DNA of 64,000 bases from Leucoraja ocellata (lineage: Eukaryota). This document shows, piece by piece, positions 1 to 64,000 of this stretch. Numbering within the stretch: the first letter of the stretch is position 1; every line of letters begins with the position of its first letter. The DNA is taken from contig JAWMAR010000006.1 of the NCBI GenBank assembly GCA_036785375.1, positions 4,960,001 to 5,024,000 on the forward strand, written 5' to 3'. The position numbers and the translations under genes are program-made. The notes beneath the pieces were generated by a model. It made no database searches. It was not told the origin of the DNA and saw only the letters and a program-made list of their open reading frames with translations.

Positions 1-1061
1 TAACCACCAATTCTTCCTTTATTAGTTTCTCTAAACTCTGGTTTTCTGCACTGAATTGTTGATTTACTTTCAAGCAATTAAATATGTGTGGTGTCAAAAA
101 TCTGACTCCAGAATGAAAGATAGATACAAAATACAAACCGTATAGATATAACAGGTGCTGTTCCTACTCACGTTCATTCATTGGTCTGAACAATAACATT
201 CCCATTTTCTGGGCAGCTGGAATTAGTCTTTTTTAAGGGCCTCATTGTTACTAATAACATTTTTATGAGTGTCTCCAAAGAGCAAAAGCATTGAAAAATC
301 ACAGACATAAATTTCAATCTCTTTTCACACAGTCACTGTGACCGTTGGATAAATAACCAGCTAAACTCATTTACTGCAAATAAAATTATATTGAAGCCGT
401 GTAGATTTTACAACAGATGGGAAACACAATAACCAGAGAATATTATTCTTTGAGGTTCAATCTTCATTTCTAGATGAAAGTGCCGTGAAACTGATGTTAC
501 AACTTTGCTGATGAAATGACCTTTACTGGTTGAGGACATACCGACCTGAAATTTAACTTGGTCCAAGTTAGGCTTGGACAGTCATTAGAGACTTACTTAA
601 TTAATTTTCCAGTTATCAATTGTAATAAACAAAAATGTAGGAGGATAATGAATTGGTCAAATGACTAGTGATGCATTTGCCACAAATCTCTTACTGCATT
701 TGCCATGTAATGACAAAGGTATTATCTTGCATAGAAATGTACATAAACAGGAGTAGGCCATGAGTCCAAACCACCATTCAACACCATCATGATCTTTCAT
801 GTCTCATTGGTTGTGAGACCAACGTTACTCTTATCTCAGTCATTACAATTTTTAATTGCCACGGTTTCTTATTGACAGTACCAATATTTGTATTTCCATC
901 TGCTTAATGGTGTTGAAAGCTCCATTGATTCCTACCCCCGGATCTCTAAGTGACCCCTGAACTCCCAATCTGCATGCACTCTGACCCCTTGGCCCGTTCT
1001 TCCCCCACCTTTGCCACCTGTCTGACCCTGCAGCATTGCCACTGCTCCCTGCCTCTACCGC

Positions 1062-1379
1062 GGCATGGTGGCGCAGCGGTAGAGTTGCTGCTTTACAGCG
1101 AATGCAGCGCCGGAGACCCGGGTTCGATCCAGACTACGGGTGCTGTCTGTACGGAGTTTGTACCTTCTCCCCATGACCTGTGTGGGTTTTCTCCGAGATC
1201 TTCGGTTTCCTCCCACACTCCAAAGATGTACAGGTTTGTAGGTTAATTGGCTTGGTAAATGTAAAAAAGAAAAGTGTCCCTAGTGGGTACAGGATAGTGT
1301 TAATGTGCGGGGATCGCTGGTTGGCGTGGACCCGGTGGGTTGAAAGGGCCTGTTTCTGCGCTGTATCTCTAAACTAAAC
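1062..1379 (+). mobile_element. tRNA-derived V-SINE (HE1-like), full length
   Basis: A box TGGCGCAGCGG, B box GGTTCGATCC, central V-domain (GGAGTTTGTAC..GTGGGTTTTCTCC..GGTTTCCTCCCACA), CR1-like tail GGGCCTGTTTC..GCTGTATCTC(TAAAC)n. Confidence 0.9.
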
Positions 1380-1726
1380 CTTTCTTTTCCACAATAAGCT
1401 CATTGCCTCCTGTACCAAAGCACAGAAAAACTTCCGACCTTCAATCCACATCACAGCACATCTCCCGACCTTAGATGCCCTTACCCACCAAGTGTCTATG
1501 ATTCTACCTCAGAAAAACAATGACCCTCTCAGTTCCTCCCCAATCCCAAGTCCTCCCTCTAACTGTTAGGCCAACTCTTGGCTACATTCCTCCTTCCATA
1601 TCCAGCACAAGGAGAACAAAAAGAGCTGTACAATTTCATCTCTGAAATCACATAATTTGACAAGAAATTAAAACATGTGATTCTGAAAGGAATAAAAACA
1701 TATAATATGATGAGGATTGTTTTCTA

Positions 1727-1850
1727 CCATTATTTACACTGATAGTTTGATTTGCCTATTTACAATCATTCAGTATCTTGACCTTAAAGGGACAGACCAT
1801 CTTTTGCATAGTTTTAGCAGCAGAATGGACTGCTTATGCAATAATCGGTT
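1727..1850 (+). repeat. Diverged local duplication, copy 1 (copy 2 at 3362-3490)
   Basis: Shared blocks ATTATTTACACT, TTGATTTGCYTATTTACA, CTTAAAGGGACAGA, TTTAGCASCAGAATRGACTG. Confidence 0.8.
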
Positions 1851-2369
1851 TCTATTATAGAACCATACATCATCCGAGTTGCTGCTGAGGCTTTGGATAT
1901 CAAGCATTTTATGAGGTTTTCTGATGTGCCTCTATCTCATGCTATGGGTGCATTGGATTTCTAGACAGTGCTTCCCGGCACCGACCTAATTTCGGATCCA
2001 ATTTTCCATTCTACCTTAGATCTCATGAGCTTTCACTTTTTTAACTAATCTTCTATGCAATACATTGTCAACCGCTTTGTAGAAAATTAATTTGGACTGC
2101 ATCAAATCACCACGAATCCCCTCTTCCCTCCATAGGTTCCATATCTATCCCCCCCTCATTCCCCCCACCTACATCCTCAATCCCATTTTCCAGTTCCAAT
2201 TTCAGGAAAAGCCTATTGTCCATTCATTGTTGAGATGTAAGTCACTGGCGGAAGTTAGACAACTGCTGGATATGTTTAATTTGGTTGAGTGATGATGGCT
2301 AAGTGACTTCTCTCCATCTCCCTCTGACCAATCTCCTCAACATGATCTAGAAACCATAAAAAAAATGTC

Positions 2370-2610
2370 AGAGCCTCAGAGCCCAGTAATCGCCCTTCAG
2401 CCCACTGTGTTTGTCCTGACCATTAATCTCCCACCTATATTAGTCCCATTTTACTCTCCCTACTGTCATATTCAATTCTGTCAGGCACTGCCACTTGCCT
2501 ACAGAGTTGAGACAATTCACAGGGAGAATGTACAAAGTTTGCATAGACAAACACAGAGGTCAGGATCAAACTCAGGTTGCTGGAGCTGTGCCACAGAGCT
2601 GCCCTACAGT
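2370..2610 (-). mobile_element. Degenerate V-SINE
   Basis: CACAGGGAGAATGTACAAA..GTCAGGATCAAACTCAGG matches the reverse strand of the SINE head. Confidence 0.6.
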
Positions 2611-2871
2611 TCTACTAGCATAGACTCCTTCCCAATCCTCCTATGAAAGTTGTCTGAAATTGCCTGCCTGTAGTGCCAAAATAGACTCACTCCTTTGTTC
2701 TGGACTCTTCTACTTGGTCAGAATATAGACTATGAAAACTAATGTGATGCTGTTGTGCCATTTACAGTTGGCAGCAGCTTCTCAAGAAATATACTTCCCC
2801 TGTGTTGATGGTGCATATGTTTATGAGTTCACATTGCTGGTTGCCAGTGGACCTTTGCATTGGCATTACAT

Positions 2872-3040
2872 GAAACATAGAACAGTACAGTACAGGAACG
2901 TGCCTTTCGGTCCACAGTGCTTGTGCCAAACATGATGCCTAGCTGAACTGATCTCATCTGCCTGCACATGATCCATATCCCTCTATTTCCCTGCATTTCC
3001 ACGTGCCTATCCAAAAGCTTGTTAAATGCTACTATCGTAT
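2872..3040 (-). mobile_element. CR1 LINE 3' tail
   Basis: GAAACATAGAACAGTACAG..GCCTTTCGGTCCACA; same family as 38985-39180 and 42725-43060. Confidence 0.7.
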
Positions 3041-3814
3041 TAACGGGTGATATCCCAGTCGTGGTGACAAGGTCTGGGGTTTGGTAAAATCTGCAATCTC
3101 AGATTTTCAGTGTTAGCAAACAAAGTGGATTTGGGAAGAAGGCGTGTGAAACACTTTGCCCTGTATACTGTGAAGCACCTGTCACAACCACAGTAGGCCA
3201 TCACACTGAGACATAGGAATCATATCACGTGTGAGGGCGTCAAAAATACAAAACCATAGAGCGAGGCAGATGATCCTTTCACACTGCTGCCAATGATTTA
3301 CATATACAATCTGTAATCTTCCTGCACCAACAGCAATTAGACTGTACAAGACTTATTTAGAGCAATTATTTACACTCATTAGTTGATTTGCTTATTTACA
3401 GTCATTAGTCATTTTAATCTTAAAGGGACAGATCATTTTAAAGATAGCTTCAGTTTAGCACCAGAATAGACTGTTCATGTGCATAATTCCCCTTTAATCA
3501 AGCCGCACATTACTGTGAGCAAGCATCATATGATGCTTTAAGCATCTGCTGAGCTATATTAATGAGGAATATGTCAACACATTTGTGTGAAATTCCTTTC
3601 TGCCATCTTAACACTTATTCATCGCAAGTTCTTATTTGAATTAAATTGGCAAAGTCAGAGATTGACATAGGATTTTGTTAATGCGCTTGTTGTTCACATT
3701 GTGTGCGCCAGTTGCATTTTGAGTATCTGAAGGTTGTGGAGTAGCGAGACACCAGAAGCAGTTGGTGACAGGGTAGAGCTGTGGTGTACTTCTTGCACAA
3801 CCTGGAAATACATA

Positions 3815-3908
3815 GGTAGACCAAAATGCTGGAGAAACACAGCGGGTGAGGCAGCATCTATGGAGCGAAGGAAATAGGCAACGTTTCGGGTCGAAACCCT
3901 TCTTCAGA
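3815..3908 (-). mobile_element. Penelope pLTR-derived short element
   Basis: Matches terminal repeat at 18526-18620 of the GIY-YIG remnant. Confidence 0.85.
3880..3907 (-). ncRNA. Minimal hammerhead ribozyme motif, intact core
   Basis: Minus strand CTGAAGA A GGGT-TTCG-ACCC GAAA CGTT: CUGANGA box, 4-bp stem II with UUCG loop, GAAA box, palindromic ACGU stem III, GUU triplet; stem I weak. Confidence 0.7.
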
Positions 3909-3984
3909 TTTATTTAGGAAATTCTTCAGCGTTATAAATCTGTTGCACTTTATAATTGCACTTAAAATGCCTGTCAACACAGTG

Positions 3985-4345
3985 TACCCGAATAATGAAA
4001 GACCTAGCTAGAGTGGATGTGGAGAAGATGTTTCCAGTAGTGGGAGGCCAGAGGGCAGAACCTCAGAGTAATAGGACCTCACTTTAGAATGGAGATGAGG
4101 AGGAATGTATTTACCCATTGTGGTGAATCTCTGGAACTCATTGCCACAGACGGCTGTGGAGGCCAAGTCATTGAGTCTTTTTAACGTGGAGATTGATAGG
4201 TTCTTGGTTAATAAGGGTGTCAAAGATTATGGGGAGAAGGCCCAATGGGGTTGAGAGGGACAAAATAGATCAGCCATGATTGAATGTCAGACTCCTTGGG
4301 CCAAATGGCCCAATCCTGCTCCTATGTGGTCCTATGAACTTATGT
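3985..4345 (+). mobile_element. CR1 LINE (HER1-like) 3' end
   Basis: ORF2 C-terminus-like DVEKMFP..VVNLWNSLPQTAVEAKSL..FNVEIDRFL..KGVK, followed by 3' UTR. Confidence 0.88.
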
Positions 4346-5009
4346 ATCAGTGACTGCATATTAATGGGGAATGGAGTCTGAATAAAACCAACATACCTGC
4401 TCACCTTTATGTGGTAATAGAGTTATAGAGTCATAGAGCTACACAGCATGGAAACAGGCACTTCGGCCCAACCTATCCGAGCCCACATCCTTCCAAACCT
4501 TTCCCATCCACCTACCTGTCCGTATCTGTTAAATGCAGAAATTCACACCCCTCTGCACTTCCTCATTTATTGCACTTGCACGGTCTGAAAGGTTTGAAAC
4601 CAAGAACCACAGACACCCAAAATTAGTGTTGTGAGGGCTGACTCTCTGGATGCACAATGATCCTACCTATTGATAGAGAAGACAAATATGTCTGTGACCA
4701 TGTTTGTGTATTCAGTAACAAAATAATCGGTCCGGTCTGGAAACTTCCTTAATCTCAATGTTGCAAAATAACTTAACTGAAGACGTTTGATGCCTGATTT
4801 GATGTAGGGGCCAGTCAATGTAATCCCATTGTATTACATTAGGCTGATGTGTCTGATAATACCTCACGGTTATGAAAGTTTGCAACCAATATCTCTTGAG
4901 CAGCCAGCTTCCTGCCGTGGGCCAGAAGCCTGTAATCTGTAGACAGCACTGTTTGTTTACAAAGCTGTCCTTTTTACTTTCAAAACTTCATCACTGCTTG
5001 TGGTTTATA

Positions 5010-5690
5010 TTTGTCGAAAGCAATTTATCAGGATGGTTTGGGAACAGCTCCATCCATGACCGCAAGAAATTGCAGAGAATTGTGGACGCAGCCCAGACTA
5101 TCACACAAAACAACCTCCCTTACATTGACTCCATTTACACATCACGCTGCCTCGGCAAGGCCATCAGCATGATCAAGAATGGGCCGCATCCTGGCCACTC
5201 CCTCTCCTGCCCTCTCCCATTGGGCAACAGGTATAGAAGTGTGAAAATACACACTTCCAGATTCAGGGACAGTTTCTTTCCAGCTGAAGAAGGACCACGA
5301 CCCGAAATTTCGCCAATTCCTTCTCTCCACAGATGCTGCTTCACCCGCTGAGTTTCTCCAGCATTTTTTGTCTACCTTCGATTTTTCCAGCATCTGCAGT
5401 TCTTTCTGAAAACAATTCTTTCCAGCTGTTATCAGGCAACTGAACCATCCTACCAACAACTAGAGAACAGCCCACGATCTACTATCTACCTCGTTGGAAA
5501 CCCTCGGACTATCTTTGATCGGATTTTACTGGACTTTATCTTGCACCATTACATTAATCCCTTTGTCATATGTTTGTACACTGTGGATGGCTCGATTGTA
5601 ATCATGTATTGTCTTTCTGCTGGCAGGTTAGGACATGACAAAAGTGTTTCACTACACCTCGGTAAATGTGGCAACAAACTGAACTCAAAC
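5010..5690 (+). mobile_element. Rex1/Babar LINE 3' portion, interrupted at 5284-5415
   Basis: WFGNSSIHDRKKLQRIVDAAQTI..SRCLGKA..HPGHSL..RYRSVK..RFRDSFFP is a Rex1-type ORF C-terminus; tail TTTCACTACACCTCGGTAAATGTGGCAACAAAC. Confidence 0.82.
5284..5415 (+). mobile_element. Penelope pLTR/hammerhead short insert with 13-bp TSD
   Basis: TTCTTTCCAGCTG at 5274-5286 and 5416-5428; begins with CTGAAGA (CTG shared with the TSD). Confidence 0.88.
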
Positions 5691-5961
5691 ATATTTAGAA
5701 GTCTAGTTATCTTTTGTAGTAATGCCTGCCTTCCACATAATTCTTGTAGGATGGCCCATGTGTAACTATCCCAAACAACCCCCTCATCCAAAGCAATGAC
5801 ACAGTTTGTTATCTGCTGGAACCTTACCACTGGCAATCCTTGTATCACAGCAACCTAATTCAAAAATGGCCTGTTTCATTCCTTGTCCATTTCTTATCTG
5901 TTAACTAATCCTCAAACCACACATGGCATGAAGTGTATATTGCACTGAAGAACACAAGCTT

Positions 5962-6275
5962 TTTAGTTTCGTTTAGATCAGGTTAGAAAAACTGAGGGGA
6001 AACAGGCACTTCGGCTCATTGAGTCCACGCCGACCAGCGATACCCACACATTAACACTGTCCTGCACACTGGGGACAATTCACAATTTTACCAAACCAAT
6101 TAACCTACAAACCTGCATGTCTTTGAAGTCTAGGAGGAAACTGGAGCACCCGGAGAAAACCCACGCAGGTCACGGGGAGAACGTGCAAACTCTGTACAGA
6201 GAGCACCTCTAGTCAGGATAGAACTTGTGTCTATGGCACTGTAAGGCAGCAACTCTGCCGCTGCGCCACCGTGCC
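5962..6275 (-). mobile_element. V-SINE, full length
   Basis: Reverse complement of 1062-1379 consensus. Confidence 0.9.
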
Positions 6276-6309
6276 ATCCAATGGTTAGGTCAAACAAACA
6301 ATGGTTTAT

Positions 6310-6480
6310 TTTTACAACCATTTTTGCGACATCTAATCAAAGACCTTTGAGAAATTGAAATGTACAACATCCATTGACACCCCATTATCTCAAAAAATTC
6401 CTGCAGATTTGCCTAAACATGACTTCCTCTCACTAATCTATGATGACTCTTCCCAAACCTATTATTTCCTATAGTTTCCC
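6310..6480 (-). mobile_element. Old CR1 reverse-transcriptase fragment
   Basis: Minus strand resembles RT motifs (QHGF..GRSCL.NL, DVVY.DFSK.FD), degenerate. Confidence 0.5.
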
Positions 6481-6487
6481 AGTAAAA

Positions 6488-6742
6488 TAAAGGAACTGCA
6501 GATCCTGTGTTACAAAAAAAGACATGAAGTGCGAGAGTAACTCGGCAAATCAGGCATCATTTCTGGAGATAATGAATAGGTGACATTTCGGGTTGGGACA
6601 CTTCTTCAAACTGATTCTGGTGTTGGGGGTGGTGGTGGGGGGTGGGGGGGAAAGAAAGCAGGAAGAGGGGAGGAGCAGAACAAAACCTGGCAGGCGATAG
6701 GTGGATACAGGTGAGGGTGGTGTAGGATAGATCGATGGTTGG
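6488..6742 (-). mobile_element. Penelope 3' UTR plus pLTR, decayed hammerhead
   Basis: AGGAACTGCAGAT..GGTGACATTTCGGGTTGGGACACTTCTTCAAACTGA. Confidence 0.75.
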
Positions 6743-6782
6743 AAGCACGCTCGCTGACAGCATTTAAGAAGTATCTAGATGA

Positions 6783-6840
6783 ATAAAATAAAAAATAAAA
6801 ATAAAAATTAAGATAAATATATAAATAATAAAAATAAACA
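6783..6840 (+). mobile_element. A-rich tail-only insertion inside a CR1 fragment
   Basis: 17-bp direct repeat AAGAAGTATCTAGATGA at 6766-6782 and 6841-6857. Confidence 0.7.
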
Positions 6841-7295
6841 AAGAAGTATCTAGATGAGTATTTGAATCATCTAGTCATAGAAGATTATAGACATGCTGAT
6901 ATGTTGGTGATTAATACAGATGGGTATCCATTGGTTGGCTTGGACATGGTGGGTTGGATACCTAGTCTCCATGCAATATGACTCTCTGACTATGAGTCTA
7001 TCACATTTCAACTTCCTCTTGTCAGGCATCCTATTAATGGAAGACATTCCTCCAGATTATGATTAAACATCCAGAGAATTCTGCCACTCCTCCTCAACCA
7101 AAGCTATGGGTTTTACAAATGGTTGCTCTGAGGCATGGACCTTGATGAAGGGTCTCGGCCCAAAACATCACTTACTGTATTGCTTTTCTCCACAGCTGAT
7201 ACTTTATTTGCTCTTGTGGGTCTGGGTTCCATACAAGAAACAATAACTTTTTAAAAATACACAGTAAATAGGAAATGCAAATACCAGCATTGTCA

Positions 7296-7505
7296 ACAGA
7301 AATCCCATCCCCTCATACAGAAATCCCATCCCCTCATACAGAAATCACATGCCCTCATACAGAAATCACATGCCCTCATACAGAAATCACATGCCCTGAT
7401 ACAGAAATCACATGCCCTCATACAGAAATCACATGCCCTCATACAGAAATCACATGCCCTGATACAGAAATCACATGCCCTCATACAGAAATCCCTGCCC
7501 TATCA
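7296..7505 (+). repeat. 21-bp minisatellite, 10 units (ACAGAAATCACATGCCCTCAT)
   Basis: Unit starts every 21 bp from 7296 to 7485; variants ordered A A B B C B B C B plus a diverged terminal unit. Confidence 0.97.
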
Positions 7506-7571
7506 ATTGAAGGGATGCCATTTCAGTAAGTTACACAATGGCGGGGTGAGATAATGGGCAGTCGAACCTGC

Positions 7572-7719
7572 ATAGGAAGGAACTGCAGATGCTGGTTTAC
7601 ACCGAAGATAGATACAAAATGTTGGAGTAACTCAGCAGGTCAGGCAGCATCTCTGGAGAAAAGGAATAGGTGACGTTTCAGGTCAAAACCCTTCTTCAGA
7701 CAGCATTTTATGTCTATCT
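7572..7719 (-). mobile_element. Penelope pLTR element with near-intact hammerhead (7672-7699) and short inverted end
   Basis: Minus strand CTGAAGA A GGGT-TTTG-ACCT GAAA CGTC; 7701-7719 is an inverted copy of about 7606-7624. Confidence 0.85.
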
Positions 7720-8290
7720 CACTTGTAGCTGTCATTTGCAGGAGTGGTCAGCTCATTGCAGTCCAGAAATATCACCTGCAATGATTTATTCAGCTCCCAT
7801 GTTGTGCCTCTGGTGCTAATTTTGATTTAGATTATTTTCCACAGCCCTCTCTAAAATCCAAGTTAACTTTGTCTTCCTGCCTTGACACTGTCAAGTCTTA
7901 TTTGTCTACTCAGATAAGCGTTAATTTATCCTGTTATCCTTAACCGTCCTTCCTTTCCCCAGCATTGTTGCAGTTGCCCCTGGAAACAAGGACTAAAGAG
8001 AAACTCCAAAAAAAATAAAAGCAGATTCTCTTGAGATGTGCCTGGCTTTCCACTGCGTTATTTTGAGACCAGCCGCTGGTCTCTCAATCACTCGGTTAAC
8101 ATTCCTCTCTTAATAATGGTTCCTGGAACTCCGATGTATAAGGCAACATCTCCTGTGAGTCCGGAAACATCGCATACATCATTGACACACGTCCCAAAAT
8201 GTATGTTGTGAAATTAAATTCAATTAACTTCATTTTAGAAAGACCTCTGATGTTCCGGCACGTGATTATGTAGAAATCATGCTGATTTTG

Positions 8291-8586
8291 CGTGGCAGTG
8301 ATAGAGCTGTTGCCCATACAGCACCAGAGACCAGGGCCCGATCCTGACTACAGGTGCTGTCTGCATGTAGTTTATACGCTCTCCCTGTGACCATGTGGGT
8401 TTTCGCTGGGTGTTCCAGATTCCTCCCACACTCCAAAGACATACAGGTTTGTAGGTTAATTGGCTTCAGTAAAATTGTAAATTTTCCCTAGTGTGTTGGA
8501 TAATGTTAGTATACATGGTAATCGCTTGTCGGCGCGGACTCAGTGGGCTGAAGGACCTGTTCCGCCCTTTATCTCTAAATTCTAAA
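8291..8586 (+). mobile_element. V-SINE
   Basis: Consensus match throughout. Confidence 0.88.
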
Positions 8587-8969
8587 TCCTAGTTATATGG
8601 CCTTTCTTTCATTCATTAATCAATGGTCAGAAAAATGGTTTGCAGTCAGATCTGGAGCGTTTATGTATTTCCCACCCCCTTTAAAGGCAATGGTTCATGG
8701 AGCATTTATACCACGCACCATGTAAAAAAGTGAAATAAAAATGTGTTTGGGTACTAATAGGAACAACGTCCAAAAGTCTAGAAAATCTGCCCGTCTGGCA
8801 CCACCAAGTCCCAATAGTGCTGGATTATTGGTCTTTTTTATTGTATTTTGTTTCAGGCACCAGGAAAATGAAAGTTATGCATTGTCATAAAACCAAATCA
8901 TTTCAACAATGAGCTGCAAGAATAAAACCTTTGACTGCTACTGTCTGAGTTGACTCCAGATTCATATTT

Positions 8970-9200
8970 GGGCAGCACAGTGGAACGACTTGCACTGTTG
9001 TGAGACAGCTTCAGCAGCCCGGGTACAATCTTGACCTCCTTGTATCTGTGCCTGTGAATGTTTCTATTGATTGCTCCAGTTTCTTTCCACATCCCAAAGA
9101 TATGTAGTGGAGAAAGGAACTGCAGATGTTGGTTTACACCATAGGTTGGTTCATTGGCCTCCGTAAATTGCCCTTGGATTGTACATAGCTAGCGCAACCA
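8970..9200 (+). mobile_element. Old V-SINE interrupted by a pLTR fragment (about 9105-9140)
   Basis: GGCAGCACAGTGG head, V-domain; AAGGAACTGCAGATGTTGGTTTACACC insert. Confidence 0.6.
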
Positions 9201-9269
9201 GTGTGAGTAGATGGAAATGTTGGGAGCATGAAATAGAGCAGCATGGTGGCATATTGAATGGCAGGGCAG

Positions 9270-9590
9270 CCACAGTGCTGTAGTGGTGCAGCTGCTGCCT
9301 TACAGCATCAGAGTTCTGGGTTCGATCCTGAATATATGTGCTGTCTGTAAGTTGTTTATACGTTCTCCCGTGACCACATGGGTTTTCCCCGGGTGCTTCG
9401 GTTTCCTCCCACAGTTCTAAGATGTACAGGTTTGTAGGTTAATTGGCTCAGGTAAGAATTGTAAATTGTCCCTAGTGTGTAGGATAGTGCTAGTGTACAG
9501 GGCACTATCGGGTTGGCACGAAGTCGGTGGGCCAAAGGGCCTGTTTCCGTGTTGTGTCTCTAAACTAAACGAAACAAAATCTAAACTAAA
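9270..9590 (+). mobile_element. V-SINE
   Basis: B box GGTTCGATCC, V-domain, tail. Confidence 0.88.
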
Positions 9591-9782
9591 ATGGGATTAC
9601 GATGGGATTAGTGCAAATGGTTTTTTGATGGTCAGTGCAGACTTGATGGGCTGAATGATCTGTTTCCGTACTGTTTAATTACTCAATGACATCATGTATG
9701 GTTGACAATTAATACCCAGCAAGTCGTAAAAGCAGTTTCTCCAAGATAAGAAAGCCTATAAATATTTTCGCAGGGATAATAT

Positions 9783-10098
9783 ATTGTCACGTATACCAAT
9801 TAAGGTACAGTGAAATTCGAATTACTATACAGCCATGCTAAAAAAAAGCAACAAGATACATAACTACATAAAAGTTCACATAAACATCCACCACAGTGGA
9901 TTCCCCACTGTGATGGAAGGCAAAATGGTCCAATCCCCTTCCTCATTATTCTCCAGCGGTCGGGGCAGTCGAAACCATCCACAATCAGGGCGATTGAAGC
10001 TCCCGCAGCCAGCGGTCGAAGCCCCCTCATCGGGGAGATCGAAACCCCTGCGTCGGGGCGATCTAAACTCCCATGTCAGGGCGGTCGAATCATCGAAT
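9783..10098 (-). mobile_element. GC-rich non-autonomous retroelement with Rex1-type tail
   Basis: Shares TTTTGCCTTCCATCACAG hairpin block with 16960-17458; tail TTTCACTGTACC..GGTATACGTGACAAT. Confidence 0.7.
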
Positions 10099-10904
10099 AT
10101 TTTTTTTTAAAGCTAAACACTAACAAAAGAATGTGATGAAAGGCTCATTTACTTCAGTGCTGTCGGAAGGTCTTTCAGGGAACGATGACTTGTTAGATCA
10201 GCCACTTACCCAAAAATTCACAACAATTTAAATTTAATTTAACACATATGGATCTTCAGAAACATTTTGATGTGATACACCTAAGCATAAATTGTTATAT
10301 TTAGTGTTTGCTTTTCTGAAAATATTTTATGTTTAATTCAAGGGGCGGAGGGAGGTCTACTGGAATAAATATAAAAACCAGTGCAGGGATTTAATATACA
10401 GTGTAATATTTTGTCTGTTTCTAAATCCGGTAGCTTATATTGATAAAATAATTACTATATTCCTTTGAAAAGGATAAATTAAAAACCGTTCGTGATGGGA
10501 GATCGATGGTGGAGACAGATGCACATTTCCGTATTAATAAGAGGGCAAAAGGGTTCCAGGATCTGCTATTTGTTGTTCATTACTTGTTTTTTTTTAAAGT
10601 TCACTGTGTGTGACTCACTGAAAACACTTAATAATATGTTAAAGTGGGAATGGGTCAGGATAAACATTTCAGCAACTTCAAATACCAGAAATAATTGGTC
10701 CCCAAACTTAAAGGATAATTTCAGTAAAATTGGTGCATAATATTCAATCACGAGCCCCATCTCTATGGCAACTCCTAACCTTACCTCATCACATTTGACA
10801 AGTAGCTCTGCCCGCTCCACCTCCCATCACCCCCTGCTGTGCTGTCAGGATGAGTGATGTCAGTGGAACGGGCTAGAATGCTTCCCAACATCCTTCAACT
10901 GAGA

Positions 10905-11335
10905 AACATCGAAACATAGAAAATAGGTGCAGAATTAGGCCATTCTGCCCTTCAGGCCAGCACCGCCATTCAGTATGATCACGACTGATTATCCAGAATC
11001 AGTACCCTGTTCCTGCTTTCTCCCCATATCCCTCGATTCTTAGCCCTAAAAGCCCTATACCTAACTCTTGAATACATCCAGTGAATTGGCGTCCACTGTC
11101 TTCTGTGATAGAGTATTCCACTGATTCACAACACTCCGGCTGAAAAAGTTTGTCCTCATCTCAGTTCTAAATGGCCCATTATTTTTAAACTGTGATTCCT
11201 GGTTCTGGACTCCCCCAACACGGGGAACATTCTTCCTGCATCTAGCCTGTCCAATCCCTTAAGAATTGTATATGTTTCTATAAGATCCCATCTCATCCGT
11301 CTAAATTCCACTAAATATAAGCCCAGTCGATCTGA
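10905..11335 (-). mobile_element. CR1 LINE 3' end
   Basis: GAAACATA tail repeats; minus strand LIETYTILKGLDRLDAGRMFP. Confidence 0.88.
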
Positions 11336-11810
11336 TCTTGTACCAGGTGTGGACTGTCTTCACAAGGAATTCCATCTCTGCATGAACCAGATTACCAATC
11401 GTGCAGACTGCGTTCGATCCTAACCTGACTATGGATGCTGTCCGTATGGAGTTTGTACGTTCTCCCTGTGACTGGGTGGGTTTTCTGTAGGGTCACCGGT
11501 TGCTGCCTGACCTGCTGATGCTCCAGCAGTTTGTGTCCTTTTGTGTAAACCAGTATCTGCCGTTCCTTGTTTCTACAGTTTGTCCCAACCTGGTCATTTC
11601 TTCTTCTCCCGACTCTAATCAGGCAGAAGATACAGAAGCTCATAAGCATGCACCACCACTCATGAACAACTTCTTCCCCTCTGCTCTCAGGCTTTTGAAC
11701 AGTCCTGCCATAAGCTAAGATACAGCCCAATTAACCTCTGCCCCATTGCGGACATTGGACTTTGTCTCTGGAACGGCTACAATACTGATAACCATATTCT
11801 TCACTTTAGC

Positions 11811-11973
11811 TGAAGTAACTTCACTTTAACTGAAAGGCATCAGTCTGAAGAAGGGTTTTGGCCCGAAACGTTGCCTATTTCCTTCGCTCCATAGATGCTG
11901 CAGCACCCGCTGAGTTTCTCCAGCATTTTTGTGTACCTTCAATTTTCCAGCATCTGCAGTTCCTTCTTAAACA
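11811..11973 (+). mobile_element. Penelope pLTR/hammerhead insert with 15-bp TSD
   Basis: ATTCTTCACTTTAGC at 11796-11810 and 11974-11988. Confidence 0.9.
11845..11872 (+). ncRNA. Minimal hammerhead ribozyme motif, intact core
   Basis: CTGAAGA A GGGT-TTTG-GCCC GAAA CGTT. Confidence 0.68.
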
Positions 11974-12731
11974 ATTCTTCACTTTAGCATTCCCTTTGCT
12001 CTACCTATTGTACATGAGTAAGGCTTGATTGCATTAAGATATAGTATTATCTAATAGGATTGGATATCAGGCAAAACAAAGCTTTTCACTGTACCTCGGT
12101 AAACATTCCTATAATAAACTTAACCCTTAGTGCAAGATTTGTTGATACCACAGAGGGAATATTGAAAATGTCATTTATAAATCAGCTGTGGGAGGTTGCT
12201 GCTTAAAGGCAGCCCTGCAGAAACGCTACCTTCCTTGTTCAATGACTGTGCCATCCTTTCTCTAAGCTTTGTGTGCACTCCGCTCCGAGTTTTTGAGGAT
12301 TACAGTCCGTGCTTTGAAAGGGCTGTGTTCCACGTTCTGTGTTAGATGCAGCCGTAACTGACACAGGAAGTATTTAGAGAATGTGTGAGCTGGAGCACAG
12401 GGCTGAAGAAGATGATGTGACAAACAGCATACACAATATACTGTATCTGGGTTGCTTTTTAAAAAATATACTTCATGACTCACCACATTGTGATTCTGGG
12501 CAAGGCTCAAGATCAGGCGCCGACAGATCATCGAACAGTCGATCCAACTTACAGGGAGAAAGAAAGAACTTACTTTGGTTTACATCTATCACAAATTTAA
12601 GGCCTCACAGAATACTTGCAGCCAACTAAGTAATTTTCAAGAGTGGTCGTTATGACAGTGTGAGGAGCATTGTCCTGATTTTTGCACAGAAGGATCGAAC
12701 AAACCCCCAATGATGTGTCAACATATGGGGC

Positions 12732-13035
12732 GGCACGGTGGCGCAGTGGTAGAGTTGCTTCCTTACAGCGCAAGAAACCCGGGTTCGACCCTGATTACAG
12801 GTGCTGTCTGTACAGAGTTTGTACGTTCCCCTTGACCAGCGTGGGTTTTCTCCGGGATCTCCCGTTTCTTCCCACACTCTGAAGACGTTCAAGTTTGTAG
12901 GTTAACTGGCTTGGTATAATTGTAAATAGCCCTTAGTGTGTGCGGGATCACGTTAGCGTGCAGGGATTGCTGCTCCGTGCGGACTCGGTGGGCCAAAGGG
13001 CATATTTCCATGCCGTATCTCCAAAGTAAACTAAA
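12732..13035 (+). mobile_element. V-SINE, full length
   Basis: A and B boxes, V-domain, tail. Confidence 0.9.
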
Positions 13036-14054
13036 ATGTTTTTGTTATGTTCGCGGAGGGAGAAATATTGACTGGGAAATTTTGGAAAAAAATCACATGT
13101 TCTTTATCGATGTCCCATCCAATCATAGTCATACAGCATAGAATCAAGCCCTTCAGCACACTGTTAATGCAAAATATCAAGTACCCATTGGTACTAATCC
13201 AATGCATCAGGTCTTGCACTGTAGCCTACTGTGCCTTGGCTGTTCAAATGCTTTTTCAAAGTACATTTAAAATGCTAATGGAGCACTTATACTCACCATT
13301 CTCTTGGACAGTCTGTTCCAGATATCAACCTTACTCTGGATGAAACAAATTATTCTTCTGAACCTCTTACCTTACACCTTTGCCCTCTGGATATAGACAT
13401 CCGCCAAGTTGGGCCTTAGTTTGATGTCACAACTAAAAGAGAATACCTCTGCTCTCTTTCTTCTCAAGACTCTGGAGAGGGGGCTGAAATTGCAACTTCC
13501 GTGTTAGAGTTTGGAACTGTCACCAAGCTGAGATTGACACCCAACCTGTGATGGAAAGTCATCAAAAACTTTTGATACTCGTAGTCTGAAATCAGAACAG
13601 TAAAGGTTGGAAGAACTTAGCAGGTAGGCATTTGGCCTGCAATATTGACTCTATCTCTCTTTGTAAATGTGCTGCCTGACCTGATGAATGTTTCCAGCAA
13701 TTAGGCTTTTTTTATTTCTGAGAAACCCATCCACACCACCCTGATAGGGTACAGTTATGTGAGTTTTAGTTACTAGATTAAAATGTGCACTACAGATGCA
13801 TCAGTTTGAAGAACGTAAATTCTGTAATTGAAAATTTCTGGAATTTAAAGGAAGTTTAATCTTAGTAACAGTGATCACAAAATGGTCAGATTTTTATCAG
13901 ATAGTTTACTGATGTCCTTCAGGGTACAATGTTTGCCATCCTTACTCATTCTGAACTGTACATGACTCCAGGCATTTCAATGTAGTTGATTCTTAGCTGA
14001 CTACAACAAGAACCCAATAGAAACAGGCGTAGGCCACTAGATCCCTCAAGCATA

Positions 14055-14349
14055 GTTTAGTTTAGTTTTGTGGTACAGTGGGGAAACAGGACCTTCAGCC
14101 TAACAAGTCCATGCTGACCATGAATCAGCTGTACACTAGTTCTATCCTACACACGAGGGACAATTTACAGAAGCCGATTAACCTACAGACCTGCACTTTG
14201 GAAAATGTGAGGAAACCGGAGCACCCGGATAAAACCTACGCAATTACAGGGACAACGTACAAATTCCATACAGACAGCACCCATAGTCAGGATTGAACCT
14301 GGGACTCTGGCACTGTAAGGCAGCAGGTCTACCGCTGCACCACTGTGCT
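14055..14349 (-). mobile_element. V-SINE, full length
   Basis: Reverse consensus match. Confidence 0.9.
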
Positions 14350-14639
14350 TGCCCTGCCGTACAATGTGGACAGAGCTGATCTTCCCCAGGACTCCACTCC
14401 TCTTCTATGCCGGTTCACCATAGCCCATAATGTTTCAAAAACTGATTTACCTTAAAATATTTTACCTTACCTGAGAGAACGTAGACAATAAATGGGAGCA
14501 TTACCAGTGGCATCCCTAGCCCCTAATGAACAAATAAAGGTTCCTAGAGTCCAGAAGAATGGACGGCCCTGTGACTGGCTATAGCTGCCATTTTAGATAT
14601 TTCATTGAGCAAGCAAGCTATTAGTTAAGGTGACCCTAT

Positions 14640-15075
14640 TTTAAAGTTTTACATAATTTTTCTTTCAGAAAAGACAAAGCAGGCGCCTATCCCTTAAACC
14701 CTGAGCCGTTTCAATTTTATAGTTCATCGTGCACAAATGAATATTATTTTCACACATTGTTCAAGTGACTCATTCTCAAGAAAACAGTCATACATTATTA
14801 ATCATTATTATTATAACCAGAGCACAATAGTCTTTACATGATTAATTTAGTCAGCTTGCTTTTATATTCCTCATTAATTAAATAAATTGTTGCACTACAA
14901 TCATTAAGTTCATTTTACAAAAACATTTCACGATGCAACATTTGCAGATTAAAGTACCACGCATTAGAAGCCCAATGAAGCTCTGTTGTCTGATTGTTAA
15001 TGAACATGTCATGTTCCCGTGGCTCTGTTTATGGTTACTTTACATTGGACATTCCGTATTAGCAGCACAGAATGG
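14640..15075. promoter_or_regulatory. Candidate conserved non-coding element / enhancer
   Basis: Repeat-free, AT-rich, dense homeodomain-like sites (TGATTAAT, ATTAATTA, TTTATGG); conservation not testable here. Confidence 0.4.
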
Positions 15076-15219
15076 TAGGAGACAACCACAGCACAAACTC
15101 CAGGGCGACTGAATGACTATCGGGTGAATGGCGATAAAAAGAAAAAAAGGCAAGCAGGCAGAAGTTAGAGTGGCTGAGCGCCAATGATTGTTGTGAGGTT
15201 AGTGTCTATCGGTGGTTGG

Positions 15220-15531
15220 TTTTAATTTAATTTAGAGTTACAGTGCGGAAACAGGCCCCTCGGCCCACTGAGACCGCACCGACCAACAATCACCCCGACA
15301 CAAGTTTTATCCTACACACGAGGGATGTTTTTTTACATAAACCAATTAACCTACAAACCTGCACGTCTTTGGAATGTGGGAGGAAACGGGAGCACAAGGA
15401 GAAAACCCACGCAGTCACAGGCAGAACATACAACCACGCAGTCAAACTCCATACAAACAGCACCCTAGTCAGAATCGAACCCGAGTCCCTGTGGCTATAA
15501 GGCAGCAATTGTACCGCTGTGCCACCGTGCC
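15220..15531 (-). mobile_element. V-SINE, full length
   Basis: Reverse consensus match. Confidence 0.9.
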
Positions 15532-15539
15532 ACCCGGTG

Positions 15540-16140
15540 CGAGGGTTATGCCTGAATGTCAATGGCAGCATCTGCTTGCAGCGTCTGAGCTTCAGTGTCA
15601 ATGTGAGGATGGACTTGCTGCAAATGAAAGTGTGGTTTTGATGGTTTCTATATGTCAATGGAAGTGTGAGGGTCAATTTCATGAGAAGTGCCCGAGGTTA
15701 ATGACTGGGTGCAATTGGTAGTGTGAGCCGTGCTTCTGTCAGTAGTGTGTGAAGATTGCTGACGGAGTGTAATTGCCAATGTAAGGCTTCCGTCTATCAG
15801 TAGTGTGTGTGAAGCTGATATCTGAATGTAGTTGAAATGTGTATGAAGGAACTGCAGATGCTGGTTTAAACACCTGTGTAGTTGGACGTGTGAGACTTGT
15901 ATCTGAGGCTAAGGTTTGATTACAAATAGGAGAGTGAGGATGATGCATTTGAGTGTCAGTGACAACATGAGGTTGGGGCTGAATGTAAATTACCATGTGA
16001 GATTGGAGTGTCTGAGGGGTAATGATAGGGCTAGCGTCTGAGTGCTGGGGGCAACATGGAATCTACTCCAATGGCTATTGGACATGGGATGCTGGCGTTT
16101 TAATGGAAATGTGACATTAGCAGCTGAGTTGTGCCAGTAG
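15540..16140. repeat. Highly degenerate GT-rich tandem repeat
   Basis: Recurrent TGTCARTRG..GTGTGA(G/A)G motifs. Confidence 0.5.
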
Positions 16141-16371
16141 TATGATCCTTGAATGAGCCTGTTCGTGTTGAACACAGCACACCACCTTTGAGCCTCACTG
16201 TGGTTCAAATGACATGTAATAAATATTCAATATTCAATAGTTACCAGACATCATCCATCTGCAATTACCTGGGCTAGATCAGATGCAAATCACACTTCCA
16301 TTAGCATCGCCCCATTAGCTGGTGAGGCACACATTCATTAACCTGCATCAACTTCCCTTCTGTTTGGATGA

Positions 16372-16420
16372 TGTGTGTGCGTGCGTGCGTGTATGTATGC
16401 ATGTGTGCATGTGTGTGTGT
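16372..16420. repeat. Imperfect (TG)n microsatellite
   Basis: Direct observation. Confidence 0.9.
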
Positions 16421-16424
16421 GGTG

Positions 16425-16915
16425 GTGATAGTGTGGTCGACCACAAAATGATTTGCAGAGAGTTGTGGATATAGCCCTCTCTCCTATCAGCCCCATCTAT
16501 ATTTCACACAGCCTCAGAAACGCAGCCAGAATCAAGGACCACTTCGATCCAGATCACTCCCTTTATCTGCACTCCCAACAGGCAGAAGATACACAAGCTT
16601 GAAAGCACGTAGTATCAGTCTACTGAACGGACCTCTCATAAAATAAGGCTGTAGTCCTGATCTCCCAACCTACCTCATTATAGCTCTTGCATTTTTTTCT
16701 TTTTCTTATCTGTATTTTTCCCCAATAGCAGTAATACTGTAATACAGTAGAACCATATTCTGCACCCTGGTTATTTTTCCTCTGTGCACTACCTACCTAC
16801 TTCAACATGGTTTGATTGTCCTCATGAATTGTATGGCTGACTGGATGCCATGCAAAACTGTGTTTTTCACTGCATCTCAAACACTTCACAATAATAAACC
16901 AATACCAATACCAAA
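16425..16915 (+). mobile_element. Degenerate Rex1/Babar 3' end
   Basis: TTGCAGAGAGTTGTGGA..CAGGCAGAAGATACACAAGC..TTTTCACTGCATCTC..ACAATAATAAACC. Confidence 0.7.
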
Positions 16916-16959
16916 CATGCAGTTTAATGTTTGGGCTGTTTGATAATAAAAAGAGATCA

Positions 16960-17458
16960 AATGATTGAGGAGATTCCCAAGTGGGCCGCGGGTCCAGTGG
17001 ACAGTAATATCGGGAGCCCGCGCTGGGAGACCGCTTTTCGGGGCTTCCGCAACGGCGACTTCTCCCGCCCGAGTCGCGGGGTCGAGGAGTACCTGGAGCG
17101 GGGCCTGACATCGCCCGGCGCGGCTTCAACGGCTGCGGGGCTTTGCTAGCGCCCGCCGGGGGCTCCAACAACAAGACCCGGAGCGCGGCTGTGCATCGCC
17201 CGGCGCGGCGTTAATGGCTGCGGGACAATTGCCATCGCCCGCCGGGGGCTTTGACTCTGACATCGGTAGGGGAATGGGGAGTGCAGGGGAGAGATACGTT
17301 TTTTTTGCCTTCCATCACAGCGAGGAGGAGATGCGCTGTGATGGATGTCTGTGTAAATTGTGTTGTGCCTTGGGTCTTTTTTTCTTGTGTGTATGACTGT
17401 AGAAACAACATTTCATTTGAGCCTCTATGAGGTTCAAGTGACAAATAAATTGTATTGT
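16960..17458 (+). mobile_element. CpG-rich non-autonomous retroelement with internal repeats and 3' hairpins
   Basis: Two approx. 60-bp GC repeats (17109, 17194), 12-bp hairpin 17311-17345, hairpin 17413-17441 then CAAATAAATTGTATTG. Confidence 0.7.
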
Positions 17459-17628
17459 GTATAAGTGACTATAGTTCAACTAAAGCAGTCGATAATAATT
17501 CCATAAAAAGCTCCTGAGCAGGTGCAATGTGAGAAGAGTTGTGTATGGTGGGGAGAAATGTAATACCAGAACTTGTCAGGAAATTTGGGGCATTAAGACC
17601 ATAAAAGGAGTGCCTATAAATACACACA

Positions 17629-17909
17629 GGCGCAGCGGTAGAGCTCCCACCTAACAGCACCAGAGACTTGGGTTTGGTCCTGACTACGACTGCTGTCTGT
17701 ACGGAGTTTGTACGTTCTCCTCATGATCCACGTGGGTTTTCTCCGGGTGCTCCAGTTTCCTCCCACACTCCAAAGACGTACAAGTTTGTAGGCTAATTCG
17801 CTTGGTAAAATTGTAATTTGTGTGTAGGATAGTGTTAGTGTGTGGGGAATTGCTGGTTTGCGTGGACTTGGTGGGCCGAGGGACCTGTTTCTGCACTGTA
17901 AATCTTAAA
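17629..17909 (+). mobile_element. V-SINE
   Basis: Consensus match. Confidence 0.9.
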
Positions 17910-18525
17910 ACTCAAAAAAACTCAGTATAACATGAAGTTTTATGTTAAATGTGAGAAAGCTCTATGTTTGAGTCTGAAAAAAAGATTATTTCAGTGTGAG
18001 TTCATTAGTCCTAAAACAGGAATTGTGCAGAATGGTGATGTATTACCATTCACGGGTAGACTTCCTGCCAGGATATGGCAACGTGTCAAGTTGCATCTTG
18101 CCATGTTAGGCAGGGTCACACTACATGTGGCAAACCTGGTGTTGTATTGCTAGTTTTGTTAAGATCAGGGAGGTCTGTGCTCGGGAACTGAATGGATTCT
18201 GATTCTTGGCAGATAGAATCGACATGCTAATCCACCCTAGTCACAGCAGAATTTGTTAGAAAAAGGGCTCTGTCCTTCTCATTACTTGCTGAACCATAAT
18301 GTAGGAAGGGGCATTTGAATGTCTGATCCTTGCACTGAGAAATATGATTTCAAATACTAATAGAGATAACTTGATTTTATATAAAGCCTTCAATGTGTAT
18401 TCAGATCTTTAGAAAACAGAGCAATTAGACTGATTGTTTTGTGGAAGAGAATTGCGGAATATATTACCAGAGAATGTCACAGAAACTAACAGTTCAAGGA
18501 ATGTTAACTGATATGAACAATACAA

Positions 18526-19200
18526 GGTAGACATAAATGCCGGAAGAATTCAGCAGGTGAGGCCGCATCTATGGAGAGAAGGAATAGGCGACATTTCGGG
18601 GAGAGACCCTTCTCCAGACTGATGTTGGTGGGGGGGGGGGGGGGGGGGGGCGGGAAAAATAAAGGAAGAGGCGGAGACAGAGGGCTTGTGGGAGAGCTGG
18701 GAAGGAGAAGGGGAAGGAGGGAGAAATCAATGACTATCTGAAATTAGAGACGTCAACGTTGATACTGCTGGGGTGTAAATTACCTAAGTGAAATATGAGG
18801 TGCTGTTCCTCCTATTTGCGCTGGGCCTCACTCTGGCAATGCAGGAAGCCCAGGACGGAAAGGTCAGATTCGGAATGGGAGGGGGAGTTGATGTGCTAAG
18901 CCACTAGGACATCAGGTTGGTTAGTGCGAACTGAGCAGAGGTGTTGGACGAAGCGATCGCTGAGCCTGCGCTTGATCTCACCGATATAGAGAAGTTGATA
19001 CATGGAATAGCGGATGCAGTAAATGAGGTTGGAGGAGGTGCAGGTGAATCTCTGCCTCCCCTGGGAAGACTGTTTGGGTCCTTGGATGCAGTCGAGGGAT
19101 GAGGTAAAGCAACAAGTGTAGCATTTCCTGCGGTTGCAAGGGAAAGTACCCAGGGAGGGGGTGGTTTGGGGGGGGAGGGACGAATTGACCAGGGAAATAC
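18526..19200 (-). mobile_element. 5'-truncated Penelope-like element (Neptune type): endonuclease, 3' UTR and pLTR
   Basis: GIY-YIG coding remnant followed downstream by the hammerhead-bearing repeat (18526-18620). Confidence 0.9.
18734..19195 (-). pseudogene. Penelope GIY-YIG endonuclease C-terminus with two in-frame stops
   Basis: PCNRRKCYTC Cys linker; FTCTSSNLIYCI..LLYIGEIKRRLSDRFVQHL..VA*HINSPSH..RK*EEQHLIFHLGNLHPSSINVDVSNFR*. Confidence 0.88.
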
Positions 19201-19256
19201 AGGGGCCAGGCATTCAAAACGACAGAATAAAGATTGGCCACTGATTTAGATTTGGT

Positions 19257-19567
19257 GGCACGGTGGTGCAGCGGTAGAACTGCTGCCTCACAGTGCCAGA
19301 GACCCGGGTTCAATCCTGACTATGGGTGTTGTCCATGCAAAGTTTGCACATTCTCCCTGTGACCTAGGTTTTCTCTAGGTGTTACTGTTTCCTCCCACAT
19401 GCCAAAGACATGCAAGTTTGTAGGTTAATTGGCTTCTATAAATTGCTCCTAATGTTTCGGATACAAAATTGGGATAACATAGTACTAATGTATGGATGAT
19501 CAATGGTCGGCATGGGCTCAGTGGCCGAAGGGCCTATTTCCACATAGTATCTCTAAACTAAACTAAC
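19257..19567 (+). mobile_element. V-SINE, full length
   Basis: Consensus match. Confidence 0.9.
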
Positions 19568-19639
19568 CTAGACCACAAGGAATGGCCGCTAATATGGGTA
19601 GTACAAATGCAATCACTGGAGAACTAGAATTGGCTAGTA

Positions 19640-20290
19640 CTATAACTAGAACTTCAAGTTCCTGGGTGTACGTATCTCTGAAGACCTGTCCTGGGCCCAG
19701 CTTACTGATGCAAACTTAAAGAAAGCTCATCATTGCCTCTACATCCTGAGAAGATTAAGGAGATTTGGTATGTCGATGAATACCTTCTTGAGGTCCACCT
19801 TACATATGTATGGTGAACTGCATATCGACTGGTTTGGCAACTTGAACACCCAGGACATTACAAACAGTGGTGGACACCACCCGGTCACCATCATGGGTTT
19901 TGACTTCCCCACCACAGAAGGGATCTATAGGAAGTGTTGCCTCAAAAGGACAGCCTGCATCACCAAAGACCCACACCACCCCGGCCACCATCTCATTTCA
20001 CTCCTACCATTGAGAAGAAGGTATAGGAGTGGAAAAACTGTGACCGCCAGGTTCAAGAATAGTTTTTTCCAAACATCCATTAAACTCATGAACACTACAC
20101 CACACTGATCGATGAACAATGGACTGTCTTGGGTCACACAATACTTTGGGCATTTTTTTTTGCACTAGTATTGAGGTTATTAATGTAATGATTTTTTTTG
20201 TGTTTATTACATATGATCTAGGCCTATTGTGTTATAGGCCTGTTGTGCGGCTGCAAGTATTCCCTTGTGGGTGCATACTGACAATTAAAC
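19640..20290 (+). mobile_element. Rex1/Babar 3' portion
   Basis: FKFLGV..SEDLSW..LYILRRLRRFGM..WFGN..KDPHHPGH..RRYRS..RFKNSFF. Confidence 0.82.
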
Positions 20291-20309
20291 ATTCCATTCT
20301 TGAGGAAGT

Positions 20310-20651
20310 ATGAAGGAAGAAACTGCAGTTGCTGGTTTAAACCGAAGATAGACATAAAAAGCTAGAGTAACTCTGCAGGTCAGACAGCATATCTGGAGAA
20401 AAGGAATAGGTGCCATTGTGGGTCGAGAGGGTCAGATGGAAGGTCTCAACCCATTTTTTGTGTCTATCTGTGGAGGGCCAAGGAAGAAATGGAAGGCTTT
20501 AAGGCCTTCGTGGTGGGGGATGGAGGTGTAGAGTGACTGAAAGTCCATAGTCTGAAGAAGGGTCTCGACCCAAAACGTCACCTATTCCTTTTCTCCAGAG
20601 ATGGTGTCTGGCCCATTGTGTTACTCCGGAGCTTTTAATGTCTATCTTCAG
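20310..20651. mobile_element. Two opposed Penelope pLTR elements (20310-20469 minus, 20549-20651 plus)
   Basis: CTGAAGAAGGGTCTCGACCCAAAACGTC at 20552 (GAAA mutated to AAAA at a CpG). Confidence 0.82.
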
Positions 20652-20699
20652 ACATTAAATTAAATTGTATAAGGAATGATAAGGGTGGAATAAGGAAAC

Positions 20700-20860
20700 G
20701 CAATTGAAGTGGAACAGTACATGAAATGTCCATTGATGTGGACAGTACAAAGAATGGACATCTGTGGACTGGGTGAACGATTGTTTATATTGATATGCAA
20801 AGATCAAGGAATGGACATTAGTGGACAGGACAAAAATGAGCATTGATATGCAGAGTGTAT
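20700..20860. repeat. Degenerate approx. 28/56-bp tandem repeat
   Basis: Recurrent GTGGACAG.ACA, GAATGGACAT, ATTGATATGCA. Confidence 0.6.
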
Positions 20861-21499
20861 AGCAGCTCAGAGGCAAGCGGATATCTTTCCATAGAGAAGC
20901 AATGGAGAAAAATGATGCAGCTATCATTGCACTCTCGTACTATGACCTGCTTGGGAATTTTAATAATTAAAAGGCAAGGCCAGAACTGATCATTCATCTG
21001 ACAAAATATATTCTTTTGAGATTGGCATAAAGAAAATCTCCTTCAAATTAGGTTGTTACGGTGGCATGACAGTATTAAGATGTATTGAACAACTAACAAG
21101 CCACAGATTCTAATCAGGCCTTACTGTGGATCAGTACGTCCCTTCATTAATTCAGATTAAATTTTTATAATAAAATATTGCATTATCAATTTTGTTGCCT
21201 GGCCATTCAAAGATAAATTTAATTATAGGGCTGGCTGTCCATTGGATCCCTGTGGATTAAATATTTCAAAATGTAATGATATCTGACATATAAAATGAAA
21301 TTGGTGCATACACTTCTTGTACTTCTCGAAGATTCTGTGTTGAAAGCTGGTGCCCGCTATGCTGAAGATTTGCAGGTTAGGAAAGAATAGCACAGAGGAT
21401 ATGAAGTAGTGATCAATTAACTGGGTTTTAGAAAACCCAATTTGTCCGCACCAAAATCTGACATCAAATGATAAATGAACAAATAATCCCCTCCAGTAA

Positions 21500-21645
21500 C
21501 ACAAGAAACTACAGGTGTTTGAATTTTGAGCAAAACCCAAAGTGCTGGAGGAACTCAGTGGGTCAGACAGAAATGGAGACTAAAGAAGGGTCCTGACCTG
21601 TAACATCATCTATCCATTTCCCTGCACAAATGCTGCCTGACCACC
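21500..21645. mobile_element. Old fold-back pLTR element
   Basis: Minus arm 21500-21570 then plus arm CTAAAGAAGGGTCCTGACC..ATGCTGCCTGACC. Confidence 0.65.
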
Positions 21646-21877
21646 CACTTATACATAAGGAAATAATTTACAACAGTCAATTGACAGACCAACCCATATG
21701 TGTTTGGGAGATGGGAGGAAACCAGGATGCCCAGCGGAACCCCTTGCAGCTGCAAGGATAAACATGCATACTCCACATCGACAGCACCAAGTTTGGGCTT
21801 GAACCCGGGTCTCTCTCTCTCTCTCTCTCTCTGTGGGAGGCAGTGGCTCTACTAGAAATCTACTAGTGGTTCCCTTA

Positions 21878-22240
21878 CAGAATAATGAAAGGCACAAATA
21901 GAGTGGATGTTGAAAGGATTTCTCCACTAGTGGAAGAGTCTGGGACCAGAGGTCATAGCCTCAGAATTAAAGGGGGCTCTTATAGTAAGGAGGTGAGGAG
22001 GAACTTTTTTAGTCAGAGGGTGGTTAATCTGGGCAACTTATTGCCATAGAGTGCTGTGGAGGACAAATCAGTGGATATTTTTAAGGCACAGGTAGACAAA
22101 TTCTTGATTCGAATGGATGTCAAGGGTTATGGGGAGAAGCCAGGAAATGGGATTAGGAGGTAGAGATCAACCATGATTGAATGGCGGAGTAGACTTGATG
22201 GGCCAACTGGCCTAATTCTACTCCTATAACTTGTGAACTT
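21878..22240 (+). mobile_element. CR1 LINE 3' end nested in an old minus-strand SINE (21650-21860)
   Basis: ESGTRGHSLRIKG..RRNFFSQRVVNL. Confidence 0.88.
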
Positions 22241-22989
22241 GTTGTGCCACCATGTTGACATCTGTGTGCTTCAGCCATCATAGTGTAGGGACAGACTTGG
22301 TAGACTATCCATTCTTACCTCCTTGTCTCTTTCCCATTTGTTATGTGTCTTTAACTTATGGCACAGAATTAAAAGTGCACACTACTTAAATAAAATAAGC
22401 AACAGTATATAACCTGATAAAACATCAAGTTCTAAATATGACTACACTGCATATAGTACATTCATGTGTTATTGATCTATACTTTGCAAAAGAGAGAGTT
22501 TTGAGATCACAAAGTGAAGGTGGTTAGAAGTATCGGGAGATGGACCATTTACTATTTCACATTGAAAGGAATCATTCACTGCAGGATTCAGTAGATTTGA
22601 TCACCCCCTGAGTGTATGGAGATTGGAGGGGGTGAGGGGTGGGGGAATAGAAAGCAAAAAGCCTAGAGATGCTTTGCACCAATTATATAGATCTCCTGGT
22701 AAGAATGCATTGGGAATATTGCGTACCTGTCTGGTCTCTCTACTTAAGACAATATATGTTTACAATGGAAGCAATCTGTTGGGTCACCAGGCTGATTCCT
22801 AACATGGCAGGTTTGTAGGAAAATAAGAAGTGATCACATGAAATGTTCCAAAATTCTTCCAGACCTTAACAAATTAAAAGCAAATTTGATGTTTTGTCTG
22901 GCTGGTGTGTATCGATCCAGGATTCACCGTCATAGACAAAAAGGTCAATGATAACACCCACATTTCTCTTTTGTCCCCTCTCTTTCTCT

Positions 22990-23337
22990 TTCCCCCTTCT
23001 AGCCATATCCCTCCTTCCAGTTTTAGATTTCACTCCTCCTCTTCTTTCATTACCTGACACCCTTTTGCCTCCTTGTCACCTCTAACGTTTGTCATTTACT
23101 CTACTCATCTGCCAATAACCTCACCCTTTATCTCTAGCTACCTCTCTCTTGTCGGGCTTTGCCCCATCTCCACCTCTTTTTCCAGCTTTCTCCCCCCTAC
23201 TCCAATTAGTCTGAAGAAGAGTAACAACCCGGACAGTTGCCTGTTCATTCCCTCTACAGATGCTGCCTTACCTGCTGAGTTATTCCAGCATTTTGACTTT
23301 AGCTCAAGATCCCAACATTTGCAATTCCTTGTATCTC
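22990..23337 (+). mobile_element. Penelope 3' UTR plus pLTR, decayed hammerhead at 23211
   Basis: TTTTAGA ORF end, pyrimidine-rich UTR, AGTCTGAAGAAG. Confidence 0.72.
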
Positions 23338-24164
23338 CTATTTAACATGTAAATTTAATGCATTCAATTGCTACATATGAATACAGTGATAACAGAATAA
23401 TTCACAGCATGTTAACAATGAGATACATTATTCCAATGCAACATGGGATAAGTAATTGTGTGTGTGTTGTTTATGCACCAGCCATTTTCGAGAAGGTGTC
23501 ACTTTCGCTCTCTATCGAGTGATAGGTAAGTCCTTGTGATACTGGTGCTGGCTGAGATGATGTATGAATGTGATCTGGTCGCTGTGAATTTGCATGGAAC
23601 TGTGGTGAGTGGCTGTTTTAATTATGGGAGCCAGCTGAACAAATAGACAGCTGCGTTAGGCTCGACCAGGCACACTGTCACAAAAGACAGTAACCTAAGG
23701 GAGATTTCAAACATTGGTGAACTCGTGGAGTTATTTTTGACACAATAGCTGAAGTTCTTTAAAAGGGAAAGCAAAGTCCAAGGTTAGTACTTTAGTGTAA
23801 GGAGCTGATTCAGTTCTGTTGGGAGAAAGAAAATCAGGCTATAATTATAAGTACTCTATTGTCATTGATAAAACATATTTGATTTAATTTTAAACTGTGA
23901 GCATTGGCAATAGTTCCTATATTGGGCTAATTTTTCAACAAGTTTCCTTCAACAAAGTAATTATTGCTAAAGCACATGAGGGTAATTTGAAGGATGCCAT
24001 ATTATAGTATGCCAACATAGGCATTGCATCAATTTAATCAATAATATACATGATAATTCAGGCTTTGGAGAACTACAGTAAACAACCAAGACACATGTGA
24101 AGGCCCAGATTTTGCTTTTATTCATTATACTGGAGAGCTTGCTGGGATATTTCAGTCAACTACA

Positions 24165-24430
24165 AGGGCAGGTCTGCTTCAGGAACAGCTTCTTCCCGAG
24201 AGCCATCAGGCTATTAAACACTACAACCTCAAATAAGCTCTGAACTACATAGACCATTATTGTTATTATTGCACTATTATTGTTTATTTGTCTTTTTATG
24301 TTATATTTCATATGATATATGTATATGTGAGTATGGCAGCATCTCTGGAGATGAAGGGTTTCGCCACGAAACTCCACCTGTTCCTTTTCTTCAGAGATGC
24401 TGCCTGACCCGTTGAGTTACTCCAACATTT
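24165..24430 (+). mobile_element. Rex1 tail (24165-24330) followed by fold-back pLTR element (24335-24430)
   Basis: FRNSFFPRAIRLLN; GGCAGCATCTCTG..CAGAGATGCTGCC inverted arms. Confidence 0.72.
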
Positions 24431-24569
24431 GGGGTGGGGTGGGAGGGGGAATGATGAAGGTTTAATAATCTGGAAGAGGTCTAGATAGGATAAAATAAAT
24501 TAGAACAGAAGAGAGAGGAAAGACTGCTGGAACTGTCAGATACAGAACTTGGTGATTTCTAGAAACCTG

Positions 24570-25570
24570 AAGTAAATGAGAATGCTGGAAGTACGCAGCA
24601 TGTCAGGCAGCTGCTGTGGAGAGAGAAACTAATAAGACAACAATCTGAATCTGATACAAATTAGAGATGCTGGTTATCTAAAATAGTTGAGTTCAATGTT
24701 GAGACTGAGGATCAGTGATTTGTCTCTTTGGAAGATGACTGAGTGTTCTTCAGGCCTTTGCTGCGGTGTGTGGTAAACATCAAATCCTGGGAGTTGGATG
24801 AAGAATTAAAGTGTCAAGCAAATGGAGGTTCAGGTTCCCTCTTGCTGACCTAGCTCAAGTGTTCTGCAAAACAGTACTGGATGTATCTGGATTCAGAACT
24901 GGATGAATCATGGAATGGTTTGGGAACAGCTCTACCCAGGACCGCAAGACCATCACACAAGCCAAACTCCTTTCCATCGACTCCATTTACACCTCACACT
25001 GACTCAGCAAGGCCGCCAGCATAATCAAGGACGAGTCGCACCCCGGACACTCTCTCTTCTCCACTGTTGCATTGGGCAAAAGGAATAGGAGTGTGAAAAC
25101 GCACACCTCCAGATTCAGGGACAGTTTCTTCCCACCTGTTATCAGGCACCTTAACCATCCTACCATCAACTAGTGAGCGGTCCTGAGCTACTATCTACCT
25201 CATGGGAGACCCTCGGACTATCTTTGATTGAACTCGTTCCTTTATCTTGCACTATACGCCATTCACATTCTTCCCTTTATCATGTACACTGTGAATGGCT
25301 CAATTGTAGACATCTATTGTCTTTCTGCTGACTTTTTAGCATGCAACAAAAGCTTTTCACTGTACCTCGGTACATGTGACAACAAACTAAACTAAACAGT
25401 CACCAAACACAGAGGAGACCAATCATGATCACCAGCTTCAATACATTGAATTGTAAACCCAATGGAATTGCTGCTTCATCTGGGAAGGAGCATTTGGTTC
25501 CTGGATGGTGGGAAGGAAAGAAAAAAAAAGGATAGTTATTACATCCCCGTGGCTGCAAAGGAAGATAATG
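24570..25570 (-). mobile_element. Old Penelope GIY-YIG remnant split by a Rex1 insertion
   Basis: 24570-24875 and 25398-25570 resemble 18526-19150; AAACAGT at both junctions (24869, 25394). Confidence 0.55.
24915..25397 (+). mobile_element. Rex1/Babar 3' end
   Basis: Close homologue of 5010-5690 without the pLTR insert. Confidence 0.85.
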
Positions 25571-25586
25571 TGGGAAGAGGCGTAAT

Positions 25587-25775
25587 TGTGTAGGAAAGAA
25601 CTGCAGAATCTGGTTTACACTGAAGATAGACACAAAATGTTGGAGTAACTCAATGGCACAGGCAGCATCTCTGGAAAGAAGGAATGGGTGACGTTCGGGT
25701 CAAGATCCTTCTTCAGACTGAGAGTCAGGGTAGAGGGAGATACAGAGATAAGGAAGTGTAAGGTGTGAAAAAGAG
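25587..25775 (-). mobile_element. Penelope pLTR element
   Basis: Minus strand CAGTCTGAAGAAGGATCTTGACCCGAACGTCACC. Confidence 0.82.
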
Positions 25776-26501
25776 GCATCAAAAGAGATGTATCTTATGC
25801 TAAGGAAAAGGAATAGTTATTGGTGGATAGACAAGAGTAAACTGTAGAAAAAGAAACTCATCTATTCTTTGATGAGTGGGTACCACAACATTGGAGGTCT
25901 TTGGGTTGCATTCAATAAAAATAATTGTTGTCACTGTAATTACAAAAAAAGTAGATCAGTCAGCTCACTGCAATCTGTGATATTTTGTAGTATATCATGT
26001 TACAGTTTCCTTTCTTTGTACTTCGCATGTTTCAAAAGGCATCTTTGCACAGCTTGCACCTTGCACTGCAATTTAATGAGACCAAGGTGCACGAAAGATA
26101 ACTGCCAACATCGCTTAGGATTTCAATTTCAATGTCCAACAGATCATAGTTAAACCACTGCTCAATTACAGCCTTAGATCAATAAATCAAAGTCATCCAC
26201 AAGCTTAGTGTAATCATAGTTTTACAATATTTCTGTTCAGATTTTTGACTCGGAAAGAAAATTAATAAAATATTAAATATGAAAACCAGCATACTTTAAT
26301 CATTTAGAGATAATCTTGATTTTGACCGAGTTATATAAGTCTGCCTGGTGCTCTTTATGGAAGTGCAATATCTACATGGATTACAGTAGCCTCAAGCCCC
26401 TTATTTCTGTCTCCAAGATAAACAAATTATAGCATGCCATTGAGTAAATATGGGGATGAGACCCATTAACTTTTGCTTCATGGATGACAAACGTTGACCT
26501 T

Positions 26502-26813
26502 TACTTTAGACTTTAGAGATACAGCACCAAATCAGGCCCTTCGGCCCACCAAGTCCATGCTGACCAATGATCACCCTGTACACTAATACTATCCTCCACA
26601 CTAGGGACAATTTAACTGAAGCTAATTAACCTACAGACCTGTGCATCTGTTGAAAGTGGGCAGAAGCACCCGGAGAAAACCACAAAATCACAGGGAGAAC
26701 ATAAACTTTGTACAGACAGCCTCTGTAGTCAGGATCGAACCTGGGTCTCTGGTGCTTTAAAGCAGGAACTCAAGTGTAGCGCCACGGAACCACCTCCATG
26801 CTACCACTGTGCC
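26502..26813 (-). mobile_element. V-SINE
   Basis: Reverse consensus match. Confidence 0.88.
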
Positions 26814-27049
26814 GCCCCTGAACTCTTCCTGTCTGCTCAATCTCATTTGATGTGGCAGCCCTACAGCCGAGTGAAGGGAAGACTTCAACCAGTCACCCAG
26901 CTTTTAACACTTACTGCTGAAATATATACAGCACAATACATTCTGGTCTGATGCACATCTAAATTCCATCAGGGGTCCTGCAAGGGTTCCATTTGGATCT
27001 GCAAGGATTGGCAGCTGTAAATGTACGGTCAAAACCTAGAGAAAGACAG

Positions 27050-27195
27050 GAAAGACACAAAATGCTGGAATCTGAGGGCCCCGGCCCGAAACGTCACCAA
27101 TCCATGTTCTCCACAGATGATGCCTGACTCGTTGAGCTACTCCAGCATTGTGTGTCTTTCTTTGGTAAACCAGCATCTGCGGTTCTTTGTCTCTA
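27050..27195 (+). mobile_element. pLTR element with short inverted 5' end
   Basis: GGCCCGAAACGTCACC; degenerate 14-bp TSD at 27036-27049 and 27196-27209. Confidence 0.75.
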
Positions 27196-27339
27196 CTAGT
27201 AAAAGTCAGCACATGTATTCCAGTTCAATGCCTTTAATATCCAGGGAGCATGCAGATGTTGCCACAATGACCAACAATGGCCAAATCTGGTCAGCAACCC
27301 TTGCCCAGTCCAGCAACAAATGAACAAATCCATTTAGCA

Positions 27340-27520
27340 AGTCCATGAGCAAGAGGGAGTTAGATATAGCTCTTAGGGCTCATGAAATCAAGGGATAAAT
27401 GGATAAAGCAGAAATGGTGTACTGATTTTGGATGACCAGCCATGATCATATTGAATGGAGGTGCTGGCTCAAAGGACCGAATGGCCTACTCCTGCACCTA
27501 TTTTCTATGTTTCTATGTCT
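27340..27520 (+). mobile_element. CR1 3' tail
   Basis: KRELDIAL; (TTTCTATG)n end. Confidence 0.8.
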
Positions 27521-28279
27521 GAGACAGGAGCTTATCAGAGCCACTGAGCTACTTTTCCTGGGAAGACAGCAAGTGGGAAAATGCCTGGTAAGGCTCCTAT
27601 ATTTAGAGGCAATACTGTAATTATAAACAGCCCATCAACACATTTTAGTTTTCCTATCCAAGTTGTGTGAGTACCATTAACACGCAGACAGCACCTCTTC
27701 TGTTTAGTCATTAGATTAAGCTGTTGTATAAAAACCTTAATTTAAAAAAAAGCACTCTCATGTTGACATTAATAAATGGTCTATTTTAGCAGGCAGTAAT
27801 GAGGAGTGTGACATCATCATCCCGTGACAAAGTAGTGTTAATGATTTCTTCAGAGCTGCTAATGGCTGCTCTCAGTGAGTGGAAATTGTGCACTTCCAAG
27901 TCTAGTTGATCTCTGCAGTTGAGTTGATAAAAATAAATTAATACCAAAAATCAGATATCAAAAGCATGCCCTGGTTATTATGCAGGAATTATTCAGAACT
28001 ACAACGTCCCATGAAGGCAAACAAATGGTTCTGGGATATTACTATTAATGGGGTTCAATGGCACTATCTCCACACAATAGTCATCCTTCACTAGTCCCAG
28101 TTAAAGTGGACACATGCCAGATCCAAACTACTTGATCAATAAACCCGCATAGCAATTATTGTCTGTTTGCCTAAAATTTTACACATGCTCTTATTCCATA
28201 CGGTTATAACATGGTGACAAATTGTGCTGTGCATGACAAGGAAGGTTGTCTTTGCCCACAGCAGGAAAATGTTTAGATA

Positions 28280-29320
28280 GAAAGTGAGATGGTGCTTTGG
28301 CTGATGGAATTTAATCCTGACAAGTGCATAATGACACATTTTGGGAAATCAGATAAAGGTATACAGTAAGGTCGCGACAAGGGCGGCATAGCGTGGCACA
28401 GTGGCACTGCTGTAGAGTTGCCCAGGCTCGATCCTGACAAAGGATGCTGTCTGTGTGGAGCGTGTACCTGTGACTGCATGGGCTTTCTTTAGATGCTCCG
28501 TTTTCCTCCCACCCTCCAAAGACGTACAGGTTTGTAGATTAATAGGCCTAGGTACGTTGTAAAGTTGTGATTGCTGGTTGGCACAGCCTTGGCGGGCTGG
28601 AGGACTGTTTCCGTGCTGTATCCCTAAAGTCTAATGGTAAATTGACGACCACTAAAGAAAGTTGATGAACAGAGAAACCAAGACGTTCACGTCCATTTTC
28701 CCTGAAGGTAGCAACACAGATGGATAGGGTGAAGAAGGCATAAGGCATTTGTCTTCAGAGGTCACGGGATAAAATACAAGACTGGGGAAGTTATGGTGTA
28801 ATTTGGCAAAGCATTGTTAAGACCATATGGAGTAGTGTGTGCCTTTTGTCTCAGTGCATCTGAGGAAGAATGTTCACAAGTTCACAAGTTATAAAAGTAG
28901 AATTAGACCATTCAGCCCATCGAGTCTATTCTGCTATTCAATCATGGCTGATCTCTGCCTCCTAATCCAATTTTCCTGCCTCCTTCCCATAACACTTGAC
29001 ACTAGTTCTAATCAAAAATGTGTCTATCTCTGTCTTAAAAATATCCACCACCTTTTAAGGCAGAGCCTCCAAAGCCCTCTATGGCAATGAGTTCTACAGA
29101 TTAACAACACTCTTGACCAAAGAAGTTCCTCCTTACCTTCATTCTAAAATAGTGCCCTTTAATTCTGAAGCTATGACCTCACGTCCTGTGATTGCATTGG
29201 AAAGAGTGCACTATAAATTCACCAGTATGTTGCCTGGATTTTAAGCCTTTAGTTATAGGAGAGAGATTGGATAGTCTGAGTTTGTTTTCCCTGGAGCAAA
29301 AGAGAATGAGGATTTATCTT
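28280..29320 (+). mobile_element. CR1 ORF2 remnant with nested SINE (28395-28633, +) and nested CR1 tail (28873-29190, -); continues at 30252-30500
   Basis: WLMEFNPDKCIMTHFG..; GERLDSLSLFSLEQKRMR / LIEVYKIMRSID. Confidence 0.75.
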
Positions 29321-29323
29321 GAT

Positions 29324-30250
29324 CATGGGTGGAAATCCCAGGGGTGGGGGGGGCACGTCCCTCGCATGTTTTGAGAGGTGGGGAACAACCCCCCTCAAGC
29401 TTTGTAAATCTATTAAAATCTATTTAAAATCTCCGCTTTCCGTGAGACAGTAGGGATGCTTGTTAAATGGCTCTATTAACATCGTATTAACACGATGTGT
29501 CACCAATTGTGTTTTGACCTTCAAGTATTACTGAAGGTATTCCTGGAGAAGTTCTTAAAGCTGTCTGATGCGGGTACAATTACCATTTGAACTAATTGGA
29601 TGTATTGGTGGATGGGAAAGATTTAAACGGGTATCGGATTTAAATGGGTCAGGTCATTAACGGCTCCGGTCAAACGGGTTTCCAGGCTGGCTTGCAGGTA
29701 AATCCCTCATTCACGGTCACTCACGTTATTTAGTTTTTTTTTCTCATCTCTCTCTCTCTCTCTCCTCCAAGGTTGGTTCTTTTGTTTGCCTTTATTTGCT
29801 TCAGTTTTATTTGTTTGTGTTATTTATCACATTGTAGCTTTTGAAAGATTCAAGCAGGTATCAGACGCTTTCTAAGGGCTAAATCGACCTGTTCGCGGGG
29901 ACTTTCATCGCTCAACAGGGCTTAAAATCAAACTGCTGCATCAAGGCGATCGAGGCTCCCGATGTTGAAGCCCCCTCCGGCTAATTTTAAGCCCCGCCAG
30001 GCGATGAAAGACCCCTTGAACGGGCTAATTCAACCCCTATGATTCGGGGTGGACGAAGCTGCTGTTGCTGGAGTTCGGAGTCGGTCACCAACCAGATCGG
30101 CTCCCGATGTTACCATCCACAGGGCCCATGGCCGAAGCCTCCAAAGCCTCGCATGTGTGCACATGCGTGTGCGTGCGCGCGGCCATCAAGAAATTGTGTC
30201 CCCTCCAAATTATGTCCCTCCCATGTTTTGAAAACAATTTCCGCCCCAAG
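29324..30250. mobile_element. Non-autonomous hAT-like DNA transposon inserted in CR1
   Basis: Imperfect TIRs CATGGGTGGAAAT / ATTTCCGCCCCAAG; approx. 8-bp TSD ATCTTGAT / ATTCTTGAT; CR1 reading frame resumes on the other side. Confidence 0.72.
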
Positions 30251-30499
30251 ATTCTTGATAGAAGTATATAAGATTATGAGAAGTATAGATTGGGCAGATA
30301 GTATTTAACCGATGGTTTGGGTATCATAAACAAGAGGGCATTGATTTCAGGTGAGAGGAAAGTGTTTTAAAGAGGATCTGAAGATAAGCTTTCACACAGT
30401 AAATCTAGAATGTGTTACTAGAGGAGTTGGAAAGAGATACATTTAAGATATTTTTAAGAGGCATTTTGACAGATATTTAAATAAGAGAGGAATAGAAGA

Positions 30500-30740
30500 G
30501 GAAAAAAACTGAAATTGCTGGAGGAACAGTGAACCAGGCAGCATTTGCTGAGGTGGAAGATAGTCAACATTTGGATCGAAATCCTTTGTCACTCAGAGGG
30601 GAGAACGGAAGTAGAAAGAAAGGACGGAGAGTAGTGAGACAGGACCTAGCAAGTGGATCCGGATGAGGAGAGGTTGATAGGCAAATGGAGTTAAATGGAG
30701 GAGGGACGTGTGGAGATAGCGACAGAATAAAGATAAAAAA
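30500..30740 (-). mobile_element. Old Penelope pLTR and 3' UTR
   Basis: TGCTGGAGGAACAG..CAGGCAGCAT..AGTCAACATTTGGATCGAAATCC. Confidence 0.6.
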
Positions 30741-33139
30741 TAAGGCCTCGGAGAGGCTGTAACCTACAGCTACTCCTTGTTATATCTGAGAAAGTTAAAT
30801 TCAGTACTGCCTATAACTGCAAATGATTGAGTATAATATCCTTTTCCAGGCAATAACATCCCTAAGTTATTGTAGTGGAAAGCAATCGACTTATCTTCTA
30901 TATGGTTAGGATAAACCTCAATATGGCACAGAAAAATGGCGGCACTTTGCTTGCTGTCGTAGAAGAGAATCTACTGTTATCCACTACAGTTGTTTCACTT
31001 TGTTACCTGTGTGATTGTATTCATGTCCAGTATGATTTGAATGGGCACCATGCAAACCAAATCTTTTCATCGTATGTCGGTACACACAACAATAATAAAA
31101 TAAACAATTCTTCCAGTTACATTTTAATTACTTTTCTTATTTTTGGATGTGTCTTTGACGTTAAAAACATTGAAAACATTTTTCAAATGTTCACGTTAAA
31201 AAGCTGTTTTTGTGAGAACAACCTTTTGTCTCCCAAGAATCTTACAAATCTAGCTGCAGTCAGCTCCCCTAATGGGAGAAGACAGCACGGTAAAAAGATA
31301 TAGAACTTTCAATTATGTGCAACTGCTCATGTTATCAAGGTTTTACGACAAATGAATTTGTCTGCAACTGTATAGTGTAATCAATGTACTTTGTTGGCAA
31401 AGTCAATCACGACTTTGCTCATTGCTATATATTCCACATAAATGGTTTAAATTGTTCATTCATCTTAGTTAATGAGTAAATGTTAGCCAGGGCATGAAGA
31501 AAATCCCATAAATGGATCTTGGTTCTGAATGGCTTCAGTGTCAATGGTGAAAATCCAGCTCAATGAAACTTTCCAATAGCTCTGGAGTCTTGGAGGTTAA
31601 GATCCCATATATACTGATTTACGGGATTTCAGTTTGGGACTGTCCTAACTAAACCAATTATCTCAATGGTTCAATGGTTTCTTTATTGTATACCAGGTAC
31701 AGTTAATTTTTTTTTTGCATACCACTCAGTAAAATTATCCACATACGTAGGCACAATCGGTCAGTACAGTGTGCACAGAACAACCCACTGAGTCTATATG
31801 CAACTGGTGCCATTTTGGCGGCATTTTACAGTCCCAGCTGTTGGCCAGGGTGCTGTAAAATAGAAGATCACTACTGATTCATGCATTCAATTTTCAATTT
31901 GTGAACAAACAGATCTTTATCTTTCAGCCTCAAAGGTCCAAACTTAATTTAACATGGGATCATTCTGAGACCTTCCATAACAGAACATCATCGACTTTCC
32001 AATCCTGTCTTCTGTCATTGATTTACATTTATCACATTTGCCCACATGAATTTCTCCACTGCATCCTTTATTTCACTGCTACCCCCTTGCATTTCAATAT
32101 TACATACTATATCTCACTACTGCTCTTCTTCAATTCATTATTGATTACTTGTCCTTCACTATTGTTCCTTTGTATTTCTCCATTGCACATCTGTATTTCA
32201 CTAGCACATCCTGCATTTTACAGCTGCAATGCTGCACAGTTATATGTCATTAGTTCTCTCTTATATTTCATTACTGAACCACTGTTTTTCATCCCAAGCT
32301 TTATGGAACGATTGCATCTAATATCTGAAAGTTCCAATGGGCGTAGCAGTAGGAGAAACTTTGAAAAACTGATCATAAGAAGATAGAAAGTCAGATCCTA
32401 GATGAAAATGAATGAGCCATGAGATGAGAGGCATCTTCTAAACCTTGCTCTTATTTGTGTTGAAGATCTTTTTACAACCATAATCTTCAATGTTTTCGTG
32501 AAAGTATTTAATTCCCATGTTATGCACCGCAACTCTCAGCATTTATAACCCTTGTCAGCAGTTATATAGTTTGACAAGGTTTATCCAGACGAGGTGACCT
32601 TTCGCTCAGAGAGTATCCCTCAACGCAACGGCATATTTCATGCCATATTAACTGCCACCAAATGCAACATGTTTTGAAGCTAATTCAAAGGTAGTTTCAA
32701 TTACAAACATCATTTTTCCCTCATCAGCATTAAGATGTCAATTGACTATTTAAGCTGTTCAAGATGTGACAGTTAGAGTAGCTCAGCTCAACTCTTCACC
32801 TCTGCTGTTTAGCTCAGCTTCCTACTACCCTCTTTCAACAAACTCAAGTCATTTATTTTTACAAGATTCATTAATATTCATCAAATCAGGTGTACACTTG
32901 CAGCACTGAAATTAGCCAACTGTGTTATTATCAGCTGAAGGCTTTTATGCCCAATTCCAGGACATGACTGCCATACATGCAACAGATAACAGCACTTTAG
33001 AATACTTCACTAAACAGCCTTCCAACCTGGCAACCCTAGACAATGATCTGAATTTTCACAAACTTGAAGTTAACTTCCTTTCGAACATGTAGTTTGTTTT
33101 AGGATTTATACCCAGTACAGTTTAACATCTCCTGCACTG

Positions 33140-33575
33140 AAACATAGAAACATAGAAACATAGAAAGTAGGTGCAGGAGTAGTCCATTCCGCCCTTCGAG
33201 CCAGCACCTCCATTCCATATGATAATGGCTGATCATCCAGAATCAGTACCCTGTTCCTGCTTTTGCCCCATATCCTTTGATTCAGTTAGCTCCAAGAACT
33301 ATATCTAACTCTCTCTTGAATCCAGCCAGTGAATTGGCCTCCACTGCCGTCTGTGGCAGAGAATTCCACAGATTCACAACTCTCTGGGTGAAAAAGTTTT
33401 TCCTCGTCTCAGTCCTAAATGGCCTGTTGTGACCCTTGGTTCTGGACTCCCCAACATCGGGAAATATTATCCTGCATCTAGCCTGTCCAATCCCTTAAGG
33501 ATTTTATTTGTTTCTATAAGATCCTCTCTCATCCTTCTAAACTCCAGTGAATACAAGCCCAGTCGATCCATTCTT
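33140..33575 (-). mobile_element. CR1 LINE 3' end
   Basis: (GAAACATA)3 tail; homologous to 10905-11335. Confidence 0.9.
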
Positions 33576-33892
33576 TGACTCATGGCTCTAAGTATGAATA
33601 TTGTGACCAAGCTTACCAACAACCCCAGACTGAATCTTAGTGCTTACAAGATCAGCGTGTGCTATTTAAAGAAGCAACGTGAGTCTTCCCAAGTAGTGAT
33701 TTGTGGTGTATTTTCATCCCTCAACCAGCACCATCAGTGATAGATATTCCAATCATTGCTTTATGTACTCTATGGCGCCCAAGCCGAGCGATTCTCTGCG
33801 TGCTGGTCCCAGAAGAAGATATGCAATCACCCATTATAATCGCTCCACTCTTTTAAACCTTTAAACCTTTAGTCCAGCAGCAAATTCTCTTT

Positions 33893-34084
33893 GTTTAGGA
33901 AGGAACTGCAGATACTGGAAAATCGAAGGTAGACAAAATTGCTGGAGAAACTCAGCGGGTGCAGCAGCATCTATGGAGCAAAGGAAATAGGCAACATTTC
34001 GGGCCGAAACCCTTCTTTAGGCCTATTTCCCTAGCTCCATATATGCTGCTGCACCCGCTGAGTTTCTCCAGCATTTTTGTCTAC
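33893..34084. mobile_element. Fold-back Penelope pLTR insertion with 15-bp TSD
   Basis: Arms 33928-33992 and 34021-34085 (61/65 complementary); TSD CAGCAAATTCTCTTT at 33878-33892 and 34085-34099. Confidence 0.92.
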
Positions 34085-34849
34085 CAGCAAATTCTCTTTA
34101 TCCTGTATCCGTACATTGTGGTTGGCTTATTTGTAATCACGTATATTCTTTCCGCTGACTGGATAACATGCAACAGAGAAGCTTTTCACTGTACCTCGGT
34201 ACACGTGACAATAATAAACTAAACTAAGCTTTGTTATTTTTGCTGTGTGGAACTAGTTGCATAGTCTGAAAAGCACCGGTGGCTATTTACAAAGCAACAC
34301 ATTAGTCCTTCAGAGGTATTAACAAAATGATTATTTACTAAGCTCTGCAGTTGAAGAATACCCAAGAGAATATACAATGTACATTAACAAATATGTTAAC
34401 TATCAGTTATTGCAAATATTTAAATTTATTCAGGAATTAGATATTTTAAGTATCTCTACCATTCACATACTGAAGATGGTGAATAATATTAAAAGGTGTA
34501 AAACAGTGCTGGAGGAGTGAGCAAGTGATGAGATAATTTACAGAACTAATAATATGGGATTTTTATAACACTGCCTACATTGTTGATGTTGTTTTTTTAT
34601 CTCAGGGATAAAGTAGGTGGGGAGGGCATTATCTTTCCTGTTGGGACGGTTCGGAACAAGGGGCATGTTGTATTTATAACAAACTTAGAACAAACCCTTT
34701 CAGCATAATTCATTGAAACACTTCTTCATACCAAGGGTAATAGAAATCTGGAACTCTATCCTCATCTCCTATCAACCCACCACTGAAAGTTCCCACGGTC
34801 AGTCAATTTAAAATTCCAGAATGGAGATTTCTGGTGTAAAGCAAAATGG

Positions 34850-35210
34850 AATCAAATCATCAAACAGAATTCAATGTTTCAATCCACTAAATTTATATTC
34901 CAATGTTTTAATGATCTGATACTTCATTGCTCTAAAGTTCCATTAATCCACTGATTTTAAGCATCCGATTATCTACTTTGATATTCCACCTTCCAATATT
35001 CCAACAATCCATCATTCCAAAGTTCAGATATTCCAACTTTCTGATGTTTCAAAGTTCAATTTTTGCAAGGATCTGATATTTCCATTGCTCTGATAGTCTA
35101 TTAATATGGTGCTCCATTGGCCCAATTCTCCAACAATCCGACATAATTCCCACGAGTTCCAATGATCTAATGTTTCAAAGTCTCTGTTCTCCAGTGATCC
35201 AATGCCTTGT
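34850..35210. repeat. Degenerate short-period (approx. 8 bp) TTCCAAT repeat
   Basis: Recurrent TTCCAA/TTCAAA/TCTGAT units. Confidence 0.6.
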
Positions 35211-36101
35211 CTACTCCAGTGCACTCCAGGCCAATCTTCCGTCTTCTGTACTTCTCTTACATTAATTTATTGAACAGAACTAGTGTGGAGGATTCTTGTG
35301 GATCATTTTCAATTCCATGGTCATTCCCTACCTGGAATGCAGGCCAAGGTTGTGGGAGCACCAGCAATCACTGCCAGCTTACTTGGTGGTTCACCTTGCT
35401 AGAAGTTGATATTGACATTCTGCTGGCAAAGATGTGTGAGATATAGATTTGACATCTAATACTGTTTTCATACTGCCACTGGATGCCAAATCCTGCTTGG
35501 AGTTATTGACCGTTCGGTAAAGAGGTACCCGAATCACTTCCTCATGACACCAGTACATCTCCATATCTTACCATGCATTTGATTGTCTCTGTTGATTATG
35601 AATAATGTTCAAATGCAGTCTTCAGAATAAACTGGGTAATCGGATCTCCCTTTCAAGCAGTGCACAGAATCCCATGCAATGTTGCATGCCCATTCTCCAT
35701 AAAATATCTGCATCTCATTGGTGGCTCTTCTTTCCCCCATCACTTCTATTCCTGCCTTGTATTCATCACTCTGGGACCCATTGGAGACTCACTATTCCGT
35801 GAGCTGTCACTACATTCATCATCCACTTTCTGGTCCATTAAACACATGAAACTAGCTGAACGTATCTCCTCCACAGCATCAACAACTGATCAATAAAATC
35901 TCAGACAAGTACCGACAGCTGTAATGGTATTGGTCACACTCCAGAAACACACACTGGTTTAGATTCTGTGCTCTAAATCTGTCTGTAAGGAGAATGGTGG
36001 GCAATTGGTACTGATCCCCACCCCTCCCCCGTGCTTCTCACAAAGCAGACTTTCATTATTGCAAAGTAAACGTTCATTATTGCAAAATAAACTTTCACAA
36101 A

Positions 36102-36199
36102 GTCAGTCTGAAGAAGGGTTTCGGCCCAAAACGTCGCCTATTTCCTTTGCTCCATAGATGCTGCTGCACCCACTGAGTTTCTCCAGCATTTGTGTGTAC
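36102..36199 (+). mobile_element. pLTR/hammerhead insert with 10-bp TSD
   Basis: CTTTCACAAA at 36092-36101 and 36200-36209; CTGAAGAAGGGTTTCGGCCCAAAACGTC. Confidence 0.88.
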
Positions 36200-36859
36200 C
36201 TTTCACAAAATCATGTTCACTCTGCTTAATCATCTTATGATTTTTTTTTAAATGTCTTACTAATTTTCTCCCCAATTATAAAGATTGGTTTAACCTGCCT
36301 ATAATTTTCTACCTTCTTCCTTTCTTGAATAATGGTCTTAGATCTACAACTCTCTAAACCTCTGGGACCTCTGCAGAATTAAAGAAATATTGGTATATTA
36401 TAACCAATCTATCCACTTTCTGCAGCCACTCCCAAGAAGGCCCGATGATGCATGCTAAATGATCCAGGACCATTCTCATTCTTTAGTCCCAATAGTCCCT
36501 TGTACCTTTTGACTATGCAAATACTTTGTTTTAAGTTTATTATAGCCACCAATGATGGTGGGACTAGCATAGATGGACAAATTGGTCCAAAGGGCCCGTT
36601 TCCATGCTGTATGACTCCATTATTATTGGTAGCACCTTAATTATCTATTTTAATCAGTATATTTTCATTTACTTTCACCATGGATATGAATCTACAACAA
36701 TTATTTGGAACCTCTGCCGTTTCTTAATTTCCCATTCTTAATTTACCCATCCCATTCTTCAAGGGATCAACAGTTACTTGAACTATTCTCTTCCGTTTAT
36801 ACACTTGCAGAAACTCTTACTATAATGTTTTTATATTGTTTACTTATTTACTCTTAAGT

Positions 36860-37014
36860 GCAGTCGCCTGAAAAACCGACAACTGGAACGGAGACTGTCA
36901 GAGTGGAACACACACACATATATCGCTTCCTTCACCAGTCCGTTATGCCGACGGAAGGTCAGGGCAAGCGGGGGAGCGCTGTCTGAGTGAAATTCCCACG
37001 GTGCAAAGCCAAGG
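36860..37014 (+). repeat. 155-bp internal fragment of the 41894-42674 transposon
   Basis: Matches 41941-42095 with one visible mismatch. Confidence 0.92.
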
Positions 37015-37780
37015 ACCACTTCTGGTCTTAAGGTGGACGGGAAGCCAGTGATGGTTAAGAATGCCATTAGCAGAAGTCATTCGCTTCCACAACCACAAAC
37101 TTATTTTCTGTGAGGCAAGATTCCAACAGAGAATATTCAGGTTGAAGCCCATAAACCTTAATTTTATTTGGATTCATTGTTGACATATCCAAAGGCAACC
37201 ACTATTACCTCTGAATGTGGTTCATGGCTGTAGTAAGGTATGGATACAAGTGGTCTTGGCACGATCTAAACCAAGCATCAGTGAGCACATTATTGCTAAT
37301 TGCCATCATAGCATAGTCAAAGGCATCTTCCATCACTTTGCTAAATAAGGTGACAATTAACTTGATTAGACCCACACGTCTTTTTTATGAATTGGATCAA
37401 ACTGGACCATAAGTGCCCTTGACTGAAGAAACTATATAGGTCTTAATTACTGTTATGTTGTTAGTTCTCTACCACCCACCATCTGCTCTTTAGATGAAGA
37501 GATTTCTATCAGACCTTGGCCGTCACTTACCCATCAATGTTTCTTTTACCTCCAAGGTGGTGATGAAGTTTCCAACCCAAGAACATCTTGCATTTGCAGC
37601 TAATTAGTTCCCACATCTCCTGCTTGTTTTTATCAAAGCAGTCTCTTTTCTTCACAGGGACTAATCATGATGAACCTTTGGGTAAACCAGGCTCTGTGGA
37701 CACTGCAGCTCCTCAACGACGAGGCACTGACCGAGCAGGGCTTTCTTTGCAAGATCTACAAGACCCTCAACATTCATTTT

Positions 37781-37922
37781 NNNNNNNNNNNNNNNNNNNN
37801 NNNNNNNNNNNNNNNNNNNNNNNNNNNNNNNNNNNNNNNNNNNNNNNNNNNNNNNNNNNNNNNNNNNNNNNNNNNNNNNNNNNNNNNNNNNNNNNNNNNN
37901 NNNNNNNNNNNNNNNNNNNNNN
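37781..37922. other. Assembly gap
   Basis: Run of N. Confidence 1.
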
Positions 37923-38509
37923 CAAACTGATTAGTCACAGTGAAGAAATCCTTCCTTTCTCTATCAGCAAACTCAGGGACTGATCTGATGATTTAAGAAC
38001 TACATAATTAACTTAAAATGCAAGTTGGTCATGGGTTGTCTTTGGTAGAAAACTCCACCAATTACTAAGATCGTGGCTGATGTGATTGTAACCTTGTGTT
38101 CTTGTCTACCGCGGCACCCTTTAGCCTCCTTACTGATCAAGTATCTGTCTATTTCTACCTTAAAATCAAAGATTCTGCCTCCACTGTGTTTAAGGAAGCA
38201 AGATCTCAGATCTCCTTGACTCTGCTATCTCATGACTCATTTGAGAGAAACAAAAGTCCTGATCATCTTGCTGTCAAGTGGGCAACAACATAGTTTAAAA
38301 AAATGACCCCCCCCACCCATGATCTAAATTCTCTGGCATCCCATAAGAATGGATAAGATGGTGTTCAATCCATAACTTATCATCATCTTTCATGACACAG
38401 CTGCTGCAAATGTACTTCCAATCTATCACTCAGGCAAGAATATAAGTGGTGTTCCAGTGCCTGAAATAAGGCATTGTAGTTGTGGTCTAATGAGGGCTTG
38501 TAGTTGCCT

Positions 38510-38645
38510 CTGGTGCCAGAGGTTATGGGGAGAAGGCAGGAGAATAGGGTTAGGAGGGAGCGATTGATCAGTCATGATTGAATGGCGGAGTAGACTTGAT
38601 TGGCCTAATTCTGCTCCTATCACTTATGACCTTATGACCTTATGA
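38510..38645 (+). mobile_element. CR1 3' tail
   Basis: GGTTATGGGGAGAAGGCAGGAGAAT..(CTTATGAC)n. Confidence 0.82.
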
Positions 38646-38984
38646 AATATGTTGCTTATAACAAAGATGATGAATGACCTTTGATCTAAAATGTTAAATT
38701 ACAATGTGTCTGAGTTCCTGCCTGATGAAAGGGAAGTGGCGTTTACATATGTACACATTGGAGTTGCCCTTGTGAAATCCATTGTTCAGGCAACCAAAGA
38801 ATCATAGGGATATAAGGATGCAAAAGGAGGTAGTTCAGACCATCAACCTTATCTAGGTCAAAAACGAGCAATCCAATCTTCCAGTAATTGCTCTAAAGTC
38901 CAACAGCTCACATTCTTTAAGTACACATCCAAATACTGTGGTAAACGTGATGTGGGTTTCAGTTTCATACATAGAACACAGCAC

Positions 38985-40290
38985 ATAGAACTAAAAAGAG
39001 TACAGCACAGGAACAGGCCTTTCATCTCACAACTTTCTGTGTTGAACATAATGGCTGGTTAAACTAATCTCATCTGCCTGCAGATGATTCATATCTGTTC
39101 ATTCACTGCATAACCATGTACCCCTCTAAAAGCCTCTTAAATGCCAGTAACATGTCTGCCTCTTCCATTACCCCTGACATCGCATAGACTTCCAGTCTGC
39201 GAGTTCCAGACCATCTTCCTGTGAGAAGAAATTTCCTTTCAATCCCCCGAAAGTAAGCAAAGCATGACTTTTACTCCACTCCCACTCCAACAAGCGAGGT
39301 CCTTCTTAATTACTTTATTTAAGCCTCTCATAAATGTAAATATGTCAATTAAATCTCCTTTGTTCTGAAGAAAACAAACCACTTTGTATAGTATTTCCTT
39401 TATCTTCACTTTCTAATCTTGGCATTATCCTAGGTTGCCATTTATGCCCTCTCCAGTGCAATTACCTCTTTCAATGAATATGGTAACCTGAACTACACAC
39501 AGCACTCAAGATGTGACCTAACTTGTATTATATGCAAGTCAAGCCTAACCTCTCTGTCGTTCAATTTCATGCCTCAACTAATAAAATATGCCATGTGCTG
39601 TTTGAATTTCCTCACCAGGACGGTACTGTGGCACAGTGATAGAGTTGCTGCCTTACAGCGTCAGAGACCCGGTTTCGATCCTGACTATGGGTGCTGTCTG
39701 TATGGAGTTTGTATGTTTTCCTCGTGACCTGCGCAGGTTTTCTCTGGAGTCTCCAGTTTCCTCCCACACTCGAAAGAAATACAAGGTAGTAGGTAAATTA
39801 GCTTGGTATAATTATAAATTGTCCCTAGTATGTGTAGGATACTGTAAGTGTGTGGGGAGCGCTGGTCGGCATGGACTCGGTGGGCCAAAGGGCCTATTTC
39901 CATGCTGTATCTATCGAAACTAAACCCACTGTAGATCTATGGATAAACACTTAGAAGATTCCTAATTTCATCTACACCACTCTGCTGTATATTCTACCAT
40001 TCTACATTCCCTTACCTGATCTCTCCGAATATATTTCCGCACACTTAATTAAATTCCATTTGCCACTTTTCTGTCCGCCCTAACCAGTCTATCTGTATCT
40101 TTCTGCGGTCTAAAACTTTCCTCCTCACTTCAGCTACATGGCTAATTATGCAATATCAGCAAACTTCTTATCACACCCCCCCAACATTTTAGTTTAAATC
40201 ATTAGTTTATACTAGAAAAAGCAATGGACCAAACACTGCAGAACGACATTGCTATCAACCACCCATTGATCATTATCTCTGCTCTAAAAG
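38985..40290 (-). mobile_element. CR1 tail and older CR1 ORF2 remnants split by a SINE
   Basis: Tail 38985-39180; minus-strand motifs YCV.F..P and KFAD. Confidence 0.55.
39622..39925 (+). mobile_element. V-SINE
   Basis: Consensus match. Confidence 0.9.
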
Positions 40291-40324
40291 CAAAAACTAG
40301 AGATCTCTGTATTTTTCATGTCTT

Positions 40325-40604
40325 AGGTTTATGATTTTAGAGATAGAGCGTGGAAACAGGCCCTGCAGCCCACCGAGTCCACGTTGACCAGTGATCACCC
40401 TGTACACTAGTTCTATCCTACACACTAGGGACAATTTACAGAAGCCAATCAACCTACAAACCTGCACATCTTTGAAATGTGGGAGGAAACCGGAGCACCC
40501 AGATAAAATCCATGTTGTCACAGGGAGAACGCACAAAGTCCATACAGACAGTACCCGTGGTCAGGATCGAACCCGGATCTCTGGCGCTACAAGGCAGCAA
40601 CTCT
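40325..40604 (-). mobile_element. V-SINE
   Basis: Reverse consensus match. Confidence 0.9.
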
Positions 40605-41893
40605 GATCGAATTTGCCACCCTTCCTTGACTCCCATTAGTCTTCATAACCATCTCTTGGTTACTCTCGTGTCTCCCCAGATACCAAGGACATTAGTAGGC
40701 CACTGTATCCCATATAAGATCTCATTAAAATTGTAAACCCCCCCCCCCCCCCCCAAAGCCCACTCCTCCCCCACATGCACCAAGACCATTCTTCTCCCCC
40801 TCCCTCCTGCCCAACACCGAAATTTGGCGAAGGTTTATTGTTCATTCATTGTTGCCTGAAGTTGGTCAAAAGCTCAGGTCAGGTTTAAGTTGGTTGAGTG
40901 GTTCTATCTAAAGCTGTTTAAGCCACTTTTCTCCAGGGACCCTAGGACATCTTGCCCAAGGTCCAAACATGGATCTTGGAAAGCTGATGCTGGCTGCCTA
41001 ATGCTGACTGATACTTACAGTGTGCCTTCTCCCAGTCAACTTTGGGCAAGTTGTTGGGTCCCAGTGCTTTAGTTGGTGTTGGATTTGTCCTTGTTATCTG
41101 CAAGAAATTGTGGCCTCCAATGTGGCTTGTAAACACCTTATTAACTACACAGCGGTGGTACAGCACAGCACGAAGGAGCATGTCCTCGGTGTGAGGATGG
41201 GTTGCAAGGTGGGTGATATACCAACACTGTCACAGGTGGCTTCACCTGTGCAAAGTGGATTGGGGAGAATCAGATCAAGTACATGTATTAATTCTTTCTG
41301 GTTCTCTTGCTACTGAGAGCACTGTTTCCTTTGATCTTGTGCATTTTACCCATTTACTCATTTTATATAAAAACCTTATGTAGCTATGTCTTGCACTGAA
41401 ATACCCGCTTATTGAAGGCAGATCCAATCTTGCTAAAATCCAAGACTGCCCTTTTTTCTATTTATTTCTCCTCTGAAAAAAGTTTTATTCCATTATATTT
41501 ATGTCAGAAAGAGGACCCGATACATCAGTACCAATGTTTTGTATTCTTGGTCTTGATCGTCTCACGACATCACTCAAACTACTCAGCATTATCATTACAC
41601 AAATGACAGGGAGGTTAGAATTTTTCTTCTCCGTACAGAATATTTGAACAGCGATTGATTTATTACCGGTGGCCATGAGACACTGACATCATTGAAATGG
41701 GGCTGGAGTAGATAGAACTAAGACCTGCAAGACTGCATGAAGAGCAAGATTTTGAATGCAGCTGACACAAAATTACAGAATGTGAAATGTTTAAGTGTTA
41801 TATAACCTCACCAAGTTCAACCAAGCTCACCGAGAACAATTGGTTTTGCAAAAGATCTAACTGCAGTTTTGCAGATGAAAATGGGAAAAAAAT

Positions 41894-42674
41894 TGGCCTG
41901 TCCCACATAGATGATTTTTCAGGCGACTGCCAAGTTGCTGGCAGTCGTCTGAAAAACCGACAACTGGAACGGAGACTGTCAGAGTGGAACACACACACAT
42001 ATATCGCTTCCTTCACCAGTCCGTTATGCCGACGGAAGGTCAGGGCAAGCGGGGGAGCGCTGTCTGAGTGAAATTCCCACGGTGCAAAGCCAAGGTGGTA
42101 AAGACACACACCGCAATGAACAGGAAGGTTGGTGCTGTAATTAACAAGGCTAAATCACAGTGTACAGTAAGTCCATTAAAAGAGGGGGGTGAGATGGGAG
42201 AGAAGGAGGGAGAAGGAGTGGAGACACCCTTTAAGAAGCCAGAGATACATGGCTGTGAAGCTCGGCGGGCATTAACATTACCGATCGGTTATCCTTGGTT
42301 CTGAAAACTCCTGCTTACATTTTTTTTCCCAATGAGCCAATGAATTTCACCGGTCAGCACCGGCTACAACCTATGAGAACCTACAAGAACCTTTGACCTC
42401 CTGGCAACCCACTAGGACCTCCAGGCGACCCACCCACGGCACAAGAATTCTCGCTGCTCTCCAGGGCGGCTTCATTCTAGTCACCGCTAATTTTCTCAAC
42501 ATATTGAAAAATTTGCAGCGACTATAATGAGGCCGTGATTAATTCCCAGAATGCGGGAACTCCTCACGACCACGAAGGCGACTCCCCGGTAACCACCTGC
42601 GAACATGTGGCGACATGTGGCGACTGCATAGTCTCCTGCAGTTGCATAAAATGTCACCTAAGTGGGACAGACCC
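41894..42674. mobile_element. Non-autonomous DNA transposon, PIF/Harbinger-like termini
   Basis: Approx. 37-bp imperfect TIRs (TGGCCTGTCCCACATAGATGA.. / ..TCACCTAAGTGGGACAGACCC); internal palindromes; no transposase; TSD unclear. Confidence 0.72.
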
Positions 42675-42724
42675 ATAACAGTGTTTGTGAAAATTGCATA
42701 AAGATAAACATCATTATTGGCATA

Positions 42725-43060
42725 GATAGACAGTGAGAACCTTTTTCACAGGGTGGCAATGTCACAGACGAGAGGGTATAGCTTTAAGATGCGAGGGGCA
42801 AAGTTTAAATGAGGTGTGTGGAATATGTTTTTTACACAGAAGGTGGTGGGTGATTGGAATTGACTGTCAGGGGTGATGGTGGAGGCAGGTACGATAGTGG
42901 TGTTTAAGAGGCTTTTAGAAAGGAGCATAGATCTGCAGGGAATGGAGGGATATGGATCATGTGCAGGCAGAGGAGATTAGTTTAAGTTGGCATCACGTTC
43001 AACTTGGGCATTGGGGCCAGTAAGGCCTGTTTCTGTGCTGTACTGTTTTATGTTCTATCT
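42725..43060 (+). mobile_element. CR1 3' end (second family)
   Basis: TRGYSFKMRGAKF..FFTQKVVG.WN.L. Confidence 0.82.
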
Positions 43061-43529
43061 GCAATTGCAAGGTTAATCAGAAGAGCTGAACCAGGCTACC
43101 CCATGATGTGTCAGCCCCAGAGTGGCACTTTCTATGTATGTTCTGGCAGCTACTGTATTTGGACTTGCAGGTGTGACCACGGTTGCCACTCCTTGGATGT
43201 ATGCAAAACTCAAGCAGCACTCATTCAGCTACAGGTCCACCACTATACACAACAGCTACAGCTCCACCATTCATTTTCTGGCACCCTTGGTTCCAGAGCC
43301 TTTTGCTGGATTATCCGTTTTGTTAGACCAATGGAGGTCACGGCGTTGGGGGTTCGAGATAACGACGCACAAGGAAGTCGGCTATGAGAATGGATCTGCT
43401 TAGTTCAGCCTGGCCGGAGTTCCAGAGCCCTGGCTGAAAGCCACAAACTCAACGTGGCTATTGATGCAGAAGTCCCGTTGATGTTGAGATTGGGCAATTA
43501 AAGTAATGGGTTGCCCCCACCTCCCTGTT

Positions 43530-43822
43530 GAGTTTAGAGTTCAGAGAAACATGTCCTTCGGCCCACCGAGTCTGTGCCGACCAGCAATCCCCACTAGCTA
43601 ACACTATCCTACATACACTAGGGACAATTTACAATTATACCAAGACAATTAGCCTTCAAATCTGTACGTCCTTGGAGTGTGGGAGTAAACTGGAGCTCCC
43701 CTGTAAAAAACCCACGCAGGTCATGGGGAGAACATACAAACACCACACAGACAACACCCATAGTCATGATTGAACCCGAGTCTCTGGTGCTGTAAAGCGG
43801 CAACTCTGCCGCTGTGCCACCG
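43530..43822 (-). mobile_element. V-SINE
   Basis: Reverse consensus match. Confidence 0.9.
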
Positions 43823-44396
43823 TTCTGCCACTGTTGCTTAAAACTCAAGTTATTAATCTCACTTCCAATCATCTTAAACTTAAATTATCTCAAGCAGAAT
43901 AATCTTTGAACATCACCTGTAGTCAACTTCCCTGTGTCCTGGGTGTCTCTTGAAAAGGTCTCTGAACAAAACTAAGGCACCAACTTTGACTCAATTCAGA
44001 GCGAGGAGTGCCCTAATGCAGCCAGGAGCTGCATTAAACATACTCAGGCATGATGCACCTAACCCCCTCAAATGTATCAGTCCTGAATGCTTGGCAAAAG
44101 CTTACAGTGAAATTGTTTTCTCCTTTGCTCACTCAACAACAGTAAATCAGCACAAGCCTCAAAAGGCCAAGCTGTTGTAATACTTGTATTCATCAAAATA
44201 ATCCAACTGTGCCTCCTCCAAGGCCAACTTTCACCTTCGTATATGTGAAAAAACAACTCAGCGGCAGTCAGCAAAGTTAATTTTAAAATCCTGTTGGCTT
44301 CTTGATGCATGCTGAGAGAGAAAATTTAGTTGACTTTAACATTGTTCAGGTTGCAGCAAACGGCTTTGCAAGCCTCGTGCAGGCGGTAAACTGAGG

Positions 44397-44415
44397 GTGA
44401 CCCTGACCTTGACCT
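44397..44415 (-). promoter_or_regulatory. Triple nuclear-receptor half-site (AGGTCA AGGTCA GGGTCA, DR0; includes TCAAGGTCA)
   Basis: TGACCCTGACCTTGACCT in a repeat-free block. Confidence 0.45.
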
Positions 44416-44856
44416 CTGCGGGGAAGACAGTCAATGAAGATGCGCCAGCCTGCATTTGGGGTACCAGCAGTTCACAGGTTTTGATGAGTACATATAAAGC
44501 TGCTTGCCTTTTGGCATTTTAAACAGTAGAGTTTCAGGGTAAACAGGATGATAAAACCAAGCTGTTGGTGTGACTGAGTAATAACTTTAAGCTAAGGAAT
44601 GAATCAATGTGACGATGTATAATGTGCAAATGTTGAAGGTTGATTTAACCTGGTGTGTGCTGCCCGAGACATAATTTCTTGGTGAAGATGCAACCATACT
44701 GACAGTGAACCACACATTTTTGTGCACTATTCACCTGAGCACACTAGACATGTTTAGAGTCATAGAGATAGAGAGAAATGCAGCATGGAAACAAAGGCCA
44801 TGCATAGCATTAAACACCCATTTACACTAATACAGCACTAATCACTTTTTTTCCCT

Positions 44857-45165
44857 CATAGAAACATAGAAAATAGGTATATTTGGCCCTTCGAGCCAAC
44901 ACCGCGCCATTCAATATAATCTTGGCTAATCAACCAAAATCAGTACCTCGTCCTGCTTTCTGCCCAAGTCCCTTGATTCCATTAGCTCTAAGAGCTATAT
45001 CTAACTCTCTCTTGAATACATCCAGTGAATCCAGAAAATTCCACAAATTCACAACTCTCTCAGTGAAAAAGTTTTTTCTCATCTCAGTCCTAAATGGCCT
45101 ACCTCTTTTTCTTAAACTGTGACCCCTGGTTCTGGACTCCCCCAACAGTGGGAACATATTTTCAT
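44857..45165 (-). mobile_element. CR1 3' end nested in an old SINE (SINE continues 45190-45375)
   Basis: MFPLLGESRTRGHSLRKRGRPFRTEMRKNFFTERVVNLWN. Confidence 0.88.
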
Positions 45166-45749
45166 TAAATTCCCCAGATACTCCTATGAGGGGCAATTTG
45201 CAATGGCCAACTAACCTAACAACTCGTACATCTTTGGGTTATGGGAAGAAACTGGAGGACGTGGACAAAACCCATGTAGTCATAATGAGAATGTGCAAAC
45301 TCCGCACTGACAGCACCCAAGGCCAGGATTGAACCCACATCCTCAGCACTGTAAGATAGTGGGCCTACTGGCAGTGACAGTCCGCTGCCCTAATCATAAT
45401 TTTAAACAATCCTGCATTAGATGCACAGCTAATGATGTCACACTAATGTGCACAGTGCACATTTTCTTCCTTAACAGAACAAATTATAGGTCAAGGAACT
45501 ATATGACCTTTTTGGATCATATGCGCCAGAAAATGTAGCAGAACGGACTGTGATGCCGTTCCTTTTACCCGGCAACAGGCCTAGCCCATCCGCCTGGGGG
45601 AGCAAACTGGTCATGTATGGGACCTCTTAAACAGTGCCTCTCATTTGTCGGGGACCGTGCGTCTCATTAAAGCAGAATCCCTTTGCTCCATGAGGACATT
45701 AAACTGCTCCCAAATGTCAGAGACTAGACTTCCAGGTGCATTAGGACAG

Positions 45750-45882
45750 GGCTGGAGAGATCTGCAGATGCAGATGTAGAGACCCTTGACCCTGTTTCGG
45801 GTCGAGGATCTCTGCATCTGCATCTTCTATCCAGAGATGCTGCCTGTCCTGCAGAGTTACACCAGCATTTTGTGTCTATCTT
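45750..45882 (+). mobile_element. Rearranged pLTR element containing a 27-bp hairpin
   Basis: Arms 45766-45792 and 45799-45825; pLTR tail follows. Confidence 0.75.
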
Positions 45883-46741
45883 TGGACTGGGACAGTGTCG
45901 CATAGAAAAGCTCATGTGGAGTCTGTCTGTGCTCTCCACGATGGTTCAGAGTGAAGGTCATGGAGAGAGTGCAGGGGGACTGGGAGGTGGGTGAAGTCAC
46001 ACGTACAGAGATATGTAAGGAGATTGTGAAATAGAAACTGACCATTTAGTCAAAGTGATAGCTTTTAGGAAAAATAAGTAAAGAGGTGGAAAGATTAATA
46101 GATGGGATTTTGGAGCCAGGGATCTTGGCAGCTGAAGATACAGCTACCAGTAATGGTGCAATTAGTACGGGAGTAACACAAGGGAACAGAACTGAGGGAG
46201 ATGGAGATCATAACTAGAATACATTTATGAGGAGCTTAGAATACATTTTTCCTCAATCTGTTGCCTACAGCTTGTATCCTCAGCTTGTCCTTCTTTTACT
46301 GTTGGAGGTTATGTTAACTTTTATCAACCGTCTTGTAAATGCAGAGCATTTTAAAAGTGTGGGTGACATCATCAGAAATTGGCTACGAGACTGACTCCAA
46401 GTGCGATATTCAGTTGAGCTGGCAAGCGCAGAGTTGAAAGAGTGTGACTGCTGAAACATCCTTGGTTCACGGTTATATCACTTCATTTCCCTTGCGCTGC
46501 TTACATCAGTAATTCTTCCAGCCCTGTTTCCTCAGCTTTTCACCAGCATGTACAATGATGGAGCACAAAGCTGCCAAGTGGGTTTTTTTCCCATTTGAGA
46601 AATAGCCTTCTAAGTTCCACCTGGTTTCACTTATGTTACATTTAACAGACTTTATTTTCCCCACGGAATCTTCTTTACAAATTATGACATTTATTGTTAA
46701 TCCATGAAAAAAACTGATATTATTTTACAATGTAACTCAGG

Positions 46742-47050
46742 GCAGCACAGTTGTCCAGCGGTAGAGTTGCTGCCTTCGAGCACCAGGGACCCGGGTCAGA
46801 TCCGGATGCTGTCTGTATGGAGTTTGTGCATGTTCCCTGTGACCACGTGGGTTTTCTCCGGGTGCTCCGCTTTCCTCCGGGTGCTCCGCTTTCCTCCCAC
46901 TCCCTAAAGACGTACAGGTTTGAAGGTTTATTGGCTTTGGTAAAACTTGTATATTGTCCCTAGTGTGTGGGATAGTGTTAGTGTATGGAGTAATTGCTGT
47001 TCGGTGTGGACTCGTTGGGCCCATTGCCACGCTATATATCTAAAGTCTAA
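46742..47050 (+). mobile_element. V-SINE with 19-bp internal duplication
   Basis: (GGTGCTCCGCTTTCCTCC)2 at about 46861-46897. Confidence 0.9.
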
Positions 47051-48012
47051 ATCAGTTCGTTGGCCAGAGAGATAATGGGGTAAGGTCAGAGTTGATAGCA
47101 GAAGCTGTGTTGCATGGATGGTGCGCTGGGACTGGATGAAACGTCCTGCTTCTCTTGGGACAGGAGTGGTGCTTGCCTCCAAACCTATTTGCCACGTTAT
47201 TTCTTTACTCCTCCTTCTACTTGTGTAGGAAATCCCAACAATGTGGGTTAAAAGTAGAAATGGCATTATAGTGGGACACGCTGCTTCCTTTCAAGGTTTG
47301 AATCACTACTCCAGACTGCACAAACAGTTTAAATACTCTTTAACTACTGCCTTTATTAAAACTGGACGAAGGTGGGTTTGAGATGCGTTTGGGTTGTTAT
47401 GAAAATGTTGATGCATTTTTTCACATCTATTTTTTGTAATTTGTAAGAATGAATATACTTGTTATTTATTGGCCACGTCAGCAGAAGTCCTGGTACTTTA
47501 ACGTGTTTATCTTCTGTTCCTCCTTTGACGGCCACCATTTTGATTGTTCTCTGTAAGGGTGGTGTTCATAGATTTGTAAACTCCAGCAAGGCGTGAAGTA
47601 AACATAATCTAGTGAAGTAAAAGTCTCAACCCTACGTTAATTTGATATGTTAAGATACGGCAACACCCAATACAAACTCCCCCCACTTTGGAGGTTAAAT
47701 TTATTGTGAGTTTCTCTCTCTGTAAACATTTATCGTCATGTTGTCTTAATCTAAGTGTTGGACAGTGTGGAATTCCTTCTCTGCAAAAGGGATCTGCATA
47801 GTATGATTAACCCTGTAAGTATTTTTATTCTGCAAGGTAAATAGTCAAAGCAAAGAAGTTGCAGGTTAATGTAATAGTTTTAATAAATATGGGTGGAACT
47901 GAGATTTAGGGCATTGCTGTCAGATACGTGCACATATGAAGCCCATTGTGTTTTCCTTGTTATTGCAGCTCTTCTTTAATAAAGGTACAGCATTAGCCAT
48001 CTTCCAGTATGG

Positions 48013-48325
48013 AGAAACAAGGAACTGTAGATGCTGGTTAACACACAAAAGAACACACATTGCTGGTGTAACTTTGCAGGCTAGGCAGCATCTCAGGTCA
48101 ACATGGATAGGTGACTTTTATGGTCGAGATCCTTCAGGCTGATTGTAGGGATAGGGGGGAAGAAAGCTAGAAGAGGGGAGAGGCAGGACAAAGCATGGTG
48201 AGTAATAGGTAGACGCAGGCAAGTATTTTTTCTTTGATAGGCAGATGGTTGGAACGCAGGTCTGAGATAAAAACAGAAGGTGAGCTACACGGTTGAAGAG
48301 TTTCAAATTGTGAAGCTGGAGGAAG
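48013..48325 (-). mobile_element. Penelope pLTR plus 3' UTR
   Basis: Homologous to 6488-6742. Confidence 0.72.
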
Positions 48326-49042
48326 TATAAATGCAGCACGATCGTGCTGCTGTAGAGTTGCAGCCTTACAACCCCAGGGACGCGGGTTTGATCCTTGAGT
48401 ACTCCAATTTTAGGTAACCTCCTACTAAATTCCCTCACATCTCCCACTGCACCCCCCCCCCCCCCCCTATCCTCCTCCTCAGTGCTCCACATGGACTCCC
48501 ACCTATTTTTCCTCCTTACATAAGCCAATTAACCTACAAATCTGCACGTCTTTGGAATGTGGGAGGAAACCGGAGCACCCGAGAAAACCCCTGTGGTCAT
48601 AGGGAAAATGTACAAACTCCGTATAGGCAACGCCCCTAGGCAGGATCGAACCCGTGTCACAATGCTGCATCTATACTATTGAGTAGTCTGGCCTGCCCTG
48701 CCCAGCCCAACCATCAATCATTAATAACTGATTTATCACAATCCCATGTGGCCATCAATGCCCTGAGTTTGTGTGCCTTCCATTTCAGTCTTCTTGCATT
48801 AAAATAAGCCGATTAGACCATCCTCCGTCCCTGTCCTGCCTCTGCCTGTCCTAGCTACTGGATTTACTTGCTTTGGCTTGTATATTTGCCTCAACATTCC
48901 CGATAGTAACACTATTACTTTGGGTTTCCTTCCCCCTCACTCCCCTACCTCTATCCACCTCACCAATTGGACTGGTTCACATCCCCCGTAAGAAGTCCTG
49001 GAAAAACCTCTTCCCAGGATAGTTGTTCCACTTCGGTGAAGG

Positions 49043-49320
49043 TTTAGTTTAATTTAATTTAGAGAAACAGCACGGGAACAGACCCTTCAGCCCACTAAGT
49101 CTGCACCGACCAGCGATCCCCGCACACTAACATTATCCTGCACACACCAGGGACAATGTACAGTTATATCAATCCAACCGTTTGGAGAACCATTTGGAGA
49201 AAACCCACACAGGTTACAGAGAGAACAAACAAACTCTGTACAGACAAGCATCCGCGGTCAGCATTGAACCCAGGTCTCTGGTGCTGTAATGTAGTAGCTC
49301 TACCACTGTGCCACCATGCC
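49043..49320 (-). mobile_element. V-SINE (further fragments at 48335-48400 + and 48520-48660 -)
   Basis: Reverse consensus match. Confidence 0.85.
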
Positions 49321-49494
49321 GCCGTTAAGGTGTATATGACTGCAACTAATAGTGTACAAAAACGAATTTTATAAATATTTGAACGGAAAATAATTTTCAA
49401 AGTCTTGGGTTGACAGGTTCTTTCACCTGCTTGTGCACTTTTCAAGGGCGCTTGGAATGTCACTGAGTTGTGTGTGCACAAACACAGGGATAAC

Positions 49495-49938
49495 ATATCT
49501 GAGGAAGAATGTGCTGGCTCTGGAGAGGGCCAAGAGGAGATTTACAAGATTGATTCGAGGAATGAACGGGTTAGTATATGAAGAGCGTTTGACAGCACTG
49601 GGTCTCCACTCGCTGTTTAGAAGGTTTAGATGGTTGCGGGGTAACCTCATTGAAACTTACAGAATAATGAAAGGCATAGATAGAGTGGATGTGGAAAGAA
49701 TGTTTCCACTGTGGGAGAGTCTAGGACCAGAGGTCATAGCCTCAGAATTGAAGGGTGCTCTTTTAGAAAGGAGGTGAGGAGGAACTTCTTTAATTAGCGG
49801 GTAGTTAATCTGTGGGACTCATTATCACAGAGGGTTGTGGAGGCCAAGTCAGTGGATATTTTAAGGTAGAGAGAGACAAATTCTTGATTAGAACTGGTGT
49901 CAAGGGTTATGGGGAGAAGGGAGGAAAATGGGATTAGG
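49495..49938 (+). mobile_element. CR1 ORF2 C-terminal fragment
   Basis: YLRKNVLALERAKRRFTRLIRGM..YEERL..LRGNLIETYRIMKGIDRVDVERMFPL. Confidence 0.9.
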
Positions 49939-50639
49939 GTTTCTTCCCATGTTCCACAAATGTGCAGATTAGTAGATTAATTAACCACTGTAAATTAGTA
50001 TGTAGGTGAGTGGTGGAATCTGAGGGAATTGATGGGGATTTGGGGAGATTAAAGATGGGTTGAGTGTAGGATTAGTGACATACTGATAGATAGCTTTAAC
50101 CTCATATCTGAAAGTCAGCGTCTATTAGCAATCAAACATGCTCTTAGATGTGTACTGAGTTGTTAGTATAGAAGCTTATGTGCTTCTTCACTTCATGGAA
50201 ATGTGCAAAACAGTGGATTTTTACAAAAATTCAATAGCTTCATTAGCTCTCTTACTGATTCCAGAATTGTCAGAGAGTCACAGAATTATATAGTACAGAA
50301 ACAGGCTTTTCAACCCACTTCCTCCATACAACCAAGGTGCCTATCTGAGCTTGTCCCATTTGGCTCCATTTGGCCCATATTTCTCTAAACCACAGTGTGG
50401 AAACACAGGCCCATCGGCCCGACTTATCCACACTGACCAACATCAATGTCCCATCTCACTAGTCCCACCTGCTTGCGTTTGACCCATATCTCTCTGAACC
50501 TATCCATGTACCTGTCTAAATATTTCTTAAATGTTGCAGATAGAAGCTGCTGAAAAGCTTGTTACATCTCTGTTTCTCCCTCTCTTTTTTCCCCTAACAC
50601 TCCTACTTTCCACCATGCGAAGGGCAAGAGAAAGATGCC

Positions 50640-50810
50640 CGTGGAGAATGAAAGAGAGAGACAGAGAGGAGTAAGATACAAGAAGCGAGGAGGAGGAGAA
50701 TGGACGGGCGGGAGATAGTGAAAGTGGGAAGGAGAAAGGGAAACAAAGAGAAAGAGGAGAAAGAGAGAAAGTGAAATAAGTAGAGAAATGGATAAACAGA
50801 GAGGGATGAT
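50640..50810. repeat. GA-rich low-complexity tract
   Basis: Direct observation. Confidence 0.8.
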
Positions 50811-51299
50811 GCCACATAAGGACTAATTTCTTGCTTATTTTAAATTCAAGTTGTTTTTGAAATGGGAGCTGATAGAAGCCATCATGTGGGGTTGATAGAT
50901 GAAGGGGGTTTGTTTTGAGTAGTGAAGATATGCAGGAGAATTTTGAATATGATGAAGTTTGCAGCAAATGGCAAAGGGGATCAGTTTTGATAAATTGCTC
51001 CTTTCAATTACACTCAACTAATCCGAGTATCAAATGTGGCTGAGCTGAGAAATTGTAAGTTTCAAGGTTTCGATTTGTTAAAATAAATACTATTATATGA
51101 AATTTCAATCATTGGAGCGTGTAAGTAATTGATACAAAATTTTGGTCCTTCACAGCATAAAACCCCGCTGGGCATGTTGAGCAGATAGTCAAATTTCTAA
51201 TTGTATGAACAAAACCTCAGCAGAAATGCATGAAGTGTGACAAGAAGTAATACAATACAACCTTATTTCTTAAAGTCAGTGCCGTTACTAAATAAGTGG

Positions 51300-51665
51300 A
51301 TCACTTCTCTCTCCATTCCTCCCACACCCTAGTCATCATACTAGTTACTCTGTCGTCCTGTTGAGTTTCACTTTCTGTATAACTTGTTGTCACCTAGACC
51401 ACAGCCAACAATGGACCATTGTGAGTTCCACCGTTTCTTGATCATCATTGTTTTTTGCATTCCTTTCATTCATTTGTTCTATATCCCCCTATATCACCGT
51501 CTATATGTCTTGTTTCCCTTTCCCTTGACTCTCAGTCTGAAGAAGGGTCTCGACCCAAATGTCACCAATTCCTTTTCTCCAGAAATGCTGTCTGACCAGC
51601 AGAGTTACTCCAGCTTTCTGTGTCTATCTTTGGTTTAAACCAACATTTGCAGTTCCTTCCTACAC
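51300..51665 (+). mobile_element. Penelope 3' UTR plus pLTR (hammerhead at 51537, GAAA mutated)
   Basis: CTCAGTCTGAAGAAGGGTCTCGACCCAAATGTCACC. Confidence 0.8.
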
Positions 51666-51899
51666 AGTGTTTTGATATAGACTTATTTGGGAGAATGGAT
51701 TGGTGATTTATTTGGTCAATGAGAAGATGCCTACCAAGGTACACCTCCAGTGGAAGCATTCCACATATTTGTATACTTCCGGGCACCAGCAAGTCTTGTA
51801 AAATGCATTGCACATTTTTCATAATAAAGTGCTGCTTTATGGTCCAAGATGATGTTAGAGACAAGAGATCAGCACAAGTGGTGGGCAATGAGGTGAATA

Positions 51900-52280
51900 C
51901 CTCATAGAAACTTACCGAATAGTGAAAGGCCTGGATAGAGTGAATGTGGAGATGATGTTTCTACTAGTGGGATAGCCTCTAGGATGAGAGGCCCAAGCCT
52001 CGTAATAAAAAGGCGTACCTTTAGAAAGGAGATGAATTTAGTCTGAGGGTGGTGAATCTGTGGAATTCGTTGCCACAGATGGCTGTGGAGGCCAAATCAA
52101 TGAATATTTTTAAGGCACAAATTGACATATTCTTGATTAGGAAGTGTGTCAGGGGTTATGGGGTGAAGGCAGGAGAATGGGGTTGAGAGGGAAATATAGA
52201 TCAGCCATGAATGAATGGCGGAGTAGACCTGATGGGCCGAATGGCCTAATTCTGTTCCTAGAACACATGAACTTATGAAC
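51900..52280 (+). mobile_element. CR1 3' end
   Basis: LIETYRIVKGLDRV..RVVNLWNSLPQMAVEAKS. Confidence 0.9.
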
Positions 52281-52764
52281 AGTCGATTGACAAATGCCCT
52301 TGTATGTAATAACTCTGGGAGACCTTTTCTGACTGGAGTAATGGGTAGATCTATTACATTGCCCTCAGCATAGAGTTTGGTGATCAGGCCTCACAATGAC
52401 ACTAGCTGCAGACAACTCACCTGTCAAGCTGGGGTAAATCGATGGAACAAATGTTTCAGGGACTTAGCCCTGGCAGCTGTGGATCACAGGAATCAGCAGA
52501 TCAATGTGCAGATAATTGGTAAGGGGTGGGGGAGAGGAATCATTAAAAGTCCTCTTATGAATGAATTTTGTGCAACATCCAGCGATCTATTTAAGCACAA
52601 TTAGTTTGCAGACATTTGCTAAACAAAAGGTTTATCCAGTGTTTAAAATTGCATTACTGATCTCTACTGTGCTATTTATAAACAAATCCTGAAGTTTGTT
52701 CACAGCAACTAGTCGGCCATCTCATGTCAGAGGTTAAATTAGCCGTGCAACAAGTTTCCACACC

Positions 52765-53105
52765 GTTCATAAGTTACAGATGCAAAATTAGGCCATTCAG
52801 CCCATTAAGTTTACTCCGCCATTCAATCTTGGCTGATCTATCCTTCTCAACCCCATTTCCCTGCCTTCTCCCCATAAGCCCTGACCGTTTATAATCAAGA
52901 ATCTGTCAATCTCTGCCTTAAAAGTATCCAATGACTTGGTCTCCACAGGCATCTGTGGCAATGAATTCCACAGATCCAGACAATGAATTCCACCCTCTGG
53001 CTAAAGACATTTCTCCTTATCTCCTTTCTAAAGGTACATCATTTAATTCTGAGGCTATGGCCCCTGGTCTTAGACCCTCCCACTAGTAGAAACATCCTCT
53101 CCAGT
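52765..53105 (-). mobile_element. CR1 3' end
   Basis: Reverse homologue of 51900-52280. Confidence 0.88.
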
Positions 53106-53202
53106 TCTAATCTCTGGAAACAGCCCTTAAAGGTTCACCCCATGATACTGGGAGTGTAGCAAGGAATGAATGCCTGCTCCACTGATGAAAGGGGATGATG
53201 GT

Positions 53203-53492
53203 TTTAGTTTAGTTTAGTTTAGAGATACACTGCGGTAACAGCCCCGCGACCCACCGAGTCCACACCGACCACCGACAATTTACATTCACACCAAGCCAAT
53301 TAACTTACAAACCTGTACGTCTTTGGAGTGTGGGAGGAAACCGAAGATCTCAGAGAAAACCCACGCAGGTCCCTGGTATAACGTACAAACTCCATACAGA
53401 CAGCATCCATGGTCAGGATTGAACCGCTGGTCAGGATCAAACCAAGGTCTTTGGCGCTGTAAGGGAGTAACACTACCACTAAGCCACTGTGC
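53203..53492 (-). mobile_element. V-SINE with duplicated B-box segment
   Basis: GGTCAGGATTGAACC..GGTCAGGATCAAACC. Confidence 0.88.
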
Positions 53493-53659
53493 TGGCCTAG
53501 AGTCCTTCCAGGGTGTAGGAGTGGTGCGGCCCAGAGTAAACAACATAGGCTTCTGAATTAAGAGACTTTCCCAGTGCAAAAAAGCGAGCATGGCTGGAAG
53601 TCATGGGAGATGTAATGAGGGCAGAAGCCTTATGTGAATCCCTATAGTTCTGAGAGTCA

Positions 53660-54520
53660 TAACGTCATATGTGATAGGACTAGAATTAGGCCATTCAGCC
53701 CATCATGCCTACTCCGCCATTCAACCATGGCTGATCTATCTCACCAACTAACCACATTCTCCTGCCTTCTTCTCATGACCTCCGACACCTGCACTAATCA
53801 AAAATCTATCTACCGCTTCAAAAACAGTTTCATTCCCACTGCAATTAACATTTTAAACTCTGTACGGTGAGGAATAAGAATAAGCATGGCCTTTATGTAT
53901 TATGTAATGTGTCTGTCTGTATGTATATCTATGTTATATGTTTAATGTTGGAACCTGTACCGAGCTGTACTGATAACAAATTCCACCAGCCTGGCTGTGT
54001 GGTCATTAAAATACAATACAATACAATACAATCTATCTCGGCCTTAAAAATATCCACTAACTTCGCCTCTACAGCCATCTGTGGCAAAGAATTCCACAGA
54101 TTCGCCGCCTTCTGACTAAAGGCATTTCTCCTCATCTACTTCCGAAAAGAATAACCTTTAATTCTAAGGCTACGACCTCTAGTCCTAGACTCTCCCACGA
54201 GTGGAAACATCCTCTCCACATCCACTCTATCGAAGCCTTTCACTATTCTGTGTGTTTCAATGCGGTCCCCCCTCATTCTTCTAAACTCCAACGAGTACAG
54301 GACCAGTGTCGACAACCCTCATCATATGTTAACCTACTCATTCCTGGGATCATTCTTGTAAACCTCCTCTGGACCCTCTCCAGAGCCAGTACATCTTTCC
54401 TCAGATATTGTGCACACAATCGCTCACAATACTCCAATTGCGACCTTACCAGCGCCTTATAGAACCTCGACATTACATTCCTGTTTTTGTATACAAGCCC
54501 TCTTGATTAAATGCTAGCAT
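53660..54520 (-). mobile_element. CR1 3' portion interrupted at 53812-54029
   Basis: YKALVRSQLEYC..YLRKDVLALERVQRRFTRMIPGM. Confidence 0.9.
53812..54029 (+). mobile_element. Rex1-type tail with (TACAA)n end and 9-bp TSD
   Basis: RFKNSFIPTAINILN; AATCTATCT at 53803-53811 and 54030-54038. Confidence 0.8.
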
Positions 54521-54803
54521 TGAGTTTGCTTTCTTTTCTATCGATTCGACTTGTAGTCAAATTGTGAATGCAAAGGTTGCATTCATGAAAAATTGGAGAA
54601 CGCTCACATTGCTGCCTGAACTATTCTTGACTTCTACAATACAGCAATGGGCAGCAGTGTGTTGCATGTCAGCCGAGACAGCCTGTAAGGATCCTGAGGC
54701 AAGTTCTCCGAGAGTAAGGTGACCCTGTCTTCGAGGCAAAGTCTTTTGCTCCTGAAGGTTTGTTTGTCTAGTAAACAAACACCTGCCTGGAGTGCTCTCA
54801 AAC

Positions 54804-54819
54804 TCAAGGTCAGGGTCAC
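54804..54819 (+). promoter_or_regulatory. Nuclear-receptor site TCAAGGTCAGGGTCA
   Basis: Exact 16-mer reverse complement of 44397-44412. Confidence 0.4.
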
Positions 54820-55270
54820 TCTTACTCCGAGAACCTTGCCACAGCATCACCACAGGCTGCCTCCACTGAGATGTACCACTTATGACACTCTGCCCCTCAC
54901 CACTGCTTTACAGGAGTCAAAGCGTGCACAGTCAGCGATGTGAGCAACATTCCATGTTTCACTCTTGCATCCACAAGGGCCATTTTGCTGCAGTGAAGTC
55001 TGCTTAAATATTCTTGGCATTTACAGAGAGCACCTGCCCTCACCTCACCTCCCTCACCCTTCCCTTGCCATGAACGCCACCTCTTTTGTAAGATGTCTTC
55101 CTCTTGTGATTTTCTTACTTCCAATCTCAAGAACACGGAATCACTTTATACTGTGTCAGATGGCTGCTAAAGATAGAAGACGTGTTTCTGAACTTCCATC
55201 TTGCAGCTGCCTGGTCCACAATGAAAAGAAGGCTGGTGAATGGACAAACATTGCCTTGCCTTTTTCTGTC

Positions 55271-56010
55271 TTTAGTTTAGTTTAGTTTAGAGATACAGCA
55301 CAGAAACAATAGACAATAGATACAATAGACAATAGGTGCAGGAGTAGGTCATTCGGCCCTTTGAGCCAGCACCACCATTCAATGTGATCATGGCTGATCA
55401 TCCCCAATCAGTACCCCGTTCCTGCCTTCTCCCCATAACCCCTGACTCCACTATTTTTAAGAGCCCTATCTAGCTCTCTCTTGAAAGCATCCAGAGAACC
55501 CGCCTCCACCGCCCTCTGAGGCAGAGAATTCCACACTCACCACTCTCTGTGAGGAAAAGTGTTTCCTCGTCTCCGTTCTAAATGGCTTACTCCTTATTCT
55601 TAAACTGTAGCCCCTAGTTCTGGACTCACCCAACCGGGAACATGTTTCCTGCCTCTAGCATGTCCAAACCCTTAGCAATCTTATATGTTTCAGTGAGATT
55701 CCCTCTCATCCTCCTAAACTCCACAGTGTACAAGCCCAGCTGCTCCATTCTCCCAGCCCTTTGGCCCACTGAGTCCGCACCGGCCAGCGATCCCCACACA
55801 TTAACATTATCCTACACACACAAAGGACAAATTACACAAACACCAAGCCAATTAGCCTACTAACCTGTACATCTTTGGAGTGTGGGGGGGAAATGCATGC
55901 GGTCATGGGGAGAGCATACAAAATCCGTACAGACAGCACCGTAGTTGAGATTAAACTCGAGTCTCCGGTGCTGCAAGCGCTGTAAGGGAGCAACTCTACC
56001 GCTGCACCAC
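55271..56010 (-). mobile_element. V-SINE split by a CR1 3' end (55306-55750)
   Basis: SINE tail 55271-55305, body 55755-56010; CR1 with (CAATAGA)n tail between. Confidence 0.88.
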
Positions 56011-57049
56011 CATCATATGAAATGATGTATTAATATTTGGACACCCCTACCTCTCTTTATAAGTTCCTGTCCAAAAGAGAGTGCAGACGATGAGGGAGAA
56101 TAACCATTTCAGATGGGTAAGCTGACGAAGGGAGATGGTAGGTGGTGACTGAGGTCCTGAGTTTGGATCCGTCTGGATGAGGTCTGTGCAACACTCAATC
56201 TCCGATTGCAAGAGAGATGTGCTGATCCTTTCAATAATAATTTGAGCCTTCCCTGCTACTGAAGGGGTTTCAGTGAGAGAAGAGCAAAGCTATGATTCAG
56301 ACCAACGTAGTTGAAAATAAATTAAATTTGGTAGTCACACAACTCCTGATGCCATTGGATGCTAGAGCAATGTTGCAGGGGTGTATGAAGTCCTTACACG
56401 ACGTCCCTGCCTGATTACCTTACTCATAAATATGCACAAAATGAGTTAACATTGGATTAACATAATTACTATCTACACGACTCTGCTTCTATTATTTTAA
56501 GAGCACTGTTAAGAAAAATATCAAGGCCTTTATTTTTGTTTCGTCAGCCCATCTGTCCAAGGACAAATGAAGTTCTGAAATATCAAGCTTCAAAATATAT
56601 TCAAAGATCCTGAAATGAGAGTTTGATGACTCAAGTCTAAAGCGATGGTTGATCAATGCTTGCGCCAGACAGGCCTGAGATGGTAAGGAGATTGGATGTG
56701 TCCTGCTGTTGCCATGTCCACAATGAAAAGAAGGCAGGTGACAGGACCAAAGTTGCTTTATCATTTCTGTCACACAACATAATCTATTAACATCTGGACA
56801 GCTCGGCCTTTGCTTATAAATTCCTTTCCCAACAGCTCTAATGACCGTTCAGTCTACAAGGGAGAATCACCCTCATGAAATGGTTCTTCCACAAAGGATA
56901 TTACCTATAGATGTTACCAATAAACCATTTAATGAGCATATCCTCATGTTGGAAAATGGTAAATAAGCACTCAACATGTTTCTGAATGTTCCCTGCAAAG
57001 CTTTGCCATTATGCGCAGATGCATATTCAGGCCATGGACAGGCTTGGAA

Positions 57050-57420
57050 TGCATAGAGTCATAGAATGATAGTGATACAGTGTGGAAACAGGTACTTCAG
57101 CCCAACTTGCCCATTCTGACCAACATGTTCCATTTGTACTCGTCCCACGCCTGCATTTGGTCCATATCCCTCTAAACCCGTCCTATTCTCTTCCTGTCTA
57201 ATTGGTTCTTGAATGTTACGATCATCTCTACCTCAACTACCTCCTCTGGCAGCTCGTTCCATACACCCACCAGACTTTACATGAAAAAGTTACCCCTCAG
57301 ATTCCTAATAAAATCTTTCCCTCATCACCTTAAACCTATGCCCTCTGGTTCACGATTCCCTCATTCTGGGCAAGATATTCTGTGCGTCCACCCGATCTAT
57401 TCCTCTCATGATTTTATACA
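57050..57420 (-). mobile_element. CR1 3' end
   Basis: CATAGAGTCATAG tail; minus strand YKIMRGIDRVDAQ. Confidence 0.85.
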
Positions 57421-58119
57421 CCTTGGCATGTTGACACCTTGGTATGGCATGTTGACTGTAGCAGATCTATGAAAGGTAGTTTGGGAGATTTGTGCTGAGC
57501 CACCATTAGAGTAAGTTCGGACTCCCGACTCTGAACACCAGTAATCAACCAGTGGCAACCTTCAAAATGTCCTTGAGTCGAAGGCTGTGCTTTGTACACT
57601 CAATTTTGTTTTTAATCACCTTCCAACAAATTGCATTGGCAGTGAATTTTATGTTAAAAGTTTCTATGGTGGCAGCAAAAGAGTAGAGATAATTAGGTAA
57701 TTTGCCTTTTAACCCAGCCAGCTGACCACACTGGCAAAGGTGACTGAAAATGATATGATGCATGCAATTTTTACTTCTCCTCGCTGCTCTGCATTTATTA
57801 GGAGATGTTGCTGTCATGTTGGTCATCAGTTTAGCTTCCTATGGTCATTAAATAGAACTGAGGGAGCTGACTTTACTTGGTCACTGTGAAAACAGTCTTC
57901 AGCCCAGCTTGCCTCCAACAAAGAGTGTTGAGAGACAATCTGGTCCAGACATTGGGACACATGGCACTGCTTTCTAAATGCTACGTGTATTGATTTTCTT
58001 TCTGGCATGGGACGTAATTACAAGTATTTCCAAGTCACATTGCGGCACTCTGAAAATGTGGCCATAAATTCCATTTGGAAATTGTGCTTCTACAATGAGG
58101 AGTGCGGCCCATGCAGACA

Positions 58120-58390
58120 TTTGTAGACCCAGGTTCAGTTCTGACTATGGATCCTGTCTGTACGGAGTTTGTACGTCTCCCTGTGGCCTGTGTGGGTTTT
58201 CTCTGGGTGCTCTGGTTTTCAGTGACACTCCAAAGACGTACAGATTTGTAGGCTAATTGGCTTGGTATATTTGTAAATTGTCCCCCGTCTGTGTAGGATG
58301 GTGTTAGTGTATGGGGATAGCTGGTCGGCACGGACTCGGTAGGCTGAAAGGCCTGTTTCCGCACTGTATCTCTAAACTAATGTAAACTAA
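58120..58390 (+). mobile_element. V-SINE, 5' truncated
   Basis: Consensus match. Confidence 0.88.
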
Positions 58391-58819
58391 GCATGGTTCT
58401 GAGCTGCACCTGCCTTACATACTTTCAAAACAGCCAGCTCTTAATGGGGCCATTTTCTCTATGAGCTGTGTTGTTTATTGATGGGCTCATGAGCAGGTCC
58501 CAGACCATTCTGTGAACATGATAAAGGTAAGCCCTCTTCATTTAAATTATTTACCTTCTGTTCATGCCAACTTCCACATTCACTACTCAAAGACTGACCT
58601 AGTCTTCAACCTCCATCCTACCAATCTCCTGACCTCTGCTGGGCATCTGCAAGCATCCACTGTCCTGCACCTCCTCCAGGCCAATACATGGCAGGCTTCT
58701 ACTTCACCCTGACCGTTCTTAGTTTTAACCCATTTAATCTGAACTGGCCCCACATGGTTGTTTGACCCCACCATGGTCCCAAACGATGCTTCACAGTCAC
58801 TGCCCTGGCCCCACCTTTC

Positions 58820-59040
58820 GTGATGCTTCCAAGATGGCGTCCAACCCAGGCGACTATTTGTGTGCTAGCCACAGAAGCAGATCTACAATCACATATTACA
58901 ATCGCTTCACACTTTTAAATCTGTACATTGTAAATGGCTCGATTGTAATCATGTATTGTCTTCACGCTGACTGCTTAGCACACAACAAAAGCTTTACACT
59001 GTACCTCGGTACCTGTACCTGTACTACTAAAACAAAACCA
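58820..59040 (+). mobile_element. Short bipartite element: YY1-motif head plus Rex1 tail
   Basis: CAAGATGGCG at 58830; tail similar to 25280-25397. Confidence 0.55.
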
Positions 59041-59894
59041 TCCCTAGACTTACCTGTAGTTTTCCATTCTCCGTTATGCACTGTACAATAGCAAAATACT
59101 TCAAGGAGTAAGGGCCATTCAGTAGCCTCAGGCTCTTGGATCTACCTCCATGAATATTTTTTTTAAGCAATGATGATCAAAATCGCTTAGCAATAGATAA
59201 CTGCACCTCTGTGAATGCCATAGATTTTCCAAAAAAAGAAAACACTAAAATATGCAAACACATTTCTAAATAAACCAGCAGGGTAAAGAATTTCAGATGA
59301 ACATATAACTACATTCATTATTAATAGTCAAAAATAATGATATGCATCATGACATCTTCAGCTTATCAATTTGGGCAGTCACGTCACATTAAATTGACAT
59401 CCAGCCATCCAATTCTAATTACTGTTTAATATAATATTTGGAAATAATTTACAACCTGATGCATTCTCTCATATCAAAATGTCAGAGTTGCATCAGAGAA
59501 GGTTTGACCATAGGGATAACATTTGGAGAGATATTCTATTTCTGCCTTTAGTTCTATATATTGATGTAATTGCAGTGTTGGCACTGGCTCAAAAAAGCTC
59601 TGGAGTCTCTTGTTCATTTATCAAGAGCAGACGTATCTAAGACTGCATATGGAAAGCATTTATTTCAATGGAACAGTGATTTATACCATGAGGGATCATT
59701 TCAAAATTAAATATGAATTGAAATTGGACTGTCCATAGAGAGAATGTAAAACTAAAATAATCGTTGTAAGTGCCGAGCAGTTTTCTCCGAATGCATTGTT
59801 GTTGAAGCTTTTACATGCCACCAGCAATGAGGTAAAATTAAATAAGGCAAAGTAATACAAGTGAAATAACCCTCATGAGGATTAAAATAACATA

Positions 59895-60540
59895 GTCATA
59901 GTCATAGAGTCATACAGCACGGAAACATGCCCTTCGGCCCAGCTTGTCCATGCCAACCAAGCTGCCCCATTTACACCAGATGGACACAAAATGCTGGGGT
60001 AATTCAGTGGGACAGGCGGTATCTCTGGAGAGAAGGAATGGGTGATGTTTCGGATCGAGACCCTTCTTCATCTACACTAGTCTAATCTGCATTTGGCCCC
60101 TATCCCAATAAATCTTTCCTATCCATGTACCCACCCAATGTCTTTTAAATGTTCTTATAGTATCTGCCTCAACTACCTCCACTGGCAGCTCATCCCATGT
60201 ACTCACCACCCTCTCTGTGAAAAAGTTATTCCACAGATTCATATTAAATCTTTCCCTTCCCACCTTAAACCTATGTCCTCTAGTTTTTGATGCCAATCAC
60301 CTACTCTGGGCAAAAGACTCTGTGCATCTACTCTATCTATTCCTCTCATGATCATTTTCAACTCTCTAAGATCGCACCTCAGATTCCTGCACTCCAAGGA
60401 ATAAAGTCCTAGTCTGCCTAACCTCTCCATATAACTCGGGCCAACTTCAGAAATCTACCATGCACTCTTTCCAGCTTAGCTGCTAAAGCAGGCTGTCAAA
60501 ATTCAACACAATACTGTAAATGTTGCTTCACCCATATCAT
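59895..60540 (-). mobile_element. CR1 3' portion interrupted by a pLTR insert
   Basis: ERLGRLGLYSLE..IMRGIDRVDAQSL..TRGHRFKV..NNFFTERVV. Confidence 0.88.
59980..60068 (-). mobile_element. pLTR/hammerhead insert with 12-bp TSD
   Basis: CATTTACACCAG (59968-59979) / CATCTACACTAG (60069-60080). Confidence 0.82.
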
Positions 60541-61019
60541 TTCCTACAACTTTAGGCTGTGCACGCCATACGCAAGAAGAAGACCCATGTAGTTCACCAA
60601 TGGTCACTAACCTTCCACCGTTCACAACTCTTCTATTGGCATTATATAGGTTTAAGTTTATTGTTGTAGTAGGTACAGTGCAAAGCTTTTCTTTGCATAC
60701 TCTGCAGATCAGATCAGATCAGATTTATTACAATGAATAAAATCGTCAAACTCATGTAGAGCAAAAGGGAAGATACAGAGTGCAGAATATAGTGCTCAGC
60801 ATTTTTGACTAACCTCATGGGCTGCTGTTGAGCACAAAATTAGCATGATTTTACCACTTTTGATTGACAAGGTCAATAGACCGATCATGTTGCAGATGCA
60901 AGGACAGGCAGGAATTTGACAACTTTCAGCTTGTACTTTTTGTCAACCTTAATTTCAGAGGGTGCAGATAAATAATCAATAGCAATCATTCATGGAGATC
61001 CATCTAGACAGTCATCAAG

Positions 61020-61300
61020 CAGCATCCACTAATCCCACCCTGACCTCATTTTATTCCCCCCACATTCCAATTAATTTCCTTCATATTCTTTCACCTCCGG
61101 CATGAGGGTCAATTTTACCTTGGCCAATTCATCAGCCTATCTGTATATCTTTGGGATGTGGGAGGAAACCAGAGGATGTGCTGGAAGACCACATGGTCAT
61201 AAACAAAATGTATACTCCACATGGACAGCACCAGATGTTGTGATTGAACCAAGACTACTGGAGTAACACAGCAACAGTTCCAGCAGCTGTGCATTGTGCC
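61020..61300 (-). mobile_element. Old V-SINE
   Basis: CTTTGGGATGTGGGAGGAAACCAGAG..GACAGCACC. Confidence 0.7.
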
Positions 61301-61745
61301 ACCCCATTCATTCAGGTTCCTGCCTCCACAACCACTATGCTGCCCATTACCATGGCTACCATTACCACTACATCCACGGAATTTAGTTTGAAAGAAAGCC
61401 CTGAAAATAATCTCTCATCTCAACACCCAAAGTGCTATGTTATGTGGAGAATGCATTCTTTGTTAGCGGCACTTAAACCCTTAACCTCCATTAACAAGAA
61501 GGGCAGTGCAAGAGATGAATACGAACACTGCCTCTTCTGAGTCACCCGCCTTCCTGGCACGGAAATTTATCGATGTGATACTCTGTGAAGCTCTTCATCT
61601 TCCTAGACAATCTCATGACTTGCAGCTCTCCAATTCACCTGTGCATGAGCTATTCCATGATCTGGACAGAGCAAGGTTAAGGTGCAGTGACAAGGGGATT
61701 TAAGACCATTGGGGAAACAAGTTCAGGTGCTCAGTCTGAGCACAA

Positions 61746-61969
61746 NNNNNNNNNNNNNNNNNNNNNNNNNNNNNNNNNNNNNNNNNNNNNNNNNNNNNNN
61801 NNNNNNNNNNNNNNNNNNNNNNNNNNNNNNNNNNNNNNNNNNNNNNNNNNNNNNNNNNNNNNNNNNNNNNNNNNNNNNNNNNNNNNNNNNNNNNNNNNNN
61901 NNNNNNNNNNNNNNNNNNNNNNNNNNNNNNNNNNNNNNNNNNNNNNNNNNNNNNNNNNNNNNNNNNNNN
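61746..61969. other. Assembly gap
   Basis: Run of N. Confidence 1.
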
Positions 61970-63189
61970 CAGGTTCACACCTATTTTCTATAGGTAAACT
62001 ATGAATGGGAAATACATACCAATCCTTATAGTTAAACTCATGTTCTGAAATCAATATTTTTGAAGCTTTTACAAGTAATTGTTTTCTGCAGAAGTCTCTG
62101 AAATCCTGAACAAAGAATCTGATTAAAATATTGACACATTCCTTGACACACTCTGATTCAAGGTAATTGATTCGGGATGGGCAGATTAAGAGAATTAAGA
62201 TTGTTTGCTGGGAACAATGCTAAGATTACAGAATACAAAGTAAAAGAAAAGAACAAGTAGGGAATTCCTGAAGATTGGGACAAGGCATCTGAAGATATTC
62301 CACCAAGAGAGATAAGATCTGGAGCCAAGCACACGGAGGCCTGGATCATAAGGGAGTAGAGGAGAGGTTTCAGAAATAAGCTAGGCCAAATCCATAGAGA
62401 ATTTCTTAAACCTAAGCAATGCTTTGATGCTGGGTAGACTAACCATTTCTCAATCTCATTCTTAATATGGTTTTTATTCTATGAAATGCGCCAACTGGCA
62501 AGAGTGTTAATGGTAATGTCAATCAAATAGTGTTCCTCTTTCAACAAAATTAGACAGATTTATTGCAATAAACATGTAGGTTATTAATGTTTGCCTTATT
62601 TGGCTGAGGATGAAGGAAGCAGGTGTGTTTTCCTCTGGAATGCATTATTTGAGGAAGAGAGGGATTTTGTATTTTGGTGGCACAACAATCTGCTAGTGTT
62701 ATCCACTCAAATAAAGAGAAATAAAAGCGAGCTTTAGTTTGGAAAAGGGACAATTCTAAGTCATGCAAAATGAACCAAATAAGATCAGTTGCAGTAGTCA
62801 TTTGCAAATTCCCTCATTACAGACTACAAGCATTCTTGATGTTCTTCCTTCTTTTGCATTTCAGGCCCTTTCATTTTCTAAAGAAGTCAACCCTGATGCA
62901 TGGATTCAATTGCAACTTTTCTTCGGCCAATCTCAAGGCGGCAACAAAACTTCGCTAGACCATTGCAGTTTTAACCTACTGTGTGCCACAGGTGAACAGT
63001 GCACCCACAGATGCTCCGTCTCTAGTGATATCCAGGAGTTAAACTCATATTTTAAAAGCTGGACAGCACAAGAAAAATGTGCTTCTCCTACTGGGAAGAA
63101 AATCGGTTTGTAGTCAGAAATGGACCAAGGGGTAAATTGTTTTGTTTCCTTTCCTTATGGACAAGAGGATCTGAATGCTCCACTATAAT

Positions 63190-63355
63190 TATATACCTCA
63201 AGTTTCCCTTCCCCCTGCCTCTCAGTCTGAAGAAGAGTCTTGACCCAAACATCACCTATTCCTTTTCTCCAGAGTTGGTGTCTATTGCACCGTTGCTCAA
63301 GCATTTTGTGTCTATTTTCGATGTAAACCAGCATTTGCAATTCCTTCCTATACAT
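63190..63355 (+). mobile_element. Penelope pLTR element, decayed hammerhead at 63227
   Basis: CTCAGTCTGAAGAAGAGTCTTGACCCAAACATCACC. Confidence 0.8.
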
Positions 63356-63407
63356 ACAGTACTTATAAACAAGTTGTGGTGTACAGTCTTAGAACAAACA
63401 AGTAGTT

Positions 63408-63409
<2 letters not shown>

Positions 63410-63441
<32 letters not shown>

Positions 63442-63474
63442 ACACACATCCACGCGCGCACACACACACCCACC

Positions 63475-63522
<48 letters not shown>

Positions 63523-63565
63523 CACACACACCCACGCGCGCGCACACACACACACACACATACAC
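63410..63565. repeat. Compound (CA)n/(CG)n microsatellite
   Basis: Direct observation. Confidence 0.97.
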
Positions 63566-63875
63566 TAGGGAGGGGCAGGCAGTGTGGACTCGAATTATGG
63601 GGGGGGGGGGTTGCGGAGAGTGTCGGAGGAAAGTTCTGGAATTTTTCTTTGTAAACGCGAATCAATCTTTCAGTCAATTAATAGACTCGACGTTTGAGTC
63701 GATACCTCCCCGTCATACTCTCCCGCCCACCCCGTCACACACTCGCCCTCCCCCTTGTGCGACCCAGTCGGACTGAAGATAGTGGCGTGCAGCATTCTCT
63801 TTCAAGCTGCTGCTGCCATTATCATTGGCAACCCCCAACGCAATGTTCCACCACTCACCAGTTCCCCCAAGGCAA

Positions 63876-64000
63876 CTCTCTCTTTCTCCTTCTGTCTCCC
63901 TTTCTCTCTCTCTCTCTTTCCCCCTCTCCCCCTCTACCCCTCTCCCCCTCTCCGACTCTCCCCTTTTCTCCCCCTCTCCCACTCCCTCTCCCCCTCTCTC
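63876..64000. repeat. Polypyrimidine (C/T) tract
   Basis: Direct observation. Confidence 0.9.

Follow-up and report, generated by a model that had tools for sequence, protein, structure and literature searches.

Short hammerhead-bearing repeats in the Leucoraja ocellata genome as probable end pieces of Neptune-type Penelope elements

The window, a 64-kb stretch of Leucoraja ocellata DNA, contained 27 related segments of 55-130 nt, detected with a profile HMM whose seed comprised 16 copies from the window. The same model returned 250 segments from 464 kb and none from the same DNA reversed, which upheld the count of more than 20 related segments in a first-pass annotation of the window. The complete set of conserved hammerhead core bases was present in 4 of the 27 copies and three of these also had a pairable stem II, as the annotation had proposed for the same three intact or near-intact cores. 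The first, a stub of the young subfamily at 3794-3912(-) with its 5' end at about -1 (end coordinates are counted from C3 of CUGA), has an intact core at 3880-3907(-) but no longer carries the upstream G on which the second stem I pair depends. The second, a long-tail stub of the young subfamily at 11839-11967(+), has its core at 11845-11872(+) and a 12-bp target-site duplication, while the third, a long-tail stub of the second subfamily at 7575-7703(-), has its core at 7672-7699(-) and one G-U pair in stem II. In the fourth complete copy, a long-tail stub within a LINE-like remnant (5283-5406(+), 14-bp target-site duplication), the core at 5284-5311(+) was intact and stem II was broken.

Several segments are associated with further Penelope sequence. 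The segment at 18519-18623(-), mutated at core position 6, is the pLTR that terminates a 5'-truncated Penelope copy at its 3' side, and 117 nt upstream lies a remnant of the ORF C-terminus (18740-19195(-)) that includes the linker Zn finger and GIY-YIG and is 68% identical to the intact protein described below (E 6.5e-57). Upstream sequence from the 3' UTR accompanies a stub at 25593-25754(-) (about 33 nt, common to another copy) and the long-tail stubs at 51365-51660(+) (about 167 nt, common to another copy) and 63188-63348(+) (about 34 nt). The sequence upstream of an old stub at 23206-23331(+) is 3' UTR-like, and that upstream of an older stub with a mutated core at 6490-6615(-) is pyrimidine-rich and resembles the 3' UTR of the element. 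Other segments are inverted with respect to one another. A long-tail stub at 20315-20428(-) is head-to-head with a short-tail stub at 20548-20651(+), whose core is CpG-decayed; an old inverted fragment pair occupies 21503-21642 (21503-21578 minus, 21577-21642 plus); and at 33891-34093 an inverted insertion, flanked by a target-site duplication, consists of a long-tail minus arm starting near C3 and a short-tail plus arm whose first base is +28, where cleavage is predicted.

The remaining segments are a short-tail stub at 36103-36205(+) with a 14-bp target-site duplication and a CpG-decayed GAAA, a short-tail stub at 59972-60071(-), an older long-tail stub with a deletion within the core at 48018-48143(-), an incomplete old stub in which core position 7 is T (7143-7211(+)), a stub that lacks the 5' half of the core (27075-27188(+)), a decayed stub (24350-24435(+)), a partial stub (45818-45895(+)), two very old stubs (13623-13712(+), a weak match, and 30502-30596(-)), a tail-only fragment (11500-11569(+)) and a tail fragment (24560-24625(-)). 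The decay of copies at CpGs, noted at first reading, was also seen in the profile.

The family is as abundant as the annotation had supposed in calling it very high-copy. In 524 kb of unselected DNA there were 285 segments, which extrapolates to about 1.9 million copies, or about 5% of the genome, a figure that refers to segments and not to 3'-end counts. The 3.44-Gb genome contained 30,625 exact occurrences of the motif given in the annotation (control 0) and 90,619 of the core when the 6-nt loop was left free.

The motif fits the published minimal hammerhead consensus position by position, with the core CUGANGA, an extra base, G10.1-C11.1, GAAA, the palindromic 15.2-16.2 and UH all present, which bears out its identification as a homologue of the PLE type. 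A minimal-hammerhead descriptor, a scan suggested in the annotation, gave 39 matches in 464 kb versus 2 in the reversed DNA; an Rfam scan gave no match to a hammerhead family at E<=5. For the proximal stem I, described in the annotation as about 2 bp, there were 2 perfect pairs in the young subfamilies and 4-5 in the oldest cluster, with a bulged third pair possible. Of 452 copies, 263 closed stem II with U-A and 121 with U-G; the change is one-sided and not compensatory. When 11 clusters were compared, variation affected 1 of 11 core positions, versus 4 of 4 in loop II and 11 of 19 and 22 of 46 in downstream columns. This excess of core over flank conservation between subfamilies came from a biased test, in that the copies were collected with the motif-seeded HMM, the approximately 100 small loci were chosen by hammerhead-region patterns, the old clusters were 20-30% decayed, and A9 varies in one of them.

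The resemblance could be coincidental or the relic of a dead ribozyme, with the conserved bases acting as promoter or protein-binding DNA or RNA. Such an explanation would accommodate the short stem I, the lack of an Rfam match, the folding predictions, in which the probability of stem II was <=0.03 in 8 of 8 segments and the hammerhead was not the predicted stable fold, and the finding that ribozyme mutants of the anole element had no effect on insertion in vitro (PMC11167929). It is nevertheless unlikely, given the agreement with the consensus and the pattern of substitution: the free core base at position 7 was non-A 4,208 times versus 2,196 for A6, position 17 was C or U in 416 of 436 copies, and the second stem I pair in old clusters was G-U 10, U-A 9 and G-C 3 times, versus 14 listed non-pairs. 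We infer that the motif is a genuine hammerhead homologue, maintained in master elements, and that cleavage would depend on dimerisation or on assistance from a protein. In the stubs the hammerhead is likely a decaying passenger, copied along uncut.

Intact copies of the parent Penelope element sit elsewhere in the genome, outside the window. An intact 1,234-aa ORF (RT and GIY-YIG) was located at L209:435-4139(-), with Pfam matches in order to RVT_1 (E 1.4e-6) and GIY-YIG (E 0.013), both under the Pfam cut-offs. The protein could be read to contain a CX4CxxC finger in the RT-EN linker and two cysteines within GIY-YIG; a linker CX2-5CxxC finger is characteristic of Neptune and Nematis, and cysteines within GIY-YIG of PLE endonucleases (PMC8557442). 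In a tandem array with a 3,985-bp period, the segment flanks the intact ORF as a pLTR holding the hammerhead, so that successive hammerheads are 3,985 bp apart, 116 nt past the stop codon and 164 nt ahead of the next ATG. Moreover, an ORF remnant was found <=400 bp upstream of the central copy in 23 of 30 exact-motif loci, including both main subfamilies. A GIY-YIG Pfam search of the genome was also tried as a route to the parent, and its match belonged to another PLE family. The parent appears to be a Neptune-type EN+ Penelope-like element, the clade being assigned from the linker finger, which is shared with Nematis, and the cysteines. The annotation had proposed a separate non-coding, retrozyme-like family inserted by a Penelope RT/EN. 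The inserting machinery was borne out; the separate family was not, since the segments are terminal repeats belonging to autonomous elements that code for protein.

The ends of the insertions were examined in young copies, among them a set of 106 independent ones selected by their tail region. The statistics are those of the young subfamily only because the second was under-sampled (13 copies), and a 5'-extent analysis of all ages was set aside because old copies had no matching upstream reference. The 3' ends form two clusters, at about +93 (+89..96) and about +130 (+129..133), and many copies have target-site duplications of 9-20 bp. The 106 copies comprised 23 with 3' UTR, 27 inverted arms and 56 solo copies, with about a fifth of copies extending into the 3' UTR or ORF. 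Among the solo copies, 23 of 56 had a duplication of >=9 bp, and the 5' start lay between -6 and +11 in 48. This pile-up at the hammerhead edge departs from the expectation for smooth truncation, but the ends are ragged, covering about 18 positions with a mode at -2 (8/56) and a second mode at +8. The inverted pairs were more regular. All 24 pairs bounded by a duplication joined one long-tail arm to one short-tail arm, and the 37 candidate pairs comprised 30 long+short, 7 short+short and no long+long.

Several of these observations bear on whether the short copies could constitute a separate non-autonomous family of about 130 nt, either SINE-like or a non-LTR retrozyme, whose transcripts would be cut by the hammerhead, with the Penelope enzyme mobilising the family in trans. 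Of the 106 young copies, 56 are solo, with starts close to one another, and PLE-derived retrozymes have been reported in vertebrates, including one chondrichthyan (bioRxiv 10.64898/2026.07.22.740005). In addition, one variant class (7 solo copies, 2 inverted arms) has no long copy and may represent a short-only lineage. However, retrozyme unit ends would be set by the cleavage site, at which only 2 of the 56 solo copies start, and a SINE with its own master is difficult to reconcile with the ragged 5' ends and with the 5 of the 6 largest diagnostic variant classes that solo copies have in common with copies reaching the 3' UTR. Furthermore, among 285 unselected copies in 524 kb there were 18 same-strand neighbours and no tandem array of whole hammerhead-bearing units; the sole minisatellite lacks the CUGA half, and rare arrays may lie in other parts of the genome. 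A separate family is thus regarded as highly improbable.

Starts at +28 were also counted. About 1,605 were obtained after correction, versus 557 at +26, 410 at +30 and 1,043 at +32, a weak local excess suggesting that some templates may be cut by the hammerhead. As a record of cleavage the 5' ends were retained only as weak, the signal being about 1.5-4 times its neighbours and about 2% of 83,702 exact young tails. The start modes -2, +8 and +10 likewise fall on G, and many of 30 inspected loci starting at +28 were fold-backs or internal deletions.

The repeats are best explained as the pLTR and tail of successive Neptune-type Penelope subfamilies, probably left behind as very short target-primed reverse transcription products of RNA that the hammerhead is unlikely to have cut (probability about 0.85). 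The protein of the element would bind the tail and make staggered nicks in the target, and reverse transcription would begin at either of two internal sites, about +93 or +130, usually halting at the 5' edge of the hammerhead once 90-135 nt had been copied. Priming of both nicks, one per internal site, would occur in about a quarter of arms and give the inverted long-tail/short-tail pairs. Protein-driven priming at internal sites has been demonstrated in vitro for the anole element (PMC11167929).

What halts synthesis at the hammerhead edge bears on a further proposal, which would alter the origin of the stubs and not their identity: they may be copies of an mRNA 5' leader, transcribed from an initiator-like motif at about -3, primed at +93 or +130 and completed by run-off at the RNA 5' end. 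The solo start mode lies at -2, the sequence from -5 to +1 matches the vertebrate initiator pattern, and loose read ends fall at the same boundary, -2/-3, in RNA from another species. The pLTR of Drosophila Penelope also holds an internal Inr/DPE promoter (PMC2377424). Yet the starts range from -6 to +11 with the second mode at +8, no consistent extra cap G was found at the junctions, and stalling at a hairpin or at the C-rich 3' UTR accounts for the pile-up equally well, so the proposal is entertained tentatively. In the raw RNA reads of that other species, 83-96% continue into unlike sequence and the depth over the ORF is tiny; no pile-up of starts or ends was called in these fragmented libraries, which are unsuited to testing cleavage. 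The more specific scheme in which the stubs record two internal priming sites, one per strand of the staggered cut (twin priming), run-off at the 5' end of an mRNA starting at the hammerhead's 5' edge, and ribozyme cleavage of a small proportion of templates in vivo is, taken as a whole, rather doubtful.

The repeats have counterparts in known systems. They resemble the minimal type I hammerheads of metazoan PLE pLTRs, notably that of Acropora digitifera Neptune (Cervera and de la Pena 2014, PMC4209133, Fig. S3), in having CUGANGA, one extra base, a 4-bp stem II opened by G-C, a 4-nt loop, GAAA, a palindromic CG and UH, in the pLTR location, and in occurring mostly as single dispersed motifs from truncated elements. 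The perfect stem I is 2 bp in the young subfamilies versus >=3 bp in most of those motifs, although 2 bp is also found in Drosophila, Culex and Oikopleura, and the exact cores compare with about 4,000 in coelacanth and about 9,000 in Xenopus (PMC4209133). With the EN+ Neptune/Nematis-type PLEs (PMC8557442) they have in common a single RT and GIY-YIG ORF, the linker Zn finger, tandem arrays with pLTRs, inverted 5'-truncated copies and a 30-40-bp tail at one end only; unlike in those PLEs, most insertions here have little or no ORF, and the extrapolated segments, which are not 3'-end counts, compare with up to about 37,000 for the most abundant Naiad. The two 3' end clusters agree with the tail of green anole Poseidon PAc, which is bounded by two internal reverse-transcription start sites (PMC11167929). 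PAc uses an uncut RNA template and its hammerhead is unable to fold alone, a likeness drawn here from sequence and predicted fold, but the PAc sites are inside the ORF, whereas both sites here precede the first ATG (+164), and the clade differs. Metazoan non-LTR retrozymes (PMC7229834; bioRxiv 10.64898/2026.07.22.740005) are also short, non-coding, hammerhead-bearing and PLE-related. They are, however, tandem 150-450-bp units, typically with canonical hammerheads and expressed as circles, in contrast to the stubs here, which are dispersed or inverted, carry a minimal hammerhead and have the ends of a PLE tail. No description of this family from cartilaginous fish was found in the literature searched; such sequences may be listed in supplement file 1 of PMC4209133 or in the supplements of the preprint.

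Earlier publications thus already describe the tail, the truncated or inverted copies, and minimal hammerheads located in PLE pLTRs, and since the short repeats are end pieces of ordinary Penelope elements with a known ribozyme type, it is the very large copy number that stands out. What the Leucoraja ocellata genome adds is scale, about 5% of its DNA, together with clean statistics on insertion ends. The events that follow first-strand priming become testable through the strict long/short pairing of inverted arms and the pile-up of 5' ends, and the intact young ORF suits the assay already established for the anole element. For annotation, the segments belong under Penelope ends and should be entered neither as SINEs nor as active ribozyme genes.

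The short segments carrying the minimal hammerhead motif were genuine and very abundant. Self-comparison and a profile HMM seeded with 16 window copies gave 27 segments in the window, in agreement with the first-pass annotation, which had claimed more than 20 in 64 kb, and 250 in 464 kb; the same profile found none in reversed DNA. A second-round HMM recovered 285 segments, 5.2% of the bases, from 524 kb of DNA unselected for the element. Extrapolation to 3.44 Gb gave about 1.9 million segments, a rough figure since the sample consisted of 46 ten-kb pieces of large contigs and the window, and the very high copy number first proposed was upheld. The types of repeat present make a cartilaginous fish the probable host. 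Genome-wide, there were 30,625 exact matches to the motif as originally described and 90,619 to the hammerhead core with a free loop, with 0 in the control for each. All core bases were retained in 4 of the 27 window copies, and the three with a pairable stem II were those previously described as intact or near-intact, at 3880-3907(-), 11845-11872(+) and 7672-7699(-).

The layout of the motif fits the published consensus for minimal hammerheads of Penelope-like elements (PLEs), and closely resembles the Acropora Neptune hammerhead (PMC4209133). In a test set in advance on 452 copies grouped into 11 clusters, the core was more conserved between subfamilies than its flanks: 1 of its 11 columns was variable, and downstream 11 of 19 and 22 of 46 were, in a partly pattern-picked sample with motif-seeded discovery and noisy old clusters. 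In these clusters, all four loop II columns and 4 of 8 in stem II were variable. At position 17, C or U stood in all but 20 of 436 copies (416). Stem I opened with U-A (178) or U-G (120); its second pair was G-C in young copies and, in old clusters, G-U (10), U-A (9) or G-C (3), with 14 listed cells non-pairing. Genome-wide, a base other than A was 1.9 times as common at the free position 7 as at A6.

The predicted folds of both monomer segments and dimers count against ribozyme activity. Owing to competition from a purine/pyrimidine hairpin, the modeled probability of stem II was at most 0.03 in eight folded segments. Neither of two computationally cofolded dimers adopted the hammerhead. Low in vitro activity and assistance by protein are on record for such motifs.

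The hammerhead-bearing segment is the pseudo-LTR of an element encoding a reverse transcriptase (RT) and a GIY-YIG endonuclease. On contig C1, a 1,234-aa ORF with both domains, each with a Pfam score below the curated cut-off, was flanked by exact segment matches 3,985 bp apart. Its two domains are separated by a linker with a CX4CxxC finger, and GIY-YIG contains two cysteines, features that PMC8557442 assigns to Neptune/Nematis and to PLE endonucleases. Counted from C3, the C of CUGA (position 0), the stop codon of the ORF ends 116 nt upstream and the following ATG is at +164, a placement that identifies the segment as a pseudo-LTR. Of 30 exact-motif loci, chosen for an intact 5' edge, 23 have an ORF remnant no more than 400 bp upstream of their central copy, both main subfamilies being represented. 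The window also contains a Penelope ORF remnant, at 19195-18740(-), with 117 nt between it and the downstream copy at 18623-18519. The proposed link to a Penelope RT/endonuclease was substantiated.

In 30 loci picked by tail motif, the 3' ends were mostly at +89 to +96 (short tail) or +129 to +133 (long tail). These two clusters match the optional PLE tail, which work on the green anole Poseidon element ties to two internal priming sites (PMC11167929). A larger tail set of 131 rows, less 12 with flanks common to another row and 13 with indel-artefact breakpoints, left 106 copies, of which 23 continued upstream into 3' UTR, 27 were inverted arms and 56 were solo. The 5' ends of the solo copies were ragged, 48 of 56 starting from -6 to +11 and two at +28, with starts past about +36 invisible with the tail anchor used. 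By raw count, target-site duplications of 9-20 bp flanked 23 of the 56. When the six largest variant classes were compared, five contained long as well as solo copies; one class of nine copies had no long copy.

Cleavage is predicted to fall between +27 and +28. Matches in young copies began at +26, +28, +30 and +32 in 247, 450, 81 and 462 cases genome-wide, or about 557, 1,605, 410 and 1,043 when corrected for flank probability. This leaves a weak excess at +28, with fold-backs and deletions as confounders. Most reverse-transcription templates therefore carried the complete motif, as do those of the anole system.

Neighbors among the 285 unselected copies were oriented head-to-head in 47 cases, tail-to-tail in 11 and on the same strand in 18, with no arrays of whole units among the latter. 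Given this absence and the scarcity of solo starts at +28, the retrozyme label was not sustained. The pairing of long with short tails, first noticed in the 30 tail-motif loci, was checked on 37 candidate inverted pairs. It held in 30 of them; the other seven were short+short, and no long+long pair was seen. Every one of the 24 pairs in which a duplication was detected, among them that at 33891-34093 in the window, was long+short. Separately, several insertions on C1 of the assembly (about 0.33-0.92 Mb and 2.17-2.76 Mb) were present twice, with the same flanks and in mirrored order (loci L102/L175, L105/L174, L107/L172, L108/L171, L116/L165 and L118/L162), so that either a large stretch was duplicated in inverted orientation or the assembly is at fault. 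A 66-nt minisatellite in another locus (L095:391-667 and 1367-1717) was made of pseudo-LTR from about +20 to +86, without the CUGA half of the hammerhead.

Another PLE family, very young, was arranged in tandem arrays of about 6-6.4 kb, and its spacers abound in vertebrate telomere repeats (L210:155-8873 and L211, on contigs C2032 and C3188; also L048-L057). Of its two long frames, one encodes 624 aa with a weak GDSL-lipase match (E 0.0034, below cut-off) and the other 759 aa with RT and GIY-YIG. An endonuclease-bearing PLE that has an esterase-like first ORF and sits among telomere repeats may merit separate study; no publication clearly on such an element was found among literature listings. 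Its hammerhead-like motif (L210:4628(+); L211:7322 and 1372(-)) has stems I and II of 4 bp each and lacks the usual cleavage triplet, because just two bases separate GAAA from stem I. Other repeats in the window were an abundant, roughly 300-bp family with a tRNA-like head (1057-1380, 46727-47053 and about 20 more), presumably resembling V-SINEs, putative LINE RT C-terminus remnants (reading frames at 4860-5351, 19650-20108, 49394-49777 and 54061-54462), and a 21-bp tandem repeat at 7296-7501 (9.9 copies, 95% matches).

As a mechanism for the pseudo-LTR insertions, target-primed reverse transcription would start from internal sites on uncut RNA and stop early, at the 5' edge of the hammerhead. 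The early stop would reflect either an RNA 5' end set by an internal initiator, such as that of Drosophila Penelope (PMC2377424), or a stall, and the inverted long+short pairs may arise by twin priming. The record of insertion ends is the sole part of this feature that a specialist would want.

Follow-up and report, generated by a model that had tools for sequence, protein, structure and literature searches.

Insertions of endonuclease-bearing Penelope-like elements (PLEs) are described as having an inverted, 5'-truncated copy next to them and a tail of 30-40 bp at one end (PMC8557442), and tails of 30-40 bp are also described in PMC11167929. The latter source reports, in its available text, that the anole PAc protein cuts and extends both target strands, and it places the tail between two RT start sites. 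Among main texts outside subscription, we found no mapping of PLE inversion junctions relative to the hammerhead cut site. The fold-back insertion described here lies in a window of 64,000 nucleotides, the whole stretch of DNA that was analysed, and is a real and ordinary leftover of a very abundant Penelope-like element in a pattern that has already been described. As judged from its sequence, it appears to be a well preserved Penelope-like pLTR end with a head-to-head inverted partner (Table 1).

Table 1. Coordinates of the focal insertion, its hammerhead core and its flanks, in window positions.
Feature	Positions	Strand	Basis or remark
Left flank, older dispersed repeat	33772..33863	+	77% to 58834-58925
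Left TSD, 15 bp	33878..33892	+	15/15 vs 34085-34099
Main copy, 128 nt, pLTR 3' end, hammerhead C3 to family long 3' end	33893..34020	-	sibling identity
One-sided tail, 35 nt, between family short and long 3' ends	33893..33927	-	not in inverted arm
Arm-pairing part of main copy, from hammerhead position 1.1 (33992)	33928..33992	-	61/65
Loop, 28 nt, minimal hammerhead core	33993..34020	-	sequence, fold, 14-copy alignment
GUU triplet	33995-33993	-	cut predicted at 33993/33992
C15.2-to-U	33996	-	15.2-16.2 is U-G in focal copy
Helix II, 4 bp	34012-34009 with 34004-34001	-	UUCG loop
G5-to-A change	34018	-	core box reads CUAAAGA
Hammerhead C3	34020	-	numbering per PMC4209133
Head-to-head junction, helix I register	34020..34022		ambiguous by 2 nt
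Inverted 5'-truncated partner, 65 nt, position 1.1 to short 3' end GTCTACC	34021..34085	+	
Right TSD	34085..34099	+	34085 common to TSD and arm end
Right flank, older dispersed repeat	34093..34224	+	7 window relatives, 72-90%

The insertion is enclosed by a target-site duplication (TSD), CAGCAAATTCTCTTT, which matches throughout and permits no extension. An exact 15-mer repeated 150-260 nt downstream is found at 6 of 63,306 window positions, four of them in one tandem repeat, one being the focal TSD and one that of the sibling at 11845; TSDs of 13, 15 and at least 10 bp accompany the copies at 5284, 11845 and 36108, respectively. Re-alignment of 33928-33992 with 34021-34085 returned the 61 pairing positions out of 65 that the first-pass annotation had reported for its 65-bp inverted arms, and its perfect 15-bp TSD likewise stands. 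The minus strand of the insert has a predicted fold of -134.6 kcal/mol (z -15.5), a stability equalled in 0/200 shuffles, and the main copy shares 92% identity with the single copy 11845-11974 over 130 nt.

The repeat family has 32 profile matches in the window, and contigs of four related organisms (four of 24 listed runs) were compared with its sibling copy 11760-12060, not with the focal locus; in these reference coordinates C3 falls at 11845 and position 1.1 at 11873. The repeats of the host resemble those of a cartilaginous fish. Coverage of the family amounted to 73,210-109,436 contigs per run. The joints, inserted-letter rows and loose ends discussed here are the 15 of 93, 12 of 665 and 24 of 1203, respectively, that were listed, and their counts are to be read as at least the values given. 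Among the listed loose ends, two 3' modes about 35 nt apart, at 11938-11940 and 11973, recur in 4/4 runs, and these modes bound the 35-nt tail of the focal insertion. The long 3' end of the main copy coincides with the mode at 11973 in 4/4 runs and the outer end of the partner arm corresponds to reference 11937, 1-3 nt off the modes 11938-11940, such that both outer ends of the insert match the two family 3' ends, the long one in the main copy and the short one in the arm. An assembly artefact or a rearrangement after insertion would have to produce this placement of the outer ends together with an exact TSD, arms that differ at 4/65 positions and five more fold-backs in the same window; we consider it highly improbable, even with the contig comparison made on a sibling copy and no orthologous empty site seen.

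The inverted 5'-truncated copy, the 35-nt tail at one end and the 15-bp TSD, all of them Penelope traits, are present at the focal copy, and partial head-to-tail tandems, a further such trait, are present at the level of the family (not of the focal copy), with joints of 11940 to 11841 and of 11974 to 11840 in 4/4 runs. Like the insertions described in PMC8557442 and the Pen2a element of Adineta (PMC3846280), the unit has a head-to-head partner, a tail at one end and one TSD around the whole; unlike them, its halves are pLTR-end fragments without an ORF, and its junction lies in the helix I register with no long palindrome. The Penelope-type reading of the first-pass annotation holds on structure, as does its remark that inverted partial copies are a known trait of these elements, which the available texts of the same two sources bear out. 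No RT or GIY-YIG domain was found with Pfam in 46 reading frames (42 around eight copies and 4 elsewhere), and the family is probably Penelope-like on structural grounds. The resemblance to Poseidon PAc of Anolis carolinensis is structural too, taking in two RT start sites that bound the tail, a hammerhead just upstream, probable extension of both target strands and uncut RNA as the main substrate; the available text of PMC11167929 does not map inversion junctions. L1 twin priming, as described in PMC11702581, is similar in its clean TSD, its inner end-joining and an inverted segment that here, too, would be primed from the second strand. Overlaps in L1 inversions are at most about 10 nt in that source, whereas 65 nt are duplicated in the focal insertion, and because of this difference two RNA templates or the copying of a cDNA are suggested. 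Non-LTR retrozymes (10.64898/2026.07.22.740005) are, like the focal insert, PLE-derived and non-coding with a type I hammerhead, but the units described there are arranged head-to-tail with a full hammerhead each; with one core, a head-to-head arrangement and no two or more tandem complete-hammerhead units, the focal insert was rejected as one of them.

The loop between the arms reads CTAAAGA-A-GGGT-TTCG-GCCC-GAAA-TG-TT on the minus strand, with an extra A after A9 and the GAAA box in place. It had been taken as exactly the hammerhead core, and the layout is indeed that of a minimal core; G5, a base important in the hammerhead core, is mutated, however, and the motif is a decayed one. Whereas the sibling copies conform to the CUGANGA and GAAA boxes and the NUH triplet, the focal copy departs from them with its CUAAAGA. 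Like the metazoan PLE minimal hammerheads described in PMC4209133, it has a type I core with an extra base between 9 and 10.1, a G10.1-C11.1 pair, a palindromic 15.2-16.2 without a loop 3 and a short helix I, of 2 bp as in D. virilis; unlike them, the focal copy has a helix II of 4 bp rather than 6-8, the G5-to-A change, a GUU triplet and, in place of helix I, an artificial 65-bp arm. Alignment pair 24-35 is present in 13/14 rows, and over the 14 aligned copies an 8-pair hammerhead structure is paired in 83.9% of cells, as against 11-52% in slid controls. Covariation in helices I, II and III of these copies was not above shuffled, 407/500 shuffles reaching the score. Rfam covariance models gave no match at the gathering score, and none of the eight matches at E up to 5 was a hammerhead; psbJ-4 and MIR1507, which fall on the hairpin below the gathering score, reflect the long stem and were set aside. 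In the minimum-energy fold of the focal copy the long stem closes at the helix I pair and the core stays open. The changed G5 and a helix III without a loop led us to reject a functional ribozyme here.

Helix I of a type I hammerhead arises from pairing between the base 5' of C3 and the base that follows the triplet. The plus arm starts at GCCTATTTCC, directly 3' of the GTT triplet, and in this the first-pass annotation was correct in placing the start just 3' of the cleavage triplet (here GUU rather than GUC). Its placing of the end of the minus copy at the first C of the box is a possible parse and not a unique one. Positions 34021-34022 are readable either as arm or as main copy positions 2.1-2.2 with one transition, the two bases 5' of C3 being GT in the siblings as against GC in the focal copy; compared with the siblings, the main copy may therefore run 2 nt past C3 with one T-to-C difference. 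Any join in the helix I register places the arm start directly after the triplet and leaves the core as the loop, with no need of cleavage; the coincidence with the cut site, though exact, most likely has this simpler geometric explanation, and the proposal that the junction is a sign of cleavage, in which the register had been overlooked, is not supported in general. Across the 14 aligned copies the 2-bp helix I is kept in 85.7% of cells, with its G-C pair in 12/14 rows and its 2.1/1.1 pair as UA in six, UG in five, CG in one and other combinations in two. The sole CG belongs to the focal copy, and C at position 2.1 is found in 1/13 other aligned copies, 48140, which is old and of a different subfamily. 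Joining in the helix I register also restores a hammerhead whose helix I is long and perfect, a feature that single copies do not have.

These observations can be accommodated without any special role for either the register or the ribozyme. Two cDNAs may have been truncated independently and joined bluntly, the main copy ending near C3 as most copies do and the arm ending at 1.1 by chance, and the junction as written indeed has 0 nt of microhomology when set against sibling sequence. Other starts at C3 exist, at 5284 (defined by its TSD) and at 21581, and the joint 11845/11903 is found in 2/4 runs. The calculated chance of at least one exact cut-site start in the window is 0.06-0.11, for 5-7 fold-backs and 60-80 starts, and 0.17-0.30 within 3 nt. 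Two exact ends are needed at once on this account, and the exact hit still comes only about once in ten such windows; we regard coincidence as possible, though not likely.

An inverted arm that scores above all 400 null segments is present in 6/22 core-bearing window copies, the focal one included; this count leaves out 20427- (1/400 null segments as high) and 45823+. The five further head-to-head fold-backs lie at 21499-21642, 24335-24432, 13580-13710, 27047-27191 and 7569-7720. Measured from the cut, the arm starts at 0 in the focal copy and at about +12 in 24350, +13 in 21581, +25 in 13626, +43 in 27075 and +47 in 7699, with the starts of old copies uncertain by a few bases. One of the six significant window fold-backs thus has an arm beginning at the cut, and one of the 32 family matches, the focal arm, starts at position 1.1. 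An outer arm end near model position 93-97, at the short 3' site, is common to the focal copy, 7699-, 27075+ and the marginal 20427-, the lengths of whose arms differ widely. The arms of 21581 and 24350 end away from the short 3' end, the first carrying the tail and the second stopping early, and the 13626 fold-back is ill-defined. In the fold-back at 21499-21642, the tail sits on the arm that has no core, and the core also reads CTAAAGA.

The contig data bear on where templates end. The commonest listed 5' loose end is 11843, or C3 minus 2, in 4/4 runs (at least 227, 248, 193 and 257 contigs); the mode thus lies 30 nt before the cut, which means that the usual template was uncut. Most copies in the data seen cross the cut and end at the 5' boundary of helix I, and these partial data point away from the integration of cleaved RNA. 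A joint between C3 and 1.1 is absent among the contig rows listed for the four organisms. Between 11872 and 11873, the summed depth rises in the four runs by only 0.9-1.6%, a net value that contig ends confound, and GUC accounts for only 10-22% of the depth at the triplet. A cut-site junction is, in the data seen, not typical of the family. The suggestion that the insertion is a fossil of a self-cleaved RNA end consequently lacks support as a general rule, given 1/6 arms and 1/32 matches, and may hold for the focal event only.

For that event, the second cDNA could have run off the 5'-OH at 1.1 of the 3' cleavage product and been joined to a cDNA of uncut RNA, an account we consider unlikely. 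It would explain the arm that starts exactly at 1.1, a fixed outer arm end fits a second cDNA that was primed separately, and a minor peak at the cut is compatible with the contig rows listed; in the anole, moreover, the PLE hammerhead cleaves with the protein present (PMC11167929). Against it stand the scarcity of such starts among arms and family matches, the small net rise in depth at 1.1 (weak evidence), the modal 5' end 30 nt upstream, the low share of GUC and the predicted folds of two single copies, each taken together with its own upstream sequence, in which helix I does not form. The available texts are also unfavourable, since cleavage was dispensable in the anole system and the RNA-seq reads showed no starts or ends at the cut (PMC11167929), and minimal hammerhead monomers were without cleavage in vitro (PMC4209133). 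That ribozyme-cleaved RNA sometimes serves as second template more generally, with a minority of fold-backs and single copies beginning at 1.1, is in our judgement distinctly unlikely.

Junctions along the pLTR are uneven and appear to cluster at microhomologies, and because of this seeming clustering an even spread, which had been offered as the outcome that would refute a role for cleavage, is the wrong null. The longest microhomology class, CCTTC/GAAGG at +12/+13, also gives the most stable predicted cDNA fold-back and matches the two window arms at +12/+13. Eight of the 12 listed inserted-letter rows are of the kind 11884-11885/11853, for which the orientation is not given; on an opposite-strand reading they lie no more than 1 nt from the CCTTC/GAAGG pairing. 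The listed opposite-strand joints are 11842/11935 and, in two runs, the 11845/11903 joint noted above. For the row 11877/11842, decoding gives a joint at the outer two pairs of the helix I register, and no exact decoding was obtained for five 11885/11853 rows, 11879/11844 and 11885/11855.

In the best model, which we are about equally ready to hold and to doubt, both target strands would prime and the two cDNA ends would be joined through 1-2 nt of helix I pairing, with no cleavage. An endonuclease would nick the two target strands 15 bp apart. One strand would prime at the distal RT start site, tail included, and uncut RNA would be copied through the core as far as the usual family 5' end at C3 minus 2. 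A further cDNA would be primed by the other strand from the proximal start site, and the two cDNA 3' ends would then be joined by microhomology. The pairing used at the focal join would be the DNA image of the 2-bp helix I of the family, and the T-to-C difference could represent a source variant, mismatch repair or a later mutation. We infer the two-ended priming, the annealing step and this single difference. Two RNAs or the copying of a cDNA would be needed, because 65 nt are duplicated.

Several observations argue for a join of this kind. The focal copy is one transition away from the modal 5' end, which lies at C3 minus 2 in 4/4 runs, helix I is largely kept among the aligned copies, C at 2.1 also occurs in copy 48140, and row 11877/11842 decodes in the same register. 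The arms of the other fold-backs start at various distances from the cut, and the listed rows near CCTTC/GAAGG, if opposite-strand, fit joining by microhomology. Arms of very different length with an outer end in common are what priming at a fixed site predicts, and the anole protein is reported to extend both strands and to use unprocessed RNA (PMC11167929). Other points weigh on the opposite side. With focal-subfamily DNA the modal end gives one true pair and an A-C mismatch, folding of the cDNA as DNA lists no pairing of its 3' base in the helix I register, C at 2.1 is rare among the other copies, and covariation is no better than shuffled. The exact joint is not among the listed rows, and the register lacks that support as a hot spot. 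As regards the two-ended priming, microhomology fails to separate it from snap-back of a single cDNA, and the arms of 21581, 24350 and 13626 do not conform to a common outer end. Joining in the helix I register is compatible with a cleaved template, and one copy cannot separate the two.

Formation of the arm from a single strand, by snap-back of the completed cDNA or by an antisense RNA that primes itself, followed by resolution of the hairpin at the tail boundary by the endonuclease, would likewise dispense with RNA cleavage. Self-priming has been proposed for Adineta Penelopes (PMC3846280) and tail formation by endonuclease resolution has also been proposed (PMC8557442), and a palindromic class of junctions does exist in the family: in run X8, at least 72 contigs with an inverted-arm consensus have loose ends at 11855, at the core palindrome GTTTCG/CGAAAC. 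This account needs an additional step to end the arm at the short 3' end, however, whereas two-ended priming provides that end without one, and folding predictions gave no stable hairpin in the helix I register. We consider self-priming improbable for the focal insertion.

As a single insertion in a known Penelope pattern, from a family found in 73,000-109,000 contigs per run, the focal copy carries little weight of its own. The family is nonetheless of a size that could decide whether integration of cleaved RNA ever occurs. If cleaved second templates prove true, they would constitute a countable genomic record of germ-line cutting by PLE hammerheads, with products used for integration. More useful as leads are the pile-up of 5' ends and the constancy of the outer arm end. 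By eye, about 10/22 window copies have their 5' ends gathered at the 5' boundary of helix I, at reference 11840-11846, as in copies 3907-, 5284+, 7699-, 20552+, 21581+, 27075+, 36108+ and 60071-. The consensus letter beside the modal 5' end 11843 is G in 3/4 runs, within otherwise A-rich flanks and at an agreement of only about 0.34; possible origins are a base templated by the cap, the end of a spliced exon or short arms in register. The TCAGTCT at the family 5' end presumably fits the initiator consensus, and its position after a pyrimidine tract also fits a 3' splice site. In D. virilis, an intron end maps to the helix I 5' end (PMC4209133).

The TSD lies near the seam between two kinds of older repeat. 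When 33864-34106 without the insert is set against 58834-59012, 43 nt are absent from the sibling host repeat, and because these missing 43 nt include the TSD, 58834-59012 gives no confirmation of the pre-insertion site. The right-flank repeat we take to be LINE-tail-like. At the sibling copy, 34 nt separate the 15-bp TSD from C3 within 11796-11844, and part of this stretch repeats adjacent target sequence, in the manner of locally templated filler.

Family patterns found 0 loci each in viral, metagenome and prokaryote genome contig collections; shorter patterns found 3 and 19 loci, which we set aside as chance, 21/22 being without a family match and locus L001 holding little beyond the search word. 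Elsewhere in the window, a head-to-head pair of copies separated by 125 nt occupies 20312-20651, the minus one with a possible short arm of its own. At 45775-45830, a core-less copy is preceded by a separate hairpin-like stretch that holds an inverted piece of the core, and this is a more complex rearrangement. N runs occupy 37781-37922 and 61746-61969, a 21-nt tandem array lies at 7296-7493 and a CA/CG-rich microsatellite at 63410-63567.
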